Source: a virus
Direction: 5' to 3' (one strand)
DNA length: 64,000 nt
IMG/VR virus record: IMGVR_UViG_3300035670_000055
Location: 1-64,000 of that record
Below the pieces are notes generated by a model. That model was not told where the DNA came from and did not search any database. It saw only the letters and a list, made by a program, of their open reading frames with translations. Both the position numbers and the translations under genes were made by a program. Of the stretch, positions 1 to 64,000 are shown piece after piece; the stretch's first letter is position 1, and the number at the start of each line of letters is the position of its first letter.

Positions 1-1
1 T

Positions 2-223
2 GCTGATGGAACTGTATACGATACTTATTATATTAAATTTAATAATGTAGATAAATCAAGTGATACTTGGGGTGACTATGTAAAACAAGATTCTATGGTA
101 ATTATTGCTGTACCAATAGGTAGTGCTGCTTCTACAGCAATTCAAACTGTTCTTGTTGCTGGATTAGGAGCTGTTACATCTTCTAATGTTGTTCCAACTA
201 CCACTACTACAACAACAGTGTAA
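2..223 (+). CDS. 3' end of a structural gene (likely auxiliary capsid/decoration protein), ends PTTTTTTTV; truncated by window edge
   Basis: Open frame ADGTVYDTYYIKF...VVPTTTTTTTV* to TAA 221-223, followed by a strong terminator. Identity is inferred from its position before crAss-like tail genes. Confidence 0.6.
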   Translation, partial: ADGTVYDTYYIKFNNVDKSSDTWGDYVKQDSMVIIAVPIGSAASTAIQTVLVAGLGAVTSSNVVPTTTTTTTV

Positions 224-247
224 TATTTGAAATATAAACAATAAACC

Positions 248-294
248 TATGTCAGAGGCGAGAGGATAATCTCTATCCTCTGACATATTTTTTT
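248..294 (+). terminator. Rho-independent terminator
   Basis: TATGTCAGAGG (248-258) pairs with CCTCTGACATA (277-287), followed by T7. Confidence 0.85.
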
Positions 295-300
295 AAAATT

Positions 301-846
301 ATGGCAGATTTAAAATTAGATATATTAGTAGTACCAACGTATAATTTAAATTTATTAAATATTACAGATGCTTCTATTTATCCAGACCCACTAACTGTAA
401 CTTCTCCTACAATAGAAATTACTGTACCAGGATTTACACCTATGTCTTTACCTTTCACTATTAAAGAACCAAATATTTTTAATAGTGTAAGTTTAGGACT
501 CTCTGAACCTGGAGAATACCTATCTCTTCCTGATGGAGTGTATAATATAAAATATTCAATTGCTCCTGCACAAGATAACTTTATTACAAGAAATATATTT
601 AGAACAGAAAAACTTCAAGAAAAATTTGATAATGCATTTATGCAACTAGATATGATGGAATGTGATAGAGCAATAAAAGAGCAATCACAAGTAAAATTAA
701 ACACGATAAATATATTTATACAAGGAGCAGTTGCTTCTGCTAATAATTGTGCAAATATAGAAGCAATTAAATTGTATGAGAAAGCAGATAAAATGTTAAC
801 AACATTTATTAAGAAAGATTGTAATTGTACAGGAAATAACTATTAA
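301..846 (+). CDS. crAss-like structural protein (beta-rich N-terminus, Cys-containing helical C-terminus)
   Basis: 181-aa ORF; position in the virion module. Confidence 0.6.
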   Translation: MADLKLDILVVPTYNLNLLNITDASIYPDPLTVTSPTIEITVPGFTPMSLPFTIKEPNIFNSVSLGLSEPGEYLSLPDGVYNIKYSIAPAQDNFITRNIFRTEKLQEKFDNAFMQLDMMECDRAIKEQSQVKLNTINIFIQGAVASANNCANIEAIKLYEKADKMLTTFIKKDCNCTGNNY

Positions 847-856
847 ATTTAAAAAT

Positions 857-961
857 ATGGCAAATTGTTCAAAGTGTGGTGCACAAGTTTCATGTAGTTG
901 TCAACTAACAAACGGAATGTGTAAATATTGCTATAACGCAAGTATTCAACCTAAAAAATAA
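857..961 (+). CDS. 34-aa Cys-rich peptide (not in ORF track)
   Basis: ATG 857, TAA 959-961; MANCSKCGAQVSCSCQLTNGMCKYCYNASIQPKK; fills the gap between neighbouring genes. Confidence 0.7.
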   Translation: MANCSKCGAQVSCSCQLTNGMCKYCYNASIQPKK

Positions 962-964
962 AAA

Positions 965-1231
965 ATGTTATATTCAAAATTATCAGATTGTATATATTGT
1001 AATAATATATCTACATTAATTAATGATATTGATTGTAAAATTGTAGAGGTTAGTAAATCTTTATATAATAATATTATATACATGCTAAATAGAAACGTTG
1101 ACTTAAATAATATTAATAAATTATTAATATATAAAAGAATATTATTATATAAACAATGTAACTATGATTATGCTGGTAATTATACAGTCGAAATGATTGC
1201 AAATAAAATAAAATTATTAATACATAAATAA
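965..1231 (+). CDS. small structural protein, hypothetical
   Basis: 88-aa ORF with CxxC, tightly packed in the operon. Confidence 0.6.
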   Translation: MLYSKLSDCIYCNNISTLINDIDCKIVEVSKSLYNNIIYMLNRNVDLNNINKLLIYKRILLYKQCNYDYAGNYTVEMIANKIKLLIHK

Positions 1232-1232
1232 T

Positions 1233-2321
1233 ATGTCTTGTCAAAATTGTTATAACGGATGTACAGATATTATATCAGATAAATGTACTAAATATACAGG
1301 AAATAATATCCCTGAGCTTGGAATAGAAAATGGAGATTCTCTATTTTCTATTGAACAATCTATCTTTTCTTTTTTAATTTCTGTAATAGGTGGTACACCT
1401 ATAAAACCAGAAATTAATGAAGAATATATTTGTGGAAAAATATCTCAATACTTGGGAGGACAGGAATTAACTCTTCCCAATATAATAAATGTAATATTAC
1501 AAACTGCGTGTGATTTACAAACACAAATAACCACAATAGAAAACAAAGTAGATGGAATAAATACAGAATACACATTAAATTGTATATCTGGAGTAACAGA
1601 TAATACAAATACACATGAAGTATTACAAGCAGTAATCACAAAATTATGTAGTGTAGATACAGCATTAACAGCACTATCGTTAAATGTTAGTACAAATTAT
1701 GTAAAATTATCAGAATTAAACCAATTAATAGGAGAATACCTCTCTGGAGAAGGATCAAGCTCTAAGATGTATAATAAAATGGTTCCTTATAGTGCCGTTG
1801 AATATTATGGAAGTATTGCAGGTAAATTTGACTCTACAGGAGCTGGCTTAGGAGAATGGGAAAAAATTTATTTATGTAATGGAAACAATGGTACTCCTGA
1901 TAAAAGAGGTAGGGTAGCAGTAGGAGCTACTAATGGTATGGGGGGAGTAACTTTAAGTAATGTAGTTGACCCTGCTATTGCTGGTAATCCTGATTACTCT
2001 TTAGGTTCAACACATGGGAGCTGTGTAGTAACATTAGATGTTACGCAAATTCCTTCACATACTCATACTGCAACAGTTACAGTAAATGATCCTGGACATT
2101 CACACTCTTTATTTTTTGAACGCTACCCTACTAGAATAAATAGTAATCCTGGTTATGATGGAGGAAGTAATAATTATTCACAAGATGTAGATAAATCAAC
2201 AACTACTTCAACTACAGGAATTACAGTTAATGTTTCAAATAGCTCTATTGGAGGAGGTTTGGGTCACAATAACGTACAACCTTCTATTGGTTGTTATTAT
2301 ATAATGTATATACCTTCTTAA
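1233..2321 (+). CDS. tail fibre protein with tail-collar domain
   Basis: YLCNGNNGTPDKRGRVAVG collar motif, VTLDVTQIPSHTH and HNNVQPSIGCYYIM tip motifs, coiled-coil middle. Confidence 0.8.
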   Translation: MSCQNCYNGCTDIISDKCTKYTGNNIPELGIENGDSLFSIEQSIFSFLISVIGGTPIKPEINEEYICGKISQYLGGQELTLPNIINVILQTACDLQTQITTIENKVDGINTEYTLNCISGVTDNTNTHEVLQAVITKLCSVDTALTALSLNVSTNYVKLSELNQLIGEYLSGEGSSSKMYNKMVPYSAVEYYGSIAGKFDSTGAGLGEWEKIYLCNGNNGTPDKRGRVAVGATNGMGGVTLSNVVDPAIAGNPDYSLGSTHGSCVVTLDVTQIPSHTHTATVTVNDPGHSHSLFFERYPTRINSNPGYDGGSNNYSQDVDKSTTTSTTGITVNVSNSSIGGGLGHNNVQPSIGCYYIMYIPS

Positions 2322-2322
2322 T

Positions 2323-2556
2323 ATGTATTTAGTAGAAGAATATCCAAAAGGAAACCCTTTTGAAAACTCAAAATGTAAAAATTGTAGTGATCCAAGATTA
2401 GATACCTCATACAGTTATTATGAAGGTCCTAATCTTCCTGGTACAGGTATAAAAACTTGTGATTCTCTTACATTAGTTATACAGAAAATAGATAATGAGA
2501 TATTAAAAATAAAACAAGATCTTTTAGAAATTAAACAACAAATAAACCAATTATGA
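2323..2556 (+). CDS. small fibre-anchor/coiled-coil protein
   Basis: YEGPNLPGTGIKTCDSLTLVIQKID motif shared with the N-termini of ORFs 1233 and 40362. Confidence 0.6.
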   Translation: MYLVEEYPKGNPFENSKCKNCSDPRLDTSYSYYEGPNLPGTGIKTCDSLTLVIQKIDNEILKIKQDLLEIKQQINQL

Positions 2557-3008
2557 CAGTATTAATAACATTAACAACAGTAGGAGCAGATTGCTCATTA
2601 TTTGATATATATTCTAATATAGATGGATTTATTTCTGCATTTGAGACAGATGTTCCAAAATCTAGTTTATCTGCAGGGTTTAGTTCTGCAAATGTACCAG
2701 ATGGCACAACAATCATTAGAGTGAAAGCAAAAGGGGTCTGTACAAATTATATAGATATAACCCTATCTACTTCTACAACAACAACCACTACTACACTTCC
2801 TGCAACAAGTTTCTTTTGCTTTGAAGGTGAATGGAGTGAAGTTGACACAACCCATGATTGTCCTTCATTATGTGGACAGGTTACTTACATAGATGCTTTT
2901 GGAAACACACAAACAGAGACAGGAATAACTTCTGAAATGGGAGTTATATCAATAGAAGCACAATCAATAATTAGCACAATAGGCGTTAATGCTGTAACAT
3001 GTCCTTAA
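2553..3008 (+). CDS. two-domain beta protein with poly-Thr linker (putative virion decoration)
   Basis: ATGA overlap with the previous gene; STSTTTTTTTLP linker. Confidence 0.65.
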   Translation: MTVLITLTTVGADCSLFDIYSNIDGFISAFETDVPKSSLSAGFSSANVPDGTTIIRVKAKGVCTNYIDITLSTSTTTTTTTLPATSFFCFEGEWSEVDTTHDCPSLCGQVTYIDAFGNTQTETGITSEMGVISIEAQSIISTIGVNAVTCP

Positions 3009-3078
3009 TTTTAAATTTTTAAATTATTTTTATACACTTAATTAATATTCTTATTTTGTTGGTTTTATAAGAGTATTT

Positions 3079-3108
3079 TCCCAGAAATTAATTTTTCTGG
3101 GATTTTTT
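3079..3108 (+). terminator. Rho-independent terminator
   Basis: TCCCAGAAA / TTTCTGGGA stem followed by T6. Confidence 0.75.
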
Positions 3109-3175
3109 GTAATTAATTTAATTACTTTATTTACAGTTATTTATTGTATATATAAATTCTTTTTTTGTATCTTTA
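3109..3175 (+). promoter_or_regulatory. palindromic box plus Bacteroidota-type promoter variant
   Basis: GTAATTAA-T-TTAATTAC (3109-3125); TTG (3144) and TATCTTTA (3168-3175), 21 nt apart. Confidence 0.45.
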
Positions 3176-3200
3176 CAATAATTTATTAAATTATACAATT

Positions 3201-4421
3201 ATGTCTGAAAACCATTCTCTATTAGACCAACTTGAAAAATTATTAAGCTGGAAAAAAAGTAAAAAATTCTATGCAGAAAAATTAGGAATTACAGAATATG
3301 AAGTAGAAGAATTGATGAAAGAATTGAAATCAAAGGATGAAGAAGTAGTAGTACAAAACACTGAGACTATATCAGGAACAAAAAAAGTAAATAAAGAAAA
3401 AGGAACGATAGAAAGCACACTAATTTTAGATTTTGAACCAAAAGATGATTTAGAATTAGCAAGACTACATAAGATTGATTTAAACAAATATATTATAACA
3501 AATTATTGGTCTAAACTACTACCTAATGGTAAATTTACTTCTTCTGTATTTAGTAAAAGAAAACAAAATAAAGATTACACGTTACAAGATTTTGAAGAGT
3601 TTTTAAAAAATTATGTTCCTAACTTTACTCTTCCAGAGACACAAAAACATAATCCAATATTAGATACTATAGATGTTGAATTATCAATTGCAGATTTTCA
3701 TTTAGCTAAGAAAACGTTAGAAGGAGAATCAATTCTAGATAAACAAAGACAATTTTTAGATGTAGTAGTAGACTTATTAAATAAGGTTGTAAATAATTAT
3801 AACATAAATACTATTGTATTTCCGATTGGGAATGATTATTTTCATACAGATAATTATCAAAATGGTACAACAAACGGAACACCACAAGATGTACTATCTG
3901 GATATGACAATGAATATGAAAAAGGATTTGATTTATTAGTTGGAGCAATTCAAATATTAAATTTAAACGCTAAAAATATAGAAATAATTTTAGTACAAGG
4001 TAATCACGATAGAACAAAATCATTTTATTTGGCACACGCATTAGAAGTATTTTTTAAAGGGAATAAAAAAATAAAATTTAAAAGAGAACATTCTACAACT
4101 AAGTTTACAGTGTTAGGAAATACATTTATTGGTTATCATCATGGTAATTGTAAAATAGAAGATCTTCCTTTAATATTTGCTACAAATAAAGACTCTAGTG
4201 TGGCTTTTGGAAATGCTTTATATAGACATGTTCATACAGGTGATAAACATCATTATATGGCAAAGGAAGTAAAAGGAGTAAGAATTCAACAGATGCCCAG
4301 CCTATCAGGAACAGATAGATGGCATTTAGATAATAATTATATCAATAATATAAGAGCAGGAATCATCCATTTATTTCATCCTATATATGGAAAGATTGGA
4401 GAATTTGAAAGTCGTATATAA
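3201..4421 (+). CDS. calcineurin-like metallophosphoesterase with N-terminal HTH-like region
   Basis: ADFH, GNDYFH, GNHD, HHG and HTGDKHH motifs; ATG 3201 preferred over TTG 3165. Confidence 0.85.
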   Translation: MSENHSLLDQLEKLLSWKKSKKFYAEKLGITEYEVEELMKELKSKDEEVVVQNTETISGTKKVNKEKGTIESTLILDFEPKDDLELARLHKIDLNKYIITNYWSKLLPNGKFTSSVFSKRKQNKDYTLQDFEEFLKNYVPNFTLPETQKHNPILDTIDVELSIADFHLAKKTLEGESILDKQRQFLDVVVDLLNKVVNNYNINTIVFPIGNDYFHTDNYQNGTTNGTPQDVLSGYDNEYEKGFDLLVGAIQILNLNAKNIEIILVQGNHDRTKSFYLAHALEVFFKGNKKIKFKREHSTTKFTVLGNTFIGYHHGNCKIEDLPLIFATNKDSSVAFGNALYRHVHTGDKHHYMAKEVKGVRIQQMPSLSGTDRWHLDNNYINNIRAGIIHLFHPIYGKIGEFESRI

Positions 4422-4434
4422 ATAGAATTAGAAA

Positions 4435-5160
4435 ATGAGTACATTAAGAAAATTAGTTTCTGATATAAGAGGAACCCATAGAATATTATCAACAGATAGT
4501 ATGATTACAGATAGAGTAATTGCTAGTGAGATAAGAAATGCTTCTTTATTATTAATTAAAAGAGAAACTAATCTTAGAAAACTTTGGGCAACAGATAGTA
4601 TATTTACCACTATTCCTTGTTTAGAAATGGTGGAAGTTCCTATTTCAGAATGTTCTGACTATGTAGATGATTGTACTATTGCAAGAAGTAAATTTAAGAT
4701 TCCTAGAATAGCAGAAGGAAATTATCAATATGTAATACAAGGAGTTTATTCTATAAATGCTTTAGGAGGAAAAGGAAAAAAACTAAAAGAAATTACCGTT
4801 AATAGATATATTAATTTATTATCTCTTCCTGTTATAAAAAATGAAGAATATTTCTGGATTACTAATGATTACTTATATGTTTCTAATCCATTAATAGAAG
4901 CAATTAGAATTGTTGCTTATTTTGAAAAAGAGGTTCCTAATAAAATAATGTTTTCTGATTGTAATTGTGGAGGTTCTCCAGATATAGAAGAATATTGTAA
5001 AAATCCACTAGATAAAGAATTCTCATTACCTGGATATTTAGAAAAACAAGTACTACAATTAACTTCAGAAACATTAGTAAAAACCTATTTCTCAATTAAA
5101 AATGATAACACACAAGATGGTATAGATGGACAAGCTCCTAATTCTGCACCAACAAGATAA
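4435..5160 (+). CDS. tail ring/tubular protein (crAss-like)
   Basis: Size and synteny before the IHF-like, ring and muzzle genes, as in crAss-like tail modules. Confidence 0.6.
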   Translation: MSTLRKLVSDIRGTHRILSTDSMITDRVIASEIRNASLLLIKRETNLRKLWATDSIFTTIPCLEMVEVPISECSDYVDDCTIARSKFKIPRIAEGNYQYVIQGVYSINALGGKGKKLKEITVNRYINLLSLPVIKNEEYFWITNDYLYVSNPLIEAIRIVAYFEKEVPNKIMFSDCNCGGSPDIEEYCKNPLDKEFSLPGYLEKQVLQLTSETLVKTYFSIKNDNTQDGIDGQAPNSAPTR

Positions 5161-5163
5161 AAT

Positions 5164-5643
5164 ATGAGAACAGCAGTAGAATGGCGAAGCTCTAGTAAGA
5201 GCAATTATGAAATTTTTTGTAAAAACTATCCATCTATTAAATTAACTTATGATGAATGGAAAAACATTATATATACATTTTCTGAAAAGTTTAAAGAATA
5301 TATTTTAGAAACAGGAGAGAAAGCAAAATTACCATTAGGTCTTGGAGAATTTTCTATTGTTAAAAAGAAAAGGAAAAAAATAAAAAAAGATAAAGATGGT
5401 AGGGAGTTTATAAATCTTCCTGTAGATTGGAAAAAAACTAGAGAAAGAGGGAAGATAATATATAATTTTAATTATGATACGGAAGGATATTTTTTTGGAT
5501 GGGTGTGGTTCAAAAGATCTACAAGAATAAGGCATTCTATTTTATGGTATTTTAAACCATGTAGAAACACTTCTAGATTGTTAGCACATTATATAAAAAC
5601 TGATCCTAAATACCAACATATTTACAGAGAATGGCAAATCTAA
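5164..5643 (+). CDS. IHF/HU-like DNA-binding protein of crAss-like phages
   Basis: KLPLGLGEFSIVKKK beta-arm, VDWKKT, very basic; conserved position. Confidence 0.75.
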   Translation: MRTAVEWRSSSKSNYEIFCKNYPSIKLTYDEWKNIIYTFSEKFKEYILETGEKAKLPLGLGEFSIVKKKRKKIKKDKDGREFINLPVDWKKTRERGKIIYNFNYDTEGYFFGWVWFKRSTRIRHSILWYFKPCRNTSRLLAHYIKTDPKYQHIYREWQI

Positions 5644-5656
5644 AAAAATAAATATT

Positions 5657-6607
5657 ATGTCTTATTATTATAAATATACATTCACTTCTCCAGAATCAAT
5701 TTATTCTCTTGTAAAAGAAGAATTTAAATCTTATTTTGATACTGGTGCTGTAGATGATTTACTTTTCCCAACCTATTTGGACAAGTGCCTTAAAAAATTG
5801 GGAAGATCTTCATATATTATTTCCGAAGATGTTATTGAAATAGATAATTTTCAAGGAAGGCTTCCTGATAATTTTTATGCTGTAAGAGAAGCATGGATGC
5901 TTACAAATATTAATTCTATTACACATAAAGAAGCTGGTTCTTTTTATTCTCAAACAACAGATTCTAATGTTATACAAGTAAGTCCTGTTACCACTAATCA
6001 GGCATGTACTAATGAAAGTTGTACAGATCCTAATTGTAATGGAGGATGTACACCGTTAGATAAAACAATTGTTTATAAAGTTAATAATTCTACAAACTAT
6101 ACCTTTAGAAAAGAGTATTTATTAAAACCAGGAAATATATCTGCAAGTAGACAGTGCGATGTAAATTATATGGATAACTGGAATGAGTATTCTATAATAA
6201 ATACTCCAGGTTCTTCTACAGTAGATTCTTTCGACATTAGAGATAATAAATTTGTTACTAATTTTAGAAATGGGTTTGTACAAATTGTTTTCTATGCTAC
6301 AGAACATGATGATCTCGGAAATCAATTAATTCCAGATAATTATAGAATTAAGGAATATGTAGAGGCGTTTATTAAATATAAAGTTATTGAGCAATTAACT
6401 AACCAAGTTAATGATGAGACAATAAATCAATTAGAAAGAAAACTTGATAGATATAAAATGATGGCTGATGAAGCCTATATAATGGCTGAATTAGAAATTA
6501 AAAAACAAGATGTATATTCTAAACAAAGAGCTATTGTAAGAAATCTAAATAGACTTAATATGTATAATTTACCTTCTAAATCAAGAAAATCTAATTTTAG
6601 ACGTTAA
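5657..6607 (+). CDS. tail ring/tubular protein
   Basis: GRLPDNFY and LIPDN..IKEYVEAFIKYK motifs; sits directly before the muzzle gene. Confidence 0.65.
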   Translation: MSYYYKYTFTSPESIYSLVKEEFKSYFDTGAVDDLLFPTYLDKCLKKLGRSSYIISEDVIEIDNFQGRLPDNFYAVREAWMLTNINSITHKEAGSFYSQTTDSNVIQVSPVTTNQACTNESCTDPNCNGGCTPLDKTIVYKVNNSTNYTFRKEYLLKPGNISASRQCDVNYMDNWNEYSIINTPGSSTVDSFDIRDNKFVTNFRNGFVQIVFYATEHDDLGNQLIPDNYRIKEYVEAFIKYKVIEQLTNQVNDETINQLERKLDRYKMMADEAYIMAELEIKKQDVYSKQRAIVRNLNRLNMYNLPSKSRKSNFRR

Positions 6608-6616
6608 TGATAAGTT

Positions 6617-9600
6617 ATGGCAGAACAAGATTCACAAAATAATATTACTCTCAATTATAATTTTGCTAATGGTGGATTAAATTTAGATCAAACTCCTAAT
6701 CAAATTCAGAAAGGGGTATTGACTTATGCTCTTAATGCAACTGTAGAGAGTTTTGATTATAATTCAATAAATTATCAAAATGAACAAGGAAATGATTTTT
6801 GTTTAAATTTTCCAGAAGGATATGTTTTAATTGGTAAATATTTTATTTCAGAACAAAACAAGCATGTATTTATGTTGGTAAATCCAGATAGCCAAAATTC
6901 TGAAATAGGCTATATGGAAAGCAACAACTGTAAATACAACACTATAGTAAATGCAAAGTGTTTAAACTTTGATATAAACTATCCTATACATAAAATTGTA
7001 CATAAAATTAGCAAGGAAGGGACAGAAATATATTGGACAGATAGTAAGAATTCTAGAAGATATTTAAATATTGATGCTTTTCCTAAAAAAATAAAAGAAG
7101 GTTCTTCTCTATGTAACCCAGAGTATACAGAAGAGTTAGATTGTAATAAGATAAAAGTACAACCAGATTTTAAAATTCCCACCTTAGAAATAAAAGAAAT
7201 AATAGGTGGAGGAAATATTATATCAGGAACATATCAGTTTGCTATACAATATTGCGATAGTATAGGAAGTCCATATACATCATATTATTCTATTACTAAT
7301 CCTACACCTATAGCTGATCCTACAATCACTACACAAAATTTTAACTATTCTGTAGGTAAATCAATTGTTGTAGAAGTAGATAATTTAGATACTTCTGGAC
7401 AAGCACAATATTTTAATTTAGCTGTAATAAAAACAATTAATGCTATCTCTTCTGTAGAATTAGTAGGAACATACTATATAGATAATATAAATAAAAAAAT
7501 TACATACACAGGACAACAAGTAGATAATATAAGATTAACTATAAATGATATTTTTGAGAAGTTTCCTCTTTATGATGTTGCTGATGATGTGACTGCTGCT
7601 CAAGATGTTTTAATTTGGAAAGGACTTACTTCTATAGACAGAATGAATTATCAATCTATAGCTAATAAAATTAAATTACAATGGGAGTCTTGGAGGATTC
7701 CTGCTACAGAAAATTATTCTGATGAATATAATGCTACAAATTTAAGAGGGTATTTACGAGATGAAGTATATCCTTTTGAAATAACTTTTTTATTAAAAAA
7801 TGGAAAACAAACCGATTCTTTTCACATACCAGGAAGAAAACTAACTCCTTCTGAAGAACTTCTTCCTAGTATAAATATAGACAATGAGGATAGCATAATC
7901 AATACATCCTCTAGCCCTTATTGGGAAACATACAATACAGCAACCATCATTAGTACCCATCCTAACTATCAACCAACAGAAGATTATAAAGGTCCCTATC
8001 AGTATGGAGAATTTGCATATTGGGAATCTTCAGAAACTTATCCTTGTAATTCTGAAGTTTGGGGAGATTTAGCAGGGAAACCCATAAGACATCATAAATT
8101 TCCAGATGTAAATATTAGTCCTATATTTGAATCTAAAACATTCATAGTTTCATCATCTATTCAAATGGGAAATTGCGCTGTATTTCCAATTGGTGTAAAA
8201 ATAGATAATTCTCAAATTGAAACATTAATAAATACTAGCAATCTTACTACTGAACAGAAAGCAGATATAGTTGGCTGGAAAATAGTAAGAGGAGATAGAG
8301 GAACAAACAAATCTATTGTAGCAAAAGGCATTTTAAGAAACGTAAACTCTTATGAAAGAGCAGGACAAACATATTTATATCCAAACTATCCATACAACGA
8401 TTTATCAGAAGATCCATTTTTAAACAGTAATAATAATGCATTTTCTGATATATGCGAAGAATTTAATATTAATGTAACACAATTAGATAATGAAGGAAAA
8501 GCAATCATCCGATATAATGATTGTAATACAAATAAAGAAACAACAACAACCTTAACATCTTTAGGTGATGTTAAATTTTGTTCTATTGGAAAACCAACAA
8601 TAGATTCTCCTGCAAAAGCAGAAATTGGAACAACTAGTTATGAGGTATGGAGAGTTTCTGTTGGAGACCAAGGATGTGCTGTTGGATGGGTAGATCCTAT
8701 AAATGGATATACAAGAGAGTGGCTAACAGGAGTGTGGCTTGGTTCTGGAGAAAGTAAAGTTATACACGTAGTAATTGGTTCTGGAGAACCTGATAGAGTT
8801 GATGGTAGAGGTAGATTATATAAAGAAAAATTAGAAACTGTTTATGGAAGTGGAAATTGTTCTATTAGTGCTTCTCAAGGAACTTCTAATATTGAACAAC
8901 TTTCTCATAGACAAGTATTTAATTCTCCAGAAACTTCTTTTGGACAACCATTTTTAGGAAATGTATTAAAACTTGAAAGTGTAATTTTTGGAGGAGGAAA
9001 GGCACATTTTGTAGAGGTAAAAAATAATGCAAAATATAAATTATTAACACAAGAAATTCAAATTGATGCTTTATTAAGTGCTAATGAATTAGGACATATT
9101 ACAAATCCTTTTGATGCTTCTGCATTCTTTGCTGCATATCAAGGTTATATAGAAATTTATTTACGTTCTATTAGTAGAAAGAATTTTGCATATTCTTATA
9201 ACTCAATTGCGGAATACAATTATTCAAAACCTATTCCTAATGGTGTAGGAGTAAAACAAAGATTACTTGATATAAAAAGATATATAATTCCTGGTGTACA
9301 ATCTATTGGGGATGATTATAACATCAATAATTACCAAAGGGAAACATCTGTATTTTTAAAAACAGATGTTACAAAAGATCCTTTACCATTACCAAATAAA
9401 ACAAACTCAATAATAAATGCTGTAACAGGAAAAAGTATTATTGAAGATAAATCTAGACATACAATTTCTGAGTTAGGCATTTGTTCTACTCCAGATATAG
9501 AAAAAGATATTACAACTCTTTCCTACTATGCATCAATTAAAAATATTTATTCAGGACAGTGGGGACAAATGTACTCATATGATACTATTGATACTGGCTA

Positions 9601-12028
9601 TCAAAAAATTATAGGAATAGATAACTCTGTAGATACCGTCTTTGGAGGAGATACATTCATTAGTAGATTTACTTTTAAAACAAAACTTCCTTTTTTCTTA
9701 GACAATAGGGTAGGAGCATCTGACGATTCTGATATTTATTATGATGAAATAGGAAACGTAGCTTATCCAAAATATTGGCATTCAGCAAGATCTGTTACAA
9801 AAAGTTACTTTTTGTCTAAAACAAAGGTACTTCCAAATATAATTTCTTATAAGGCGCATAACTTTGATTGCCCAAATAATCAAGGTACAGAGTCCTCTGG
9901 GTCAGTTGAAGGAACATTAACTGGTAATCCTAATAGAATGTATTATGATGGATATTTTTATTTATTTGCCTACGGTATTCCTAGTTTCTATTGTGAAAGT
10001 TCTTATAATGTAGATCTAAGACAGGCTTTTAACAGTAAAGAAGGTGACTTTTATCCTCATGTTAGTAAAGGAATTCCTGATGATTGGTTACAAGAAACAA
10101 ATGTTACAATAAATCAAGATAATACCTATTATTATAACACGACTTATTCTAAACAAAATAAAGAGAATACATTTACACATCTTCCTGTAGATTGGGAATC
10201 TGAAAGTTATACTAATTATCCATTTAGAGCAATTTATTCTGATTCTCAAAATACAAGTGCTGATGCAATCACTAATAATTGGTTAACTTATAGAGCATTA
10301 TCTTATTATGATTTTCCAAAAAGTTATGGAAAACTAATAAGTTTAGATGGTATACAGAATAGAGCAATTCTTGCTAGATTTGAAAACAAGAGCTTGTTAT
10401 ATAATAACTTATTAACTATTGATACAAGCAATCCACAATCTGCATATGTAGGAAATCCTAATATGTTTAGTGCTCCTCCGATAGACTTTGCAGAAACAGA
10501 TTTAGGTTATGTAGGTTCACAACATAAATTTCTATTAAAAATACCAGAAGGACAAGTAACAATAGATGCAAAAAGAGGACAAGTATTTATTATATCTGGA
10601 ACTTCTGTAACAGATATATCTGGATTTGGGTCTGGAATGAATAGATTCTTAACAGACAATTTAGATTTTGAAATATTAAAATATTTTCCAGATATAAATA
10701 TAGATAACCACTTTAAAGATTTTGGACTACATGGTGTATATGACTCTAAATTTGATAGAATAATAATAACAAAATTAGACTATATTCCATTAAGTAATGA
10801 GATTAAGTATAATAATAATAAAAAATATTTTTATATAAATGAAAATGTAGGAAATATTACTGTAGAAAAAATAATAGATGTAAAAAATAATTCATACTTT
10901 TGTAATAGGTCATGGACATTATCTTATTCAATAAATTTAAGAAAATGGATTTCTTTTCACAGTTATATTCCTAATTTTTATATAGCAGAGAACAATTTCT
11001 TTTACTCTGGAATAAATGGAGAATCAAGTGATTTTGAAGCCATTGCTGGAGAGGTAATTCCTATACCAACTACTACAACTACAACTACTAATTTTATTCC
11101 TCCATTTACAACCACAACAACTACAACTAGAGCATTAGATTGTAGATTAGAAGGAGAAGTAAGAATTACAGATTGTGAATTTAACGGAACAGCAATTATT
11201 ACTGTACCTCCAGATGTTCCTACTTGTCAAAGACCAGAAGGATTAGTTTATTCTTATTTTGTTACAGGATATACAACAACAGATCCTGTTACAGATGTAA
11301 CTTCTACAGGAAGTTCAATAGATGCTAGTAATGCTGCTGAATATTTAAACTCTCTTTCTGAAGGTACTACAGGAGTTAGTACTAAATTATTATTAGTAAC
11401 AATAGAAGGACTTAATGTAGGAGATAGTGTTTATTTATATAATGGTTCTGAAGACTGTACAACTATTCCTGACGGATGGTATTTTACAGAAGAAACAGCA
11501 TATAATCAGTACGTATTTAGAGTGGTGTCTGGAAGAATAACAGAAATATATAATTATATTCCTGTCACTACTACAACAACTACAACTATACCTATTACAA
11601 CTACAACTACAACAATAGTGTTAGATTGTACAATTGAAGGAACAGGAGTTATAATTACACCATCTACAACCACTACCACTACTACTACTACTATTGGAGA
11701 TAATTTATTATTTAAATTAATAAATCCGTTAAATAATCCTGCAGATGGTTACATAAGTAAAAATGATTATGAAGGAGGTCCTTATCTTACAATAAATACA
11801 TCAGGTATGTTAAATGGCGTTCTTAATACTGGGGATACATTTGCTGCAGTATTTAAAAATAATTCAACAACAGAAATTAGACAAGTTAGATATTTATATG
11901 AATCTTCAATTAGAGGAGTATTAAATGATACAACTTCATATGTAAATGTGAACGTTGGTGTAACTACTACAACTTTTACAAAAATAGATGGAGAAACTAT
12001 AACAATAACTTTAGAAGTTTTAAATTAA
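6617..12028 (+). CDS. tail muzzle/stabilisation protein (P22 gp10-like), with poly-Thr C-terminal extension
   Basis: 1803 aa; GYLRDEVYPF, FGGDTFISRF and WTLSYS...WISFHSYIP motifs typical of crAss-like muzzle proteins. Confidence 0.8.
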   Translation: MAEQDSQNNITLNYNFANGGLNLDQTPNQIQKGVLTYALNATVESFDYNSINYQNEQGNDFCLNFPEGYVLIGKYFISEQNKHVFMLVNPDSQNSEIGYMESNNCKYNTIVNAKCLNFDINYPIHKIVHKISKEGTEIYWTDSKNSRRYLNIDAFPKKIKEGSSLCNPEYTEELDCNKIKVQPDFKIPTLEIKEIIGGGNIISGTYQFAIQYCDSIGSPYTSYYSITNPTPIADPTITTQNFNYSVGKSIVVEVDNLDTSGQAQYFNLAVIKTINAISSVELVGTYYIDNINKKITYTGQQVDNIRLTINDIFEKFPLYDVADDVTAAQDVLIWKGLTSIDRMNYQSIANKIKLQWESWRIPATENYSDEYNATNLRGYLRDEVYPFEITFLLKNGKQTDSFHIPGRKLTPSEELLPSINIDNEDSIINTSSSPYWETYNTATIISTHPNYQPTEDYKGPYQYGEFAYWESSETYPCNSEVWGDLAGKPIRHHKFPDVNISPIFESKTFIVSSSIQMGNCAVFPIGVKIDNSQIETLINTSNLTTEQKADIVGWKIVRGDRGTNKSIVAKGILRNVNSYERAGQTYLYPNYPYNDLSEDPFLNSNNNAFSDICEEFNINVTQLDNEGKAIIRYNDCNTNKETTTTLTSLGDVKFCSIGKPTIDSPAKAEIGTTSYEVWRVSVGDQGCAVGWVDPINGYTREWLTGVWLGSGESKVIHVVIGSGEPDRVDGRGRLYKEKLETVYGSGNCSISASQGTSNIEQLSHRQVFNSPETSFGQPFLGNVLKLESVIFGGGKAHFVEVKNNAKYKLLTQEIQIDALLSANELGHITNPFDASAFFAAYQGYIEIYLRSISRKNFAYSYNSIAEYNYSKPIPNGVGVKQRLLDIKRYIIPGVQSIGDDYNINNYQRETSVFLKTDVTKDPLPLPNKTNSIINAVTGKSIIEDKSRHTISELGICSTPDIEKDITTLSYYASIKNIYSGQWGQMYSYDTIDTGYQKIIGIDNSVDTVFGGDTFISRFTFKTKLPFFLDNRVGASDDSDIYYDEIGNVAYPKYWHSARSVTKSYFLSKTKVLPNIISYKAHNFDCPNNQGTESSGSVEGTLTGNPNRMYYDGYFYLFAYGIPSFYCESSYNVDLRQAFNSKEGDFYPHVSKGIPDDWLQETNVTINQDNTYYYNTTYSKQNKENTFTHLPVDWESESYTNYPFRAIYSDSQNTSADAITNNWLTYRALSYYDFPKSYGKLISLDGIQNRAILARFENKSLLYNNLLTIDTSNPQSAYVGNPNMFSAPPIDFAETDLGYVGSQHKFLLKIPEGQVTIDAKRGQVFIISGTSVTDISGFGSGMNRFLTDNLDFEILKYFPDINIDNHFKDFGLHGVYDSKFDRIIITKLDYIPLSNEIKYNNNKKYFYINENVGNITVEKIIDVKNNSYFCNRSWTLSYSINLRKWISFHSYIPNFYIAENNFFYSGINGESSDFEAIAGEVIPIPTTTTTTTNFIPPFTTTTTTTRALDCRLEGEVRITDCEFNGTAIITVPPDVPTCQRPEGLVYSYFVTGYTTTDPVTDVTSTGSSIDASNAAEYLNSLSEGTTGVSTKLLLVTIEGLNVGDSVYLYNGSEDCTTIPDGWYFTEETAYNQYVFRVVSGRITEIYNYIPVTTTTTTTIPITTTTTTIVLDCTIEGTGVIITPSTTTTTTTTTIGDNLLFKLINPLNNPADGYISKNDYEGGPYLTINTSGMLNGVLNTGDTFAAVFKNNSTTEIRQVRYLYESSIRGVLNDTTSYVNVNVGVTTTTFTKIDGETITITLEVLN

Positions 12029-12038
12029 TATAATTAAA

Positions 12039-12902
12039 ATGTCAAAAACTGTAATAGTAAAATTAACAAAATCTGGTGCTAATATAGGTCCATTTAAAAT
12101 TAGTGATGAGTATGGAACTATATTAGAACAAGATATTTCAAAAGATAGACTTATTAATGGTATAGGATATACTGTTAATGATGATGTATCTGTAATTAGC
12201 CTTGAGTCTACAGGAGATATTAAACTGATAAAAACAATTCCTGTTGGTGAAATTAGTTCTTTGGATTTAATAAATAATTACACAGAAATATCAACTGGTC
12301 AAGTCTGGAAACATTTATTAAATACAACAAAGTATAATAATTATTATGGAAAAATACATCCTTACATAGTTGAATATCCATTTATATATCAGTATCAGGA
12401 TGAAATACTACAAAATGTACAAGACTATAGTAAAGTGTATAAACATATAAAAGAACCATTTAATTCGTTTACTGACTTTGAAAAAGTAGAAGTAAATAAT
12501 GAATGGTTTAATAAAGCAATTCTTTATAATGGACAACAAAGTTCTGGAATATTAAATCTTATTCCTAAACCTATAAATAATTTAAAAAAATACGTAAGCT
12601 ATCCAAAATTCAATTTAGATAGTAAGTCTATTCTTTATACTAAAAGTGATAATCTATATCAATATAATACATTCTGGTCTGTAGTAAAAAATACTTCTGA
12701 ACCATTGTTTATTAAGTCATGTGAAAACTTATCTATAGATAAAGAAGTGAATCAAAGTAATATGGATTATAGTAGTAGAAGTTTTAAAAAAGAACCTCTT
12801 AGAGCAAAGTATTTAAAAATAAGACATATAAAAGATGATAGTGATGATACACATATTGTATCTCAATTCATTATAGGAACTACACAAAAATCATATAAGT
12901 AA
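12039..12902 (+). CDS. probable separated C-terminal part of muzzle protein
   Basis: YNNYYG, FNKAILYNGQQSSG and LRAKYLKIR resemble muzzle C-terminal segments (from recall). Confidence 0.55.
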   Translation: MSKTVIVKLTKSGANIGPFKISDEYGTILEQDISKDRLINGIGYTVNDDVSVISLESTGDIKLIKTIPVGEISSLDLINNYTEISTGQVWKHLLNTTKYNNYYGKIHPYIVEYPFIYQYQDEILQNVQDYSKVYKHIKEPFNSFTDFEKVEVNNEWFNKAILYNGQQSSGILNLIPKPINNLKKYVSYPKFNLDSKSILYTKSDNLYQYNTFWSVVKNTSEPLFIKSCENLSIDKEVNQSNMDYSSRSFKKEPLRAKYLKIRHIKDDSDDTHIVSQFIIGTTQKSYK

Positions 12903-15754
12903 TGGGAAGAAAGTGGTTAGATAATTACGGACAAGAAGATAATTATAATGATTCTAAAATATCAATTCCTCCAGGATTTGTAGGACAAGGATATGATGTA
13001 TCTGGAAGAAATTATTCTTCTGCATGGGGAGGACAATTTCAAGAAGGTGGTAATTTAGAACCTAAATGGGAATACTCAGAAACAAATGGAACTTTACTCC
13101 CACAAAATAATTTAAAAACTTCAGAAATAAATTATTTAAACGAATGGTTAAATTCTCCAATGGCTAAAAAAATAGCAAATAAAAGACAAGGAGTATCAGG
13201 ATTAGAAAATTTAAATATTAGATTAGAAAGAATAAATGATAAAAACTTAGAAATATCCACAGCAGAAGATTTAATGAAATCAAACAATTCTTATACAAAA
13301 AAGAAAGGAGATAGGTTTAATAATAAAAATCTACAAGGAATTACTTTTATGAATCCTTCTATGAAATATGGAAATATTGTAACTAGAAAAATGGCTCCTG
13401 AGAATGTTATTTTACATGAAGGAGCACATCAATCTACTGCTGGTAATTCTTTATTATTAAAAAATGATGTGGAAGATATTCTTTCTAGAGTTAAAGATGA
13501 TACAGGAAGTTATTTAAGTAATCCTACAGAAGTACATGCCAGATTAAATGTTCTCAGGAAAGAATTAAAAGATAGTGGTGTAGTAGATCCTTTCAAAACA
13601 CCTGTCAGTAAAGAACATCTAAATAAATTTTTAAATAGATATAAAAACCCAGGTGAAAAATCTGATAAACCTCTAATTGAAGCTAATTCAGGAGAATTGT
13701 TAAATATTCTAAACTCACAAGATGATGCTGTCTGGTTATTGAATAATATTGTAAGTAATCAAAATAATAATTTAATTCCTATAGCTCAAAATGGAAGAAA
13801 CTTAAAAAGGTTATTAAATGATAATATTAAATCTGATTCAAATATCAATTTAAATTATACAAAAAGAAAAAATATTGACCCTGGAAGAGAAATAAAAAAA
13901 AATAATAATATAGTTGAAGGTATTCAAAATAAATATAATGTTTCTAGGAATAAGGCATTAGAAATAAAGCAGAAATTAGAAACACAAAAGTATATAAATA
14001 AAAAAATAGATAATCCTTATGAAATAAAACCTGGTGAAGACCAATCTTTTTTATCAAAATCTTGGGAAGTATTAACAAACCCTGCTACTGCGGCTAGTTA
14101 TTGGTTAAACGATCAAAGAATACCTGATCGTTTTAGTAAAGGAGAAAGAAATAACTTAGATATTGCAACAGATTTATTCAATCCTTTTGGTATAGTTGAT
14201 TCTGCAAAAAATGCAGTAAAAGAAACAATCAGTATTCCTAAAAATTTATATAATAGCGAATATGGGGAAGCAGGAAGTAATTTTTTAAATGCAGGATTAA
14301 ATACGTTGTCTGTGGTACCTGCTTTAAGAGAATTAAAAGGAGTAAAAGTTCCTAAAATAAATACTTCTATAAATTCTTCAAGTGTAAATAAAGCAGGTCT
14401 ATCAAATTCTTTAAATTTAATTGATAATAATTTATTTAATAATTTTAATAATAAAGCAAATGAATATATTTCAGGAGTTAACGAAGGTATAGTAGAATCT
14501 AGTTTAACAGGATTAAAAAAACTAGGTTTAATTAATAAAAATATTAATAGTAGAGAGTTATCAGAGATTTTTCCAATTACTAAATCTCAAAAAGAAATTT
14601 CTAATTTCTTACAAGATGAAGAATTTAAAAGAGCTACTAAATTTTATAAAGATTATGTATATAATAATAATGGAAAAATGAGACCTGTTATATATAATAA
14701 AATGAAAAAGATATTTCCTGAGATAGATGAGACTGAGAATAATTTACATATTGATCATTCTAGAAATCCCTTTAATACTACAAGAGATATATTAATTAAT
14801 ACATCATCTTCAAGTATTAATAATTCTAAGTTACCTAAGTATATAAAAAATTATTTAATTGAAAATCGTGGTAAAATTAATGGAGTAAACTTTTCGGATG
14901 ATGTAAGTTTAACGATTAGGAATAAAGGATGGTTTAATGTTCATCCAAAAAACATTGGAGAAACAGCTGTTCATGAGGGAGGTCATTCTATTCAAAATTT
15001 TGGCAGGGAGATTGGCGATACTGATTACATAACTGAGCCTTGGTCGTCAGTACTTACTAAATATGATCCTGATTTCGATTATCATACTTCAAATCCAAAT
15101 ACCGGTATCGGAATACAATTTAAAAATAGTTTAGTTGAGCCTAGTAAAACAGATCGGTATCAGACTTGGAAGTCTTCTCCTAATGAACTTCATTCAGAAT
15201 TAATAGCTGCTAAATATAATTTTTACAAAAAACAATTAAAAGAAGGATTGACTTCTGAGGAAGCTATGGAAACAGTATTAAATCCTACAGATAAAGATTT
15301 TCAATGGCTTATTAAAAATAAAAATTTAAATAAACATTTTAAGAAAAATGTGTCTGAAGAAGAAAAATTAAAATTATTAAGAATATTTCCTGCTATGGCA
15401 GTACCGATTACTGGATCATATATATTATCGCAACAAAAAAATGGTGGAATAATAAAAGACAATGATGGTTATTGGAATCCTAAAAATTGGGGAAAAGTTG
15501 TTGAAATAGATTCTAATGATATTACAATGAAAGGAGTAGATCAACCTTTACTAGGAATATCAGATGAAGGAGATGTTCAATATATGGAACCAAATAAAGA
15601 TTATAAATTTAAAGGAAAAAAAGTAAGAGAGTTTCCTATAGCAAGAAATGGAATAAATAATTTAGATGAAAATTCCTTGCAACAATTAGATCAATTAACT
15701 AACTTTACAAATTACAATAAGCTATCTAATGGAGGATGGCTAGACAAAGTTTAA
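12902..15754 (+). CDS. internal virion protein with two zincin (HExxH) metallopeptidase-like domains
   Basis: HEGAH (13415-13429) with downstream PTEVHAR; HEGGH (14972-14986) with downstream PNELHSE. Confidence 0.7.
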   Translation: MGRKWLDNYGQEDNYNDSKISIPPGFVGQGYDVSGRNYSSAWGGQFQEGGNLEPKWEYSETNGTLLPQNNLKTSEINYLNEWLNSPMAKKIANKRQGVSGLENLNIRLERINDKNLEISTAEDLMKSNNSYTKKKGDRFNNKNLQGITFMNPSMKYGNIVTRKMAPENVILHEGAHQSTAGNSLLLKNDVEDILSRVKDDTGSYLSNPTEVHARLNVLRKELKDSGVVDPFKTPVSKEHLNKFLNRYKNPGEKSDKPLIEANSGELLNILNSQDDAVWLLNNIVSNQNNNLIPIAQNGRNLKRLLNDNIKSDSNINLNYTKRKNIDPGREIKKNNNIVEGIQNKYNVSRNKALEIKQKLETQKYINKKIDNPYEIKPGEDQSFLSKSWEVLTNPATAASYWLNDQRIPDRFSKGERNNLDIATDLFNPFGIVDSAKNAVKETISIPKNLYNSEYGEAGSNFLNAGLNTLSVVPALRELKGVKVPKINTSINSSSVNKAGLSNSLNLIDNNLFNNFNNKANEYISGVNEGIVESSLTGLKKLGLINKNINSRELSEIFPITKSQKEISNFLQDEEFKRATKFYKDYVYNNNGKMRPVIYNKMKKIFPEIDETENNLHIDHSRNPFNTTRDILINTSSSSINNSKLPKYIKNYLIENRGKINGVNFSDDVSLTIRNKGWFNVHPKNIGETAVHEGGHSIQNFGREIGDTDYITEPWSSVLTKYDPDFDYHTSNPNTGIGIQFKNSLVEPSKTDRYQTWKSSPNELHSELIAAKYNFYKKQLKEGLTSEEAMETVLNPTDKDFQWLIKNKNLNKHFKKNVSEEEKLKLLRIFPAMAVPITGSYILSQQKNGGIIKDNDGYWNPKNWGKVVEIDSNDITMKGVDQPLLGISDEGDVQYMEPNKDYKFKGKKVREFPIARNGINNLDENSLQQLDQLTNFTNYNKLSNGGWLDKV

Positions 15755-15757
15755 TAT

Positions 15758-18700
15758 ATGAAAGCACAATTTCTTAAAATAGCTGGTGTAAAATCAGAGC
15801 GTGAGTTTTATCAAAGATTCCCAACAGAAGAATCATTCTTTAAAGCTTTTCCTGAAGCTCTTAAATCTGCACAAATGGGAACTAATGTTCCTGGTATAGT
15901 AGATGGAATTGGAATGGGAATGGCTGGTATTGAAAGTACAGGCAATATGTTTGAAGAATTAACTCCAATAAATAATCCTTTTTCTACACAATCTATTGTA
16001 AATAACATGGCAAATAAGTTACCAGTTAACACTTCTTCTATTCCTTCTATTGGTAATGATGTTTCTGGGTTAGATAAAGTAGGTTCTCAACTTCCAGGAC
16101 TTGCTGGCTCTGTAATAAAAGGAATTTCACAAATAAAAGCCCAAAAACAAAAATTAAAAAAAGCAAAACAAACAAATCAACTTTCTGAAATGTACAAAAC
16201 GTTATCTGGAATTAGAGAACAGCAACCAGAAAGAAGGTATGTAAGACCAGAAGATTCTTTAATAAATTCAGATCAATTATATCCATCCACAGGAGTTGGA
16301 ACTAATGTTCTTGCTAAGAATGGTAAAAATATAGATTCATATCAATTTGGTGGAGAATTATCTAGCATATTTTCAAAAGGAGGATTGGAAAATATAGCTA
16401 ATTCTGGAATTGTAGACAAAGGAATGTCTGCATTGTTTCCTGATATGGATGATAGTGGGGGTGCAACTATAGGTGGAGCAATAGGTGAAGCAGCAGGAAA
16501 CTTCATACCTATACCTGTAGTAGGACCAATGATTGGTAAAACTGTAGGTAAAATTGCAGGAACTCTGTTAGATACAACTGGTAAAAAGATAAAAAAATAT
16601 AATAAAGATACAGAAAATAATCTTACAACCATGATGGTTAACAATGGAGCAACAGGAATGCATCAAACAAATTATTCATATATGGAAGATGGAGGATTAA
16701 TTCCATTAATGGAAGAAGGTGGAGAATTACAAACTCATTGGGGAGGACATGCTGAAACAGTTTCTCAAAATCCTTATTTAGAAGATGGTGGAGAAACAAT
16801 AATGTTTAGAGGCAATTCACATAATGAAGCTGATAATGATGGAAATACAGGAATAGGAATAACTTATGGAAACAGTCCTGTAGAAGTTGAAAGAGGAGAA
16901 CCAGCAACAAAAATAAATGATGAATTAGTTGTATATGGAAATCTTCAAATACCAAATCAATATGTAGAGTTATTTGGAGATGATAAAGCAAAAGGTAAAA
17001 AGTTTAAAAATTACATAAAAGAAATTTCTAAAGATGAAGAAAAACAAAATAAACTTTTAGAAAAGTCTATGATGCAATTAGATGAATTAAACCCTGCAGA
17101 TCCATTTGATAAATTAAAATTTAATTCTTTAAAATCAAATGTATTAGGAGCAAATACTAAATTAAAAGACATTGCTGAAAAGAAAAAAATTGCTGCTAAT
17201 TTACAAGAAGCAATTAATACAACAGCAGAAGAATATGGAGTAGAAGCAGATGCTCTCGCTAAAGGAAAATTAAAACCTATTTCTAATTCAAATATGAATA
17301 TTGCAAAAGATGGTATTACTAAGAAAAAAAATAATTCTAATGAAGGTAATGTACACCAAAACCTTAATCAACTAACGCAGATATTAGCAAATAAAGGAAT
17401 TGATTTTAACATAACCAGTGGATATAGAAAAGGAGAAAAAACAGCACAAGGTAGAAATTCTAGACATGCTACTGGAGAAGCATTAGATATTACATTTCCT
17501 AAATTAGGTAAAGAAGCATATAATAAAATGATAAATGATCCAGATATTGCAAAATTTGTGTATGATAATGGGTTAACCGTAATTGATGAATATGATCCTA
17601 ATAATCTGTCTCAAACAAAAGGTAGTGGTGGACATCTTCATTTTGGATTTGACAAAAGGACTAAACTCTCTGATAAATTTAGAAAAGAATATATTAGTAA
17701 ATATCCTTCTACTACAACTACAGAGACTACAAATCCTGAATATTTAATTAAAGGGAATCAAAAAGGAGCAATTGATTATAATGATAGAAAAACAACTTCT
17801 AATGACATCTGGAAAGGAGATAATTATAAAAACGTATGGATACCAAAAGTTAATTCAGCAATAAGTAATCCAGAAATAGCAGATAAATTAATTTTACAAA
17901 TTGAAAATTATTCTGGACAAGACGCAGATGATGTAAAATATCAATTATCAAAAGCTAAAACAAAAGAAGAAAAATTAAAAATAATTAATAATTTAGCAAC
18001 AGATGAGCTGTTAGGACCATTTCATAGATTGGTAAATGATTCTATTGATATGGCTTCATCTCCAAATAATAATGAATTTGCAAAAGGAATAGAGCTTCCA
18101 GAAACAGTTATAACAAAAAAGAAAACATCAGGAATTCCTAAGGAAACACCAAAGAAAGATAGTAAATTATTAAATGTACTTTCATCAGCAATGCCTTATA
18201 TCAGACCTTCTGATGCAGAACCATTAGATTATAATCAACTTCTTGGAGAAATGTATGCTTTGGGAAATAATCAATTAGAACCTGTACAAGCACAATCATA
18301 CCAACCACAATTAAGAAATCCTTATGATATTTCCTTACAGGATATATTAAATGAAAATCAGGCTGATTATAGATCACAACAAAGAATGATTGGGAATAAC
18401 CCTGCTGCACAAGCAATGTTAAATGCTCAAAAATATGCAGCTAATCAAAAAGTATTAGGAGAACAATTTAGATTAAATCAGACAAATAAAGACCAAGTAT
18501 ATTCTCAGAATATCAATACATTAAATGATGCTAAGCTTAAAAATTTAGCAATTTATGACCAACAATATGACAGACAGGCTTCTGCTAAAGCTAATACGAA
18601 AGCTATAACACAAGCTGCTTTAAACTCTATATCATCTAAATATTTACAAAATGATGCAGCTAATAAAAAGCTCCAGATATATGAAAATTTGTATGGATAT

Positions 18701-18949
18701 AGATTTGACGACCAAGGAAGAGCAGTTAATTATAATGGTCCTGTTAAATTTAATAGTCCACAAATAACAGATGGACAAGATATTCCTATTTATGATAATA
18801 ATGGAAATATTGTAGGATATAAAAGAATGGGAAATCAACAAACTACAAATAGTGTAAGAACTCTTCCTATAAACCCAGAAAAAACAACGGACACAAAATC
18901 TAAAAAAAGTTTAAATGGTAGTATTGTAAAAGCTATTAAAAATTTGTAA
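15758..18949 (+). CDS. internal/ejected virion protein with peptidase M15-like domain
   Basis: ITSGYR...SRHATGEALD...HLHF (about 17400-17650); EVERGE motif; Gly-rich hydrophobic segment; Gln/Ala-rich coiled coil. Confidence 0.7.
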   Translation: MKAQFLKIAGVKSEREFYQRFPTEESFFKAFPEALKSAQMGTNVPGIVDGIGMGMAGIESTGNMFEELTPINNPFSTQSIVNNMANKLPVNTSSIPSIGNDVSGLDKVGSQLPGLAGSVIKGISQIKAQKQKLKKAKQTNQLSEMYKTLSGIREQQPERRYVRPEDSLINSDQLYPSTGVGTNVLAKNGKNIDSYQFGGELSSIFSKGGLENIANSGIVDKGMSALFPDMDDSGGATIGGAIGEAAGNFIPIPVVGPMIGKTVGKIAGTLLDTTGKKIKKYNKDTENNLTTMMVNNGATGMHQTNYSYMEDGGLIPLMEEGGELQTHWGGHAETVSQNPYLEDGGETIMFRGNSHNEADNDGNTGIGITYGNSPVEVERGEPATKINDELVVYGNLQIPNQYVELFGDDKAKGKKFKNYIKEISKDEEKQNKLLEKSMMQLDELNPADPFDKLKFNSLKSNVLGANTKLKDIAEKKKIAANLQEAINTTAEEYGVEADALAKGKLKPISNSNMNIAKDGITKKKNNSNEGNVHQNLNQLTQILANKGIDFNITSGYRKGEKTAQGRNSRHATGEALDITFPKLGKEAYNKMINDPDIAKFVYDNGLTVIDEYDPNNLSQTKGSGGHLHFGFDKRTKLSDKFRKEYISKYPSTTTTETTNPEYLIKGNQKGAIDYNDRKTTSNDIWKGDNYKNVWIPKVNSAISNPEIADKLILQIENYSGQDADDVKYQLSKAKTKEEKLKIINNLATDELLGPFHRLVNDSIDMASSPNNNEFAKGIELPETVITKKKTSGIPKETPKKDSKLLNVLSSAMPYIRPSDAEPLDYNQLLGEMYALGNNQLEPVQAQSYQPQLRNPYDISLQDILNENQADYRSQQRMIGNNPAAQAMLNAQKYAANQKVLGEQFRLNQTNKDQVYSQNINTLNDAKLKNLAIYDQQYDRQASAKANTKAITQAALNSISSKYLQNDAANKKLQIYENLYGYRFDDQGRAVNYNGPVKFNSPQITDGQDIPIYDNNGNIVGYKRMGNQQTTNSVRTLPINPEKTTDTKSKKSLNGSIVKAIKNL

Positions 18950-18990
18950 TAAGTTTAATTACAAAACTTTAACCAATTTAATTATTTTTC

Positions 18991-19022
18991 TTGGACAATA
19001 TTACTTTTTTAAATTATATTTG
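18991..19022 (+). promoter_or_regulatory. Bacteroidota-type -33/-7 promoter
   Basis: TTG (18991), 21 nt, TATATTTG (19015-19022); 15 nt upstream of ATG 19038. Confidence 0.65.
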
Positions 19023-19037
19023 TTAATATATTATATT

Positions 19038-21680
19038 ATGGCATCATTTAAAGATATAATACCTCAATTTACACCATATATTCAACAACTTCCTGTTGAA
19101 GATATGGTGCAAGTTGGTATGCATAAACAGCAATTATATGATCAAGGTGTGCAAAAAATTCAATCTCAAATTGATAATATTGCAGGTCTTGACATTATAC
19201 ATGATTCTGACAGAGCTTATTTACAATCAAAATTAGATGAATTAACTTCTAATTTAAGAGGAGTTGCTGCTGGTGATTTCTCAGATCAGAATCTAGTAAA
19301 CTCTGTATCAGGAATGACTTCTCAACTCATTAAAGATAAAAACATTCAAAATGCTGTATCTTCTACAGCCTGGTTTAGAAAAGAAAATCAAAGAATGGAG
19401 AAAGCAATAGATGAAGGAAAAGCTAGTCCTCAGAATATTGCTGACTTCAATGAACAAACAAATCAATGGTTATCTTCTACTAAATTTGGCACAAGTTTTA
19501 GGGGTAGATATAAAGAATATATAGACATGGATGAAAAACTTAGAAAAGTTTTTGCTGAAATGAAAGACAAGGCGGATTTTACAATAGATAATCCCTGGAA
19601 ATCAGATGCTTCAGGAAATCCTTTATATTTTAATTCAGATGGTACTGTCTCTACAGATCCTAGTAAAGGAGGTCAAAAGCAGTATGATTATTCAATGATT
19701 TCTAAAACTGTTAAAGGAACAAGTGCAGAAAAAATATTGAATAATTTTTATGATAGTATTGATGAGAATGACAAAGAACAATTAATGATTGATGCTAAAT
19801 ATTATTATAGAGGAGGAAATTTAGATGTTTTAAAAAGTGATATAAAAGAAAGTGCAAAATTAAAAAAAGATTTTGTATCAAATGAAATTGCTAGAATTAA
19901 TACCTTGTTACAAAACAATAATATTTCTGCAGAAGATAAAAATTTATTAAAAGCTAGATCAAAAACATTAAGTGAACAACTATCCAATGGAGAAATAGAA
20001 AAAGAATCTGAAAGTATTTTACAAGGATTGGAAGATCCTTCTCAAAAGAATAATATTTTATATCAAATATATACTAAAAAAACTCTATCTAATCTAGCAA
20101 AAGATTTAGAAACACAGTCTATTTCTGAAGAGATAAAAACAAATCCTGCTTTTCAAGGATATATGGAGGTACAAAAATTTAATTTTGAACAACAAAAAGA
20201 AATAATAAGACAACAAGAATCTAATAGAGATTATCAGTTGAGTTATAATAACTATTTATTAGCTGTAAAGAAAGATAGAAGAGAAGAAGAAGCAGATGCT
20301 AGAGAAAGAGATAAAAATAGAGCAATTGTAAAAGATGGAGGAATAAATACAGATGTTGAAGTTCCAGATGTATTTACTCTTACCCAAGAAGTAAATAAAA
20401 TGACAAAAGCTAATACAGCAGATTTACTATCTCTGGGAAATAGAATAAGTAATTCAACAGACAGTAAGGAACAGAAAATAAAGAATGCAGAAAAATTAGT
20501 AGAACAATATTATGTAAATCCTTCAGGATTAAAATTAGATAATGCTACTAGAGAAATTGTAGAAAAATTAAGTCAAGATAAAATAGCATTAAATGAAAAA
20601 TTAAAAGCATATAAAGGAGTAAAAGAAATTGGTGCAAAGTATGAAAAAGATATAAAAAATGCATTTAAAGGAGAGCAAGGTATTCGTATTGCAAATATAT
20701 ATTATTCTCCAGAAGAATTATCTAAATTCTATAATAATTCTATGTCTAAATATAGAACTTTAACTTCTGAGAAGATGCCTGCAAAAGAAGGACCTGTTTT
20801 CAAAGAAAGTATGTCTGAGGAAATTCTTAAAAAATATAAAGGTACTAAGTTTTATCCTATTGCATTAGCTTTATATAATGAGACAAATAAAAAAAATATT
20901 ACTTCAAATGATAGAGTTATTGTAAACCAAATAGATCAGATTAAAAGAAATACAAGTGCAAAGATAAATAAAATACTAAGTGCTCAAAAAAAAGAACAAT
21001 CTAATTATTTAGCAAAAATAATGCCTGAAACACAAACAATGAACATTGGGATTAATTTAAAAAATGAAACCGACATGAATATAATTAATCAGGCAATAGG
21101 CTTAAAAAGTCAAGATTATCTGGAATATGGAGCTTTGGATACAAAAAGACCAAAAGATTTTAATCCAGAGACAGTTAATAAGTTAACAAAAGATGGAAAA
21201 GCTAATTATAACATTATTAAAAATTATGATGGTACTGCTAAATTGATTATTACAAATGGGGTAGATAAACAAACTATTCCTTTAACAGCTAATGAATTTT
21301 CTAATTGGTTTCCTCAATATGCACAAATGAATCCAATGACAAAATTTAAAGCTTCTGTGTTATCTTCTGGTAATAAAACAACAAATATGACAGGAATAGG
21401 AAATCCTGCAGGTGCTGCTATACATGGATATAGTCCATTAGTTCCTGCTATAAGTTCCAATCCAAAGATTTCTAGTAAAGTAAGATTTGATATAGAAGGT
21501 AGTCCAAATAATACAGGAGCTGATACTGACAAATATCAAATTAGAGTGTATTATCATTCTTCAAAAGGATGGCAAGATGCAATACTTAATGATGGAGGAT
21601 ATAAATCAGAAGCAGATATTTTACCACTATTACAATCAGTAGGTCCTGCTACAATAAACGACTTATTTAAAATTAAATAA
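19038..21680 (+). CDS. internal/ejected virion protein
   Basis: ATG 19038 (MASFKD) preferred; helical, no Cys seen; precedes the giant cargo genes. Confidence 0.65.
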   Translation: MASFKDIIPQFTPYIQQLPVEDMVQVGMHKQQLYDQGVQKIQSQIDNIAGLDIIHDSDRAYLQSKLDELTSNLRGVAAGDFSDQNLVNSVSGMTSQLIKDKNIQNAVSSTAWFRKENQRMEKAIDEGKASPQNIADFNEQTNQWLSSTKFGTSFRGRYKEYIDMDEKLRKVFAEMKDKADFTIDNPWKSDASGNPLYFNSDGTVSTDPSKGGQKQYDYSMISKTVKGTSAEKILNNFYDSIDENDKEQLMIDAKYYYRGGNLDVLKSDIKESAKLKKDFVSNEIARINTLLQNNNISAEDKNLLKARSKTLSEQLSNGEIEKESESILQGLEDPSQKNNILYQIYTKKTLSNLAKDLETQSISEEIKTNPAFQGYMEVQKFNFEQQKEIIRQQESNRDYQLSYNNYLLAVKKDRREEEADARERDKNRAIVKDGGINTDVEVPDVFTLTQEVNKMTKANTADLLSLGNRISNSTDSKEQKIKNAEKLVEQYYVNPSGLKLDNATREIVEKLSQDKIALNEKLKAYKGVKEIGAKYEKDIKNAFKGEQGIRIANIYYSPEELSKFYNNSMSKYRTLTSEKMPAKEGPVFKESMSEEILKKYKGTKFYPIALALYNETNKKNITSNDRVIVNQIDQIKRNTSAKINKILSAQKKEQSNYLAKIMPETQTMNIGINLKNETDMNIINQAIGLKSQDYLEYGALDTKRPKDFNPETVNKLTKDGKANYNIIKNYDGTAKLIITNGVDKQTIPLTANEFSNWFPQYAQMNPMTKFKASVLSSGNKTTNMTGIGNPAGAAIHGYSPLVPAISSNPKISSKVRFDIEGSPNNTGADTDKYQIRVYYHSSKGWQDAILNDGGYKSEADILPLLQSVGPATINDLFKIK

Positions 21681-21695
21681 AAAAACCAAAAAATT

Positions 21696-24600
21696 ATGCC
21701 AATTCTAGATAACGAATTAAATGGTAATATTTCTAATAGAGATTATACACAAGAAAGAGTAGACTTATCTTCAATTAATGGACCTATGCCAGGTAGATTA
21801 CCTAATCTTATCGCTTCTTATTCACCAGGTTATTCTGGAGACCCATCTCAATTTCAAGGAATTAGATTAAAAGATGTTAATTCTTTCACTGTAGGAAATG
21901 TTCCAAAAGGACCAAATTCTACATTTGGAATGGTTACAAGAAAAGAATTATTAGATAACTCTAGATACCCTTTATATGAAAGAGGAGTAAACTTAGAGAA
22001 TGTATATGGAAATGCTCAATCTGGTTGGGCACAGTTAGGAAATGGATTAGTTAAAATGGGATTAACTGCAGTAGGAACTTTTGCACAATCCTTTGCTACT
22101 CTTCCTGATACAATTTCTGCTATAAAAAATAGAAAATTTAGTGAATTAAGTAATCCTAATGGGTATGAATCTGATATAGATAATTGGTTAAAAAATATGG
22201 AAGATAGATTTCCAAATTATGTAACTGATTATGAAAAATCTAGAGGATTAGCAACAATGATTCCGTTTACAGCAGGTTCTGCTAATTTTTGGGGGGATAA
22301 AGTTATTAAAAATTTAGGATTCACTGTAGGAGCAATAGGTGGAGCACTTGCTCAAGATGCTATTGTTGGACTAGCAACAGAAGGTATTGGTGAAATACCT
22401 TTAATAGGAGCACAAATTGGAAAAGCTTCTTTATGGTTAAATAAATTATTTACAGGAACCAATAGATTAGAAGAAGCCTTATCTTTAGCAACAAAGGTTG
22501 GAGCCTCAGAGAGAAGAATAATGACATTAACGTCATTAGCTAGAGCTGCTGAAGCAGAAAAAATTACAACAGGATTAAGATATGGATTAAATTTATATGG
22601 TTCTTCTAGAACAGAGGCTGCTACAGAGGCAAGAGATGGTTATAGGCAAATCAAAGAAGAGTTAATAAAAGAATATAAATTAAATAATGGAGGAGCAGAA
22701 CCTACTTCTAATGATTTATATAAAATAGAGAAACTTGCAGAAAGTGGAATGAATGCTAGATTTGGAATAAATATGGCACTTCTCACTGTATCTAATGCTA
22801 TTCAATTTGATAATTTATTAAAATCATTTAATTCTGCCAAAAAAGGAATTGAATCTATTACCTCTGCTGAAGTAAAAGGATTAGGAAATATTAAATTAAA
22901 AGAAGGAAGTTTAGATGTTTTTGAAAAAGTTGTTCCTAATAGCACTTCTGGTAAAGTGTGGGAATATATAAAACCTACTGTTAAAAATATTTTTACAGAG
23001 GGTATATATGAAGAAGGAGGGCAATATGCTGCAGAAAAAGGAACTTTTGATTATTATACTAGGAAATATAAAAATTCTAAAGATTGGAACTGGACCAAAG
23101 AAGTATTAAATTCTACAGTAACAGGACTACAAGAACAGTTTGGATCAAAAGAAGGTATTGAGAATATGGTAATTGGAGCATTAACTGCTTCTATAACTTC
23201 TCCTATATCTAGCAGAATTGAGGATATTACAAAAGGAAAGTCAAAAGATCAAATGTTGCAATCTGTAATTAGTACAGTAAATCAATACGGGTTAACAGGA
23301 ATACTATCAAATAAATTTGAAGACACTGCAAATAGTGTAGCTATTGCCAAACAAATGAACGATGCAGTAAAATCAAATAATATATTTAAATATAAAAACT
23401 TAAAAGCTGATTTATTCTTTAATTTTGTAAATTCTCGTCTTTCGGTTGGAATGCATGATGTTACTATAGAGCAATTAAAGTTGTTAAAAGATCTTCCAAA
23501 AGAAGAGTTTGAAAAAACTTTTGGGATGAACTTTGATGAATCTAATAAATCTACTGTGGCTGAATATGTAGATTCATTAATTATAAAGGCAGATAATATC
23601 AAAGCAATAAATGATTCTATTCAATTCTCTTTTAAAAATCCATTCCAGAGAATAATAAATCCTACGAATGAGGAAGAAAAAAATGAACTTATTAATTATT
23701 CAAAGTTTGAAAATTGGAAAACAAATTTAGTTAATTTATCATATTTAGAAGAAGATACTACTTCTAGAACGAATAGCATTGAAAAACAAATTCAATCTAT
23801 ACATTCTGGTCTAAATAACTCTTTATTATCTTCTACATTTAATATAAAAGGATTATCTGAGTTCTCTTCAATTTATGAAGAAAAGGCTAATCAATTAGAA
23901 CAAAGTATTAATTCATTACCATTAAAAGATAGAGCTGCTGTTAGAAGTGAAGTAAAAAAACTTAGAACATTAGTTGAAAAAATAGGTATAATCAAATCTA
24001 ATAAATCAATAGATGCAAAGACACTTAAAGAATTATTAGAGTTTGAGCTATCTGGACAAAATTTTGAAAATGATATAAACTTAAGATTTGATCAAATAGA
24101 AAAATTAATGGATTTTGCAGGAGACTTAAATCTATTAAATTCCAGAAATGAAGCAATTAAAGAAGGAATTGAATTCTTAACTTCTGAAAAGGGTGTAGAC
24201 AAATTTATAAATGAAGATGAAGAAAACTTTAATGAAGATGAGGAAAAAACAAATGATGAAGTTTTAACATATGTAGATAATAAAGGAAATAATAAAACTA
24301 TTGATGTAGGAAGAGAATATCAACTTCCTAATATTAAATTGGCAAAAGTTCGTAAGTCTGGAGAAAAATATAAAGTTACCTCTCCAGATGGGAAAGTTAC
24401 GTTCTATGATACAAAAGAAGAAGCCAATTTAGCAAAAGATGAATTAAATATTGATTTTTCAGAACTATCAAAAGTTAAAATTCTTGCAATAAATAAAGAT
24501 GGTTCATTAAAAGTTGAAGATTTAGCAGGAAATATTCAAAACATTTCTAAACAGTCTTTGAACGGTTATGAATTTTTATTAAGTAAACAAGAAGAATTAT

Positions 24601-27479
24601 TAAAAACAAAAGATGTAGTTTCTAAAGACCAAGAAGAATTAGAAACTGTATCAGGAACTACAGAAACAATTAATGAAAATCAAGTTGATCATACAGAGGG
24701 TAAATTAAAAGAAGCATCTATATTATTTAAAAGTTCTATTACAGAATCAGAAGATTGGGATAATCCAGAACAATCTGCTCCACATATAAAAAGAGCTAGA
24801 ATATTCTTAAATAATGTAGCTAGATTTAAAAATAGAAAGAATTATAAAGTGATTCTTATTACTCCTAATAATGCTAAAACTGCTGGATTAGAAGGTATTG
24901 TACAATTGTCATATAAAAGAAGTATAGATACACCTTTGTCTGAAATAGAAGATGTTACAAATCCAGAGAATGGATTTATGGCACAGGTTTTTGTGTATAC
25001 GGATAAATCTGGTTCTTACTTTGTAAATGAGAAAGGAGAAAAGATTGGTAAAGTAGGTAAACAATTAGAAAATATAGAATCTAGTGGAATAGTATTTCAA
25101 ACTATGCCAGCAGCAACTTTATATAATAGTAAAGGAACTCCTAGATTTAGAAAAAATGAAGAGGAAAAAGCCAATAGAGAATTAGCTGCTTATAAAATAT
25201 TTAGAGAGAAAAAATTTGCAAATGATGCTATAGGACAAGCTTATCCTTTTAAAGTGTCTAGAGGAGTAAGAAGAAAAACAGAAATAAAAGAAGATAATCA
25301 TATAAGCTCTATTTTAGGAAAAGATGGAGATAAAATAATATCTTCTATTTCTTCTTTATTAGAAGTTGTTACAACAGGTAAAATTAGTTTTAATGGAGAA
25401 CTTATTAGTTTTCCAAAAGGAACAGTTGTATTTAAATATGGAGATACATTAGATTTTGCTAATAATAAACCATTAACAGAAAAACAAGCAAGCAGTGTAT
25501 ATGCTGTAATAGAAAAATTAGCAGACGATGTTTTAAATGGAAAGAGTATTCAGGGAGCATATTCTAATTTCTTACAAAATATTTTATACTGGAAATCGAA
25601 AGCAGAAACAACTTCTCCTAGCCAAATAAAAATAGATGTTAATACAATGTCTTTACATCTAGGAAAAGAATCATTTCCTATTTCTGAAATTTCTCAAAGA
25701 AAAGATGAAATTATAAATGCATTAAAACAAGCATTTATTACAGTGAATGACAAAACTTTAAAAGAAGGAGTTAATAAAACTTTTATCGAATATGCTTTAA
25801 ATACACAAGGAGAATTAAAACCTATCGTATGGAAGAACTATCAGGAATACTTATTGTCTGATAAATATCCAAATGGAGATAAGAGAGATGTTTCTGAAAC
25901 TCCATTAATTACTCATGCTCCAAAACCTACAGAACTATTTCCAAGTTCTTATGTACAGAGATATTCTACAATTGAAGAAGGAAAATTAGAATTTCCTTAT
26001 GAATTAATTAAAGAAGAACCTGTTCCAATAAAGCAAGAATCTTCTACAGAAACTAAAAAAGAACAACCTAAACAACAAAATAAATATAATCTAACACCTG
26101 GAATTGTAAACGGATATAAATTAAATGATGGAAGAGATATTCTATTCACAGGAGAAATGACTCATGAAGGTCCTAGTATATCTATACAACAAACTAGTGT
26201 ATTTAACGATATTGTTGCTAATAAGGTTACAATAAATGGTATTAGATTAAACATAGAAAAAATAGGAACTGATACATCAAAAATGTCTGATGCACAAGTT
26301 CTAGATTTTTATTTAAAATTACTTATTGTAAAAGATATAGAAAACCAAAATGAACAACAACAAACAACACAATCAGAACAGACACAAGAAACAGCACAAG
26401 GACAAACCACAGAAACCAATATACAATCCCAACAAGGAACAGTTGCAACAAGACAAGGTGTTTCTGCTGACATAGGACTTAAAAAAACTAGAGAACAAGC
26501 TATAAAAGAAGCAGAAGAAAAATGGGCTGAAAATGTTGACGATAGAGGATTTCCTATAGAATCGTTACAACCTATATTAGCAAAAATAAATAAAGAATAT
26601 GATGAATTAGAAGCTAATAATGTATCTAAAGAAACATCATCTTCAGAAAATCCTCCTGTTAATTTCTCTAAATTAAAAACCAAAGGGAAAGGAAAAGGTT
26701 TACAATTTAGAAAATTAGGTATTTCTGATTCTGAAAGAATGACAGAAGAAGATATAAAAGAATTTAAAAAGTGGCATGCTGAAAATGTTCCTAATATTCC
26801 TTTTGAAATATTGGAACAAATGATTGTTATAAACTCTACAGAATCTGCATGGGGTGTTTTTGAAGATGGTGTAGCAAAATTTGTAAGAGGTGGATTAAAA
26901 GGTACAGAATATCACGAAGTATTTGAAGCTATCTGGGCAAATTTACTAACAGAAACAGAAAAGAAAAATCTATTAGAAGAATTTAGAAATAAAAAAGGAA
27001 CATTTATAGATAGACAGTCTGGAGAAGAATATAATTACAATAGTCCTTCTGTAGATGATAATACGATTAAAGAAAGAATTGCTGATGATTTTGCTGATTA
27101 CAGACTTGGTAAAATTAAAAATAGTTCTATAAAAGGAATGATAAAAGAATTCTTTAACAGAATCATGAATTTCTTTAAATCATTTGTTACAAAAAAATCA
27201 TTAAAAGAAAAATTATTTGATGAAATAGATAAAGGTAGATTTAAAAATAAAAAGATTGTTTCTGAAGATAAATTTAAAAATGTTCCAGTAAAATCAGGAG
27301 TAAAAGAATTATTTAATGAAAATTCTGAATTAGCTTCTGTTGGTACACAACAACAATATTCAGCATATCTGGATACTGTATTTCCTGATAGTAAAGTTAC
27401 AGAAATAGATAATTCTTTGTATATTAGTGTTTTAGAAGATTTAAAATCTAACAAAATAATAGAAAAACAATGTTCATAA
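21696..27479 (+). CDS. giant ejected cargo protein (membrane-insertion N-terminus, zincin-like C-terminal region)
   Basis: 1927 aa; Gly/Ala-rich hydrophobic helices near the N-terminus; YHEVFE...ERIADDF zincin-like motif. Confidence 0.7.
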   Translation: MPILDNELNGNISNRDYTQERVDLSSINGPMPGRLPNLIASYSPGYSGDPSQFQGIRLKDVNSFTVGNVPKGPNSTFGMVTRKELLDNSRYPLYERGVNLENVYGNAQSGWAQLGNGLVKMGLTAVGTFAQSFATLPDTISAIKNRKFSELSNPNGYESDIDNWLKNMEDRFPNYVTDYEKSRGLATMIPFTAGSANFWGDKVIKNLGFTVGAIGGALAQDAIVGLATEGIGEIPLIGAQIGKASLWLNKLFTGTNRLEEALSLATKVGASERRIMTLTSLARAAEAEKITTGLRYGLNLYGSSRTEAATEARDGYRQIKEELIKEYKLNNGGAEPTSNDLYKIEKLAESGMNARFGINMALLTVSNAIQFDNLLKSFNSAKKGIESITSAEVKGLGNIKLKEGSLDVFEKVVPNSTSGKVWEYIKPTVKNIFTEGIYEEGGQYAAEKGTFDYYTRKYKNSKDWNWTKEVLNSTVTGLQEQFGSKEGIENMVIGALTASITSPISSRIEDITKGKSKDQMLQSVISTVNQYGLTGILSNKFEDTANSVAIAKQMNDAVKSNNIFKYKNLKADLFFNFVNSRLSVGMHDVTIEQLKLLKDLPKEEFEKTFGMNFDESNKSTVAEYVDSLIIKADNIKAINDSIQFSFKNPFQRIINPTNEEEKNELINYSKFENWKTNLVNLSYLEEDTTSRTNSIEKQIQSIHSGLNNSLLSSTFNIKGLSEFSSIYEEKANQLEQSINSLPLKDRAAVRSEVKKLRTLVEKIGIIKSNKSIDAKTLKELLEFELSGQNFENDINLRFDQIEKLMDFAGDLNLLNSRNEAIKEGIEFLTSEKGVDKFINEDEENFNEDEEKTNDEVLTYVDNKGNNKTIDVGREYQLPNIKLAKVRKSGEKYKVTSPDGKVTFYDTKEEANLAKDELNIDFSELSKVKILAINKDGSLKVEDLAGNIQNISKQSLNGYEFLLSKQEELLKTKDVVSKDQEELETVSGTTETINENQVDHTEGKLKEASILFKSSITESEDWDNPEQSAPHIKRARIFLNNVARFKNRKNYKVILITPNNAKTAGLEGIVQLSYKRSIDTPLSEIEDVTNPENGFMAQVFVYTDKSGSYFVNEKGEKIGKVGKQLENIESSGIVFQTMPAATLYNSKGTPRFRKNEEEKANRELAAYKIFREKKFANDAIGQAYPFKVSRGVRRKTEIKEDNHISSILGKDGDKIISSISSLLEVVTTGKISFNGELISFPKGTVVFKYGDTLDFANNKPLTEKQASSVYAVIEKLADDVLNGKSIQGAYSNFLQNILYWKSKAETTSPSQIKIDVNTMSLHLGKESFPISEISQRKDEIINALKQAFITVNDKTLKEGVNKTFIEYALNTQGELKPIVWKNYQEYLLSDKYPNGDKRDVSETPLITHAPKPTELFPSSYVQRYSTIEEGKLEFPYELIKEEPVPIKQESSTETKKEQPKQQNKYNLTPGIVNGYKLNDGRDILFTGEMTHEGPSISIQQTSVFNDIVANKVTINGIRLNIEKIGTDTSKMSDAQVLDFYLKLLIVKDIENQNEQQQTTQSEQTQETAQGQTTETNIQSQQGTVATRQGVSADIGLKKTREQAIKEAEEKWAENVDDRGFPIESLQPILAKINKEYDELEANNVSKETSSSENPPVNFSKLKTKGKGKGLQFRKLGISDSERMTEEDIKEFKKWHAENVPNIPFEILEQMIVINSTESAWGVFEDGVAKFVRGGLKGTEYHEVFEAIWANLLTETEKKNLLEEFRNKKGTFIDRQSGEEYNYNSPSVDDNTIKERIADDFADYRLGKIKNSSIKGMIKEFFNRIMNFFKSFVTKKSLKEKLFDEIDKGRFKNKKIVSEDKFKNVPVKSGVKELFNENSELASVGTQQQYSAYLDTVFPDSKVTEIDNSLYISVLEDLKSNKIIEKQCS

Positions 27480-28135
27480 AAGATATGCAAAGAGGGCAAT
27501 ACACAAATGTTTGTGGAATATATAAGTTGTATTTTGACAATGATAATAGATTTTATATAGGTTCTACAAATGATTTACAAGAAAGATTACAAGCACACAC
27601 AAGAGCTATAAATAAGCAAAAACATTTTAATGTATATTTTCAAAGATTATGTTTAAAATTAGGAGTAGAAAATTTAAAGTATGAAATACTTGTTAAATGT
27701 CCACAAGAGTATCTTTTAAAGATGGAACAATGGTTTATAGATAAATTAAAACCTGAATTGAATTTAGCAGAAACTGTTGGGAGACCTCCTATAAATAGAA
27801 AAAGAGGATATAAAATGTCAGAGGAAGCTAAACAAAATATAAGTAAAGCAAGAACTGGTCAAAAAATAGATAGAAGTAATTATGTTCATTCAGAAGAAAC
27901 TTTAAATAAAATAAGTCAATCTTTAAAAGGTAGAGTTATTATTGAAGAATGGAAACAAAAAATGAAGGAAGCTAAAGCTAAAGGAGGTAAATATTCCAAA
28001 TTAACTGTTAAACAAGTTAAAGAAATTAAATCTTTAGTTGGAACTAAAACAGATAAAGAAATTTCACAACTGTTTAATTGTTCAAGAGCTACTGTAAATC
28101 AAATCAAAAATAATAAAATCTGGAAAGAAGTATGA
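27470..28135 (+). mobile_element. free-standing GIY-YIG homing endonuclease with NUMOD3-like repeats and C-terminal HTH
   Basis: GIY...YIGS, R..H, EQWFI...LN; HSEET..KISQSLKG; overlaps both neighbouring genes. Confidence 0.9.
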
Positions 28136-31100
28136 GTTGTATAATAACATATAAAGGTCAAAAGTATTCAGAAGAACAATTTAAAGAATACTTTATTAAT
28201 AATAAACAAGAATTTATTACATCTATTGCTAATAACAAAGATGTAGTGGATTCTTTTAAAAGAAAAATGGAAGGGATTGACTTTGTGTTCAGTCAATCAC
28301 CAGAACTTGCTTCTATTGGTAGTAAAGCTCAATATTTACAGTATTTATCTACTATCTTTAAAACCAGTCAAGTGAAGGATATTGTTTATCATGGTAGTGA
28401 TACAAAGATTGATAGATTTGATAAAAAATTTATAGGAACTGGGGCAGGATTACATTTAGGTAGAGGTTTTTATTTTGATATAAGTAAAGACAGCGCTAAA
28501 TTCTACACTGAGACTGTTGCAAATAAAACACTCAAAAGTTATAATCCATCTATTATCAATTTAACAAATCCACAAGAAAGTAAAGCATTATTAAGAAATC
28601 CTGATTATGTAAATTACGATGGAGTTAAAGATATTACAGGGCAACTTGTAGTATTTGAACCAGAGCAAATTCACATTTTAGGTTCTCAAGCAGATATAGA
28701 AGGATTTAAAGAATTTGTTTCTAAAAATGGTTCCTCAACTACTCCTCAATATAGAGTTGTGGAGGGATTGTCTGAAGAACAAGTAAATGATTTATCTGAT
28801 GATATAATTGGTACTATTGCTGAACTTATTTATGGAAGAGAAGATTATACAAAACAATTATTATTTAATCCAGAAGAAATATCTGGAAAAGGAATATTTG
28901 CTGAAATAAAAAGAAGACATGAAGAAGCAGGTTTAATTGATGCTATTGGAGAAAATAGATGGAATCAAATTAAAGAAAGAGCAATTGATAAATTAAGAAC
29001 CTTAGGAGTTTCTTTTGAAGAAGATGTAGACATTAATGATGAGAATGCTAGCCAAAAAGAATATGAAAGGGAAGCATTTGTTGTAGATTGGAAAAAAACT
29101 TCTTCTGCAGCAATTAGATTTTCATTAGCTACAATCCCTCAAAGAGTTCAAATGAATCAAGCAAATTCATTAGAACTAGTCTTTCCAGATAATGAAAATG
29201 ATGGTTTTGTTTTATCTGAAAGTTTAGGTGATTATGGAGGATATAAATTAGTTGATTTTAGTAGAGTGTTTGCTACATTGATGGATAAACTTTCTAATAC
29301 AAATAGTCCTGAGGAATTTGTTAGAAAATTAGTAGAATTGGCTGAAACAGATACAACATATTTATCTGTATTTGCAAGACTTGGTGGAAATTTATCAAGT
29401 AAATCTATTGATTTTTCTAATATGACTAATAAATATGATGTGAAATATTTCACACAGTTTTATAATTTATTTTCTAAACAAAAACCAGAAACATTAATTC
29501 AATATATAAATGATGGAGAAATATATTCAAACAATGCTAATTTATTTTCTGCTGTTACAGAAATTACTAATGGTTGGATTAATAATATAAAAGCATTAAG
29601 TAAATCAGAAGATAGTTTAATTTCTTACGATAGAAATCAGAAAATTTATAAAATAGATTCTGAGAAAATAAAATCATTTCCTATTAGAAAAGCTAGTGAT
29701 AGAATTAATTTATTAAACGCTATAGGAATCAATTTTGATTTACAAACATATAATCTATTAAGCGATGAACCTGAAACCATAGGAAAAAGAAGAGTTTCTC
29801 AAAAAGAACAATTTGATACTGCTGTAGATAAAATTTCTGAATATCTTGGAAGTAATCCAGATATAATGACTTTAAAAGGGAATACGTTAGGTATATCTGG
29901 ACCATTAAGAACTTTATCTAGATTATATATTGTTGCTACAAATCCTAATCAAGATTCTACATTCTTTGGTGTAAATAATCAAAGAAAAGGTTCTTATGCA
30001 GAAAATAATGCTGCTTCTTTCTTTGAGAATGATTTTAATGAATCAGAAACAATAGATGAATTATTGGAGAAAAGACCAGAATTAAATGGATATTTTTCTA
30101 AAGGTTCACAAATTCTTAAAAAAGGAGGATTGTTTTTTGATGAAGATGGAAATAGAATAGCTAAATTAAAACTTCTTACAATAGAAGGGTTAAAAAATAT
30201 AGATGAAGGTAAGAATAAAGGAATTTCTAAATTAACATTATCAGAAAGAGCAACACAAGAAATTAACCAGAATTTAAATGGTAATTATTATGTGTTAGTA
30301 CCTGGAGATGGTTCTACAGAATGGATGATGAATTTAGGAAATATAATTTCTTTTGAAGAAGTAGAAGCTGGTGTTTATTCTAAAAAATTAGAAGAAATAT
30401 TCATCAATGGGTATTTAATGGATGAAGTTAATCTTGTTTTGTTTGGAAAAAATAATACTGTTACTGTTAAGAAAAAATCTAAAGAACTTAGATTTATGAA
30501 AGACATTCTCTCTGATAAGCAAGTTAAAGAAATTGAAGACTTATTATCAAAAGATGCAACAACATTAGAACAAATAGAAAAGTATATTAAAGATAATAAA
30601 AAAGAATTAGTAAATAGTGTTGAACAATTTGTTAAAAATGTAAACGAAGAAACATTTAATAATTTAATTAATTCTTCACAGATTGAACAAATAGAAGAAG
30701 ATGAATTTGTATTAAATAAATTTGATTCAGAATTTATTAAGGAAAAAGGATTATCTACAGCTAGTAAAGAACGAGTGGATAATTTTATTAATTTCTTAAA
30801 TTTAAATTACATAATCAATAATATTGAATATCATAAGTTTATATTTGGAGACCCTTATCAATATAAAATTAAAGGAGATGGTTCTTTAGATGAAACAAAG
30901 CGTATAAAAATGTATTTGTCTCCTAGAAGAAGATTGCTTGATTTACGAGAATTTAATGATATTTTTAATATTGATTATAATAAAGTGGGAGATATAGAAT
31001 TAGATAAAAAAGATCCTACTTATCATACATTTAAATCTTACACAAAAACTGCTACACTATCTGATGTAGAAGTTAATGGTAGCGTATCTAGAGGAGATTT

Positions 31101-34100
31101 TCCTGAAAAAATTAAAAAGCAATATGCTGAGATAGATGAAACCGATGCTATGTCTTGGATAGAGGATAATACATATAGAGAAGTTAATATTAAAAAAGGA
31201 CAATGGTCTGACGAAGCTGAAAAATGGCATCAATGGCAAATGGCTTTCACAAGACAAAACTATCCTAATTATAAATATACAAACGATGAATTAAGAAAAC
31301 ATGATGAAGAATTAGTAAATACCCCTGAGCCAGAACATCACATAGAACAAATTAAACCTATTGTAACTGGAAATAAATATGGTTCTAAAGAAATAAATCC
31401 TGTAGGAGATAAACTTTCACAAATGCCTATTTATTATAGTATGGTGAAAGGAACTAACTTGGAAAAATTATACATCAAGATGAAAAAAGAAGACCTTGGT
31501 TATGTAATTGTACAAACAGGAAGAAAATTTGGTTCTGAAGGAACAAATCCTATGTATGTAAATGGTAAGTTTAATGAAGAAGAATATACCAATACAATTG
31601 ATGTAGCATGGGATACTTATGGTGTAATTGTAGAAACTGCTACAGAAGGAGATAAAAAACAAACTAGAGGGTCTCAGATCCCAAAAGTAATTACAATGGA
31701 TATGTTTTCTAATGGTGAAGTTTCTGAGGGATATAATAAAGAAGAAATAATTGCTGCGAATAAAGAATTTAATTCTGCAGAAGAAGATTTAGCTAAATTT
31801 AGATATGAGGAATTGTTAGATAGATTAGGAATTATTGAAGAAGATGGAGAGTTTATTTCTACATCAAATAAAACTATTGCTGAAACATTACAAGAAGAAT
31901 TATTAAGAAGAGATTCTTCTGAAAATGTAAAAGATTCTTTAAAATTAAATGAAGATGAAGAATTTGAAATTCCTTTTGAAGCTTCTCCTTCATATGAGCA
32001 AATTAGAAGTATTCTTTATTCCATGGTGAATAAATCATTTATTTCTCCTAAGATGAATGGTGCTCCACACGTACAAGCTCCTTCTACAATGTTTGAACAA
32101 GAAAATAGAATATTAGCAATTAAAGAAAATGGTGTGTACAGATTAATTGTAACACAAAAACAATATAATTCTTTAAGTGCTGCAGATAAGAAAAATGCCA
32201 TTATTACTCCTGATACAGAAAAATATTTTAATGAATTGGGAGAAGAGCAAAAGAAAACTGCTGTTCTTACAGATAATACGCTGAAGTTCTACACTAAAGA
32301 ACAACCTTGGTGTGAAATCATGTTACCTAATTGGTTCAAAAATAAACTAAAGAAAGGAAAATTAAAAAATGCTTCTGATGAAGATATTATCAACTATCTA
32401 AATAATTCAAAAGAAGGACAAAGAATATTATCTGGAATGGCATTCCGTATTCCTACACAAGCACTTTCTTCTATTGAAAGATTTAAAGTGAAAGCTTTTC
32501 TTCCTCAGTATATGGGACATGCAGTGATTGTACCTACAGAGATTACAAAAAAATCTGGATCTGACTTTGATATTGATAAATTGAACATTTATTTAAAATC
32601 AATTTATGTAGATAATAGTGGTAATCCTAGAATTATTGAATACAAAGGTTCAGAAGAAGAAACAAAACAGTTTTATGCAGAAGTTTTTGAAAAAGGTTTT
32701 GATAAAAAGATTTCTAATAAATCAGAATTGTTAGAAGCAATTGATATTGTTTTATATAATTTAGATGATCCAAAAGATCTTCTTTCTAAACATGGAGATT
32801 ATATTATGTCTTTTAGAGATAAATTTTCTTCTCCTATGGATGTAAGAGATTATTTGGAAAATCAGTTAAAAAAAATAACTGAAGAAGAATATTACAATAA
32901 GAGAAAAGAAGATTATGTAAATAGAATGTATAAGAGTGCTTTAGAAAATAGATATTACGAAGCATTAGAAAGATTATTCGAGCTACAACCTATTGAAAAA
33001 ATTCTTTCTCCTGTAGATGATGGAGGATTAGAAGATGTTTCTAAAAACCTAGATAAATTAAGAAACGATAATGAATCTGCAATAAAAGGAAGATTATTAA
33101 ATAGAAACTATATGTCTAATCTAAGACATGCATTTATCGTAGGAAAAGCATGGGTTGGTATTGCTGCTGTAAATATTACAGGATTATCATTAAGACAAAA
33201 ATCTAAAGTGTATCTAGATCCTAATAGAATTTCTTTGTTAGGAAAAAGAGAACAAGATTTTGTTAAAAACTTAGATATTGCTCTTCCACATAATACAATG
33301 GTATTAGAGAATGGACAAAAGGTAGTTTCTTTATCTGGATTAAAAACAGCAGATGGAACACAGTATCTATCTGATAGGTTCTCTGGATATGCTACAGCGT
33401 TTGTAGATATTGCAGCAAATCCATTCATTTCTAAGATTATTAAGAGTGATATTGTTATTTCTACATTTATGTTATTAGAAGCTGTAGGTGCTGGTAATAA
33501 AGGGGTGTATTTCTTAAATCAACCAATTATAGAAGAGTATTTAAAATTATTAGATAAAGAAGGAACTAAATCTGTAGTAAATGAAAATAACATTAAAAAA
33601 GTAAAAGAATTATTTCCTGCTAATGAAAAAGATATAAAATATGTAAAAATATCTCCAGAAGGATTAGAACAAAATATTGCAGACTATTATAAAAATGGTA
33701 AATTAAGACCTACAAAAAATGCAGAACAGCAAAAAATATTAGATGAATTTATTAAATATAAAATATTAGCAGACCAATTGTTTGAGTTTACACAAGCGAC
33801 AAACTATGACACTACTAGATTAACAGGTGTAGATTCTTTATATAAAAAAGAATTACTTACTAAAAAAGTAAGAGAAAGAAATATTATTGCTAATATAGAT
33901 GGTGTATTAAATGAAACTTTTATTGGTAATCTTACTAACTTGCTATCAAAATCTACACAAGCAATGGGAACTATCTTTAAATTAGATGAACCAAAAATCA
34001 GAGCTTATGTATTAGATACAGTGAAAAGATATGCAACTAAACCATTTATGTCTAATGATGATTATGAAAGAATAACTAATTTAATTAGAAGTTCTTTCTT

Positions 34101-35253
34101 AGATTATATTATTCAATCTCATTCTACATTAAATAAAGAAATTTCTGATTTATTATTAAATGAATCTACAAATATTGCTACACAATTAGAACTAATGAAA
34201 TCTAAATATCCAGGTATATCAATTCTACAAGATTTTGAAGTGGTATCTGGAAATAGAGAAAATAGTGCTAAGACAGTTAAGTTAAAAGTTAATTTAAAAG
34301 GAGATGTATTTGCTGAGAATCATTATATTGCTAAAATGAATGAGTTAAGAGATTATAATACGGAACTTAATGAATTCTACAATAATTTAATTAGAGTGGC
34401 TATATTACAAGGAAATTCACAATCTGCTATTTCTTTTAAAAATATTATTCCTGTACAAGATTATGCTAAAATTATTACACCAATTATAAATAATATAATG
34501 CCTGGTGCAAGATTGGATAATTTTACAAAATCAATGTTTGAAAGAAATAGTTTTACAAATGAAAATGTATTTGTTCCAGCTAAAATATTTTATGCTAAAG
34601 AAAGTCAAGGTGGTGGTTTATGGCTTCCTGCATTTGATTTTAGCAAATATAAATTTAATTCTGATGAAAGACAATTACTAAAACTTTCTGAGAAATTTAA
34701 TTTTACACAAGTTAGTTCTGATTTTGTAAAAGTTCCTAGAGTGTTCAAAACTAAGGTGGGAGTAGTTGATGAATTTGGAGATACAGACACACAAGAAAGG
34801 TACATAGATATATTATCTGGAAAAGTAATGAGACCAGAAGACTGGAAACAAGCTAAAGAAAAAGGAGACCAATCTTTAAATGACGTGTTTTATTACAAGA
34901 AAGTATATACAAATGAAGTAGACCAATTTGGAGAAAGAATTCCATTAAAAATATGGAATGGAGATGGAAAGGTACTAGCATTTGAACAAGTGTATAAACT
35001 AATGAATGTATATGGAGATAGTTTTAGAGCTGCTGAATATCCTTCTTCTAACGTAAGTTCTATATTTGATAATGGTTCTATTAAAACAAGAGAATTAACA
35101 GATGAAGAAATTGTAGATGCTATAAAAAATCCTGGTAAGAAAAAGGAAATTGTTACTGATTCTTTGAAAGATGAAGAAAATTCATTATCTTTACCAACAG
35201 AAGAAGATCTTGGACTAAATACAGATTTATCACAAGATGATTTTAAATGCTAA
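28132..35253 (+). CDS. virion DNA-dependent RNA polymerase (crAss-like) with N-terminal ADP-ribosyltransferase-like domain
   Basis: RIPTQ...GSDFDIDKL catalytic motif (DFDID 32563-32577); ATAFVDIA; N-terminal YHG..F..F..G.GFYF. Confidence 0.9.
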   Translation: MSCIITYKGQKYSEEQFKEYFINNKQEFITSIANNKDVVDSFKRKMEGIDFVFSQSPELASIGSKAQYLQYLSTIFKTSQVKDIVYHGSDTKIDRFDKKFIGTGAGLHLGRGFYFDISKDSAKFYTETVANKTLKSYNPSIINLTNPQESKALLRNPDYVNYDGVKDITGQLVVFEPEQIHILGSQADIEGFKEFVSKNGSSTTPQYRVVEGLSEEQVNDLSDDIIGTIAELIYGREDYTKQLLFNPEEISGKGIFAEIKRRHEEAGLIDAIGENRWNQIKERAIDKLRTLGVSFEEDVDINDENASQKEYEREAFVVDWKKTSSAAIRFSLATIPQRVQMNQANSLELVFPDNENDGFVLSESLGDYGGYKLVDFSRVFATLMDKLSNTNSPEEFVRKLVELAETDTTYLSVFARLGGNLSSKSIDFSNMTNKYDVKYFTQFYNLFSKQKPETLIQYINDGEIYSNNANLFSAVTEITNGWINNIKALSKSEDSLISYDRNQKIYKIDSEKIKSFPIRKASDRINLLNAIGINFDLQTYNLLSDEPETIGKRRVSQKEQFDTAVDKISEYLGSNPDIMTLKGNTLGISGPLRTLSRLYIVATNPNQDSTFFGVNNQRKGSYAENNAASFFENDFNESETIDELLEKRPELNGYFSKGSQILKKGGLFFDEDGNRIAKLKLLTIEGLKNIDEGKNKGISKLTLSERATQEINQNLNGNYYVLVPGDGSTEWMMNLGNIISFEEVEAGVYSKKLEEIFINGYLMDEVNLVLFGKNNTVTVKKKSKELRFMKDILSDKQVKEIEDLLSKDATTLEQIEKYIKDNKKELVNSVEQFVKNVNEETFNNLINSSQIEQIEEDEFVLNKFDSEFIKEKGLSTASKERVDNFINFLNLNYIINNIEYHKFIFGDPYQYKIKGDGSLDETKRIKMYLSPRRRLLDLREFNDIFNIDYNKVGDIELDKKDPTYHTFKSYTKTATLSDVEVNGSVSRGDFPEKIKKQYAEIDETDAMSWIEDNTYREVNIKKGQWSDEAEKWHQWQMAFTRQNYPNYKYTNDELRKHDEELVNTPEPEHHIEQIKPIVTGNKYGSKEINPVGDKLSQMPIYYSMVKGTNLEKLYIKMKKEDLGYVIVQTGRKFGSEGTNPMYVNGKFNEEEYTNTIDVAWDTYGVIVETATEGDKKQTRGSQIPKVITMDMFSNGEVSEGYNKEEIIAANKEFNSAEEDLAKFRYEELLDRLGIIEEDGEFISTSNKTIAETLQEELLRRDSSENVKDSLKLNEDEEFEIPFEASPSYEQIRSILYSMVNKSFISPKMNGAPHVQAPSTMFEQENRILAIKENGVYRLIVTQKQYNSLSAADKKNAIITPDTEKYFNELGEEQKKTAVLTDNTLKFYTKEQPWCEIMLPNWFKNKLKKGKLKNASDEDIINYLNNSKEGQRILSGMAFRIPTQALSSIERFKVKAFLPQYMGHAVIVPTEITKKSGSDFDIDKLNIYLKSIYVDNSGNPRIIEYKGSEEETKQFYAEVFEKGFDKKISNKSELLEAIDIVLYNLDDPKDLLSKHGDYIMSFRDKFSSPMDVRDYLENQLKKITEEEYYNKRKEDYVNRMYKSALENRYYEALERLFELQPIEKILSPVDDGGLEDVSKNLDKLRNDNESAIKGRLLNRNYMSNLRHAFIVGKAWVGIAAVNITGLSLRQKSKVYLDPNRISLLGKREQDFVKNLDIALPHNTMVLENGQKVVSLSGLKTADGTQYLSDRFSGYATAFVDIAANPFISKIIKSDIVISTFMLLEAVGAGNKGVYFLNQPIIEEYLKLLDKEGTKSVVNENNIKKVKELFPANEKDIKYVKISPEGLEQNIADYYKNGKLRPTKNAEQQKILDEFIKYKILADQLFEFTQATNYDTTRLTGVDSLYKKELLTKKVRERNIIANIDGVLNETFIGNLTNLLSKSTQAMGTIFKLDEPKIRAYVLDTVKRYATKPFMSNDDYERITNLIRSSFLDYIIQSHSTLNKEISDLLLNESTNIATQLELMKSKYPGISILQDFEVVSGNRENSAKTVKLKVNLKGDVFAENHYIAKMNELRDYNTELNEFYNNLIRVAILQGNSQSAISFKNIIPVQDYAKIITPIINNIMPGARLDNFTKSMFERNSFTNENVFVPAKIFYAKESQGGGLWLPAFDFSKYKFNSDERQLLKLSEKFNFTQVSSDFVKVPRVFKTKVGVVDEFGDTDTQERYIDILSGKVMRPEDWKQAKEKGDQSLNDVFYYKKVYTNEVDQFGERIPLKIWNGDGKVLAFEQVYKLMNVYGDSFRAAEYPSSNVSSIFDNGSIKTRELTDEEIVDAIKNPGKKKEIVTDSLKDEENSLSLPTEEDLGLNTDLSQDDFKC

Positions 35254-35268
35254 AATAAATATTAAACT

Positions 35269-38200
35269 ATGGATTTTTGTAAAATTGGAATAGATAACGC
35301 AGTAAATAGAGCTATTAAAAATAATCCAGATTATTCTTATGATGAAAAAAGTGGAATTATTGAAATAAGTGATAATCCTAACAAAGATTTAAATCAATAC
35401 ACATCAATTAGATTTGCAAAAGGAATAGCTGCACAAATTAATAAATTTATAAACGATGGAGAAAAGGCAATTGGAAGAATTGCCTATTCTTCTTTTTATA
35501 AAGGAAGAGGAGTTGTAAGAATTGTTCCTACTAATTCACAATTAGAATTAATTAATTCTAATGAAGAAAAAAAATATATAGAATTAGAAGATAAAATACA
35601 AGAAGAATTATTACAAGAAGAATTTAGAAAACTTGCAGAAGAATCTAATACATATCTGGATGAAGAAAAAGAAGTAGTTTATGAAGATCCTTTATTACAA
35701 TTATCAGATGAAAATTTAAAACCTGTCTCTCCAAAAATGTTAAAATTTGTAAAAGAATTTATTAAACAGATTGGTGTAGATTATCAAAAGGTTGATAAAA
35801 TTGTTGTAAATGGAAAAGTTATAGATGCTAATGGTATTGCTCGAATGATGAGTAAACTTATTCAAGTGGTTGAAGGAAAAGAATCTGTAGCTCTTCCAGA
35901 AGAAGCTATGCACTTTGCTGTAGAGATTATAGAACAAACTAATCCAAAATTATTTGAACAAATGTTGAAAGATATAAATGGAGAGGAAATTTATAAAGAT
36001 GTATTAGAACAATATGGTAAAAATCCATATTATCAAAAAGATGGTAAACCAGATATAAGAAAATTAAAAAAAGAAGCTATTGGTAAATTACTAGTAGATA
36101 AAGTTTCCAGCATAAAAGCACAAACTTGGTGGGATAAAATTGTAAAATTCTTAAAAGAACTATTTAATAAACCACAGATGGATGGTGTAGATAGTCTTAC
36201 ACAATTTGCAGAAATGATTGTATCTGGAGAAGATTTTGGCACTGTAAATGATATTAAATCTTTAGAAGATTATTTCCAATTAAATGAACAAGATAAAGTA
36301 TTTAATAAATTAAAAGATTTAGATAATCAAATAACAAAAGAAGATGATGGTGTAAATGATGATGGAGATCCAAGACAAAGTTATTTTATAGGTGATAAAA
36401 AAATTAAATATAGAGTTACAGATTTTGTAAGTGATTGGTATTTAAAAATATTTGGTAATGAACAAACAGAATATCAAAAAAGACTAGCAGAATTAAAAGC
36501 AGAAGAAGGAACAAAAGGACATTATCATTTTGAAAAAGCATTTGATACATTTGTAGATTCTGATACAGGATTACTGAGAGAAGATTTTTTAGAAGATGAT
36601 GATCAATATTTATCTACTTTATCACAGGTAGATAAAGATGTGTATGCTACATTAAAAGAAAATTTAAGAGATAGATTATTATCTTTTCCTGAAGGAAGTA
36701 AGTTCTTAAAAGAAACAAAAATATATGATGGTAAAGAAACTGCTGGTACAGTGGATTTATTAATTGTAGAACCTTCTGGTAAAGTTAGTATTATTGACTG
36801 GAAATTTATAGACATAAATACTGATAAATATGAAGATGTTCCTTGGTATAAAGTTAAAGCTTGGAATCTTCAAATGGAAAAATATAGAGGTATTCTTACT
36901 AAGAATTATGGAGTAAAAGAAGAAGATTTTAAGCAAACAAGAATGATACCTATTCTTGCTATGTACACAGATGCTGATTATCAGGGACAAAATCTTCCTA
37001 AATTAAGAGGAATTAAAATAGGTTCTGTAAATGTTGATAATATTAATGAAGATTATTTACTATATGTAGGATTTAAAGAAAGAACAGGGGATGAAAAAAT
37101 TGATAATTTATTAGATAAAATGAATAGTGTTTATTCTAAAATATCTAATGAAAAAGTATCTCCACAAGATAGACCTTTAAAAAATGAACAACTAAACTCT
37201 TTATATAAGGCTATTAGACACTTAGAAATAAAAAAAGATATTATCCCTTTAATTAATCAAGGAAAGGTGCTAAATAAACAAGTTAGTAATTTTATTAAAA
37301 AATACAATGATAATATAAAAGATAAATCTAAAGAAGAATTAGAAAAAGAAACAATTAATGAGTTTGCTGGAATGATTAGAGTGCACATGGAAGCTCTACA
37401 ACCATATTTAGGTATAAGGCAATTAAAGTATTTATTAAATGAAACTAATCCTGAATTTAATGAAATAAAATCAAAATTAAGAGATACGATAGAAGATGTA
37501 CAGGATTATCTGGATCAACTAGAATCTATAGATAAAGAATTTGGTAAAAAGTTTGTAGGAGCTAGTTACACAGCAGAAAAAGTTGTAAAAGGTATTACTA
37601 GATGGTTTGGTAATGCTGCTACAATTCAATTAGAGAATTTACAAAGATTATTTACATTAGCTAATGAAGCAACAGCAATTTCTAATTTCGAAGTGAGCGA
37701 TGAAGTAAAAAAATTAGAAGAACTTAAAGAAAAATATATTAATTGGGCTAGGTCAAAAGGATTATCTACAAAAGATTATTTTAAAATGATAATAAAGAAT
37801 GACAAAAATGAGCTGATTAATCAATACGATTCTAATTTTTATAAAGAATTAAAAACTGCAGTTGCTAAAAAAGATTTTAGATGGATATTAGATAATGTGG
37901 ACAAAGTCGAAGTTATTAAAAAAATAAAAGAACAAGAAGAAAGAGAAATAGACGCAGCTTTAAACTATCCTGTTGTTGGTTCTGAGGAGCATGTAAAAGC
38001 AGAAATCAATAGAAAAATAGCCAAGATTAAAGATAAATATGATGTTTCTACATCTACATCTAAAGGTTGGTTACAAGAGCAATTTATAAAAATACCAACG
38101 GAGAAATGGGAATCTCAGGAATGGAAAACATTACATGAAAAAGATTCTTCTGGAAATTATGTAAATCAACCAGCTATAGATTTTTATAATTATATTGTAG

Positions 38201-40266
38201 AAAAAAATAAGTTATATAAAGAAATAGGATATTTAACAGGTAAATCAGCTAGAACATTTCTTCCTTGGATAAGAAAAGGATTTTTAGAAGGAGTAATATT
38301 AGATGGAAAACCACAAGGTTCTCTAGATCAGTTTTTAAGAAATATTTCTGTAGATGAAAATGAAACTGCTTATGGACAGATAGATCCTATTACAGGAAAA
38401 GTAATTGATACTATTCCTATTCATTTTGTAAATCAATTAGATGGAAAATATTCTACAGATTTATTTTCTACAATGTTTTTATATAATGAATTTGCAATTA
38501 AATATAAAAATCTTTCTCAAATAGAAGAACAAGCTAGATTATTGTTAAGGGCAGAACAAAATAAACAATCTATAATGACTTCTATGTTTGGAAACGTTAT
38601 AAAAAAGGGAGAAGGATTTGATTTTAATAATAATAATTTAGAAAATACAAAACTTTATGAATCATTCATGAAGTCTATTATTTATCAACAAAAATATATT
38701 AATGATTCTGAATTTGACATAATAATTGGTAAAATATCTGGATTTGGTAAAAAATTTAATGATAAATTAGGAATGAAAATATTTCCTGAAGCTATGGAAT
38801 CTAGATATTTAACAGTAAATAAAACATTAGATCAAATGAATAGAGCTTTCCAGTTACAGGCGTTAGGACTAAATGCTCTTTCTTCTATTTCTAACATGTT
38901 TGGTGGTACAGCTAATGCAATGATTAATGCTGGTAAATATTTTACTAAAGATGACTATTTAAAAACACAAGCTAAATTTCTTTGGGAAAAATTACAAGGA
39001 GATGAAAATGCTGGTAAAATATTAGCTGCTGTAGATTATTTTGCTCCATTTGTAGATAATTATAACAAAGAAGCTAAAAAGAAATTATCTCTTATGAAAT
39101 TAACTCCAGAAGGGATACAAGATTTTCTTATGGTTGGTCTTAGAAAAGGAGATGAAATGATTCAATATATGAATGCTTTTACGTTTATAAAGAATATGAT
39201 TGTTGTAGATGGACAGGTAAAAAATGTTAGAGAATATTTAAGAAGTACAGATGAGTACAAAGATTTTTATGCTGGTAATGCAGAGCAGAGAAAGGAAAGA
39301 AAAGAAAAATTTGAAGAAGATGTTAATAAGTTAATTGAAGAAAAAGGATTATTAAATGTCTCTAAACTATCAGAAAATGGCACATTAGAAATACCTGGTA
39401 TAGAAAGAAAATCTGATTCTATAATAGAACAAAGAAGAATCATACAACAGTTTACTTCTGATGCATTAGGTTCTTTAACAGAAGAAAATAGAAGATTGAT
39501 TAACATGAATGTATATGGTTCTTCTTTAATGGTATTTAAAAACTGGATTCCTAGATTGGTAGATGTTCGTGTAGGAGGATTAAAGTATAATGCTGCATAT
39601 CAAGCTTATGAATGGGGTAGATATAGAACATTTTATAGTATGCTTATTCCAGATATATTAAAGACTATTAAGAGCCTCACAGGAGCTGTAACTGGAAATA
39701 GTGATGTTTGGTTAGAACAAGTTAGATCAATGTTTGAAAAACAAAAAGAACAATATTTTAATAGTACAGGGAAAGAATTAAAAATGACAGAATCAGAATT
39801 TATTTCACTTGTAAATCAAAATATTAAAAACCAAGCATTAGATTTAATGATTTTAACAACATTATTAGCAATTGGTACAGTAGCAAAAGCTATGGCTCCA
39901 GATGATGATGAAGATGAAAATGTAAAAAATGTTTATAAATTTATGTTAAAAGCTACAGATAAAGTGACAGATGAGGTTTCTTATTTTTATAATCCTATGA
40001 CACCATTTAATTTAATTTCTACAAAAGGTGTGTTTCCTTCTGTAGGAATTTTAAATAATTATGCTAAATTCTTAAGAGATTTCGCTTTAGAAAATTATGG
40101 AATGATTATTAATGATGATGAAATTATAGATGATGCTAAACCAATTAAATATTTAATGAAATCTTTTCCTGTATCATCACAGGCTGCTTCTTATTTACCA
40201 ATGTTCTATCCAGAACTAGCAAAAGATCTTGGTATTAGAATGCAATCTACTTATGGTGTTAGATAA
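35269..40266 (+). CDS. giant ejected cargo protein with zincin-like and PD-(D/E)xK nuclease-like domains
   Basis: LPEEAMHF..EAIGK; GT..H..FE, AGTVDLL...IIDWK...Q..Y; hydrophobic C-terminal helices. Confidence 0.75.
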   Translation: MDFCKIGIDNAVNRAIKNNPDYSYDEKSGIIEISDNPNKDLNQYTSIRFAKGIAAQINKFINDGEKAIGRIAYSSFYKGRGVVRIVPTNSQLELINSNEEKKYIELEDKIQEELLQEEFRKLAEESNTYLDEEKEVVYEDPLLQLSDENLKPVSPKMLKFVKEFIKQIGVDYQKVDKIVVNGKVIDANGIARMMSKLIQVVEGKESVALPEEAMHFAVEIIEQTNPKLFEQMLKDINGEEIYKDVLEQYGKNPYYQKDGKPDIRKLKKEAIGKLLVDKVSSIKAQTWWDKIVKFLKELFNKPQMDGVDSLTQFAEMIVSGEDFGTVNDIKSLEDYFQLNEQDKVFNKLKDLDNQITKEDDGVNDDGDPRQSYFIGDKKIKYRVTDFVSDWYLKIFGNEQTEYQKRLAELKAEEGTKGHYHFEKAFDTFVDSDTGLLREDFLEDDDQYLSTLSQVDKDVYATLKENLRDRLLSFPEGSKFLKETKIYDGKETAGTVDLLIVEPSGKVSIIDWKFIDINTDKYEDVPWYKVKAWNLQMEKYRGILTKNYGVKEEDFKQTRMIPILAMYTDADYQGQNLPKLRGIKIGSVNVDNINEDYLLYVGFKERTGDEKIDNLLDKMNSVYSKISNEKVSPQDRPLKNEQLNSLYKAIRHLEIKKDIIPLINQGKVLNKQVSNFIKKYNDNIKDKSKEELEKETINEFAGMIRVHMEALQPYLGIRQLKYLLNETNPEFNEIKSKLRDTIEDVQDYLDQLESIDKEFGKKFVGASYTAEKVVKGITRWFGNAATIQLENLQRLFTLANEATAISNFEVSDEVKKLEELKEKYINWARSKGLSTKDYFKMIIKNDKNELINQYDSNFYKELKTAVAKKDFRWILDNVDKVEVIKKIKEQEEREIDAALNYPVVGSEEHVKAEINRKIAKIKDKYDVSTSTSKGWLQEQFIKIPTEKWESQEWKTLHEKDSSGNYVNQPAIDFYNYIVEKNKLYKEIGYLTGKSARTFLPWIRKGFLEGVILDGKPQGSLDQFLRNISVDENETAYGQIDPITGKVIDTIPIHFVNQLDGKYSTDLFSTMFLYNEFAIKYKNLSQIEEQARLLLRAEQNKQSIMTSMFGNVIKKGEGFDFNNNNLENTKLYESFMKSIIYQQKYINDSEFDIIIGKISGFGKKFNDKLGMKIFPEAMESRYLTVNKTLDQMNRAFQLQALGLNALSSISNMFGGTANAMINAGKYFTKDDYLKTQAKFLWEKLQGDENAGKILAAVDYFAPFVDNYNKEAKKKLSLMKLTPEGIQDFLMVGLRKGDEMIQYMNAFTFIKNMIVVDGQVKNVREYLRSTDEYKDFYAGNAEQRKERKEKFEEDVNKLIEEKGLLNVSKLSENGTLEIPGIERKSDSIIEQRRIIQQFTSDALGSLTEENRRLINMNVYGSSLMVFKNWIPRLVDVRVGGLKYNAAYQAYEWGRYRTFYSMLIPDILKTIKSLTGAVTGNSDVWLEQVRSMFEKQKEQYFNSTGKELKMTESEFISLVNQNIKNQALDLMILTTLLAIGTVAKAMAPDDDEDENVKNVYKFMLKATDKVTDEVSYFYNPMTPFNLISTKGVFPSVGILNNYAKFLRDFALENYGMIINDDEIIDDAKPIKYLMKSFPVSSQAASYLPMFYPELAKDLGIRMQSTYGVR

Positions 40267-40289
40267 AAGATATTCATATGCTATATTAT

Positions 40290-40341
40290 ATAATCTATTT
40301 TGTAATTAATTTTTTAATTACAAATAGATTATGTAAATTTG
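40290..40341 (+). promoter_or_regulatory. long inverted repeat plus -7 promoter element
   Basis: ATAATCTATTT(T)GTAATTAA / TTAATTACAAATAGATTAT, then TAAATTTG (40334-40341). Confidence 0.55.
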
Positions 40342-40361
40342 TTAACCTATAGAAATAAAAA

Positions 40362-42785
40362 ATGAAACATTGTACAACAGATAAATGTCCACAAATATTA
40401 GACTCTTCATGTGTATTTTATGAAGGAACAAGCCTTATATTCTCTGGAATAAATACAAATGATTCTGTAGAAATAGTAATACAAAAATTAAATTTAAAAT
40501 TAGAATCTATTCCAGTATTTAATTCAAATAATTATTATACAAAAAATGAAACTTATTCTAAAATTGAAATTAATGAGTTACTAGATACAATAGAAGTAAC
40601 AAAAACACAATTAGATGTTTTAATTTCTGAAAATAAATTAGAGCCAAATAGGCTTTATAAAATTACAGGAGTTGAATCATGGTGTATTTCACAGCACTTA
40701 ATTAAAGCTATTTATCTTAAAGCAATTACTAACAACACTTTAGAATCAGAAGGTGTAGGTGAATTTTACACACCAAAATACAACAATTCAGATGATAATT
40801 TAGGTATTTGGAAAGGAGAGTTATTTACTAATGGAATGATTGATTCATTAAGTTATAATATTGGCGATAAAGTTATTTGGGGTAATTTGTTTTGGGAGAA
40901 TATAAGTGGGAGTATTGGAAATAATATTGGAAGTAAGGTTGGAAGTCTTGTTCAAGTAAAAGTAGAAAATCATTTATCTGAAACAGATTGGCAATTAATA
41001 ACTCCTAATAATAATGAAAATCTTTATAATATTCAATTTGATAGAATTAAATATGATATTGAAAATGACTATATTAATTTTAGAGCAGATGATTTTGGAA
41101 ATGTATATGAGCTTTCTTATAACACTCTTTTTAGTCTATTTCCTTTAGTTAATTCTGTTAATGTTTATTATGTAAATGGAATATCGTTGTTTCAATGGGG
41201 TATAAGTAATACATCAAGCAATACTATTAATGAATCATTAGTCTTTAATTGTAATCACAATTTAATTTCATTTAAAAATAACCATATTTTAAAAAAATCT
41301 ACAATTATTAGAAATAGTTTTTTAAATGTAAATATTGAAGGAAATACACTTAAAACATCTTATGTTACTAATAATTTTTTAAAAACTTATGGGGGAATAT
41401 TTTATAATAACTTAGACAATTCATATATTAGTTTAAATAAATATTATTTTGAAATAAGTTATAATAATTTGAAATATAACTCTAGAATCTATACCAATAA
41501 TGATAATAACATAATTGTTAATGATAAATATTCTATTATTAAAGGAAACGCCTTAGATAATAATAGTACAATATCTTATAATATCTTTGTAGAAGAGGGG
41601 GAAGAAGTAGATGGTAATATAAAATCTATTCAGGGAAATGAATTAATTAACAATTGTTCAATCAATAATAATACTATTAAGAATGGTTCAAAAATAAGTG
41701 ACCATCACTTATCATATTCCTCAACTATTAATAGAAATACATTAGATAGAGAGTCTAATATTTACAATAATCAAGTTACTCAGAGATCAAAAATTGATAA
41801 TAACATTCTAGCAGGACATAGTAGAATATATGCAAATCAATTAGATGATGCCTCTGAAATTACTTTATGTAAATTGAGAATATATCCAACAACTTCTTAC
41901 TCATCTGAAATACATAGTAGTAGATTATTTAAAGGAAAAATACAGAATATTGATTTTGGAAACATTGTAAATCCAGAGGGTACAAATCCTAATGACCCTA
42001 ATTTTCGTGGAAACACTTTGTCAGAATGTATTATTGAAAATTTATCAATAATTAAAGATTTAAAATTTCCTAACAGTGGTGGAAAATACATTCAATTTGT
42101 TAAAATGAATGGATTTAGTGAATTTAAAAATATTACTGTAAATGATTCAATTAGAAATGTAGATTTTATAAATACTATTTTTAATGAAGCATCAGATTAT
42201 TCTAAATTAATAGAAGGTAGTGGATACCAAACAAATGGTTTTACAAAAACTTATATTGATGGAATATTACTACAAGATAAATTTGATGGGAAACAAGATG
42301 TTTTAACAAACCCAGTAACAGGGACTGGTACTATTAACTATCTTACTAAATTCTCAGAAAATGGAAAAATTAGTGACTCTCAAATTTTTGAGGATGGAAC
42401 TAGTGTAGGAATAGGAAAAGATTCACCATCAGAAAAATTAGATATAAATGGAAACGTAAAAGCAACTGGTTTCTTATTAGGAACAGACAAAATATTACCA
42501 ACTAAACCAATTATAGTAACAGGAAATATTACATTAGATAACAGCCATAATTCAGCCGTATTAATTATAACCAATACGTGTACGATTACAATCCCTACTG
42601 GATTAGAGGCAGGCTTTAATCTTGTAGCAATTGTAGAAGGTTCTTTCATAGCAACATTTATACAAGGTAGCGGAACTACCGTAAATGCACCACAAGGTTT
42701 TTATTTAAAAACTAACTCTAAATGTTCTTTAATTAAGAAAAGTGGAGAAAATTATATATTAACAGGAGAATTAGCAACATCATGA
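40362..42785 (+). CDS. tail fibre/spike with Asn-rich beta-helix
   Basis: Cys anchor motif; repeated I.xN.L periodicity; VGIG...PSEKLDING shaft motif. Confidence 0.75.
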   Translation: MKHCTTDKCPQILDSSCVFYEGTSLIFSGINTNDSVEIVIQKLNLKLESIPVFNSNNYYTKNETYSKIEINELLDTIEVTKTQLDVLISENKLEPNRLYKITGVESWCISQHLIKAIYLKAITNNTLESEGVGEFYTPKYNNSDDNLGIWKGELFTNGMIDSLSYNIGDKVIWGNLFWENISGSIGNNIGSKVGSLVQVKVENHLSETDWQLITPNNNENLYNIQFDRIKYDIENDYINFRADDFGNVYELSYNTLFSLFPLVNSVNVYYVNGISLFQWGISNTSSNTINESLVFNCNHNLISFKNNHILKKSTIIRNSFLNVNIEGNTLKTSYVTNNFLKTYGGIFYNNLDNSYISLNKYYFEISYNNLKYNSRIYTNNDNNIIVNDKYSIIKGNALDNNSTISYNIFVEEGEEVDGNIKSIQGNELINNCSINNNTIKNGSKISDHHLSYSSTINRNTLDRESNIYNNQVTQRSKIDNNILAGHSRIYANQLDDASEITLCKLRIYPTTSYSSEIHSSRLFKGKIQNIDFGNIVNPEGTNPNDPNFRGNTLSECIIENLSIIKDLKFPNSGGKYIQFVKMNGFSEFKNITVNDSIRNVDFINTIFNEASDYSKLIEGSGYQTNGFTKTYIDGILLQDKFDGKQDVLTNPVTGTGTINYLTKFSENGKISDSQIFEDGTSVGIGKDSPSEKLDINGNVKATGFLLGTDKILPTKPIIVTGNITLDNSHNSAVLIITNTCTITIPTGLEAGFNLVAIVEGSFIATFIQGSGTTVNAPQGFYLKTNSKCSLIKKSGENYILTGELATS

Positions 42786-44314
42786 TAAGTTTACATCACG
42801 AAATATTTGGAAGGCAGCTAAATGGATTATTTAAAATACCTTTTTTAAATTCAAATATGGTTAGTATTGGTATTAGTACACGTTATGGGGATATTATTGT
42901 AAAGCATTTAGATAACTCTATCATTAATTATACAACACTTAAATTTACAGACTTATCAAATCTAAGTAATTATAATACATTTAATCAAGTATATTCTAAC
43001 ATATATACAGGAGATTTAGAAGTAACAACATTAAATGGAAATTCAGATGTATATAGTATTGCTTTCTATTCAGATAATGGAGCAATAAATGAAAATAGAT
43101 ATAATATACAAGACATAGGGTTATTTTATGCGCAATTTCCAAGTTTGTATAGTATTAGATATTATATATTTTATGCTCAAGATGATACTAAAAGAGCTAC
43201 AATAAAAGGGAATATGTGTAAGATAGGCGCGTCTGTTGAAATAGTTAATATAGAAACGTTTGACGTTTTAAATAGAACTAACGATGTTTGGGGTAATATA
43301 GACGAAATGCCAATTAATTCACAATTAAAATACTGGAAAGACACAAATACAGCATGGGGGTTTAGATATTTTGGAAATTTAGCCAACTTGCCTATAAGTA
43401 TAAACTATTTTGCAATTTCGGGGTTAATTAATTCAAGTTTCACTTATACAGCAGGTAGAACATGGGCTTCCTCTTTCGATACTTTAGACTTAGGAAATGC
43501 AAGTTTATCACCAGCAGATACTGACAATCTACTCAATGATATGGCTAATTCTATTACTACTGCAATAGGTAGTAAAGTGATAAGATTAGCTAATTGTTAT
43601 AGAACACAAGCAAGTGACACAGCAGTTGCTTATTTGCAAAGTTTAGGGTTTACAATTACTGTTTTAGGTATTAGCTCTAAAATTTTAGATTTACCACTGC
43701 AAAATAATTTTACAGATACTACTGGCATTAACACAATGGTAGCAGGTGGTACTTCTAATTTACCAACTTTCACATTAGAAGGTGGAGAATATGCAGCGAC
43801 TTTTAACGGTTCGCAATCATTAAAAACGAACGCTAATTTTGTTATAAATAGTGATAAAATTTCTATAAGTTTTTGGATGAAAACAAGTCAGACAGGAATT
43901 GCTGTTTTGCAAGAGCTTTCTTCAAATTCTGATAATAAAAATGCATTTGCAACAGCTATTAATGTAGAGTATGCTAATAAATTTAGTATGCAAAACAAAA
44001 AAACATCAAACTCTGTTTATAATGCCGTCTATTCAACATCTACAATTAATCAAAATAGTTGGCATCACGTGTGCGTAGTTTCAGATAGATATTTAAACGG
44101 AAATAATGAAACTAAAATATATGTAGATAATGTTTTAGCTAATGTTGTTTTTAACAATTTTGATTCATCAGGAAATTATATTAATGATATTCTATATATA
44201 GGGCAAAGAGGTGGAAGTTCTTTAGGCTTCAATGGTCAAATGAAATTCTTAAAAATCTTTAATTATCCGCTTTCAACAACAGAAATAACAAATCTTTTTA
44301 ATAAAACAATGTAA
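42782..44314 (+). CDS. receptor-binding protein with C-terminal LamG/concanavalin-like domain
   Basis: SISFWMK, WHHVCV, LYIG..., FNGQM..LKIFN..LS..EI..L. Confidence 0.75.
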   Translation: MISLHHEIFGRQLNGLFKIPFLNSNMVSIGISTRYGDIIVKHLDNSIINYTTLKFTDLSNLSNYNTFNQVYSNIYTGDLEVTTLNGNSDVYSIAFYSDNGAINENRYNIQDIGLFYAQFPSLYSIRYYIFYAQDDTKRATIKGNMCKIGASVEIVNIETFDVLNRTNDVWGNIDEMPINSQLKYWKDTNTAWGFRYFGNLANLPISINYFAISGLINSSFTYTAGRTWASSFDTLDLGNASLSPADTDNLLNDMANSITTAIGSKVIRLANCYRTQASDTAVAYLQSLGFTITVLGISSKILDLPLQNNFTDTTGINTMVAGGTSNLPTFTLEGGEYAATFNGSQSLKTNANFVINSDKISISFWMKTSQTGIAVLQELSSNSDNKNAFATAINVEYANKFSMQNKKTSNSVYNAVYSTSTINQNSWHHVCVVSDRYLNGNNETKIYVDNVLANVVFNNFDSSGNYINDILYIGQRGGSSLGFNGQMKFLKIFNYPLSTTEITNLFNKTM

Positions 44315-44315
44315 T

Positions 44316-44801
44316 ATGAGCGAAATAGCAATTATAAGCACAAGAGAAGTCATTTATGAATCTTCTTTACAGAAATCAGGAAAAATAAAAGTTACTTTAA
44401 AAATATCTCAAAATTTTGGCACGTGGAATTTAGATGTCAAATATTTTGGGGTAGAAAAAGCAACAGGCACTAGAACTGCACTTGTAGAAACAGGCGTTAA
44501 TGAAGAAACTCTAGAGCCTATCTATGATACAGTAGAAGAAAGTTATGAGTATTTACAACAAAATTTAGTACTTGAAAAACAATTGAATAAATCTGATGCA
44601 GAAATAGACGGTTTATTCCAATTAGTTGGTAAATCTATTTTGCCTAATGAATTTTCAGATAAATTTTTTGAAATACAATGCGATGCTTTGCTAATGTATG
44701 TAAAAAACGACTTTATAAATCCAGAAGAACAAGACGAAAATAAGAAACTTTGCATTTTTGGATTAAAACCTAATGAATGGGAAATTTTTAATAACAATTA
44801 A
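44316..44801 (+). CDS. hypothetical, possibly fibre-associated protein
   Basis: 161-aa acidic ORF directly after the fibre genes. Confidence 0.55.
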   Translation: MSEIAIISTREVIYESSLQKSGKIKVTLKISQNFGTWNLDVKYFGVEKATGTRTALVETGVNEETLEPIYDTVEESYEYLQQNLVLEKQLNKSDAEIDGLFQLVGKSILPNEFSDKFFEIQCDALLMYVKNDFINPEEQDENKKLCIFGLKPNEWEIFNNN

Positions 44802-44802
44802 T

Positions 44803-45141
44803 ATGAATTTACTTTTATTTATAATTGCGTGGGTTTTGATACCGCCTTTAACCGTTTGGAATTTAATAATTGTAAACCGAAAATATGGCAGTACAAAAGG
44901 CTACTTTAGAAGCACAGCATTATCCATTGATATTTGGGCTAATCGTGAGTTTCGTGCCTTTTGGAACGCACAGTTAAGAACAGAAGAAGGTTATGAATTT
45001 GGAGTAATTGGCGAAACTATTTCAAGCGCACTTGGGAAAAACCAAAGAGATTGAACGCTGACCAAAAAAGGAAAAACTTTAGTCGCAATCTTAGATTTTT
45101 TAGATAAAAATCATTGTATAAAATCAATCAAAGAAATATAA
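44803..45141 (+). pseudogene. phage membrane protein interrupted by in-frame TGA (45052-45054)
   Basis: ETISSALGKNQRD*TLTKKGKTLVAILDFLDKNHCIKSI. The recognisable ETISS..G...LD..D.NHC..SI family motif continues past the stop. Confidence 0.7.
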
Positions 45142-45279
45142 ACAACACGCACAAACGATAAACTAATTAATCAAAATCAAATTATATGGAGTTTTTAGAT
45201 TATTTTTACTAACAATAATTGGAATTGTTTTTGTTTCTTATTGCTTTATAAAAAATACATTAAATAAATACTAAAAATA

Positions 45280-45311
45280 TTTGCATAATTAAAATTTTAT
45301 TATTAAGTTTG
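45280..45311 (+). promoter_or_regulatory. consensus Bacteroidota promoter
   Basis: TTTG (45280-45283), 20 nt, TAAGTTTG (45304-45311). Confidence 0.7.
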
Positions 45312-45328
45312 TAGTTATTAACTAAATA

Positions 45329-45370
45329 GCACGTAATGATTCTTAAAATAAGAATAATTACGTGTTTTTT
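45329..45370 (+). terminator. terminator-like hairpin before lysis cassette
   Basis: GCACGTAATGATTCTT / AAGAATAATTACGTGT followed by a T run. Confidence 0.6.
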
Positions 45371-45390
45371 GTATATACGTATAAACGACT

Positions 45391-45711
45391 ATGAACAATA
45401 ATATCTTTGAAGATCAGGTTAAAAAAGAATTAAAAAATATGGACCAACGTCTCTATGAGTTGGAGGAAAAAATGACCTCTATTGACACAAAACTAAGCCA
45501 AGTTGTAGATGCTATTTTAGGAAACCCATTAACTAAATCGGGAGGTTTTATAAAAGACATCGAAATAATGAAAGAAAAAATTCAAGAATTAGAAAACAAA
45601 ATACAATTTCAAGAAGAATTTAAAAAGAAAATTACATGGACTTTTGCCATTGTTGTTACTGTTGCTCTTATTTTAGAGTATTTTGTAAATATTTATTCAA
45701 GTATAACATAA
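45391..45711 (+). CDS. coiled-coil protein with C-terminal TM helix (holin/lysis-associated)
   Basis: Heptad coiled coil plus one hydrophobic helix; upstream of the amidase. Confidence 0.55.
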   Translation: MNNNIFEDQVKKELKNMDQRLYELEEKMTSIDTKLSQVVDAILGNPLTKSGGFIKDIEIMKEKIQELENKIQFQEEFKKKITWTFAIVVTVALILEYFVNIYSSIT

Positions 45712-46319
45712 TGAAAATAAATTTTAATAATATATTATCTATTGCTATTCTTATATTAGCTGTAATTATTATTCTACAAAGAATTAATTCTTCTCCTGAT
45801 ATAGTAGAAAAGTCTACTATTGTTCGAGATACTGTTTGGCAGAAAAAAAATAGTGTAATATATACTTCTCCTAAAGTAGTACAGACTATTCCTGTTAAAA
45901 TAGTTAGTGAAAAATATTTACCAGATCCAAATTATGATAAACTTGTTTTGCAATATCAGGAACTAGTAAAATTACATTTAGCTAAAAATGTTCAAAAAGA
46001 TAGTGTTCAAATAGATTCTATAGGCTTTGTAAAAGTGACAGACACTGTACAAAATAATATTGTCCAAAATAGAAAATGGGAATATAATATTAAATATCCT
46101 ATTATAAAAGAAACAATTATACAACCTCCTAAAAAAGTAAATCAATTATATATTGGTGGAGGATTACAAGGAAACCAATATAATATAATTAATTCTGTAA
46201 ATGGCGGAATATTATATAAAAATAAAAAAGATCAAATATATGGACTCTCTGTAGGTATAAACACAAATGGACAAATAGTTTATGGAGTGAGTTCTTATTG
46301 GAAAATAAAATTTAAATAA
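45711..46319 (+). CDS. putative spanin-like membrane-anchored protein
   Basis: TAATG-coupled ATG 45711; N-terminal TM; C-terminal amphipathic beta strands ending YWKIKFK. Confidence 0.55.
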   Translation: MKINFNNILSIAILILAVIIILQRINSSPDIVEKSTIVRDTVWQKKNSVIYTSPKVVQTIPVKIVSEKYLPDPNYDKLVLQYQELVKLHLAKNVQKDSVQIDSIGFVKVTDTVQNNIVQNRKWEYNIKYPIIKETIIQPPKKVNQLYIGGGLQGNQYNIINSVNGGILYKNKKDQIYGLSVGINTNGQIVYGVSSYWKIKFK

Positions 46320-46538
46320 ATGAAAAAAGTAGATTTTGGATGGAAATATTATTTTCAACCTACACCAAAAAGATTAAGAGTTTTTGGAGATAGTCTTGCT
46401 GCTGCTGGTACATTAGGAGCGAGTATTGCTGTGTTAAATGGACATCCTATTGTAGGTACAGTAGTAATGGTTATTGCTGTAATAGGTAAATTTATTTCAA
46501 ATTTTTTCATAGAAGATAAAAAAGAAGAAAATGAATAG
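46320..46538 (+). CDS. putative holin
   Basis: 72 aa, two hydrophobic segments, charged tail; adjacent to the endolysin. Confidence 0.6.
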   Translation: MKKVDFGWKYYFQPTPKRLRVFGDSLAAAGTLGASIAVLNGHPIVGTVVMVIAVIGKFISNFFIEDKKEENE

Positions 46539-47067
46539 AAAAATTATTATAAGTGCAGGACATGGAGGAACTGATTCTGGAGCTGTAGCTAATGGATACA
46601 CAGAAAGAGATTTAACTATAGAATTTAGAGAATTGTTGGTAAAAGAATTGTTATTATTAGGTGTAAAACCTTTAATTGATGATAATAAAAACGCTTTAAA
46701 ACAAACTCTAGCATGGTTAGTAGGAAAATATTCTTCTAAAGATATACTATTAGATATTCACTGGAATGCTGCTATTCCTAAAGCTAGAGGTACAGAAGTA
46801 ATTGTTCCTGATAAGCCTTCTCTATTTGAAAGTTCTTTTGCAAAAGAAATTTTAGATGTTTTTGTATCTAATGGATTTACTAGTAGAGGAGTAAAAACAG
46901 AAAGTCAAACTGCTAGAAAAAGATTAGGATGGATGAGACCTGCAGCAGAAAACATATTAATTGAAATGGCATTTTTAACAAATACATTAGATTTAGAATT
47001 ATATAAAATGGTTAAATATAAATTAGCTAAAGAATTAGCAGTTGTAATAAAAAAATCACTAAATTAA
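46531..47067 (+). CDS. endolysin, N-acetylmuramoyl-L-alanine amidase (Amidase_3)
   Basis: ISAGHGG.D.GA, E, DIHWNA, LIEMAF. Confidence 0.9.
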   Translation: MNRKIIISAGHGGTDSGAVANGYTERDLTIEFRELLVKELLLLGVKPLIDDNKNALKQTLAWLVGKYSSKDILLDIHWNAAIPKARGTEVIVPDKPSLFESSFAKEILDVFVSNGFTSRGVKTESQTARKRLGWMRPAAENILIEMAFLTNTLDLELYKMVKYKLAKELAVVIKKSLN

Positions 47068-47071
47068 TTAC

Positions 47072-47102
47072 AATTAATGTAATTGAATCAATTACATTAA
47101 TT
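47072..47102. repeat. perfect 31-bp palindrome
   Basis: AATTAATGTAATTGA-A-TCAATTACATTAATT. Confidence 0.85.
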
Positions 47103-47136
47103 TATAAATAATTACCATAGATTTATAATTATTTTA

Positions 47137-47144
47137 TAAATTTG
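47137..47144 (+). promoter_or_regulatory. -7 promoter element for accessory cluster
   Basis: TAAATTTG, 21 nt upstream of ATG 47166. Confidence 0.5.
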
Positions 47145-47165
47145 TGTATAATAAAAATTCATATT

Positions 47166-47303
47166 ATGAGTATACCAGCAAGACCTACTGGACAAGATCC
47201 ACAATCACAATTACTATGGCATATATCTAAACAATTAGATACGCTTATTAAAATTGTAAGTAAAAGCCCTTCTACAACTACAACAACTACCACTACAGTA
47301 TAA
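47166..47303 (+). CDS. 45-aa peptide with C-terminal Thr8-Val tail (not in ORF track)
   Basis: MSIPARPTGQDPQSQLLWHISKQLDTLIKIVSKSPSTTTTTTTTV*; Thr codons are mixed. Confidence 0.8.
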   Translation: MSIPARPTGQDPQSQLLWHISKQLDTLIKIVSKSPSTTTTTTTTV

Positions 47304-47329
47304 TGAGAGATGTAAAATTTATTAAGTAA
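47303..47329 (+). pseudogene. orphaned former 5' end of glycosyltransferase gene (MRDVKFIK*)
   Basis: TAATG-coupled start; cut off from ...TAQPDD by the HNH gene. Confidence 0.55.
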
Positions 47330-47390
47330 TCAATCAAATAGTATGATATTTCAAATTTTTTATTGTATATTTGTTAAATAAATAATAGAT

Positions 47391-47933
47391 ATGAAAAAAG
47401 AAATTTGGAAACCAGTAAAAAATTATGAATCTTATTATGAAGTTAGTAATGAAGGAAATATCAGATCAATTGAAAGAATTGTTGAACTCCCAATACATCA
47501 ATATCTTAAAAAGCAAAAAATGATAAAACAATTTAAAGATCGTCGTGGGTATTTTCATGTAAAGTTGTATAATGGACTTGGAGAATGTAAATCATTAACA
47601 ACTCATAGAATAGTTGCTTTAACTTTCATAGACAATCCAGAAGGTTTAATAGAAGTTAATCATATTGATCATAATAAGCATAATAATCATGTTGATAATC
47701 TTGAATGGATTACTAGGAGTGATAATATAAAACATTCATATATTCATAGAGATCCTAAAACTTATAAAGGCAGTGGGAATAAAAATGCTAAGTTAACAGA
47801 AGAGCAAGTTAAAAATATTAGAAAAGAATATAAAAATAATAAAATTACATATAAAGAACTTGCTTATAAAAATAATGTTGGAGTAACATTAATAGGATAT
47901 ATTGTTAATAATAAAATATGGAAACATGTCTAA
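47391..47933 (+). mobile_element. free-standing NUMOD4-HNH homing endonuclease with own promoter
   Basis: EIWKPV..YE..YEVSN.G.IRS; HR.VA..F, VNHIDHNKHNN...NLEW...DN..H; TATATTTG at 47366-47373. Confidence 0.9.
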
Positions 47934-48942
47934 ACCAATTATAATTACAGCACAGCCCGATGATCAATACTTTATTTGGCAAAATCATTTGTACATTGAA
48001 TCATGTTTAAACCAAGGATTTACTCAAGATCAAATACATATATTATTATACAAACCTAAAAATAGACAATTTAATAATAATTGGAATAAATTAAAAGATA
48101 TATATCCAGATATAAATATATTTTTATACGAAGATAAAGGAGTTCAACAATTCTTGGGAGTTTATATTCCTATACTAAGACCTCATATTCTTTGGCAGCA
48201 TTTTGAAGTTTATCCAGAATTAAAGGATAAAACAATTATTTATACAGATAGTGATATTCTTTGGTTAGATACATTAAATATAAATCATCTCTTATTAGAT
48301 AATATAAACTATGTAAGTGATGCCAGTTCTTATTTAAATTATTCATATTTTGAAAATAAATATAAACAAGTTATTCCTGAGAAATTAGAAGAGGCTAAGT
48401 CGGTAGATTTTCTAAAAGAAGTATGTAATATAGTAGGAATAGATAAAAAAATTGTAATAGATAATAATAATAACACTGGTGGAGTACAATATATTTTAAA
48501 AAATATAGATGTTGATTTTTGGAAAAAAGTTGAAACTGATGTGCTTAAAATAAGATTGTATCTTCAACAAGTAAATAAAATATATTTTAAAAGTGAGAAT
48601 GATGGCATACAATCATGGTGCGCAGATCTTTGGGCAGTACAATTTAATTTATGGTTTAGAAATTTAGAAACTAAAGTGGTAAAAGAATTAGATTTTGCTT
48701 GGGCTACAGAACCTATAGAAAAATTAAATTCTTGTACAATATTACATAATGCTGGAGTTGGAAGTAAATTTATGAATAATATTCCATATTTTTATAAAGG
48801 AGCATATCATACTGGTAATAGTCCTTTTTTAGATGAACATCTAGAAACAGTTATCAACAATGAACAATCTAAAAAACATTGTACATGGTATTATACTAAT
48901 AAATTATTAGAGTTAAAAAATAAATATAATATAAATTATTAA
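47926..48942 (+). CDS. GT-A glycosyltransferase resembling plant HPAT/SERGT1 protein O-glycosyltransferases
   Basis: YFIWQ, LRP, YTDSD (DxD), GG.QY and WCADLW, in the same order as the SERGT1/HPAT motifs (YFDWQ, NKP, LDADM, VGG, WISEMY; from recall). Confidence 0.7.
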   Translation: MSKPIIITAQPDDQYFIWQNHLYIESCLNQGFTQDQIHILLYKPKNRQFNNNWNKLKDIYPDINIFLYEDKGVQQFLGVYIPILRPHILWQHFEVYPELKDKTIIYTDSDILWLDTLNINHLLLDNINYVSDASSYLNYSYFENKYKQVIPEKLEEAKSVDFLKEVCNIVGIDKKIVIDNNNNTGGVQYILKNIDVDFWKKVETDVLKIRLYLQQVNKIYFKSENDGIQSWCADLWAVQFNLWFRNLETKVVKELDFAWATEPIEKLNSCTILHNAGVGSKFMNNIPYFYKGAYHTGNSPFLDEHLETVINNEQSKKHCTWYYTNKLLELKNKYNINY

Positions 48943-49022
48943 TAAAGATGTATTTATAATGCATGTTCCTTATTTAAGGAAGAGTGAATTTCGCTAATTT
49001 AAAAATAATAAATTTAATTAAA

Positions 49023-49202
49023 ATGAGTAACAAAACATTAAAAGCATTTGTCAGATTAGATGGACAAAATAGAGTGATTGCATCAAGTCTTATTCTTAGA
49101 AAAAATAAACCTAAGGTAGGTAGATGGAGAGAAATTGTAGCAAATGAATGCTGTATAACAAGTACAACAAGTACAACAACTGCCACATCTACAGGTAGAT
49201 AA
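49023..49202 (+). CDS. small basic protein with Thr/Ser-rich tail
   Basis: ATG 49023; ends CCITSTTSTTTATSTGR. Confidence 0.7.
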   Translation: MSNKTLKAFVRLDGQNRVIASSLILRKNKPKVGRWREIVANECCITSTTSTTTATSTGR

Positions 49203-49206
49203 TATT

Positions 49207-49623
49207 ATGGAATTATCAATATTTCCAGGTAGCATGAAACCTTCTAAAGTTTCTACAGAAGGACTAACATTAGAAACGATTGCTTCTAAGTTAACTTATT
49301 TTCAAGAACAAATACATTTACTTCATTGGCAAACTAATATGTATTCTGAACATAAAGCATTAGGTGTATTGTACGAATATATACAAGACTTTAAAGATGA
49401 ATTAATAGAAAAATTAATGGGATATACAGGAAAGAAACCTGCTATATATAAACTAGAACCACTTTCTACTTCTACATCTAATGTAGTAATAGATGAATTA
49501 CTTTCTTTTGCTAAATTATTAAAAGAATACGGAGAAATGAATTGTTACCAAGATGTATGTAATTTATCAGATTCATTATCTGGAGAAGCAGCTAAAGTAA
49601 AATATTTATTAACATTAACATAG
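49207..49623 (+). CDS. ferritin/Dps-like four-helix bundle protein
   Basis: LLHWQT...EHKAL..LYE....DELIE...KYLLTL. Confidence 0.75.
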   Translation: MELSIFPGSMKPSKVSTEGLTLETIASKLTYFQEQIHLLHWQTNMYSEHKALGVLYEYIQDFKDELIEKLMGYTGKKPAIYKLEPLSTSTSNVVIDELLSFAKLLKEYGEMNCYQDVCNLSDSLSGEAAKVKYLLTLT

Positions 49624-49629
49624 ACAAAT

Positions 49630-50457
49630 ATGCCTACATTTATAAAAACAGGACTTTGGGAAACTAGTACAACAGCACAAGTACCAAAAGGATGGTTAAA
49701 TTTAACAAAATTAATTAAAGATAATTCTGGAGGAAGTTCAGGAAATTACGTGCCTGTTATAGAGGTAACTTATGATGAATTAGTTAATTTAAAAAATACT
49801 TCTTCGTTAAAAAAAGGTCAGAATTATCTATTAACCGATTATGAAACAACTTATATACAACCAGTAACAAATGTAAATAAGAGTAGTGGAGTAGTAGAAC
49901 CTTTAATAATTACAGCAACTGACGTAGATAAACTACACAATCAATGTAAATCTACATTATACCCTCAAGATATTGTATTTTATGAAATAACAGGAGATAC
50001 GGGAGAATGGTATGGAACAGAAGGTTTCACAAAAGGTAAAATTTACAGAAGAATAGACACTAAAAAAAATAATGACATAGGTACAGATTGGAGGCATGTA
50101 AAATATGATAGAAATGGTGTAGATAAATTATTATTTGAAGATTACGCTGACGTTTATAACAACAAAATAGAAACTTATTATTTGTTCAATAATGTAATAG
50201 GAAATGGTTTCTCAAATAATATAATAGGAGATTATTTCCAAAACAATACAATAGGAATTAGTTTCCAGAATAACGGAACTACCTCAATTCCTTTAGTTTC
50301 AGCACACACCGAGTTTAGAAATAGGCTAAGTAACGTTACAAGTTCTACTGAAATTAAAAACCAAAATATAGATGTAGTAGTTTTTAACTCACCTAATGGA
50401 ACACTAAAACAAAGATATTATGACGATTCAAATAATTTAGTAATAAATAATTTATAA
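49630..50457 (+). CDS. fibre-like/structural protein
   Basis: EVTYDELVNL...L..G..Y..TD motif shared with ORF 40362; N.IG..F.N repeats. Confidence 0.55.
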   Translation: MPTFIKTGLWETSTTAQVPKGWLNLTKLIKDNSGGSSGNYVPVIEVTYDELVNLKNTSSLKKGQNYLLTDYETTYIQPVTNVNKSSGVVEPLIITATDVDKLHNQCKSTLYPQDIVFYEITGDTGEWYGTEGFTKGKIYRRIDTKKNNDIGTDWRHVKYDRNGVDKLLFEDYADVYNNKIETYYLFNNVIGNGFSNNIIGDYFQNNTIGISFQNNGTTSIPLVSAHTEFRNRLSNVTSSTEIKNQNIDVVVFNSPNGTLKQRYYDDSNNLVINNL

Positions 50458-50486
50458 TAAAATCAATATTAGGAATAGTATAATGT

Positions 50487-50771
50487 ATGGAAGTAGTAAA
50501 GAAATTTTTTCCTAAAATAATGTCTGAAAACGACACAAATTATTTTGCACATTTGGAAGGTGTAATATCTTCAATAGATGAATTAGCTAATGTACAAATT
50601 ACTAAGAATCCACATTCTTATCAATTTAGAATAGCTCCTTCTATTCCCAGATATTCACAGCCGCTATTGCAGGAAATATTAAAATTTCATAATTTATACA
50701 AAATAAAATTAAATCTTTCTAAGAGTATAAGAACTTCTTCTACAATATTTTTTGAGATAGAGTTAAAATAA
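50487..50771 (+). CDS. hypothetical protein
   Basis: 94-aa ORF in the operon. Confidence 0.6.
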   Translation: MEVVKKFFPKIMSENDTNYFAHLEGVISSIDELANVQITKNPHSYQFRIAPSIPRYSQPLLQEILKFHNLYKIKLNLSKSIRTSSTIFFEIELK

Positions 50772-50810
50772 TTTTGTACATTTGTAATATAATTTTAAAA
50801 CCAAAATAAT

Positions 50811-51029
50811 ATGGCAACTTATGACCCTAGTAAAAAGTACACATGGTCTCCAGAAGACAAATTTGAATTCTCTGGAGCAGAATTTGGATTAATTCTTAAT
50901 ACATTCAGAAAAATTTTAAGTACACCAGAAGCAGAAGTAATTCTATTGGCAAATCAAGCTAATATGATTATTGAAAAAAAGATTTCTGAAGCTGTAGAGA
51001 ACGATGTAGTGAAAGAATCACAAGAATAA
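50811..51029 (+). CDS. hypothetical protein
   Basis: 72-aa ORF preceded by a TACATTTG element. Confidence 0.6.
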   Translation: MATYDPSKKYTWSPEDKFEFSGAEFGLILNTFRKILSTPEAEVILLANQANMIIEKKISEAVENDVVKESQE

Positions 51030-51064
51030 AAATAAAGCCCTCTTAATTGAGGGCTTATTTATTT
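51030..51064. terminator. bidirectional terminator between convergent arms
   Basis: AAGCCCTC-TTAATT-GAGGGCTT flanked by A-rich and T-rich runs. Confidence 0.85.
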
Positions 51065-51718
51065 TATAAGAAAATTAGAAGTTGATATATTATTACCATG
51101 AATATTCCAGATAATATTATCCTTGTTAGTTGTTGGAAAATGTTTTAGTCCTTTTTTCTCCCAATAAATTCTCCATAACATATCATCATTCCACCCAACT
51201 TCTTCATCAGGAATATTTAAAATACATTCTAATCCTTTTTTATTAAAAGCAAAAGTCATAGGCATGTGATAATTACTGTTATTAGGATTACCTCCTAAAT
51301 TATCATAATTTCTATCTGTAAACATAAATATTCCATTCAGTTGTGTAGAAATTCTAGAAGAAGTGGTAGATATATCTGGATTATTTGTAAATGTTTCTAC
51401 GACATTTTTTACATAATCCTTTTTGTATATATCGTCATCATCCATCTTAATAAATATATCATACTGTTCATAATTTGGTACATTTTTTATAGCAAGTATT
51501 TCATTAAAGTGAATATACTTATTTCCTGATTTTGTTACTATTAATTTATCATCTAATAAATCATCGTATATAGGAGAGAAGTTTTGATCATTCCCTCCAT
51601 CTGATACAATGTTTACACTATGTACAATATTCTGATAAGACTGATTCTTTACATTAAGAATACATTGTCTTAACATATATGGTCTATTGTATGAGCATGT
51701 AAAAATTAAAACTTTCAT
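51059..51718 (-). CDS. glycosyltransferase family 2
   Basis: IFTCSYNRP..L..CI..V.NQ, SDG, KMDDDDIY; start ATG 51718 (TAATG overlap). Confidence 0.85.
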   Translation of the reverse strand: MKVLIFTCSYNRPYMLRQCILNVKNQSYQNIVHSVNIVSDGGNDQNFSPIYDDLLDDKLIVTKSGNKYIHFNEILAIKNVPNYEQYDIFIKMDDDDIYKKDYVKNVVETFTNNPDISTTSSRISTQLNGIFMFTDRNYDNLGGNPNNSNYHMPMTFAFNKKGLECILNIPDEEVGWNDDMLWRIYWEKKGLKHFPTTNKDNIIWNIHGNNISTSNFLIK

Positions 51719-52434
51719 TACCAAATATGTGCTACATTACTAAAACATTCTTGATACCCATTAAATTTAATTAAAGGTTTATACTTTTTATCTTTATTCA
51801 TCTTTTTTAGTTTATTTTCTAGATTATATATTTTATTACAACTATCTTCTATAATTTTTATTATAGAATAATTATAAGGCATTTCTTTTTTAGATTTAAA
51901 TCTTTTTTCTATTGTTTGAAAAGTTCTTCCAATTTTATAAAATTCTTCAAAATCATTCCAACATTTTATAATATATATTTTATATGTATGAAAATTTTTT
52001 GATTCTTTAGCAGACTTTTCCCAGTTTTTTTCAGACCACCCTGTTGGATTATTAGAATGTAAAATAGAACTTTTTATATTTTTACATTTGGGACATCCTT
52101 TTTTATTTAAATGATCATTTGCTTCTTGTAAAAAATTACCATGAATTTTACAAGTTATTGTTATTTTATTATGTGCTGTTGTATAGTTAATAAAATCATA
52201 AGTATACTTAAAATTATGTATTAAATTAGCTTTATTAGAATAATATTCATTTTTATTTAGAGCAGTATTTATAGAAGGTATTACACCATTCATTAAATGT
52301 CCTTTTCTTATTTTACATAATCCTAAAGAAGTTTCAACTATAACATATAAATTATTAATTCCTACCTCTTCTAAAATAATAATAGAAGAGGTAGGGAATT
52401 TATTTTTATATTTTGTTATAAAAGAATCTAACAT
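51718..52434 (-). mobile_element. free-standing endonuclease (Zn-ribbon repeats plus GIY-YIG/T5orf172-like C-terminus)
   Basis: ITCKIHG.F....DHL...GCPKC; KIYII...YKIGRT...EKRF...E...K. Confidence 0.8.
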
Positions 52435-52438
52435 TTTA

Positions 52439-52729
52439 TCACCACACATGCGCTACATCAAATACAGACACCATGATAACTTCTTTATCTTCCGATAAAG
52501 GAATTTTTACAACTCCTCTAGCAGCAGAACTAGGATCAATCATAACTTCATCTCCAGGAACAATATGTTCTACACCATTTCCTACAGCATATACTTTTAA
52601 TCTTCCATAAGTTCTAAGCTTTTCTTTTTCTAATTCTATTTTAGATGCTTCATCTAATACTAAATTACTTTTTGGTTCTTCTGGTAATTCCAGATAAATT
52701 CTAGTTCCTAATAATTTTTTAAATTCCAT
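52439..52729 (-). CDS. GroES-like co-chaperonin
   Basis: KLLGTRIYL...KVYAVGNGV..IVPGDEV...DV. Confidence 0.65.
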   Translation of the reverse strand: MEFKKLLGTRIYLELPEEPKSNLVLDEASKIELEKEKLRTYGRLKVYAVGNGVEHIVPGDEVMIDPSSAARGVVKIPLSEDKEVIMVSVFDVAHVW

Positions 52730-52733
52730 ATAA

Positions 52734-53243
52734 TTAATCTTTCCAAGTTAAATATTTTACTAAAGCCATTTGTGCAGAAACCAAAAGATTGAAAGCTTGA
52801 GTTCTTAAAACATTTCTTACCCAACTTGTATTTGCACTATCATTTGTAAGTTTAATATGAACTTTTTCAAGTAAATCTATTTGTTTAGCAGCTAACATTT
52901 TTGCTTCATAAACTTCATCACTTCCAGAAGGATTGAATGTAATTCCTACGGCTTTTTCACCAAATGTTTGTGGTCTTTCTGCATTTTCTATAACATCATA
53001 AGTTTTTTCAAAGACATCTGGTTTGCATGGATAAAATTCTCCATTAATACCTTTAATAATATAATCTCCTTTTGAAGCTTTCATATCTCCTTCTAAAGTA
53101 GGAATTTTTAACTCTAAAGGTTCTTTAAGTTCTGTATATACAGTATCTAGTTTTTTTTCAACGAAAGCTTCAATTTCTTTTTTATTTGCTCCATTGTATT
53201 CTACTGCTTGAACCACTACTGGTTTTTTTACATAATTTTTCAT
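52734..53243 (-). CDS. fusion: conserved phage GDYII/FYPCKPD domain plus Acb2/Tad1-like helical hairpin
   Basis: KKPVVVQA...GDYIIKG..GEFYPCKPDVFEKTY; TFGEKAVGITFNPS...AQMALVK.LTW. Confidence 0.55.
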   Translation of the reverse strand: MKNYVKKPVVVQAVEYNGANKKEIEAFVEKKLDTVYTELKEPLELKIPTLEGDMKASKGDYIIKGINGEFYPCKPDVFEKTYDVIENAERPQTFGEKAVGITFNPSGSDEVYEAKMLAAKQIDLLEKVHIKLTNDSANTSWVRNVLRTQAFNLLVSAQMALVKYLTWKD

Positions 53244-53248
53244 AATGT

Positions 53249-53545
53249 TTATTTATATAGGTTACAAATTAATTTAATATATTTAGAATCTTTTATAAAT
53301 CTAATATCATCTTGAAGTCCAAATTCTCCTTTTTTATAATAAAGTGAAATAAAATAATTAACAACTTCATCATGAGTTCTAAATTTCTTATATCTATACA
53401 GAAAACCTGTTATATGATATAATAGTTCTTCTCCAAATTGAAGTATATTTTTTATTAATCTCGCTTCATCATTATTATATTTTTTTAAAAGGTCTAAATA
53501 ATAATATTGTTTATAAAATATTTGATTTTTCTTAAGAGTGATCAT
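53249..53545 (-). CDS. hypothetical protein
   Basis: 98-aa ORF on the coding strand. Confidence 0.45.
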   Translation of the reverse strand: MITLKKNQIFYKQYYYLDLLKKYNNDEARLIKNILQFGEELLYHITGFLYRYKKFRTHDEVVNYFISLYYKKGEFGLQDDIRFIKDSKYIKLICNLYK

Positions 53546-53609
53546 ATAAATTATTTTAAATATTTTAATCTAGCTAATACTTTTTGTGACATATGTCCAT
53601 CAAATACTT

Positions 53610-53891
53610 TCATATATTTACTAATCTTGTTTGTTCATAAAATCTTTCTATATCTTCTCCAGATAAGTAGATTTCGCTTTGAAATACTTCTACTTGCTTT
53701 CTAACACCTGTAACTTTATTACTATGTGTGTTAATGTTTGGAACTTCTTTTACTCTTTCATGTAAATCATCTAATAATACTACTAATGTATTATCATCTG
53801 TTTGTACAGATCTAATTACTTTGTTGATATTAAAACTGTCTCTAAATGTTTTATCACCTTCTGTTCTGGTGAAAAAGAATTGGTTTCTCAT
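53610..53891 (-). CDS. hypothetical protein
   Basis: 93 aa; ATGA overlap with the upstream gene. Confidence 0.65.
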   Translation of the reverse strand: MRNQFFFTRTEGDKTFRDSFNINKVIRSVQTDDNTLVVLLDDLHERVKEVPNINTHSNKVTGVRKQVEVFQSEIYLSGEDIERFYEQTRLVNI

Positions 53892-54274
53892 AAATTATAT
53901 TTTAATTTTAAATATTTACGTCTATTATTAACTTCTTCATATCTATATATATCACTTTCTACTTGTTGGTGTTCTTCCCAGGTAAGCAGAATTATATTTT
54001 CTTCATCAAATGCTATATCGGGATATTTACTTTTTGGTAAGAGGTGATGAAAGAATGTTGTACGTGGTTCATTTCCTAAAAACTTTCCAGAAACTTCTGA
54101 GAAATGAGGTTTCTTTTTCCATATAGATAGAAAAAAATCTCTCATTTCATCAGTTTTAGTTTCCTTTTTATAACCTTTTAAAATTTTTTTTGTTTTAGGA
54201 ATTGCTTTTTTTGGTTTATGAATGAAACAATATTCTGATTCACTCTTTTTTCCACAAACTTTACAATTCATCAT
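53888..54274 (-). CDS. HNH-fold nuclease (NinG/Ref-like)
   Basis: CxxC...CxxH; HHLLPKS.YP....ENIILL...EH. Confidence 0.7.
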   Translation of the reverse strand: MMNCKVCGKKSESEYCFIHKPKKAIPKTKKILKGYKKETKTDEMRDFFLSIWKKKPHFSEVSGKFLGNEPRTTFFHHLLPKSKYPDIAFDEENIILLTWEEHQQVESDIYRYEEVNNRRKYLKLKYNL

Positions 54275-54714
54275 TCTCCTGTACTGCCAAATCCTCCTGT
54301 ATTTCTTTCTGATTCTAAAAGTTCTTCTGCTTCTTCAAACTCAATTTGTGGATAAGGTAAAATTATAATTTGACCTATTCTATCTCCTATTTCATAACTA
54401 TAACCAAATCCGTAACTACCTTGCCATAAAGTAGATTTAAACTTAAACATAACTTCACCACGATAACCACTATCTAAAACCCCAACAGAATTGCTTAATA
54501 ATAAATCTTTTTTTGCATTACTACTTCTTGGAAATAATAATCCTACATATCCTTTAGGAATTTCAAAAGCTAATCCAGTTCCATATACTATATTTCCATT
54601 ATTATCATAATATTTTGATGCGGCTACTAAATCCATTCCAGCATCCCCATCCTTGCTATAAGTTGGTAAAACACTGTTTTTTGATAATTTTTTAATTTTA
54701 ATTTTTAAATTCAT
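54271..54714 (-). CDS. dut: dUTPase
   Basis: AGMDL, PRSS, GVLDSGYRGE, RIGQ, R..GGFGSTG. Confidence 0.95.
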   Translation of the reverse strand: MNLKIKIKKLSKNSVLPTYSKDGDAGMDLVAASKYYDNNGNIVYGTGLAFEIPKGYVGLLFPRSSNAKKDLLLSNSVGVLDSGYRGEVMFKFKSTLWQGSYGFGYSYEIGDRIGQIIILPYPQIEFEEAEELLESERNTGGFGSTGE

Positions 54715-54715
54715 A

Positions 54716-55819
54716 TTATTCTTCTAATTTTTCTGGTTCACTAAATGCTTCATCTAATGTTTGTACAGGAAGAGATTTTTTTATTTCTGGTTGTTCTAGG
54801 ATTTCTTCAACTATTTCATCATTATCTTCTTCTTTAATCTTTTCAACAATTTTTTCTTTTAATTGTTCAAAGAATTCATCATTCCCATCAATAGATTGTT
54901 TAAATTCTTCAAGGTCATATTTTACTCCGTCAAATGTATATGTTTTGCCATACTTTTTACCTAATCCAAAATCATGAGCAAGATCCATAACTTCTCCAAT
55001 TTTATCAATTCCTTTTCCATATACAATTTCAAAAGAAGATTGTCTATATGGAGGAGACATTTTATTTTTTACTGCTTTTAATTTAGTAATATTACCATAA
55101 GTTACATCACCATCTTTTGCAAGACTCCTAGAAATTTCTACTCTAACATCAGAATAAAATTTAAGAGCATGACCACCTTGAGTTGTTGTAGGATTACCAA
55201 ACATTACTCCTATTTTCTCTCTATATTGGGAAATAACAATAACGCATACATTATGTGCAGAAAGTGCAGTTTTAAGTTTTGGATAAGCATTGCTATTTAA
55301 TAATGCTTTTCTACCAATTGCAGAATCACCTACATCACCATCTAATACTTTTTTAGGAATTAATGATGAATCTGAATCAATAATAACAAGATCAATTTCT
55401 CCTGTATTAATCATTTCCATAGCAATGTTAAAACCTTCTTCACCGCTAGACGGTTGAGCAATTAATAATTTAGTTGTATCAACTCCTAAAGATTTAAAAT
55501 AGCTTTTATCAACAGCATGTTCGCCATCAATATATAATACTGTTCCTCCGTTTTTTTGACAATTTGCAGTTGTATGCCCACATATTGTAGATTTACCAGT
55601 ACCTTCCCAACCCATTAATTCATAAAGTTTACCTTTTACAAATCCTCCTACACCTAGTGTTATATAATCTAATCCGATAGAACCTGATGAAATTACGTCA
55701 TAATCACTATTTGTTTTTGAATCTAATGATAATATTGTTCCTTCACCATAACTTTTATTAAGCTTATCTAAAGCTTCTTGAAATTTACTTTTTGTTTCTG
55801 TTTGTTTTTGTTTTGCCAT
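54716..55819 (-). CDS. recA: RecA recombinase
   Basis: G.EGTGKST Walker A, IDGEHA.D, VIIDS, GGHALKFYSDVR, KNKMSPP. Confidence 0.95.
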   Translation of the reverse strand: MAKQKQTETKSKFQEALDKLNKSYGEGTILSLDSKTNSDYDVISSGSIGLDYITLGVGGFVKGKLYELMGWEGTGKSTICGHTTANCQKNGGTVLYIDGEHAVDKSYFKSLGVDTTKLLIAQPSSGEEGFNIAMEMINTGEIDLVIIDSDSSLIPKKVLDGDVGDSAIGRKALLNSNAYPKLKTALSAHNVCVIVISQYREKIGVMFGNPTTTQGGHALKFYSDVRVEISRSLAKDGDVTYGNITKLKAVKNKMSPPYRQSSFEIVYGKGIDKIGEVMDLAHDFGLGKKYGKTYTFDGVKYDLEEFKQSIDGNDEFFEQLKEKIVEKIKEEDNDEIVEEILEQPEIKKSLPVQTLDEAFSEPEKLEE

Positions 55820-55834
55820 TTTATTGTTGATTTG

Positions 55835-55850
55835 TTTACAAATTTACAAA
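55835..55850 (-). promoter_or_regulatory. -7 promoter element upstream of recA
   Basis: TAAATTTG on the minus strand, about 20 nt upstream of the start. Confidence 0.5.
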
Positions 55851-55874
55851 AATAATTCGTTTTTTCCTATTGTT

Positions 55875-55913
55875 AAAAAAGAAAAAGTCTTAAATTTTCA
55901 TTAAGACTTTTTC
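55875..55913 (-). terminator. terminator after nrdJ
   Basis: GAAAAAGTCTTAA / TTAAGACTTTTTC 13-bp stem, with A6 on the + strand (U tract on minus). Confidence 0.75.
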
Positions 55914-55975
55914 ACATTAACAATAAAACAAAACGAATTATATTACATTTTTACTTTTTATTTATTTATTCCAAA

Positions 55976-58900
55976 CTACCCACATTTACTAGATCCACAA
56001 TCTAAACATTTATTACACCCTTCTTCAAATATTACATTTTCAGAACCGCAATCATTACACTTCACCGTAGACTTTGCGCCATCAGGAATATATTTCTTTA
56101 AAACTCTTACAAGTCCTTTTGTAAAAGAAAATAAATCTCCATTACATTTATTTATCTGTTCTACAATAAACTTAATATCTGCGCCATGTCTTAATGAAAC
56201 AGAGACTAGTCTAGTAATAGCAGCTTGTTCGTCAGTCATTTCAGAAGTAACACTTTCTGAATAAGTCTCCCCATCTTTTATTAAATCATACCTACCTTTA
56301 TTAATTTTCTTCAAAATTAATTCTTGTTCATGTGTAAAGTATTCTGTCACAAATACTTCGTAAGGTTTATTATTAAGTAATCCTACAATAACGTTATATT
56401 TTTTACCATTTGCATTGGTAGTATGGATTTTACATTTAAGTTCTTTAGGTCTTTTGGGAGCATCTACGTAATTAAATTCATCTCTTCCTTTATTTTCTGT
56501 AGTAGAGACTAGAACGCCACTTCTTGAACCATCCCTATAAACCGTAATACCTTTTAATCCTTTATTCCAAGATTCAAAATAAATTTTAGAAACTTCCTCT
56601 TCTGATACATTATTTGGTAAATTAATAGTTGAAGAAATACTATGAGTAGTATATTTTTGTATAATACTCTGCATTTCGACTCTTTTAATCCAATCTATAT
56701 CATTAGCTGTAGAACCATCCCAAGGAGTAGTATGATTATCCAAAAATTCTTTCGTGATTTTAACTAATTCTTCCTGTTCTTCTTTAGTATTAACATCTAG
56801 AGATATATTGATATTGAATAATTTCATATAATCAATTAATTTTGGATGAATTACAGCATATTCTTGCCAACTATCCCCAGACTCGTCCACAAAATCCACT
56901 CGTACATTTTTATCATTAGGATTGATTTTTTTTCTCCTAATATATGGATGTAATGAAAAGATTGGTTCAATTCCAGATGTAGTTTGAGTTAATAAACTTA
57001 CAGTACCAGTAGGGGCTACAGTATTCCAAGATACATTTCTTCTTCCATGTTCAATCATTCTTTTAGCTTGATTAGGATAATTATTACTTATAAAATTATA
57101 AAAAGAATTCTCTCCACCTAATAAATTAAAATCTCCTGGAAATAAAGATTTCCAATCAAATTCTAAAGAACTATTCCAACCTTCAAATGGACCTCTAAGT
57201 ATAGCTAAGTCAATAGTACAATCTAATTCAGCTTCCATTTTAATATGCATTATTTGTTCTACAAATAATAAAGCTTCATCTGAATCATATTTATATCCTA
57301 AAGCAGCTAATGTATCTCCTAAAGCAGTAAAACCAAGTCCTGTTCTTCTGGAAGCTTGTGCTGTCTGTTTAATTTTATTCCATAGTTCAATTTCTGTCCA
57401 TTTAACTTCATTTGATTCTGAGTCTGAATTAAGTTTGTTTAAAATTCTATTAATATGCTCAACTTCTAAATCAATAAGATCATCTGATAACCTCATTGCT
57501 TCATATGTAATTCTATAGAATTTTTCAGAATCAAATTCTACATCTTTTGTAAATGGATTCTTAACAAAGGAATAAAGATTTAATGCTATTAATCTACAAG
57601 CATCATACGGTTGCATAAAAATTTCTCCGCAATTATGAGCTATAACTCCTTGAATAACACCCCAATGAGTATCATCATTTAAACTAAAATCATAAACTGG
57701 TTTAACTTCTGTAATTTTTGCAGATAAAATTTTTGGAGCTTTTGTTAAAATAAGTTCTTTTAAAGAATCTTGTTTATAATTATGAACAAATCCAATATTC
57801 TCTGCAAATTTTAATACTGCCCTATATTTTGAAATATTTAAATCATAAGATTCTTTGCACAAATAAATTCCATTAGAAAATTCAACTTCTTTAGCTTTAT
57901 TTGTAGTAAAATAATTATCAATTCCAAATTCTTGTAATACATTAGATAATTCTAAAATTAATTCTTTACAAGTAGATTTAAAAGATATTCTATGTCCTTT
58001 TATAATACTTCCATTAGCTGACCATAATCCTTTTAAAAACATTAATTTATTATCAGGACTCCAATTATAAAAAGTTGTAGGTAAAGTCCTATTTGGTAAA
58101 ATAGAAGAATCAAATCCTAATTCTTTTAAAATCTCATTAAATCCTCCTAGATAAATTTTTCCAGTAGTCTTTACATTAAATAGCTTAGCAATGTCTTCAT
58201 CTTTTTCACCAATATTAACTTCTATACCTAAATGAGCAGTTGAATCTAGTCTTCCTGTACAACCATCTCCTTGTATAAATCCGTATTTAACAAACTCATT
58301 AATTTTGTCATTTATAATAAAGAAAGGCATTAGTCTATCCTCTTTAGTTATAAATTGAGCTTGTTTTTCTGAACCATCTGTTAACATAAATCTATGATCA
58401 ATTGTGGTTACAATTGTTTCTTTATTACTTAAATTTAATGTGTAAGTAGCTTTCTCTCCTGATTTAAATACTGTTCCAGATACAATTTTTCCATCTTTAT
58501 TTACAAAATCAATATCTTGACCTTCTAAATCTCCAATTTTCTCATACCCATGAGCTGTTAGTATTTTAGTTTCATAGCTAAAACATGGATTAGTTGTTAC
58601 CCCTTTGAATTGAGGATAAACTCCATCAGGTGAATAGTTATGATGATTATCTACAAATATAATTCCTGGTTCTGCGTATCCATGAGCTGATTTAATAACT
58701 TCTTCCCAATATTCTTTAGCTTTAATTTTTTTTGTATAAACAACATCTCTACTTTTTATATGAGAGCATCTATACAATGTATTATATTCTATAGTTTCAT
58801 CTGGGTATAATAATTCTTCTGTACTTGAATTACATGGAAATTTAAGAATGTAATCTTCATCATTTTCTACAGCTTTCATGAATTCATTATTAATTTTAAT

Positions 58901-59536
58901 AGAAATGTTGGCTCCTGTTACAGAAGTACCATCTCTTTTAATTTTAATGAAATCCATTACATCAGGATGGTTAATATCTATTGACAACATTAATGCTCCT
59001 CTTCTTCCATTTTGAGCCACTTCTCTGGTAGTGTTGCTAAATCTATGCATGAATGATACAGCTCCTGTAGTAGTTTTTGCAGCGTTTGAAACAGAAGTAT
59101 TTTTAGGTCTAAGAGTAGATATATCTAATCCTACTCCACCTCTTCTTTTCATTAATTGAGCCATTTCTTCATCTTTTTGAAATATTCCACCATAAGAATC
59201 TTCTGGTGTACCTATTACAAAACAATTAGATAATGAACCTATTGATTTTGCACCTAATTGAGACATAATAGAACCTTGAGGAATTATGTACTTAAAGTCT
59301 TTAAAAAGATTATAAATACTATTTTCTGTCATAAAACCTCTACTTTTACCATAAGTAGATAATAGTCTTAAGTCAGATTCTTTTTTCTGGTATTCATAAT
59401 CTATTCTAAAAAACTCCTTTGCCATTCTTTTATGCATATCATCAGGAATTTCTTCTTCTTCTTGTGCATATTTTCCTAACCATACTGATGATGCTAAATC
59501 ATCTCCATTAAAATAACTTAATAATTTGTCTTGCAT
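55976..59536 (-). CDS. nrdJ: class II (B12-dependent) ribonucleotide reductase, intein-containing
   Basis: SNCFV, GGVG, GRRGA, NP[intein]CGE, TVAPTGT, GLKGITVYRDGSR, C-terminal Zn ribbon. Confidence 0.9.
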   Translation of the reverse strand: MQDKLLSYFNGDDLASSVWLGKYAQEEEEIPDDMHKRMAKEFFRIDYEYQKKESDLRLLSTYGKSRGFMTENSIYNLFKDFKYIIPQGSIMSQLGAKSIGSLSNCFVIGTPEDSYGGIFQKDEEMAQLMKRRGGVGLDISTLRPKNTSVSNAAKTTTGAVSFMHRFSNTTREVAQNGRRGALMLSIDINHPDVMDFIKIKRDGTSVTGANISIKINNEFMKAVENDEDYILKFPCNSSTEELLYPDETIEYNTLYRCSHIKSRDVVYTKKIKAKEYWEEVIKSAHGYAEPGIIFVDNHHNYSPDGVYPQFKGVTTNPCFSYETKILTAHGYEKIGDLEGQDIDFVNKDGKIVSGTVFKSGEKATYTLNLSNKETIVTTIDHRFMLTDGSEKQAQFITKEDRLMPFFIINDKINEFVKYGFIQGDGCTGRLDSTAHLGIEVNIGEKDEDIAKLFNVKTTGKIYLGGFNEILKELGFDSSILPNRTLPTTFYNWSPDNKLMFLKGLWSANGSIIKGHRISFKSTCKELILELSNVLQEFGIDNYFTTNKAKEVEFSNGIYLCKESYDLNISKYRAVLKFAENIGFVHNYKQDSLKELILTKAPKILSAKITEVKPVYDFSLNDDTHWGVIQGVIAHNCGEIFMQPYDACRLIALNLYSFVKNPFTKDVEFDSEKFYRITYEAMRLSDDLIDLEVEHINRILNKLNSDSESNEVKWTEIELWNKIKQTAQASRRTGLGFTALGDTLAALGYKYDSDEALLFVEQIMHIKMEAELDCTIDLAILRGPFEGWNSSLEFDWKSLFPGDFNLLGGENSFYNFISNNYPNQAKRMIEHGRRNVSWNTVAPTGTVSLLTQTTSGIEPIFSLHPYIRRKKINPNDKNVRVDFVDESGDSWQEYAVIHPKLIDYMKLFNINISLDVNTKEEQEELVKITKEFLDNHTTPWDGSTANDIDWIKRVEMQSIIQKYTTHSISSTINLPNNVSEEEVSKIYFESWNKGLKGITVYRDGSRSGVLVSTTENKGRDEFNYVDAPKRPKELKCKIHTTNANGKKYNVIVGLLNNKPYEVFVTEYFTHEQELILKKINKGRYDLIKDGETYSESVTSEMTDEQAAITRLVSVSLRHGADIKFIVEQINKCNGDLFSFTKGLVRVLKKYIPDGAKSTVKCNDCGSENVIFEEGCNKCLDCGSSKCG
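57632..58585 (-). mobile_element. LAGLIDADG intein (318 aa) at RNR catalytic NP/CGE site
   Basis: Starts CFSYETK; T.DHRF block B; GFIQGDG and FLKGLWSANG; VYDFS...IAHN/C. Confidence 0.92.
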
Positions 59537-59584
59537 TTTTATTTAATTTTTTGAGAGCGTGAATTTACAATTTTAATATCAATT

Positions 59585-60010
59585 TTACAAAATCTCATCT
59601 GTTAAAGTTTTATCTTTTTCTAATTGTTCTAATTTATTATTTAGAATTTTTGTAGCTCCTATTATTCCAGATAATTCAGCTTCTTTTCTTGTTTTGTGTC
59701 TTGTGGGTTTTTCATCCTCCATATAAGAAAAGAATAAATTGTTATCTGGAATAATTTTTATAAATATTTTATTTTCATCAAATACATCAAACATCATTCT
59801 AGGATTAATATTAATTAATTCTACAAATGTTTTTTCTGCTAATGTATCTTCTATATATTGTTCTATTTGTTCTTTTGTTAATTCTGTTCCCTGGAAAGAA
59901 TTTAACATCTGTTGTTTAAACCAATTTAATATAACTGGTTTTGCAAATTGTGATTCGTTTAATAATTCTACTGTATACATGCTATTTAATTTTTTTAATT
60001 CCATTGTCAT
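59585..60010 (-). CDS. hypothetical protein
   Basis: 141-aa ORF. Confidence 0.6.
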   Translation of the reverse strand: MTMELKKLNSMYTVELLNESQFAKPVILNWFKQQMLNSFQGTELTKEQIEQYIEDTLAEKTFVELININPRMMFDVFDENKIFIKIIPDNNLFFSYMEDEKPTRHKTRKEAELSGIIGATKILNNKLEQLEKDKTLTDEIL

Positions 60011-60239
60011 CTAATGTTTCTAATAATTTACTACATTGTAATAATGTATCAATATGTTCTGAGTTGTTACTTTCTTCATCATTAAATTGGTCATCTTCAG
60101 ATAATCTTTCTATTACCCATTGTAATTTACAAAATAACACCTCAGGAACTTCCCAATATTTTCCTGTTTCTTCATCCTTCCAATTATCCCAAGATATTTC
60201 CTGAGATATTTCTTCTATTGCTTTTTTATAAAGATTCAT
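59982..60239 (-). CDS. hypothetical protein
   Basis: 85-aa acidic ORF, TAATG-coupled. Confidence 0.55.
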   Translation of the reverse strand: MNLYKKAIEEISQEISWDNWKDEETGKYWEVPEVLFCKLQWVIERLSEDDQFNDEESNNSEHIDTLLQCSKLLETLDDNGIKKIK

Positions 60240-60442
60240 TATATTACTTCTTTTGTTAATTCTTTATATTTATTTTTCCACCAAGCATATTCATATTCAT
60301 ATTCGTTAGCTTCATTTGGAAATTTTTTATTAAAATCGTTCATTAATAATTGATTTTTATGAGTTTCCATTCTCACATATTTAATTGCATCTTCTATTCC
60401 GAATTTTGCAATAATTTCATCTAAGATAAATTGATTAAACAT
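60239..60442 (-). CDS. hypothetical protein
   Basis: 67-aa ORF, packed between neighbours. Confidence 0.55.
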   Translation of the reverse strand: MFNQFILDEIIAKFGIEDAIKYVRMETHKNQLLMNDFNKKFPNEANEYEYEYAWWKNKYKELTKEVI

Positions 60443-60978
60443 ATTATTTTATTATTTAAGGTTTCTGATTCTTCTTTAAATTTATACAAAAGTTCATATT
60501 CTTCTTTAAACTGTACATCTAATATTTCTTCCCAATATTTTAATAAATCTTCTGTTTTATTGAATATTCTATATTGTAAAGAAACTTCTTCTTTGTTATA
60601 ACCTTTTATAGATATAATAAGTTTTTCAGGAAATAATTTTTGAAATTCTTTAGATGTTTTTGAATATTTTCCTTGTTTAATTAATTCAAAATCATTTTTA
60701 AAATTGTTATCTAATTGATATACTAAAACTATGTGTTTATTATCATAATTATAATCATCAATTAATTCTTGTGTTCTTTCATATTCTGAATCTACAAACT
60801 CTCTAAATATATCAATATTTTCAGGTTTAAATAAAAGATATACAGCATTTTCATACTGTACATCTCTATTTAAATCCTTTATATAACCATTTATAAAATT
60901 ATTTTTTTCTAATTGTTCTTTAGGAATCTTCAATGTAGGAACCATAAATATGGAAGTAATTGTCTTCTCTAATTTCAT
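60421..60978 (-). CDS. conserved crAss-like hypothetical protein
   Basis: 185 aa; GKYSK.S motif; ATGA overlap with the exonuclease gene. Confidence 0.65.
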   Translation of the reverse strand: MKLEKTITSIFMVPTLKIPKEQLEKNNFINGYIKDLNRDVQYENAVYLLFKPENIDIFREFVDSEYERTQELIDDYNYDNKHIVLVYQLDNNFKNDFELIKQGKYSKTSKEFQKLFPEKLIISIKGYNKEEVSLQYRIFNKTEDLLKYWEEILDVQFKEEYELLYKFKEESETLNNKIICLINLS

Positions 60979-62042
60979 ACAGATTTAATATTTACTATTC
61001 CTTTTTTTAAATAATTACTTTTTGATATATTCCAGATATTCATGTCCATAGCCCATTTTAATTCATCAATTAAATATTTTACACCTGGATAAGTTTTTCC
61101 TTTATGAACAAACCCTTCATAAGCATCTTTCATATCTTCATCAGAAAGTGTATATACCAATGGATTATAATAATTTGTGCTATCACAAACAATAAATTGT
61201 AAAGGCTTCACTGTATATCCATATAATTCACTATTTTCATCTAACGTTAAATGTTTTGTAGCATAATAATATAGATAAGCTTGGATATATGCTCTTCTAT
61301 ATAAATAGTATTCTTCATAGAAATTTTCTACAGACCATGTACATTTTAAATCATAAGGTTGAATTATTTTTTCTTGATGGTCTACAATTACTTTATCCAT
61401 CATTGACTTAAATAAATGACCATCAACTTCATATGCTTCCACTTGAAGCTGATCATATACACTATATCTGGAACTATTTACAAGATTAACAATATCTTTT
61501 GTGGCAAAATTATTTCTTAATTCTGATACAATATTTTCAGCATGTGTTACATCTTGAGAAGTTACAACAGTGAGATTATTTGCTCTCACCTTTCTAATTT
61601 CATTATAATAAATTTCTGCATCAGAACCTATGAACTTTTTTATTATATTTTCATAACTTCCATTTCCTTTTCCACTATATCCACAATCTGCAAAAGCAGC
61701 TTTAGAAATTTCTTCAAATGTTTTTGTAACATTCCCAAATTCATCTGTAGCATCTATAGTTTCTCTATATAAATTTTCTACAAAAGTTACCATATTTCCT
61801 GTAGGAGAAGTAGCACAAGCAGACATGTAAAATCTTTTATCAAATTCATCTTCTTCCATTAATATAGTTTCTACAAGTCTTCCCATAATAGCAGCTTGAG
61901 AATCTTTATCTTCTACATTCTTTCCTAAATAATATTTATTATAATATTTCTTCCTGTCCATTGAAAATTCTTTCAATGAACTAGAACTGTCTAATAATAT
62001 TGCTCTATAAACAGCTTCTGTTTTTGCTTGTCCTTTAATCAT
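60975..62042 (-). CDS. PD-(D/E)xK exonuclease (RecE/Exo VIII-like)
   Basis: SSSSLK, G.LVE, KSMMD...YDLK, Y.QAY.Y. Confidence 0.8.
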   Translation of the reverse strand: MIKGQAKTEAVYRAILLDSSSSLKEFSMDRKKYYNKYYLGKNVEDKDSQAAIMGRLVETILMEEDEFDKRFYMSACATSPTGNMVTFVENLYRETIDATDEFGNVTKTFEEISKAAFADCGYSGKGNGSYENIIKKFIGSDAEIYYNEIRKVRANNLTVVTSQDVTHAENIVSELRNNFATKDIVNLVNSSRYSVYDQLQVEAYEVDGHLFKSMMDKVIVDHQEKIIQPYDLKCTWSVENFYEEYYLYRRAYIQAYLYYYATKHLTLDENSELYGYTVKPLQFIVCDSTNYYNPLVYTLSDEDMKDAYEGFVHKGKTYPGVKYLIDELKWAMDMNIWNISKSNYLKKGIVNIKSV

Positions 62043-62165
62043 TTTTATTATATTTAATTAACACATTTTCTGAAATTGCTAAATTAACTAAATTTTTAAT
62101 AATTTTAAATACTCCTTCTACATAAAGATTTTTATCAACCAACTCTTGTTTACAATCTTGTTCTA

Positions 62166-62360
62166 TTATTTTTTTATTATTAAAAATAAAAAATCAAGAT
62201 TGTCCCAAAAACAAAATTCTTTATTTGATACATTAACACTTGTTATCTCAATATATCCAATATTATCATTAGAGTTTGAAAAATCATCTAAATCTACTGA
62301 TAACTTTATGTTTATATTTTCAATATCTACATCATAAACTTTACTTCTATATATTTTCAT
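62166..62360 (-). CDS. hypothetical protein
   Basis: 64-aa ORF. Confidence 0.4.
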   Translation of the reverse strand: MKIYRSKVYDVDIENINIKLSVDLDDFSNSNDNIGYIEITSVNVSNKEFCFWDNLDFLFLIIKK

Positions 62361-62378
62361 AATCTTTAATATTATAAT

Positions 62379-62651
62379 TTAATTAAAAGTTGAAAAATCG
62401 TTTGTGAATAATAATTGATCTTCTTTACCACAAATTTCTTCTCTTATAGAAACATAAAATGGTTCTGTTGAAGTATCATTATCTTCATAGATTTTTATAT
62501 CTTTTTTGTCCCACTCACTTTCAGGAATTTCTTCAATTTTATAATCATTGAAAACTCCTATTTCTTCAGATAAAAATGTAATAGCATCTTCTATGTTTTC
62601 AGCATAAATTGCATAAAAATAATTTTCAATTGTAATTTTAAATACTTTCAT
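62379..62651 (-). CDS. hypothetical acidic protein
   Basis: 90-aa ORF. Confidence 0.55.
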   Translation of the reverse strand: MKVFKITIENYFYAIYAENIEDAITFLSEEIGVFNDYKIEEIPESEWDKKDIKIYEDNDTSTEPFYVSIREEICGKEDQLLFTNDFSTFN

Positions 62652-62943
62652 AATTTCTAATATTTATTAATTTACCATCCCAAGGAATATTATTTAAATA
62701 TAATTGTCCTTTCTTAGTTCCTAACCTAACTTCAGTTAAACCATTTAATCTGTTTCTAGTAGTTACACTATTCCAGCCTGCTGTAGTGATAAATAACTCA
62801 TTAACTTCATCTAACGTTGCGATTACATTATTAAATAATTTTAGATAAGTTTTTCCTTCTTTATTTTCTACAATCATATTAGATTTTTTAAAAGGCTTCC
62901 TATTATAGAAAGCCTTTATTGATTCTTTTGTTATTTTTCTCAT
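62638..62943 (-). CDS. conserved phage hypothetical protein
   Basis: L.NN.IA...GW.S.TT..RLN.L motif. Confidence 0.65.
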   Translation of the reverse strand: MRKITKESIKAFYNRKPFKKSNMIVENKEGKTYLKLFNNVIATLDEVNELFITTAGWNSVTTRNRLNGLTEVRLGTKKGQLYLNNIPWDGKLINIRNYESI

Positions 62944-63125
62944 TATTCTATTTTAAGATTTAATTTATCTACAATCATATAATGACAATCTGAATGGAGA
63001 ATTAAATTTCCATCTCCATCTGTCATATCTTCTGCACAATCCCAAATATTTTCATCATAATCTTTTATTAACACTTCTCCTGTAGAATAATATAAAATAA
63101 TTATTTTTTTAATATTTTCGTTCAT
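62943..63125 (-). CDS. hypothetical protein
   Basis: ATG 63125 (MNENIK); TAATG-coupled to the next gene. Confidence 0.5.
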   Translation of the reverse strand: MNENIKKIIILYYSTGEVLIKDYDENIWDCAEDMTDGDGNLILHSDCHYMIVDKLNLKIE

Positions 63126-63129
63126 AATT

Positions 63130-63999
63130 TTATAATTCAATTTTGTTATCAATAAAATACCTGTAAGGAATGAATCCTTTAAAATTGTTACACCATCCTT
63201 TTTCCCCACTGTCATCTTCAATAAACCAATATTGATTCTCTGTATTGTCCATCAATGTAACTTCATGTTTACCTTTTCTAAAAGATTCATATTCTTCATC
63301 ACTCATAGCTCTTGCACAATGTTCCATAGGTGAAGAGTGAGGTGGATCATAAGCAATTAATTTATCATGCAATTCAATCCATTTTTCATAAGATTTTACT
63401 GCTTCTCCACCAACAATAGTATAAGAAGTATGTGCTGACATTGCTGTAGAAATTTTTATAAATTCATCAACAGGTATTTCTGTCTCAGGAACATACCCCT
63501 TATTTTTAATATATAAATTTATTATTTCAATTGCAAAAGGAATATGCCATTCTCCAGGTTTTAACTGTATAGGTGTACTTTCATTCATAGCATCATAAAT
63601 CTCTTCAGCAAGAGCCATCATGTGAATTTCTGCTTGACCTTTGTTTATTTGTAACCATTTTAAATCTAATTCTTTCTTTGGAAGACCTGTTAATTTTCTT
63701 TCGTTAAAAGAATCTATAAATTCTTTCCTGCTTTTATATGATATATTTTCTTGTGTTATATCTATATATTGAGGACATCTCAAATGAAAAAAATTATTCC
63801 ATCCTTCTTTACTACCTGTAATTAACATAGTAGTCCACATGAAAGGTTCAAGAAGTCTATTTGCTAATTGTTTAGTTATTAAAGAATCTTCATATAAATG
63901 TTTAGCTTGTTCCACAGCAAAATCTCTCGCTCTTAACCAATTTCTTTCTGCTCTGGCTTTATAATTTATATCTCCAACATTACCTTCTCCTGTATGGTA
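63130..63999 (-). CDS. thyX: FAD-dependent thymidylate synthase, phage type (5' truncated by window)
   Basis: KQLANRLLEPF, W.NFF.LR, Q.EI..LA, WH.PF, H.SP.EH; frame open to the window edge. Confidence 0.8.
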   Translation of the reverse strand, partial: YHTGEGNVGDINYKARAERNWLRARDFAVEQAKHLYEDSLITKQLANRLLEPFMWTTMLITGSKEGWNNFFHLRCPQYIDITQENISYKSRKEFIDSFNERKLTGLPKKELDLKWLQINKGQAEIHMMALAEEIYDAMNESTPIQLKPGEWHIPFAIEIINLYIKNKGYVPETEIPVDEFIKISTAMSAHTSYTIVGGEAVKSYEKWIELHDKLIAYDPPHSSPMEHCARAMSDEEYESFRKGKHEVTLMDNTENQYWFIEDDSGEKGWCNNFKGFIPYRYFIDNKIEL

Positions 64000-64000
64000 T

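What the first reader, a model, noticed from the sequence alone, without database searches (positions are those of the whole stretch)
21696..40266. Giant ejected proteins have Cys almost only at adjoining termini: a head-to-tail linked chain?
Seen by manual scan: the 1927-aa protein has its only Cys in the final KQCS*. The 2373-aa RNAP begins MSC and ends FKC*, with one internal Cys. The 1665-aa protein has its only Cys in MDFC. The outer ends of the series lack Cys, and the three preceding internal proteins show none, whereas the tail proteins are Cys-rich. Inference: C-to-N disulfides or metal bridges join the cargo into one ordered ~6000-aa thread that is pulled through the tail and released in the reducing cytoplasm.
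Basis: partly seen in the sequence, partly recalled or inferred. Interest (0 to 1): 0.8.

Follow-up and report, generated by a model that had tools for sequence, protein, structure and literature searches.

The report
Terminal cysteines link crAss cargo proteins
The giant injected proteins of this crAss-like phage, its RNA polymerase among them, have almost no cysteine except one at each end that faces the next protein. This rule holds across the whole phage order and most likely marks disulfide links that tie the proteins end to end.

Summary
In the window, 8858 residues of six internal proteins hold 5 Cys where about 116 would be expected. Four of the five lie within 4 residues of facing termini (KQCS*/MSC, FKC*/MDFC).

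I surveyed about 180 related loci, covering the window's clade and the phi14:2-like, crAss001-like and gut Crassvirales families.
- 121 of 135 distinct junctions between giant proteins carry a Cys on both sides.
- Fully fused 5500-5600-aa polyproteins have no Cys at all.
- Two-piece forms have 1+1 Cys and three-piece forms 1+2+1.
- A gene interrupted by a group I intron has no Cys at the break.
- The pair persists when the partner genes lie on opposite strands.

Cys loss in ejected proteins is already published for N4-like phages. A disulfide between a near-C-terminal Cys and Cys5 of consecutive ejection proteins has been seen by cryo-EM in cyanophage A4, whose sequences show the same signature. 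I found no paper describing the rule in Crassvirales. The disulfide itself is inferred here, not shown.

This scan has noted the same rule on at least 68 other genomes.

The parts
12902..15754 (+). Internal (cargo-type) protein, 950 aa, no Cys
   Evidence: Its orthologues in relatives also have no Cys.
15758..18949 (+). Internal protein, 1063 aa, with a Peptidase_M15 / endolysin-like domain, no Cys
19038..21680 (+). Internal protein, 880 aa (MASFKD...), no Cys. It is the last protein before the chain, and its junction with the next protein has no Cys.
21696..27479 (+). Giant cargo protein A, 1927 aa. Its single Cys is at 1926 (codon 27471-27473).
   Evidence: It is fused to the RNAP in 43 relatives.
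27273..28731 (+). Inserted cassette, absent from the fused relatives. It comprises the tail module (A residues ~1860-1927, ending KQCS*), the GIY-YIG gene, the head module (MSCIITYKG...) and an ART-PolyVal domain (B residues 84-150).
27470..28135 (+). Free-standing GIY-YIG + NUMOD3 homing endonuclease, 221 aa. It overlaps the end of A and the start of B.
   Evidence: Near-identical genes sit in the same kind of junction in L192, L194 and L195. No group I intron was found.
28132..35253 (+). Giant cargo protein B, the virion RNA polymerase, 2373 aa. Cys3 is at 28138-28140, Cys1394 at 32311-32313 and Cys2373 at 35248-35250. DFDID is at 32563-32577.
35269..40266 (+). Giant cargo protein C, 1665 aa. 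Its single Cys is at 4 (35278-35280), and it has no Cys at its C-terminus, so it ends the chain.
6617..12028 (+). Crassvirus muzzle protein, 1803 aa, 22 Cys. It serves as synteny anchor and as a Cys-normal comparison.
   Evidence: PF25731, E = 4.5e-27.
40362..42785 (+). Downstream Cys-normal protein, 807 aa, with an N-terminal Cys cluster (4, 9, 17). It is not part of the chain.
   Evidence: Relatives have Cys at 5, 10, 18, (28, 49).

Best explanation
Proteins A, B (the virion RNA polymerase) and C are pieces of one ancestral giant cargo polyprotein of Crassvirales. The virion packages this polyprotein and delivers it into the host.

Like the ejection proteins of N4 and T7, they are kept free of Cys, because an internal cross-link would hinder passage through the tail and the envelope. 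Wherever the polyprotein is encoded in separate genes, the upstream piece keeps one Cys within its last few residues and the downstream piece keeps one Cys at position 3-7. In the oxidised, mature virion these two thiols form an inter-protein disulfide, from the C-terminus of piece n to the N-terminus of piece n+1. The bond stands in for the missing peptide bond and ties A-B-C head to tail. It is probably reduced once the proteins reach the cytoplasm.

Shown: the sequence rule, how widely it holds, and its coupling to protein breaks. Shown elsewhere: the same signature is a real disulfide in cyanophage A4. Inferred: the bond in crAss virions, when it forms and breaks, and that its purpose is ordered, continuous ejection.
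For: 1. Window: 5 Cys in 8858 residues, 4 of them at facing termini.
2. In the 43 relatives of the RNAP at 37-48% identity, A and B are fused. They have no Cys at the fusion point and keep only the C-terminal Cys, and the next protein has a single Cys at position 3-4.
3. In alignments of the last 160 residues of B and the first 160 residues of C from 30 relatives, the Cys is the only invariant column; the surroundings are hypervariable.
4. Survey: 121 of 135 distinct giant-giant junctions have Cys on both sides, against 18 of 239 other junctions, and 15 of those 18 are small or truncated links of the same chain. Cys frequency is 0.043% inside the giants, 7.4% in their terminal windows and 0.55% in other ORFs.
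5. All four architectures obey Cys = 2 x junctions. ABC fused has 0 Cys in 5520-5639 aa (L117, L121, L126). AB|C has 1+1 (L093, L086). A|BC has 1+1 (L068). A|B|C has 1+2+1 (phi14:2).
6. On an RNAP-core tree the split/fused state changes at least 8 times. Six of six independent pairs gain or lose the N-terminal Cys together with the split.
7. Gene adjacency is not needed. crAss001 gp47 and its homologues lie on the opposite strand and keep the C-terminal Cys. In L061 protein C lies 6 kb away.
8. Negative control: crAss001-like gp50 genes interrupted by a group I intron (RF00028, E = 2.7e-9) have no Cys at the break.
9. Of 164 distinct loci, 129 read in the order C-only, both, N-only.
10. Virion disulfides exist in crAss001 (PMC10172136).
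11. In cyanophage A4, cryo-EM shows a Cys1715(gp27)-Cys5(gp26) disulfide in the pre-ejectosome (PMC12002296). I checked that these are the only Cys of the 1717-aa and 1114-aa proteins.
12. The co-fold of the B tail with the C head gave weak support. The score was 0.45 against a best control of 0.07. That mark was reached by 58 of 80 solved complexes and 2 of 110 mismatched pairs. At 0.60 or under it was reached by only 7 of those 80 and by both mismatches that passed. The runs agree in at least 67% of contacts and the partner's pLDDT is at least 68.
Against: - No experiment shows the bond in any Crassvirales virion, and the published crAss001 and phi14:2 work does not mention cargo Cys.
- Virions assemble in a reducing cytoplasm and gut phages live in an anoxic habitat. 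No phage sulfhydryl oxidase or thioredoxin was found in this genome.
- The sequence around the Cys is so variable that it is unclear how the right ends find each other.
- Some junctions break the simple rule: L096, L111, L115, and the YkuD-type trios in L044, L192, L202 and L225, where the linking Cys lie about 65 residues from an end or in a CxxC at 40-45.
- The tail-module Cys of the window's protein A is internal in L044 and L045, so it is not always terminal.
- N4 ejects three separate Cys-free proteins without any such link, so a tether is not a general requirement.
- The co-variation of junction types may simply reflect linkage of the two gene ends on the DNA.
Confidence: 0.6

Rival explanations
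1. The chemistry is the same but the purpose differs. The disulfide staples a docked interface inside a structured internal core, as in a pre-ejectosome. It serves assembly, stoichiometric co-packaging or capsid stability, not a linear thread that is pulled through the tail.
For: - In A4 the C-terminal helix of gp27 inserts into a cleft of gp26, and the disulfide only stabilises this contact within a pentameric ring.
- Many crAss C-termini look like amphipathic helices (..ILKSIC*..IKKCK*) and many N-termini form a conserved small motif (CPNKN..EW).
- The co-fold gave weak support for a specific contact: 0.45 against a best control of 0.07, with the counts given under the best explanation.
Against: - Fused forms need no such staple and have no Cys at the equivalent place.
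- The sequence context is hypervariable.
- No ordered crAss cargo core was resolved in crAss001.
Confidence: 0.2
2. The two terminal thiols, together with neighbouring side chains or the free termini, jointly bind a metal ion. The bridge between consecutive proteins is then a metal and not a disulfide.
For: The parity and pairing evidence is the same. A metal site could form in a reducing cytoplasm.
Against: - Each side has only one Cys, and no conserved His, Asp or Cys partner lies nearby.
- The one solved example is a disulfide.
Confidence: 0.07
3. The terminal Cys do not pair with each other. Each reacts with a third party: a Cys-rich virion protein such as a portal, tail or fibre N-terminal Cys cluster, or host periplasmic Dsb enzymes after ejection.
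For: - Cys-rich N-termini occur in the neighbouring tail-type proteins.
- A role for periplasmic Dsb has been proposed to explain Cys avoidance (PMC11445570).
Against: - The count is strictly even.
- The first piece has only a C-terminal Cys and the last piece only an N-terminal one.
- Fully fused forms have no Cys at all.
None of this is expected for anchoring to a third partner.
Confidence: 0.08
4. The Cys have no function. They ride along with mobile junction cassettes or arise from start/stop context.
For: In the window the junction lies in a mobile cassette shared with L044, L045, L192, L194 and L195.
Against: - The Cys is the only invariant residue in otherwise unalignable termini.
- The pair is kept on unlinked genes.
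- It is present in all families tested.
- The position relative to the stop or start codon varies (0-8 and 3-7 residues), so no fixed nucleotide context applies.
Confidence: 0.02

Closest known systems
Cyanopodophage A4 (Anabaena phage A-4L) ejection proteins gp27 and gp26: Cys1715-Cys5 disulfide in the pre-ejectosome (PNAS 2025, PMC12002296)
   Same: Two consecutive giant ejection proteins each have a single Cys, one 2 residues from the C-terminus (..NPCQF*) and one at position 5 (MSKHC). I verified this on KF356198. Cryo-EM shows the bond between them.
   Different: - BLASTP finds no sequence similarity to the window's proteins.
- A4 has one link, no RNA polymerase and a different phage family (Saffermanviridae).
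- The paper does not describe a general rule or any link to gene splitting and fusion.
Cys suppression in ejection proteins of Schitoviridae (N4 gp50/51/52, DEV gp71-73; PMC11445570)
   Same: The giant virion RNAP and its companion ejection proteins are almost free of Cys. N4 gp50, gp51 and gp52 have no Cys, and T7 gp15 and gp16 have none. The published rationale is passage through the envelope and periplasm.
   Different: These phages have no terminal Cys pairs. Their proteins are wholly Cys-free and apparently not linked.
Crassvirales virion RNAP cargo module: phi14:2 gp66 with its neighbours, and crAss001 gp47/gp50/gp49 (Drobysheva et al., 10.1101/2020.03.07.982082; Bayfield et al., PMC10172136)
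   Same: The proteins are homologous, share the DFDID motif and lie in the same synteny after the muzzle gene. They are split in some phages and fused into one polyprotein in others. They are detected in virions and are thought to unfold partly for ejection.
   Different: Those papers do not mention the cargo Cys, although the phi14:2 and crAss001 sequences obey the rule. They propose proteolytic cleavage of the fused forms, not linkage of the split forms.
Genes split by free-standing homing endonucleases ('genes in pieces', such as nrdA split by mobE in phage Aeh1; cited from my own knowledge)
   Same: A free-standing GIY-YIG endonuclease gene lies between two halves of what is one gene in relatives.
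   Different: Here the insert also carries flanking coding modules that end and begin with the linking Cys, plus an extra ART-PolyVal domain. The same endonuclease family recurs at Cys-bearing junctions in other phages.
Redox-sensitive inter-subunit disulfides of virions that are reduced on entry (polyoma- and papillomavirus capsids; cited from my own knowledge), and the tail and gp57 disulfides of crAss001 (PMC10172136)
   Same: Disulfides form in the released particle, and the reducing cytosol undoes them.
   Different: Those bonds link structural shell or tail subunits. They do not join the ends of cargo proteins.

Membership tests
Crassvirales virion RNAP cargo module | DFDxD catalytic motif in a giant protein | tested here: met
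   DFDID at residues 1478-1482 of the 2373-aa protein. The motif is described in the Drobysheva preprint.
Crassvirales virion RNAP cargo module | Sequence homology to known crAss RNAPs | tested here: met
   tblastn matches 76 phage records, all of them Crassvirales or crAss-like: phi14:2 at E = 7e-11, cr1_1 at 8e-15. phmmer against PDB chains found nothing at E <= 0.001.
Crassvirales virion RNAP cargo module | Synteny: muzzle gene, then Cys-free internal proteins, then the giant proteins | tested here: met
   PF25731 crAss_MUZ at 6617-12028. The order is as in crAss001 gp44-gp47.
Crassvirales virion RNAP cargo module | Packaged in the virion and delivered to the host | not testable with these tools
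   Known for phi14:2 and crAss001 only.
Head-to-tail disulfide of ejection proteins (A4 gp27-gp26 type) | A sole or nearly sole Cys within a few residues of the upstream C-terminus, and one at position 3-7 of the downstream protein | tested here: met
Head-to-tail disulfide of ejection proteins (A4 gp27-gp26 type) | Homology to A4 gp27/gp26 | tested here: not met
   BLASTP gives no hit better than E = 0.28. The likeness is one of design, not of family.
Head-to-tail disulfide of ejection proteins (A4 gp27-gp26 type) | The bond is observed in the particle | not testable with these tools
   This needs non-reducing gels, mass spectrometry or cryo-EM.
Cys-suppressed ejection proteins | Cys frequency far below that of the proteome | tested here: met
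   0.056% against 1.31% in the window, and 0.043% inside the giants across the survey.
Split intein / protein trans-splicing | Hint/intein domain flanking the break, with a Cys as first intein residue and a C/S/T at +1 | tested here: not met
   Pfam finds no intein or Hint domain in A, B or the endonuclease. Only 1 residue follows the Cys in A. The in-frame continuation in L045 is a YkuD domain, not an intein.
Group I intron with homing endonuclease | Catalytic intron RNA around the endonuclease ORF | tested here: not met
   No Rfam match in 27000-28700 at E <= 0.1, and the ORFs overlap on both sides. The positive control L171 matched RF00028.
Free-standing GIY-YIG homing endonuclease | GIY-YIG catalytic domain plus NUMOD3 DNA-binding motifs, inserted relative to uninterrupted relatives | tested here: met
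   PF01541 at 1.2e-9 and PF07460 at 9.2e-9. The insertion point is mapped against the fused relatives.

The most novel reading that the evidence does not exclude
Terminal Cys 'clasps' make the crAss cargo a modular chain. Any protein carrying an N-terminal and a C-terminal link Cys can be threaded in as an extra bead.

Examples are the 219-703-aa ART-domain links in L044, L045, L194 and L195. In YkuD-type links the clasp is a CxxC.

A family of GIY-YIG homing endonucleases targets these junctions and spreads ready-made clasp-plus-effector cassettes between distantly related phages. The window holds such an event caught inside an otherwise fused gene.

The chain would fix the order and stoichiometry of injection, and the host cytoplasm would dismantle it by reduction.
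Probability: 0.3. Interest if true: 0.85.

Novelty: new variant of a known kind. Interest (0 to 1): 0.7.

Why it matters
How podophages move megadalton loads of folded giant proteins, including a 2000-3500-residue RNA polymerase, through a narrow tail remains an open question for crAss-like and N4-like phages.

A conserved covalent tether between separately encoded cargo proteins would give a concrete and testable mechanism for co-packaging and for ordered, continuous ejection. It would also explain why gene fusion and gene splitting are freely interchangeable in this module.

The rule has practical uses too.
- It corrects start-site annotation. The crAss002 gp33 start is probably 32 codons too far upstream.
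- It tells protein-level splits from intron interruptions.
- It identifies which proteins belong to the injected chain.

Cultured systems exist (phi14:2, crAss001), so the decisive experiments are simple.

Tried and rejected
- **Near-identical DNA:** megablast of the region against phage records found nothing.
- **Intein or trans-splicing at KQCS*/MSC:** rejected. There is no Hint domain, and the in-frame continuation in L045 is a YkuD L,D-transpeptidase domain.
- **Group I intron around the endonuclease:** rejected.
- **Phage-encoded redox enzymes in the 115-kb genome:** no thioredoxin (PF00085; its control genomes matched). The Erv1/Alr search (PF04777) is uninformative, because its controls also failed to match.
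- **Solved structures:** phmmer of the RNAP against PDB chains gave no hit.
- **Homology of A4 gp26-29 to the window's proteins:** none.
- **'The Cys pair arose de novo when the endonuclease split the gene':** only partly tenable. The tail-module Cys already exists, internally, in L044 and L045, and the head module is 66-82% identical in phages whose RNAPs barely align. The junction therefore came in ready-made.
- **Co-variation of C-terminal and N-terminal junction types:** Fisher P = 1e-6, and phylogenetic pairs give a median P of 0.012. I do not count this as evidence of co-evolution, because the two gene ends are adjacent on the DNA in most genomes.
- **Native-chemical-ligation-like peptide joining:** considered and set aside. 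The Cys is never the first residue, and 2-6 variable residues precede it.
- **Literature:** searches for a prior description of the rule in Crassvirales found none.
Full report
**What is in the window**

The plus strand carries, in order:
- a crassvirus muzzle gene (6617-12028, PF25731; 22 Cys in 1803 aa);
- a 287-aa ORF;
- three internal proteins of 950, 1063 (Peptidase_M15 domain) and 880 aa that contain no Cys;
- protein A (21696-27479, 1927 aa);
- a 221-aa GIY-YIG/NUMOD3 homing endonuclease (27470-28135);
- protein B (28132-35253, 2373 aa);
- protein C (35269-40266, 1665 aa);
- Cys-normal tail-type genes.

B is the crAss-type virion RNA polymerase. It carries DFDID at 1478-1482 and matches 76 Crassvirales records by tblastn, phi14:2 included.

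A has Cys1926 only (KQCS*). B has Cys3, Cys1394 and Cys2373 (MSC ... FKC*). C has Cys4 only (MDFC).

In the window alone, Cys is 1.31% of the other ORFs and 0.056% of the six internal proteins. Five Cys are seen where about 116 would be expected. The chance that four of five fall within four residues of the facing ends is about 3e-10.

**Relatives of the window's own clade**

A scan of IMG/VR with B returned 45 loci at 37-48% identity. In 43 of them A and B are a single protein of 3655-5140 aa. In most, that protein has only one internal Cys (the counterpart of Cys1394, and often not even that) plus one Cys in its last 1-4 residues. The next protein has a single Cys at position 3 or 4.

Most of these fused proteins have no Cys where the window is split. 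L005 and L007 each have one unpaired Cys somewhere near that position (2048 and 1980), and I did not map these against the split site.

I aligned the last 160 residues of B and the first 160 residues of C from 30 relatives. The Cys is the only invariant column in each alignment, and everything around it is hypervariable or not even homologous.

**The rule holds across the order**

Cultured and curated phages:
- phi14:2: gp78 has one Cys and it is the last residue. The RNAP gp77 has Cys3 and Cys2179 only. gp76 has Cys3 only.
- crAss001: gp47 has only Cys2339 of 2341. gp50 has Cys5, Cys1334 and Cys2404. gp49 has only Cys5. gp47 lies on the opposite strand from gp50 and gp49.
- cr108_1, cr1_1, cr124_1, cr8_1, cr118_1 and crAss002, from Steig-, Suoli- and Intestiviridae, show the same pair.

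Two further scans added 132 loci. Counting each distinct junction once gave these results:
- 121 of 135 junctions between two proteins of at least 1000 aa have a Cys within the last 9 residues upstream and within the first 7 residues downstream.
- Most of the 14 exceptions are the end of the chain (protein C followed by a fibre-type protein) or its beginning.
- Only 18 of 239 other junctions have both Cys, and 15 of those 18 are small or truncated links of the same chain.
- Cys frequency is 0.043% inside the giants, 7.4% in their terminal windows and 0.55% elsewhere.
- Of 164 distinct loci, 129 read along the strand as 'C-terminal Cys only', then zero or more 'both', then 'N-terminal Cys only'.

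**Coupling to breaks in the polypeptide**

All four architectures occur, and each has two Cys per junction.

| Architecture | Cys count | Examples |
|---|---|---|
| ABC fully fused | 0 in 5520-5639 aa | L117, L121, L126 |
| AB\|C | 1+1 | L093: 5322 aa with Cys5321, then 1108 aa with Cys4 |
| A\|BC | 1+1 | L068 |
| A\|B\|C | 1+2+1 | phi14:2 |

On a FastTree of the RNAP core (105 non-redundant sequences), the A|B split state changes at least 8 times. The N-terminal Cys of the RNAP-bearing protein follows it: 52 split with Cys, 45 fused without, 1 split without. Six of six phylogenetically independent pairs go the same way.

A useful negative control comes from crAss001-like strains whose gp50 is interrupted by a group I intron (RF00028, E = 2.7e-9). 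They have no Cys at that interruption, as expected if the two parts are joined at the RNA level.

Adjacency on the DNA is not required. In crAss001-like and other gut lineages the A homologue on the opposite strand keeps its near-terminal Cys as its only Cys. In L061 protein C, with its MSC start, lies 6 kb downstream.

**What is known, and what that does to the reading**

Cys avoidance in ejected proteins is already published for N4-like phages, with passage through the periplasm as the proposed reason (PMC11445570). I confirmed no Cys in N4 gp50, gp51 and gp52 and in T7 gp15 and gp16. That half of the finding is therefore not new.

I read the paper (PMC12002296). [quoted passage not shown] This lies inside the capsid-borne pre-ejectosome.

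On the A-4L record, gp27 (1717 aa) has only Cys1715 and gp26 (1114 aa) has only Cys5. The same sequence signature is thus a real head-to-tail disulfide in one solved case. The A4 proteins show no BLAST similarity to the window's proteins.

crAss001 virions also contain several disulfides in the tail and at the portal vertex.

I found no paper that mentions the cargo Cys of Crassvirales.

**Mechanism**

The best-supported reading is a reversible disulfide between the C-terminal end of one piece and the N-terminal end of the next. It replaces the peptide bond that fused relatives have.

An end-to-end bond is the one cross-link that leaves the assembly a linear chain. That fits with the removal of every other Cys.

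The co-fold of the B tail with the C head gave only weak support. The score was 0.45 against a best control of 0.07. That mark was reached by 58 of 80 solved complexes and 2 of 110 mismatched pairs. At 0.60 or under it was reached by only 7 of those 80 and by both mismatches that passed. The runs agree in at least 67% of contacts and the partner's pLDDT is at least 68.

Points against, or still open:
- There is no direct evidence in any crAss virion.
- Assembly takes place in a reducing cytoplasm, and no thioredoxin gene was found in this genome. The Erv1/Alr oxidase search was uninformative because its controls also failed.
- The flanks are hypervariable, so it is unclear how the right ends meet.
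- N4 manages without a tether.

**What is particular to this window**

The A|B junction lies in an insert of about 1.46 kb (27273-28731) that the fused relatives lack. They read straight through from ..GKFKETKLSERAKALS to PEYRAIQGLTEEQ... The insert consists of:
- a 68-aa tail module ending ..NKIIEKQCS*;
- the GIY-YIG gene, whose ATG overlaps the Gln-Cys codons;
- a head module, MSCIITYKGQKY..;
- an ART-PolyVal ADP-ribosyltransferase-like domain at B residues 84-150.

The head module is 66-82% identical in L044 and L045, whose RNAPs barely align with the window's. Near-identical endonuclease genes sit in the same position, between ..C(x)* and MSC(I/V)ITYK.., in L192, L194 and L195. There, small ART-type proteins of 219-289 aa carry a Cys at both ends.

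So the junction came in ready-made with a mobile cassette. It did not evolve on the spot.

The tail-module Cys is internal in L044, L045, L192, L202 and L225. It is followed by about 65 residues ending ..GLVIPK(N/D). The next protein there is a YkuD L,D-transpeptidase protein with a CxxC at 40-45 and no terminal Cys. These trios break the simple 'terminal' rule but still contain an even number of candidate link Cys.

**Verdict**

This scan has noted the same rule on at least 68 other genomes. I scored it on what I tested here.

Noticed in passing
window 27470-28135; L192:3339-4004, L194:1166-1846, L195:3339-4004: A family of GIY-YIG/NUMOD3 endonucleases of about 221 aa, all ending ..NNKIWKEV, recurs exactly between a gene ending in ..C(x)* and a gene starting MSC(I/V)ITYK.. 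in distantly related phages. This suggests that it homes to cargo-chain junctions.
   Followed up: partly
window 28381-28581 (B residues 84-150): An ART-PolyVal (ADP-ribosyltransferase of polyvalent proteins) domain sits at the N-terminus of the RNAP protein. It is absent from the 43 fused relatives at this place, but the C protein of L020 has one near its N-terminus.
   Followed up: partly
window 40362-42785, and downstream proteins in L004-L043: The protein after the cargo chain has a conserved N-terminal Cys cluster: Cys 4, 9 and 17 in the window, and 5, 10, 18, (28, 49) in relatives, as in MNxxCxxxPCP... It may be a metal or disulfide knot at a fibre or tail attachment end.
   Followed up: no
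window 45636-46319: A 227-aa ORF begins MDFCHCCYCCSY, with six Cys in its first 17 residues. It has no Pfam match.
   Followed up: no
window 47391-47933: A second homing endonuclease (NUMOD4 + HNH_3) ends ..NNKIWKHV, like the C-terminus of the GIY-YIG protein. The two appear to share a DNA-binding tail.
   Followed up: partly
L171:14927-15847 (also L165, L170, L180): Some crAss001-like strains carry a group I intron in the RNAP gene gp50 (RF00028, E = 2.7e-9). Other strains (L148, L160, L164) have in-frame, Cys-free insertions of about 140-340 aa in gp50.
   Followed up: partly
L190:13621-26358 (crAss002 gp33): The annotated start (MVLDYS..) is probably 32 codons too far upstream. An internal MSC start would fit the rule and pair with gp32, which ends ..SFVCS*.
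   Followed up: partly
L117:2315-18877, L121:1418-18337, L126:686-17596: These are single polyproteins of 5520-5639 aa without any Cys.
   Followed up: yes
L044:11114-12988, L045:2495-7267, L096:13194-16679, L202:2112-4001, L225:2113-3999: YkuD L,D-transpeptidase domain proteins are inserted in the cargo chain. Their N-termini duplicate the last ~30 residues of the preceding protein (..GLVIPK..). They carry a CxxC at 40-45 in place of terminal Cys.
   Followed up: partly
L186 (T7 gp14): T7 gp14 has a single Cys at position 2 (MCW..), while gp15 and gp16 have none.
   Followed up: no

Follow-up and report, generated by a model that had tools for sequence, protein, structure and literature searches.

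Virion glycosylation is described for the mycobacteriophages Che8, Corndog, and Myrna (Freeman et al., 2023, Cell Host Microbe 31:1216, as cited in PMC11256854 and PMC12363180), phages that encode glycosyltransferases which modify capsid and tail-tube subunits in the cytoplasm, so that the particle acquires a glycan coat. According to the account in PMC11256854, the glycosyltransferase genes of such phages lie near the right genome end, away from the structural genes.

Cytoplasmic protein glycosylation is also carried out by the retaining GT8-type enzymes GlyE, glycogenin, and Gat1, of which GlyE acts on the Ser/Thr-rich repeats of serine-rich-repeat proteins. The catalytic residues of GT8 enzymes comprise the DxD motif, a downstream His, a Gln, and a C-terminal Lys. 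Plant HPAT and SERGT1 (GT95/GT96; extensin), which are membrane-anchored Golgi enzymes, place sugars on hydroxy-amino-acid-rich low-complexity tracts. In mucin-type O-glycosylation (ppGalNAc-T, GT27), a GT-A enzyme with a DxD motif densely modifies Thr-rich tandem tracts, which become stiff, protease-resistant, and hydrated. Finally, PBCV-1 (A064R) and Mimivirus (R699) encode GT-A enzymes that glycosylate virion proteins of the capsid or fibrils independently of host machinery.

The window analyzed here is a 64,000-nt stretch of DNA from a crAss-like phage (IMGVR_UViG_3300035670_000055:1-64000). It probably encodes a cytoplasmic protein O-glycosylation module that acts on poly-Thr tags of virion proteins.

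The core glycosyltransferase and its cassette

All sequence features named in a first-pass annotation of this DNA were found where it had placed them. Those around the core glycosyltransferase (GT) are as follows:

47166–47303, plus strand: sORF1, 45 aa, ending STTTTTTTTV before the stop
47391–47933, plus strand: HNH/NUMOD4 homing endonuclease (PF07463, 2e-14; PF13392; phrog_59, 5e-44)
47926–48942, plus strand: core GT, 338 aa (ATG at 47926, stop at 48942), phrog_4417
49023–49202, plus strand: sORF2, 59 aa, ending TSTTSTTTATSTGR before the stop
49630–50457, plus strand: fibre-like protein, 275 aa, with a third conserved N-terminal module (MPTFIKTGLWE...)
51059–51724, minus strand: GT2-family glycosyltransferase, 221 aa, soluble, PF00535

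The initial reading of 47926–48942 as a DxD glycosyltransferase is borne out by its AF2 model (pLDDT 97.3), which has the GT-A fold with a single Rossmann-like alpha/beta/alpha domain and a DxD metal/nucleotide-sugar site. More than 100 GT-A chains in the PDB match at Z ≥ 8, and Foldseek returned 235 hits at E ≤ 1e-3, of which all those listed are GT-A enzymes. The DxD aspartates of the YTDSD motif (D108 and D110) are invariant across 80 homologs, as are H274, Q229, and K291, the candidate catalytic set. The enzyme is soluble, having no transmembrane segment (maximum KD19 0.94). Its top fold matches (Z 13–14) are glycogenin (1zcu), Skp1 alpha-GalT (6mw8), LgtC (1g9r), UGGT, and GlyE (5gvv). 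Scores to GT8 members are 13.9 (1zcu), 13.6 (1g9r), 13.0 (5gvv), and 12.8 (3tzt), and GT24, GT77-like, and GT6 enzymes lie within one Z unit of these.

At the sequence level, the GT matches phrog_4417 over its full length (E = 1.4e-47; residues 7–326 on profile positions 4–287 of 293). A Pfam search returned no family at E ≤ 0.1, Glyco_transf_8 included, and a PDB sequence search gave no hit. Sequence comparison did not place the GT in CAZy GT8, as PF01501 (Glyco_transf_8) was matched neither by the GT nor by any of its 80 relatives. A tblastn search found the GT in 77 of 50,697 phage records, every one annotated as 'hypothetical protein'. In nature, the domain is found fused to GT2, GT25-like, or sugar-type methyltransferase partners.

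The proposed kinship with SERGT1/HPAT (GT95/GT96) was not supported and is at most a faint hint from sequence. The GT has no Pfam hit and its best folds are of the GT8/GT24 type; the fold searches brought up no GT95 or GT96 structure. Pfam hits of GT relatives fall most often on PF23452 (HPAT), with three of 80 at E ≥ 0.012 (best E 0.012), all below the cut-off of 23.9 bits, and in one neighbouring Atlas cluster 10% carry this family. No HPAT match was found in the window's own genome at E ≤ 10, a result that is weak alone, as control genomes gave no match either.

The GT had been described as lying between two Thr-tailed small ORFs. Both do flank it, but the homing endonuclease lies in between sORF1 and the GT, so these two are not strictly adjacent. 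The endonuclease occupies the same site in loci L005–L008, is missing from most relatives, and is no part of the glycosylation system. sORF1 consists of a conserved N-terminal module of about 35 aa (MxIPxRxIG...LLWxISKQLD) followed only by the S-T8-V tail, and is present in a single copy in its own genome. Fifteen related loci have homologs of it, and in several of these a long C-terminal domain follows the Thr linker (Pel9A beta-helix, UspA1 repeats, Fib_succ_major). sORF2 has a conserved N-terminal module of about 45 aa (...KPKVGRWxEI..ECC), with a conserved Cys pair immediately ahead of the Thr/Ser tail; its relatives have as many as three T7 blocks, or else long C-terminal domains. Full-length homologs of sORF1/sORF2 were found in 21 related IMG/VR loci, with sORF2 immediately following the GT in almost all of them and sORF1 copies upstream. 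These homologs and the synteny of sORF2 indicate that both are real genes. The 275-aa fibre-like protein belongs to the same fibre/decoration cassette; poly-Thr is absent from it here, and its relatives (243–721 aa) share the N-terminus.

Poly-Thr tracts and their association with the glycosyltransferase

Three further proteins of this genome carry poly-Thr tracts:

1–217 (full gene, G000 114365–115471), plus strand: C-terminal end of a capsid-surface protein, 368 aa, ending PTTTTTTTV before the stop (tract at 197–217)
2553–3008, plus strand: 151-aa protein with an internal STSTTTTTTT linker (2766–2795) between two small domains
6617–12028, plus strand: 1803-aa virion structural protein (phrog_37948, 5e-113) with five poly-Thr linkers at 11069–11692 separating small C-terminal domains

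The first of these had been called capsid-associated, in agreement with its best fold hit, a 333-aa chain of the phicrAss001 icosahedral capsid (7QOF, 7qof_a; E = 9e-8). Its Thr tail is retained in 80 of 80 IMG/VR relatives, and nine of its 120 closest clusters lack it. Family searches with the 151-aa protein gave no match. The 1803-aa protein, previously noted as 'muzzle', is labelled in PHROGs only as 'virion structural protein'. All three are candidate acceptors, the capsid-surface protein in many copies per capsid, and sORF1 is a candidate acceptor or glycan-carrying 'hair'. The tracts use mixed codons (ACA 30, ACT 29, ACC 6), and the chance expectation of runs of at least seven Thr in this proteome is about 7e-5; the tracts are therefore under selection as protein sequence.

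The suggested co-occurrence of the GT with poly-Thr was confirmed across phages. In all ten phage lineages examined, a homologous GT stands beside capsid, tail-tube, or fibre proteins with Thr-rich tails. In isolates of the other lineages, it lies within the structural module, beside proteins with C-terminal Thr tracts:

Lactococcus phage 1706: Thr-tailed capsid/protease and major structural protein (...T9-10 HHD at the C-terminus)
Lacticaseibacillus R3.3: Thr-tailed MCP and MTP
Enterococcus 4995_1: Thr-tailed MCP
Enterococcus 9183: Thr-tailed MTP
Staphylococcus F1 and TPWB06: Thr-tailed MTP
Clostridium phiCTP1: Thr-tailed gp4/gp11/gp18
Lactobacillus Bacchae: three small Thr-tailed proteins
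Levilactobacillus ENFP1: (TTVAP)n repeats
Chryseobacterium MA9V-3: Thr tail

Two independent paired contrasts, with seven GT-less relatives in total, show the same pattern. R3.3 has the GT and tails, whereas Sabazios, phiJL-1, WC29P3, and BCJA1c are tail-less and lack the GT in the whole record; 4995_1 has the GT and a tail, whereas BMBtp13, PK5.2, and A40 have neither. Moreover, the GT is carried by nine of 118 unselected IMG/VR loci with nine consecutive Thr-type codons, (ACN)9, compared with none of 120 poly-Glu control loci (Fisher p = 0.0015, a value that overstates independence, as the nine loci may stem from few related lineages). For comparison, the base rate of the GT is the 77 of 50,697 phage records given above. 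In each of these nine loci, the gene immediately upstream of the GT, on the same strand, encodes a protein of 558–2069 aa with one to seven poly-Thr tracts. The other 109 loci have poly-Thr without this GT, so the tracts do not need it. Among relatives at least 90% complete, three of three have the GT.

The GT2 gene, located 2 kb from the GT locus as first reported, matches PF00535 (E = 4e-8; 33.8 bits, above the cut-off of 23.3), with a DDDD motif at residues 95–98 and no transmembrane segment. It has 242 homologs. In eight of 20 viral loci, a homolog (45–52% identity) adjoins or overlaps a phrog_4417-type GT, and the pair comes after two to four proteins with poly-Thr tracts. In seven of the eight, the GT2 directly precedes the GT and overlaps its start; in locus L361, a GT2-like domain is downstream of the GT. 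In one other lineage, the GT2 family is fused head-to-tail to a phrog_4417-type GT. However, only one of five related large contigs has the GT2, and three of the four without it are at least 99% complete; it is thus an accessory rather than an obligate partner. It is a candidate second-step enzyme. Tailoring genes in relatives vary and include GT6, Fringe-like, GT4/GT9, methyltransferase, and sulfotransferase with APS kinase.

Proposed pathway and alternative explanations

Taken together, the comparative genomics strongly supports the core idea that the GT and GT2 glycosylate the poly-Thr tracts of virion proteins. This part of the earlier interpretation stands on the genomic association, including the adjacency of GT2 and GT in a second lineage; the assignment of initiator and extender roles is more conjectural. 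We infer poly-Thr as acceptor and the transfer of a sugar by retaining chemistry, along with the order in which the two enzymes act and the benefit to the phage. Expressed late in infection, the structural operon on the plus strand would yield proteins with poly-Thr tails or linkers, namely the auxiliary protein of the capsid surface, the virion proteins of 151 aa and 1803 aa, and sORF1 and sORF2 ('anchor plus Thr-tail'), together with the soluble GT-A enzyme. With putative counterparts of the metal-binding DxD...H and the Q/K of retaining GT8-like transferases, the GT may place a first sugar from a host nucleotide-sugar on the Thr hydroxyls, and the GT2 may then attach a further sugar. In related phages, the glycan would be varied by the tailoring enzymes. 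The assembled particle would bear a dense mucin-like glycan brush over capsid, fibres, and linkers, and the association with Thr tails points to such a coat. Possible benefits include shielding from proteases or antibodies, stiff hydrated linkers, and adhesion or anti-fouling.

It is also conceivable, although unlikely, that both enzymes modify a host envelope glycan (LOS/LPS, capsule, or teichoic acid) during infection, for instance to exclude superinfecting phages or keep progeny from sticking to debris, and that poly-Thr tracts are plain flexible linkers, as they could be in the many loci that have them without this GT. A check for LPS-modifying families was equivocal because the best fold matches of the GT include LgtC (LOS) and WbbM (O-antigen) at Z 13.4–13.6. 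These matches are equally good, and the modelled fold does not identify the acceptor. GT2 enzymes commonly build polysaccharides, and weak NCBIfam hits point the same way. However, the GT and the GT2 are both soluble, and no partner of the Wzx, Gtr, or lipid-carrier kind was identified. The GT sits in the late structural operon in siphophages and in the window's clade, and the family, invariably next to Thr tails, is kept in phages whose hosts are Gram-positive or Gram-negative and have unrelated envelopes. The joint gain of tails and GT in the paired contrasts also argues against an envelope target.

The adjacency of the small ORFs to a modifying enzyme, and the Cys pair right ahead of the sORF2 Thr tract, would suit RiPP-like (glycocin-like) precursors from which the GT makes small released glycopeptides rather than virion parts. 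This is improbable, given that the same N-terminal modules head relatives of 130–610 aa with the depolymerase/adhesin-type domains mentioned above and thus fit virion anchors rather than leader peptides. In addition, no gene for a protease, an exporter, or immunity was seen, and the Thr tails of other lineages are on major capsid and tail-tube proteins.

T-even phages are a well-known source of soluble, phage-encoded glycosyltransferases that modify DNA. Glycosylation of a hypermodified DNA base beside coincidental Thr-tailed neighbours, for which the fold of the GT leaves room, is nevertheless very improbable here, considering the strong statistical link between GT and poly-Thr, the location of the gene in late structural rather than replication modules in most lineages (Lactobacillus phage Bacchae excepted), fusion partners and neighbours that are multi-step glycan enzymes (including sulfotransferase and methyltransferases), and the absence of the thymidylate-synthase/hydroxymethylase family (PF00303) from the 115-kb genome in a search whose control was positive in 10 of 14 genomes.

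Comparison with known glycosylation systems

As a probable module for glycosylating virion poly-Thr tags, the locus resembles the mycobacteriophage systems in its phage-encoded cytoplasmic enzymes and particle coat. However, those phages infect Actinobacteria, whereas the phages considered here, a crAss-like phage among them, infect Bacteroidota and Firmicutes. The GT is of a different, unannotated family (phrog_4417) and is encoded beside its presumed substrates, and explicit poly-Thr tags or linkers would serve as its acceptors.

The GT8-type enzymes (glycogenin, LgtC, Gat1/Skp1 alpha-GalT, and GlyE) match at Z 13–14 over about 210–250 residues, and the DxD, downstream His, conserved Gln, and C-terminal Lys recur in the same order in the GT, a correspondence by order only. 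Sequence identity is 7–11%, and helical insertions bring the GT to 338 aa compared with about 260. The likeness to plant HPAT/SERGT1 is one of concept, and the GT is soluble whereas those enzymes are membrane-anchored. The 'mucin-type' label of the first-pass annotation is apt as an analogy and no further: the GT has no lectin domain and uses no secretory pathway, and no ppGalNAc-T was among the top fold matches. The giant-virus enzymes are structurally less similar (2p6w, Z 10.9; 9dyt, Z 10.1) and come from viruses of eukaryotes, where they act on different acceptors (N-linked atypical sequons and fibrils); what they share with the module proposed here is the use of virus-encoded GT-A enzymes on virion proteins.

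Genome context and the putative glycosyltransferase

The window covers the opening 64 kb of a phage record of 115,492 bp and has a G+C content of approximately 27%. Late and structural genes occupy its plus strand as far as about 51 kb, and replication genes lie on the minus strand beyond. The features considered here are as follows.

1–217: C-terminal end of the capsid-surface protein (368 aa; gene at 114365–115471 of the whole record)
47166–47303: sORF1, a small Thr-tailed ORF of 45 aa
47926–48942, plus strand: core glycosyltransferase (core GT), 338 aa
49023–49202: sORF2, a small Thr-tailed ORF of 59 aa
51059–51724, minus strand: GT2
51718–52449, minus strand: T5orf172/GIY-YIG-type endonuclease (phrog_681 at 8e-30)
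52439–52729: GroES-like gene

The major head protein matches phrog_11589, and the 368-aa protein encoded three genes downstream has a fold match to a chain of the phicrAss001 capsid (7QOF, E = 9e-8; next unrelated match only at 2e-2). Because of this fold match, the phage is considered crAss-like, as the first-pass annotation had assumed. A megablast search of the phage collection with 12 kb of window sequence returned no match. The two ends of the record (window 1–217 and positions 115249–115471 of the whole record) code for the same C-terminus, although at least one residue is substituted (P-I-G vs. P-T-G). An exact terminal repeat is ruled out by these near-identical, not exact, ends, and the overlap probably reflects a genome that is circular or permuted and was assembled from a mixed population.

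The core GT has no match in Pfam, NCBIfam, or PDB sequences, with either the single sequence or an 80-sequence profile as the query; the only PDB sequence matches were chance hits to TAL-effector repeats. It matches phrog_4417 ("unknown function") at 1.4e-47. An AlphaFold model built from the 80-sequence alignment has a pLDDT of 97.3, and Foldseek and, independently, a VIA search both assigned it a GT-A glycosyltransferase fold. The best fold matches are glycogenin, Skp1 alpha-galactosyltransferase, LgtC, WbbM, UGGT, and GlyE (Z of 13–14, with the best alignments covering 210–250 residues at 7–11% identity). Five residues are invariant among the 80 aligned homologs, namely D108 and D110 (YTDSD), Q229, H274, and K291, and their order is presumably that of the DxD/Gln/His/Lys set of retaining GT8 enzymes. 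No hydrophobic segment was found in the core GT or GT2. Natural fusions join the core GT domain to GT2, GT25-like, or Methyltransf_24 domains. Taken together, the core GT is classed as a GT-A enzyme of phrog_4417 with a GT8-like architecture, being nearest to GT8-type enzymes in fold without belonging to them by sequence. The likeness to SERGT1/HPAT proposed in the first-pass annotation is at most a faint hint, as the window GT has no HPAT match. Among Pfam families, core GT relatives touch HPAT more often than any other (3 of 80, all under the cut-off), and it occurs on 10% of the members of one neighboring Atlas cluster. A search for HPAT in the phage's own genome found nothing, which is a weak negative given that the controls were silent too.

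Small modular proteins and poly-Thr tracts

All features that the first-pass annotation described are present, including the Thr-tailed small ORFs and GT2. The core GT is indeed flanked by both small ORFs, although it is separated from sORF1 by an HNH homing endonuclease, an arrangement common to four relatives (L005–L008). Thr tracts end both small ORFs and are also present in the capsid-surface protein, a 151-aa protein, and an 1803-aa virion protein. These tracts use mixed Thr codons, which rules out DNA slippage as their origin, and exceed chance expectation by some four orders of magnitude.

Across the 21 related loci in IMG/VR (GT 44–74% identical), sORF2 homologs directly follow the GT in nearly all cases, and sORF1 homologs precede it, often in multiple copies. 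Both families have a conserved N-terminal module (about 35 or 45 residues) followed by poly-Thr, such that the small ORFs are real, modular genes. Many relatives have a long variable C-terminal domain after the poly-Thr, and those of sORF1 relatives include a Pel9A-type beta-helix, UspA1 adhesin repeats, and Fib_succ_major. From this organization, the N-terminal modules look like virion anchors and the poly-Thr like a linker. Here and in most relatives, the small proteins are cut down to an anchor plus a Thr tail, which implies a function for the tail itself.

A third conserved N-terminal module (MPTFIKTGLWE... / MATFIKAGFWQK...) heads proteins of 210–721 aa with variable C-termini at 49630–50457 of the window and in four other phage loci (L003, L009, L013, and L018). 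The region with this module and those of sORF1 and sORF2 is a cassette of swappable proteins, each consisting of an anchor plus a variable domain. Cys often flanks the Thr tracts (ECC-N-T7; C-I-TTTSTTTT; T7-RALDC...), both at 11069–11692 of the window and in random poly-Thr loci (L032, L058, L076, L082, L103, L113, L123, L124, and L147). In addition, large Thr-linker proteins have a small Cys-containing terminal domain, with the last tract ending 67–107 residues before the stop.

Co-occurrence of the glycosyltransferase and Thr tails

In a tblastn search, the GT was found in 77 of 50,697 phage records, mostly of Gram-positive hosts and all annotated as hypothetical. The first-pass proposal that the GT and GT2 O-glycosylate poly-Thr tracts on virion proteins could have failed at this point; Thr-rich tails were found beside the GT in all ten lineages examined.

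Thr-rich tails in phages that carry the GT
Lactococcus phage 1706: capsid/protease protein and "major structural protein" both end in T9-10-HHD-stop; GT is the next gene
Lacticaseibacillus R3.3: MCP and major tail protein
Enterococcus 4995_1: MCP
Enterococcus 9183: major tail protein; also an out-of-frame Thr ORF right after the MCP stop
Staphylococcus F1 and TPWB06: tail tube
Clostridium phiCTP1: three structural proteins
Lactobacillus Bacchae: three small Thr-tailed proteins around the GT
Levilactobacillus ENFP1: (TTVAP)n repeats
Chryseobacterium MA9V-3 (PV245944): two Thr-tailed proteins immediately upstream of the GT

For the reverse test, IMG/VR was scanned for (ACN)9, and the first 118 loci among the matches listed were inspected. 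Nine of these, probably not all independent, contain the GT, compared with none of 120 loci in a poly-Glu control of the same size (Fisher p = 0.0015) and a whole-genome base rate of 0.15% (binomial p 3e-13). In all nine, the GT is on the same strand and directly downstream of a 558–2069 aa protein with one to seven Thr tracts. Two paired contrasts are cleaner than these locus statistics. Among Coetzeevirus and related phages, R3.3 carries the GT, and both its MCP and its tail tube have Thr tails, whereas the homologous proteins of Sabazios, phiJL-1, WC29P3, and BCJA1c end without tracts and the GT is nowhere in their records. The contrast between 4995_1 and BMBtp13, PK5.2, and A40 has the same outcome.

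In the window's own clade, none of 80 relatives has lost the Thr tail of the capsid protein, and every relative with a completeness of 90% or more (three in all) carries the GT. Tail-less variants make up nine of the closest 120 clusters of capsid-protein homologs (P0391–P0395, P0400, P0403, P0440, and P0447), and a back-translated pattern scan of viral contigs for such variants found no match. One tail-less example ends in ...GLGAVTSL-stop, and one such cluster has 504 member sequences at 96% identity.

Some Thr tracts lie in alternative reading frames. In Enterococcus phage 9183 (MT939241, L024:6794–6871), the MCP stop at 6794 is followed by an out-of-frame, Thr/Ser-rich frame of 24 codons (EPTTTTSTTKATTTTTSTSTSTTTTTLAEG*), with the GT gene right behind it. 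By a programmed frameshift, a fraction of the capsid subunits may acquire a Thr tail here. In TPWB06 (L029:7155–7917) and Staphylococcus phage vB-SscS-F1 (L028:7194–7916), the major tail protein ends in ...T9-P-stop, and an overlapping ORF in another frame adds about 60 residues of poly-Thr blocks, which looks like a frameshift extension of the tail tube; in the vB-SscS-F1 record, each piece carries its own annotation as a small gene.

Tailoring enzymes, alternative explanations, and known virion glycosylation

The GT2 of the window exceeds the Pfam threshold. It has no tblastn match among phage isolates, and four of five related large contigs lack it (three of these are at least 99% complete); it is thus considered accessory. 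However, it has 242 homologs in metagenomes, and in 8 of 20 viral loci of a different lineage, a GT2 homolog adjoins a phrog_4417-type GT, with two to four poly-Thr-tract proteins before the enzyme pair. The GT2 homolog is directly upstream and overlaps the GT start in seven of these eight loci, and is downstream in the other (L361). With this adjacency in another lineage, the possibility that GT2 is unrelated to the system was dropped; gene proximity that survives rearrangement is good evidence that the two enzymes share a pathway. In the window, the GIY-YIG-type endonuclease gene is inserted between GT2 and the GroES-like gene; in relatives, the latter is 1.3–1.9 kb upstream of GT2, or immediately beside it (L354).

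The same region in relatives also encodes GT2 (L018 and L022), a methyltransferase and a GT4/GT9 fusion (L022), and GT6 and a Fringe-like GT (L020). In a 114-kb relative (L003:9675–11864), the fiber cassette near the core GT includes a sulfotransferase (PF13469/PF00685), a GT9-like protein, and an APS kinase (PF01583), a hint that the glycans on the virion may be sulfated. Where one transferase initiates a glycan and others diversify it, the core enzyme is expected to be conserved and the tailoring enzymes to vary, which is the pattern here; the enzymes would act in that order.

We consider it moderately probable that poly-Thr tails and linkers are a portable "glyco-tag" read by the dedicated phage transferase phrog_4417. 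Tag and enzyme would move jointly among unrelated phages that infect Bacteroidota and Firmicutes (crAss-like podophages, siphophages, and Herelleviridae), and lineage-specific enzymes, including those for sulfation, would diversify the glycan; we infer all of this chemistry. Modification of the host envelope by the GT is allowed by its fold (LgtC and WbbM), but is improbable, as it leaves unexplained both the joint gain of tails and GT and the presence of the same soluble enzyme, always beside Thr tails, across hosts with unrelated envelopes. That the small ORFs are RiPP-like is contradicted by their long, fiber-like relatives and is quite unlikely. Glycosylation of DNA is the least plausible, since the needed hydroxymethylase is absent and neither the late-operon position nor the tailoring enzymes fit.

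If the module of Thr tag and transferase works as proposed, a phrog_4417-type GT beside Thr-tailed structural proteins would be a genome-based rule for recognizing glycosylated phage particles, and a function would be assigned to a so far unannotated family of at least 739 cluster representatives. The range of virion glycosylation would then come to include crAss-like phages as well as those infecting lactic acid bacteria, enterococci, staphylococci, and clostridia. Such a module would also bear on why virion proteins so commonly hold low-complexity Thr tracts, on phage persistence in mucus and environmental matrices, and on immune recognition in phage therapy, and would offer a natural tag-and-enzyme pair for glyco-engineering of phage surfaces. 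Several cultured carriers exist, making direct testing possible.

Our literature search found no earlier account of glycosylated virions among crAss-like phages, of the present GT family, or of poly-Thr tails serving as acceptors, and a search on phage 1706 likewise found none. To our knowledge, experimental proof of virion glycosylation is limited to a few mycobacteriophages. Its occurrence in mycobacteriophages is cited in two reports (PMC11256854; PMC12363180), and a survey of ten phages elsewhere found it in none (PMC12894461). If the glyco-tag reading is true, mucin-like glycosylated virions would be widespread in nature, well beyond the mycobacteriophages.
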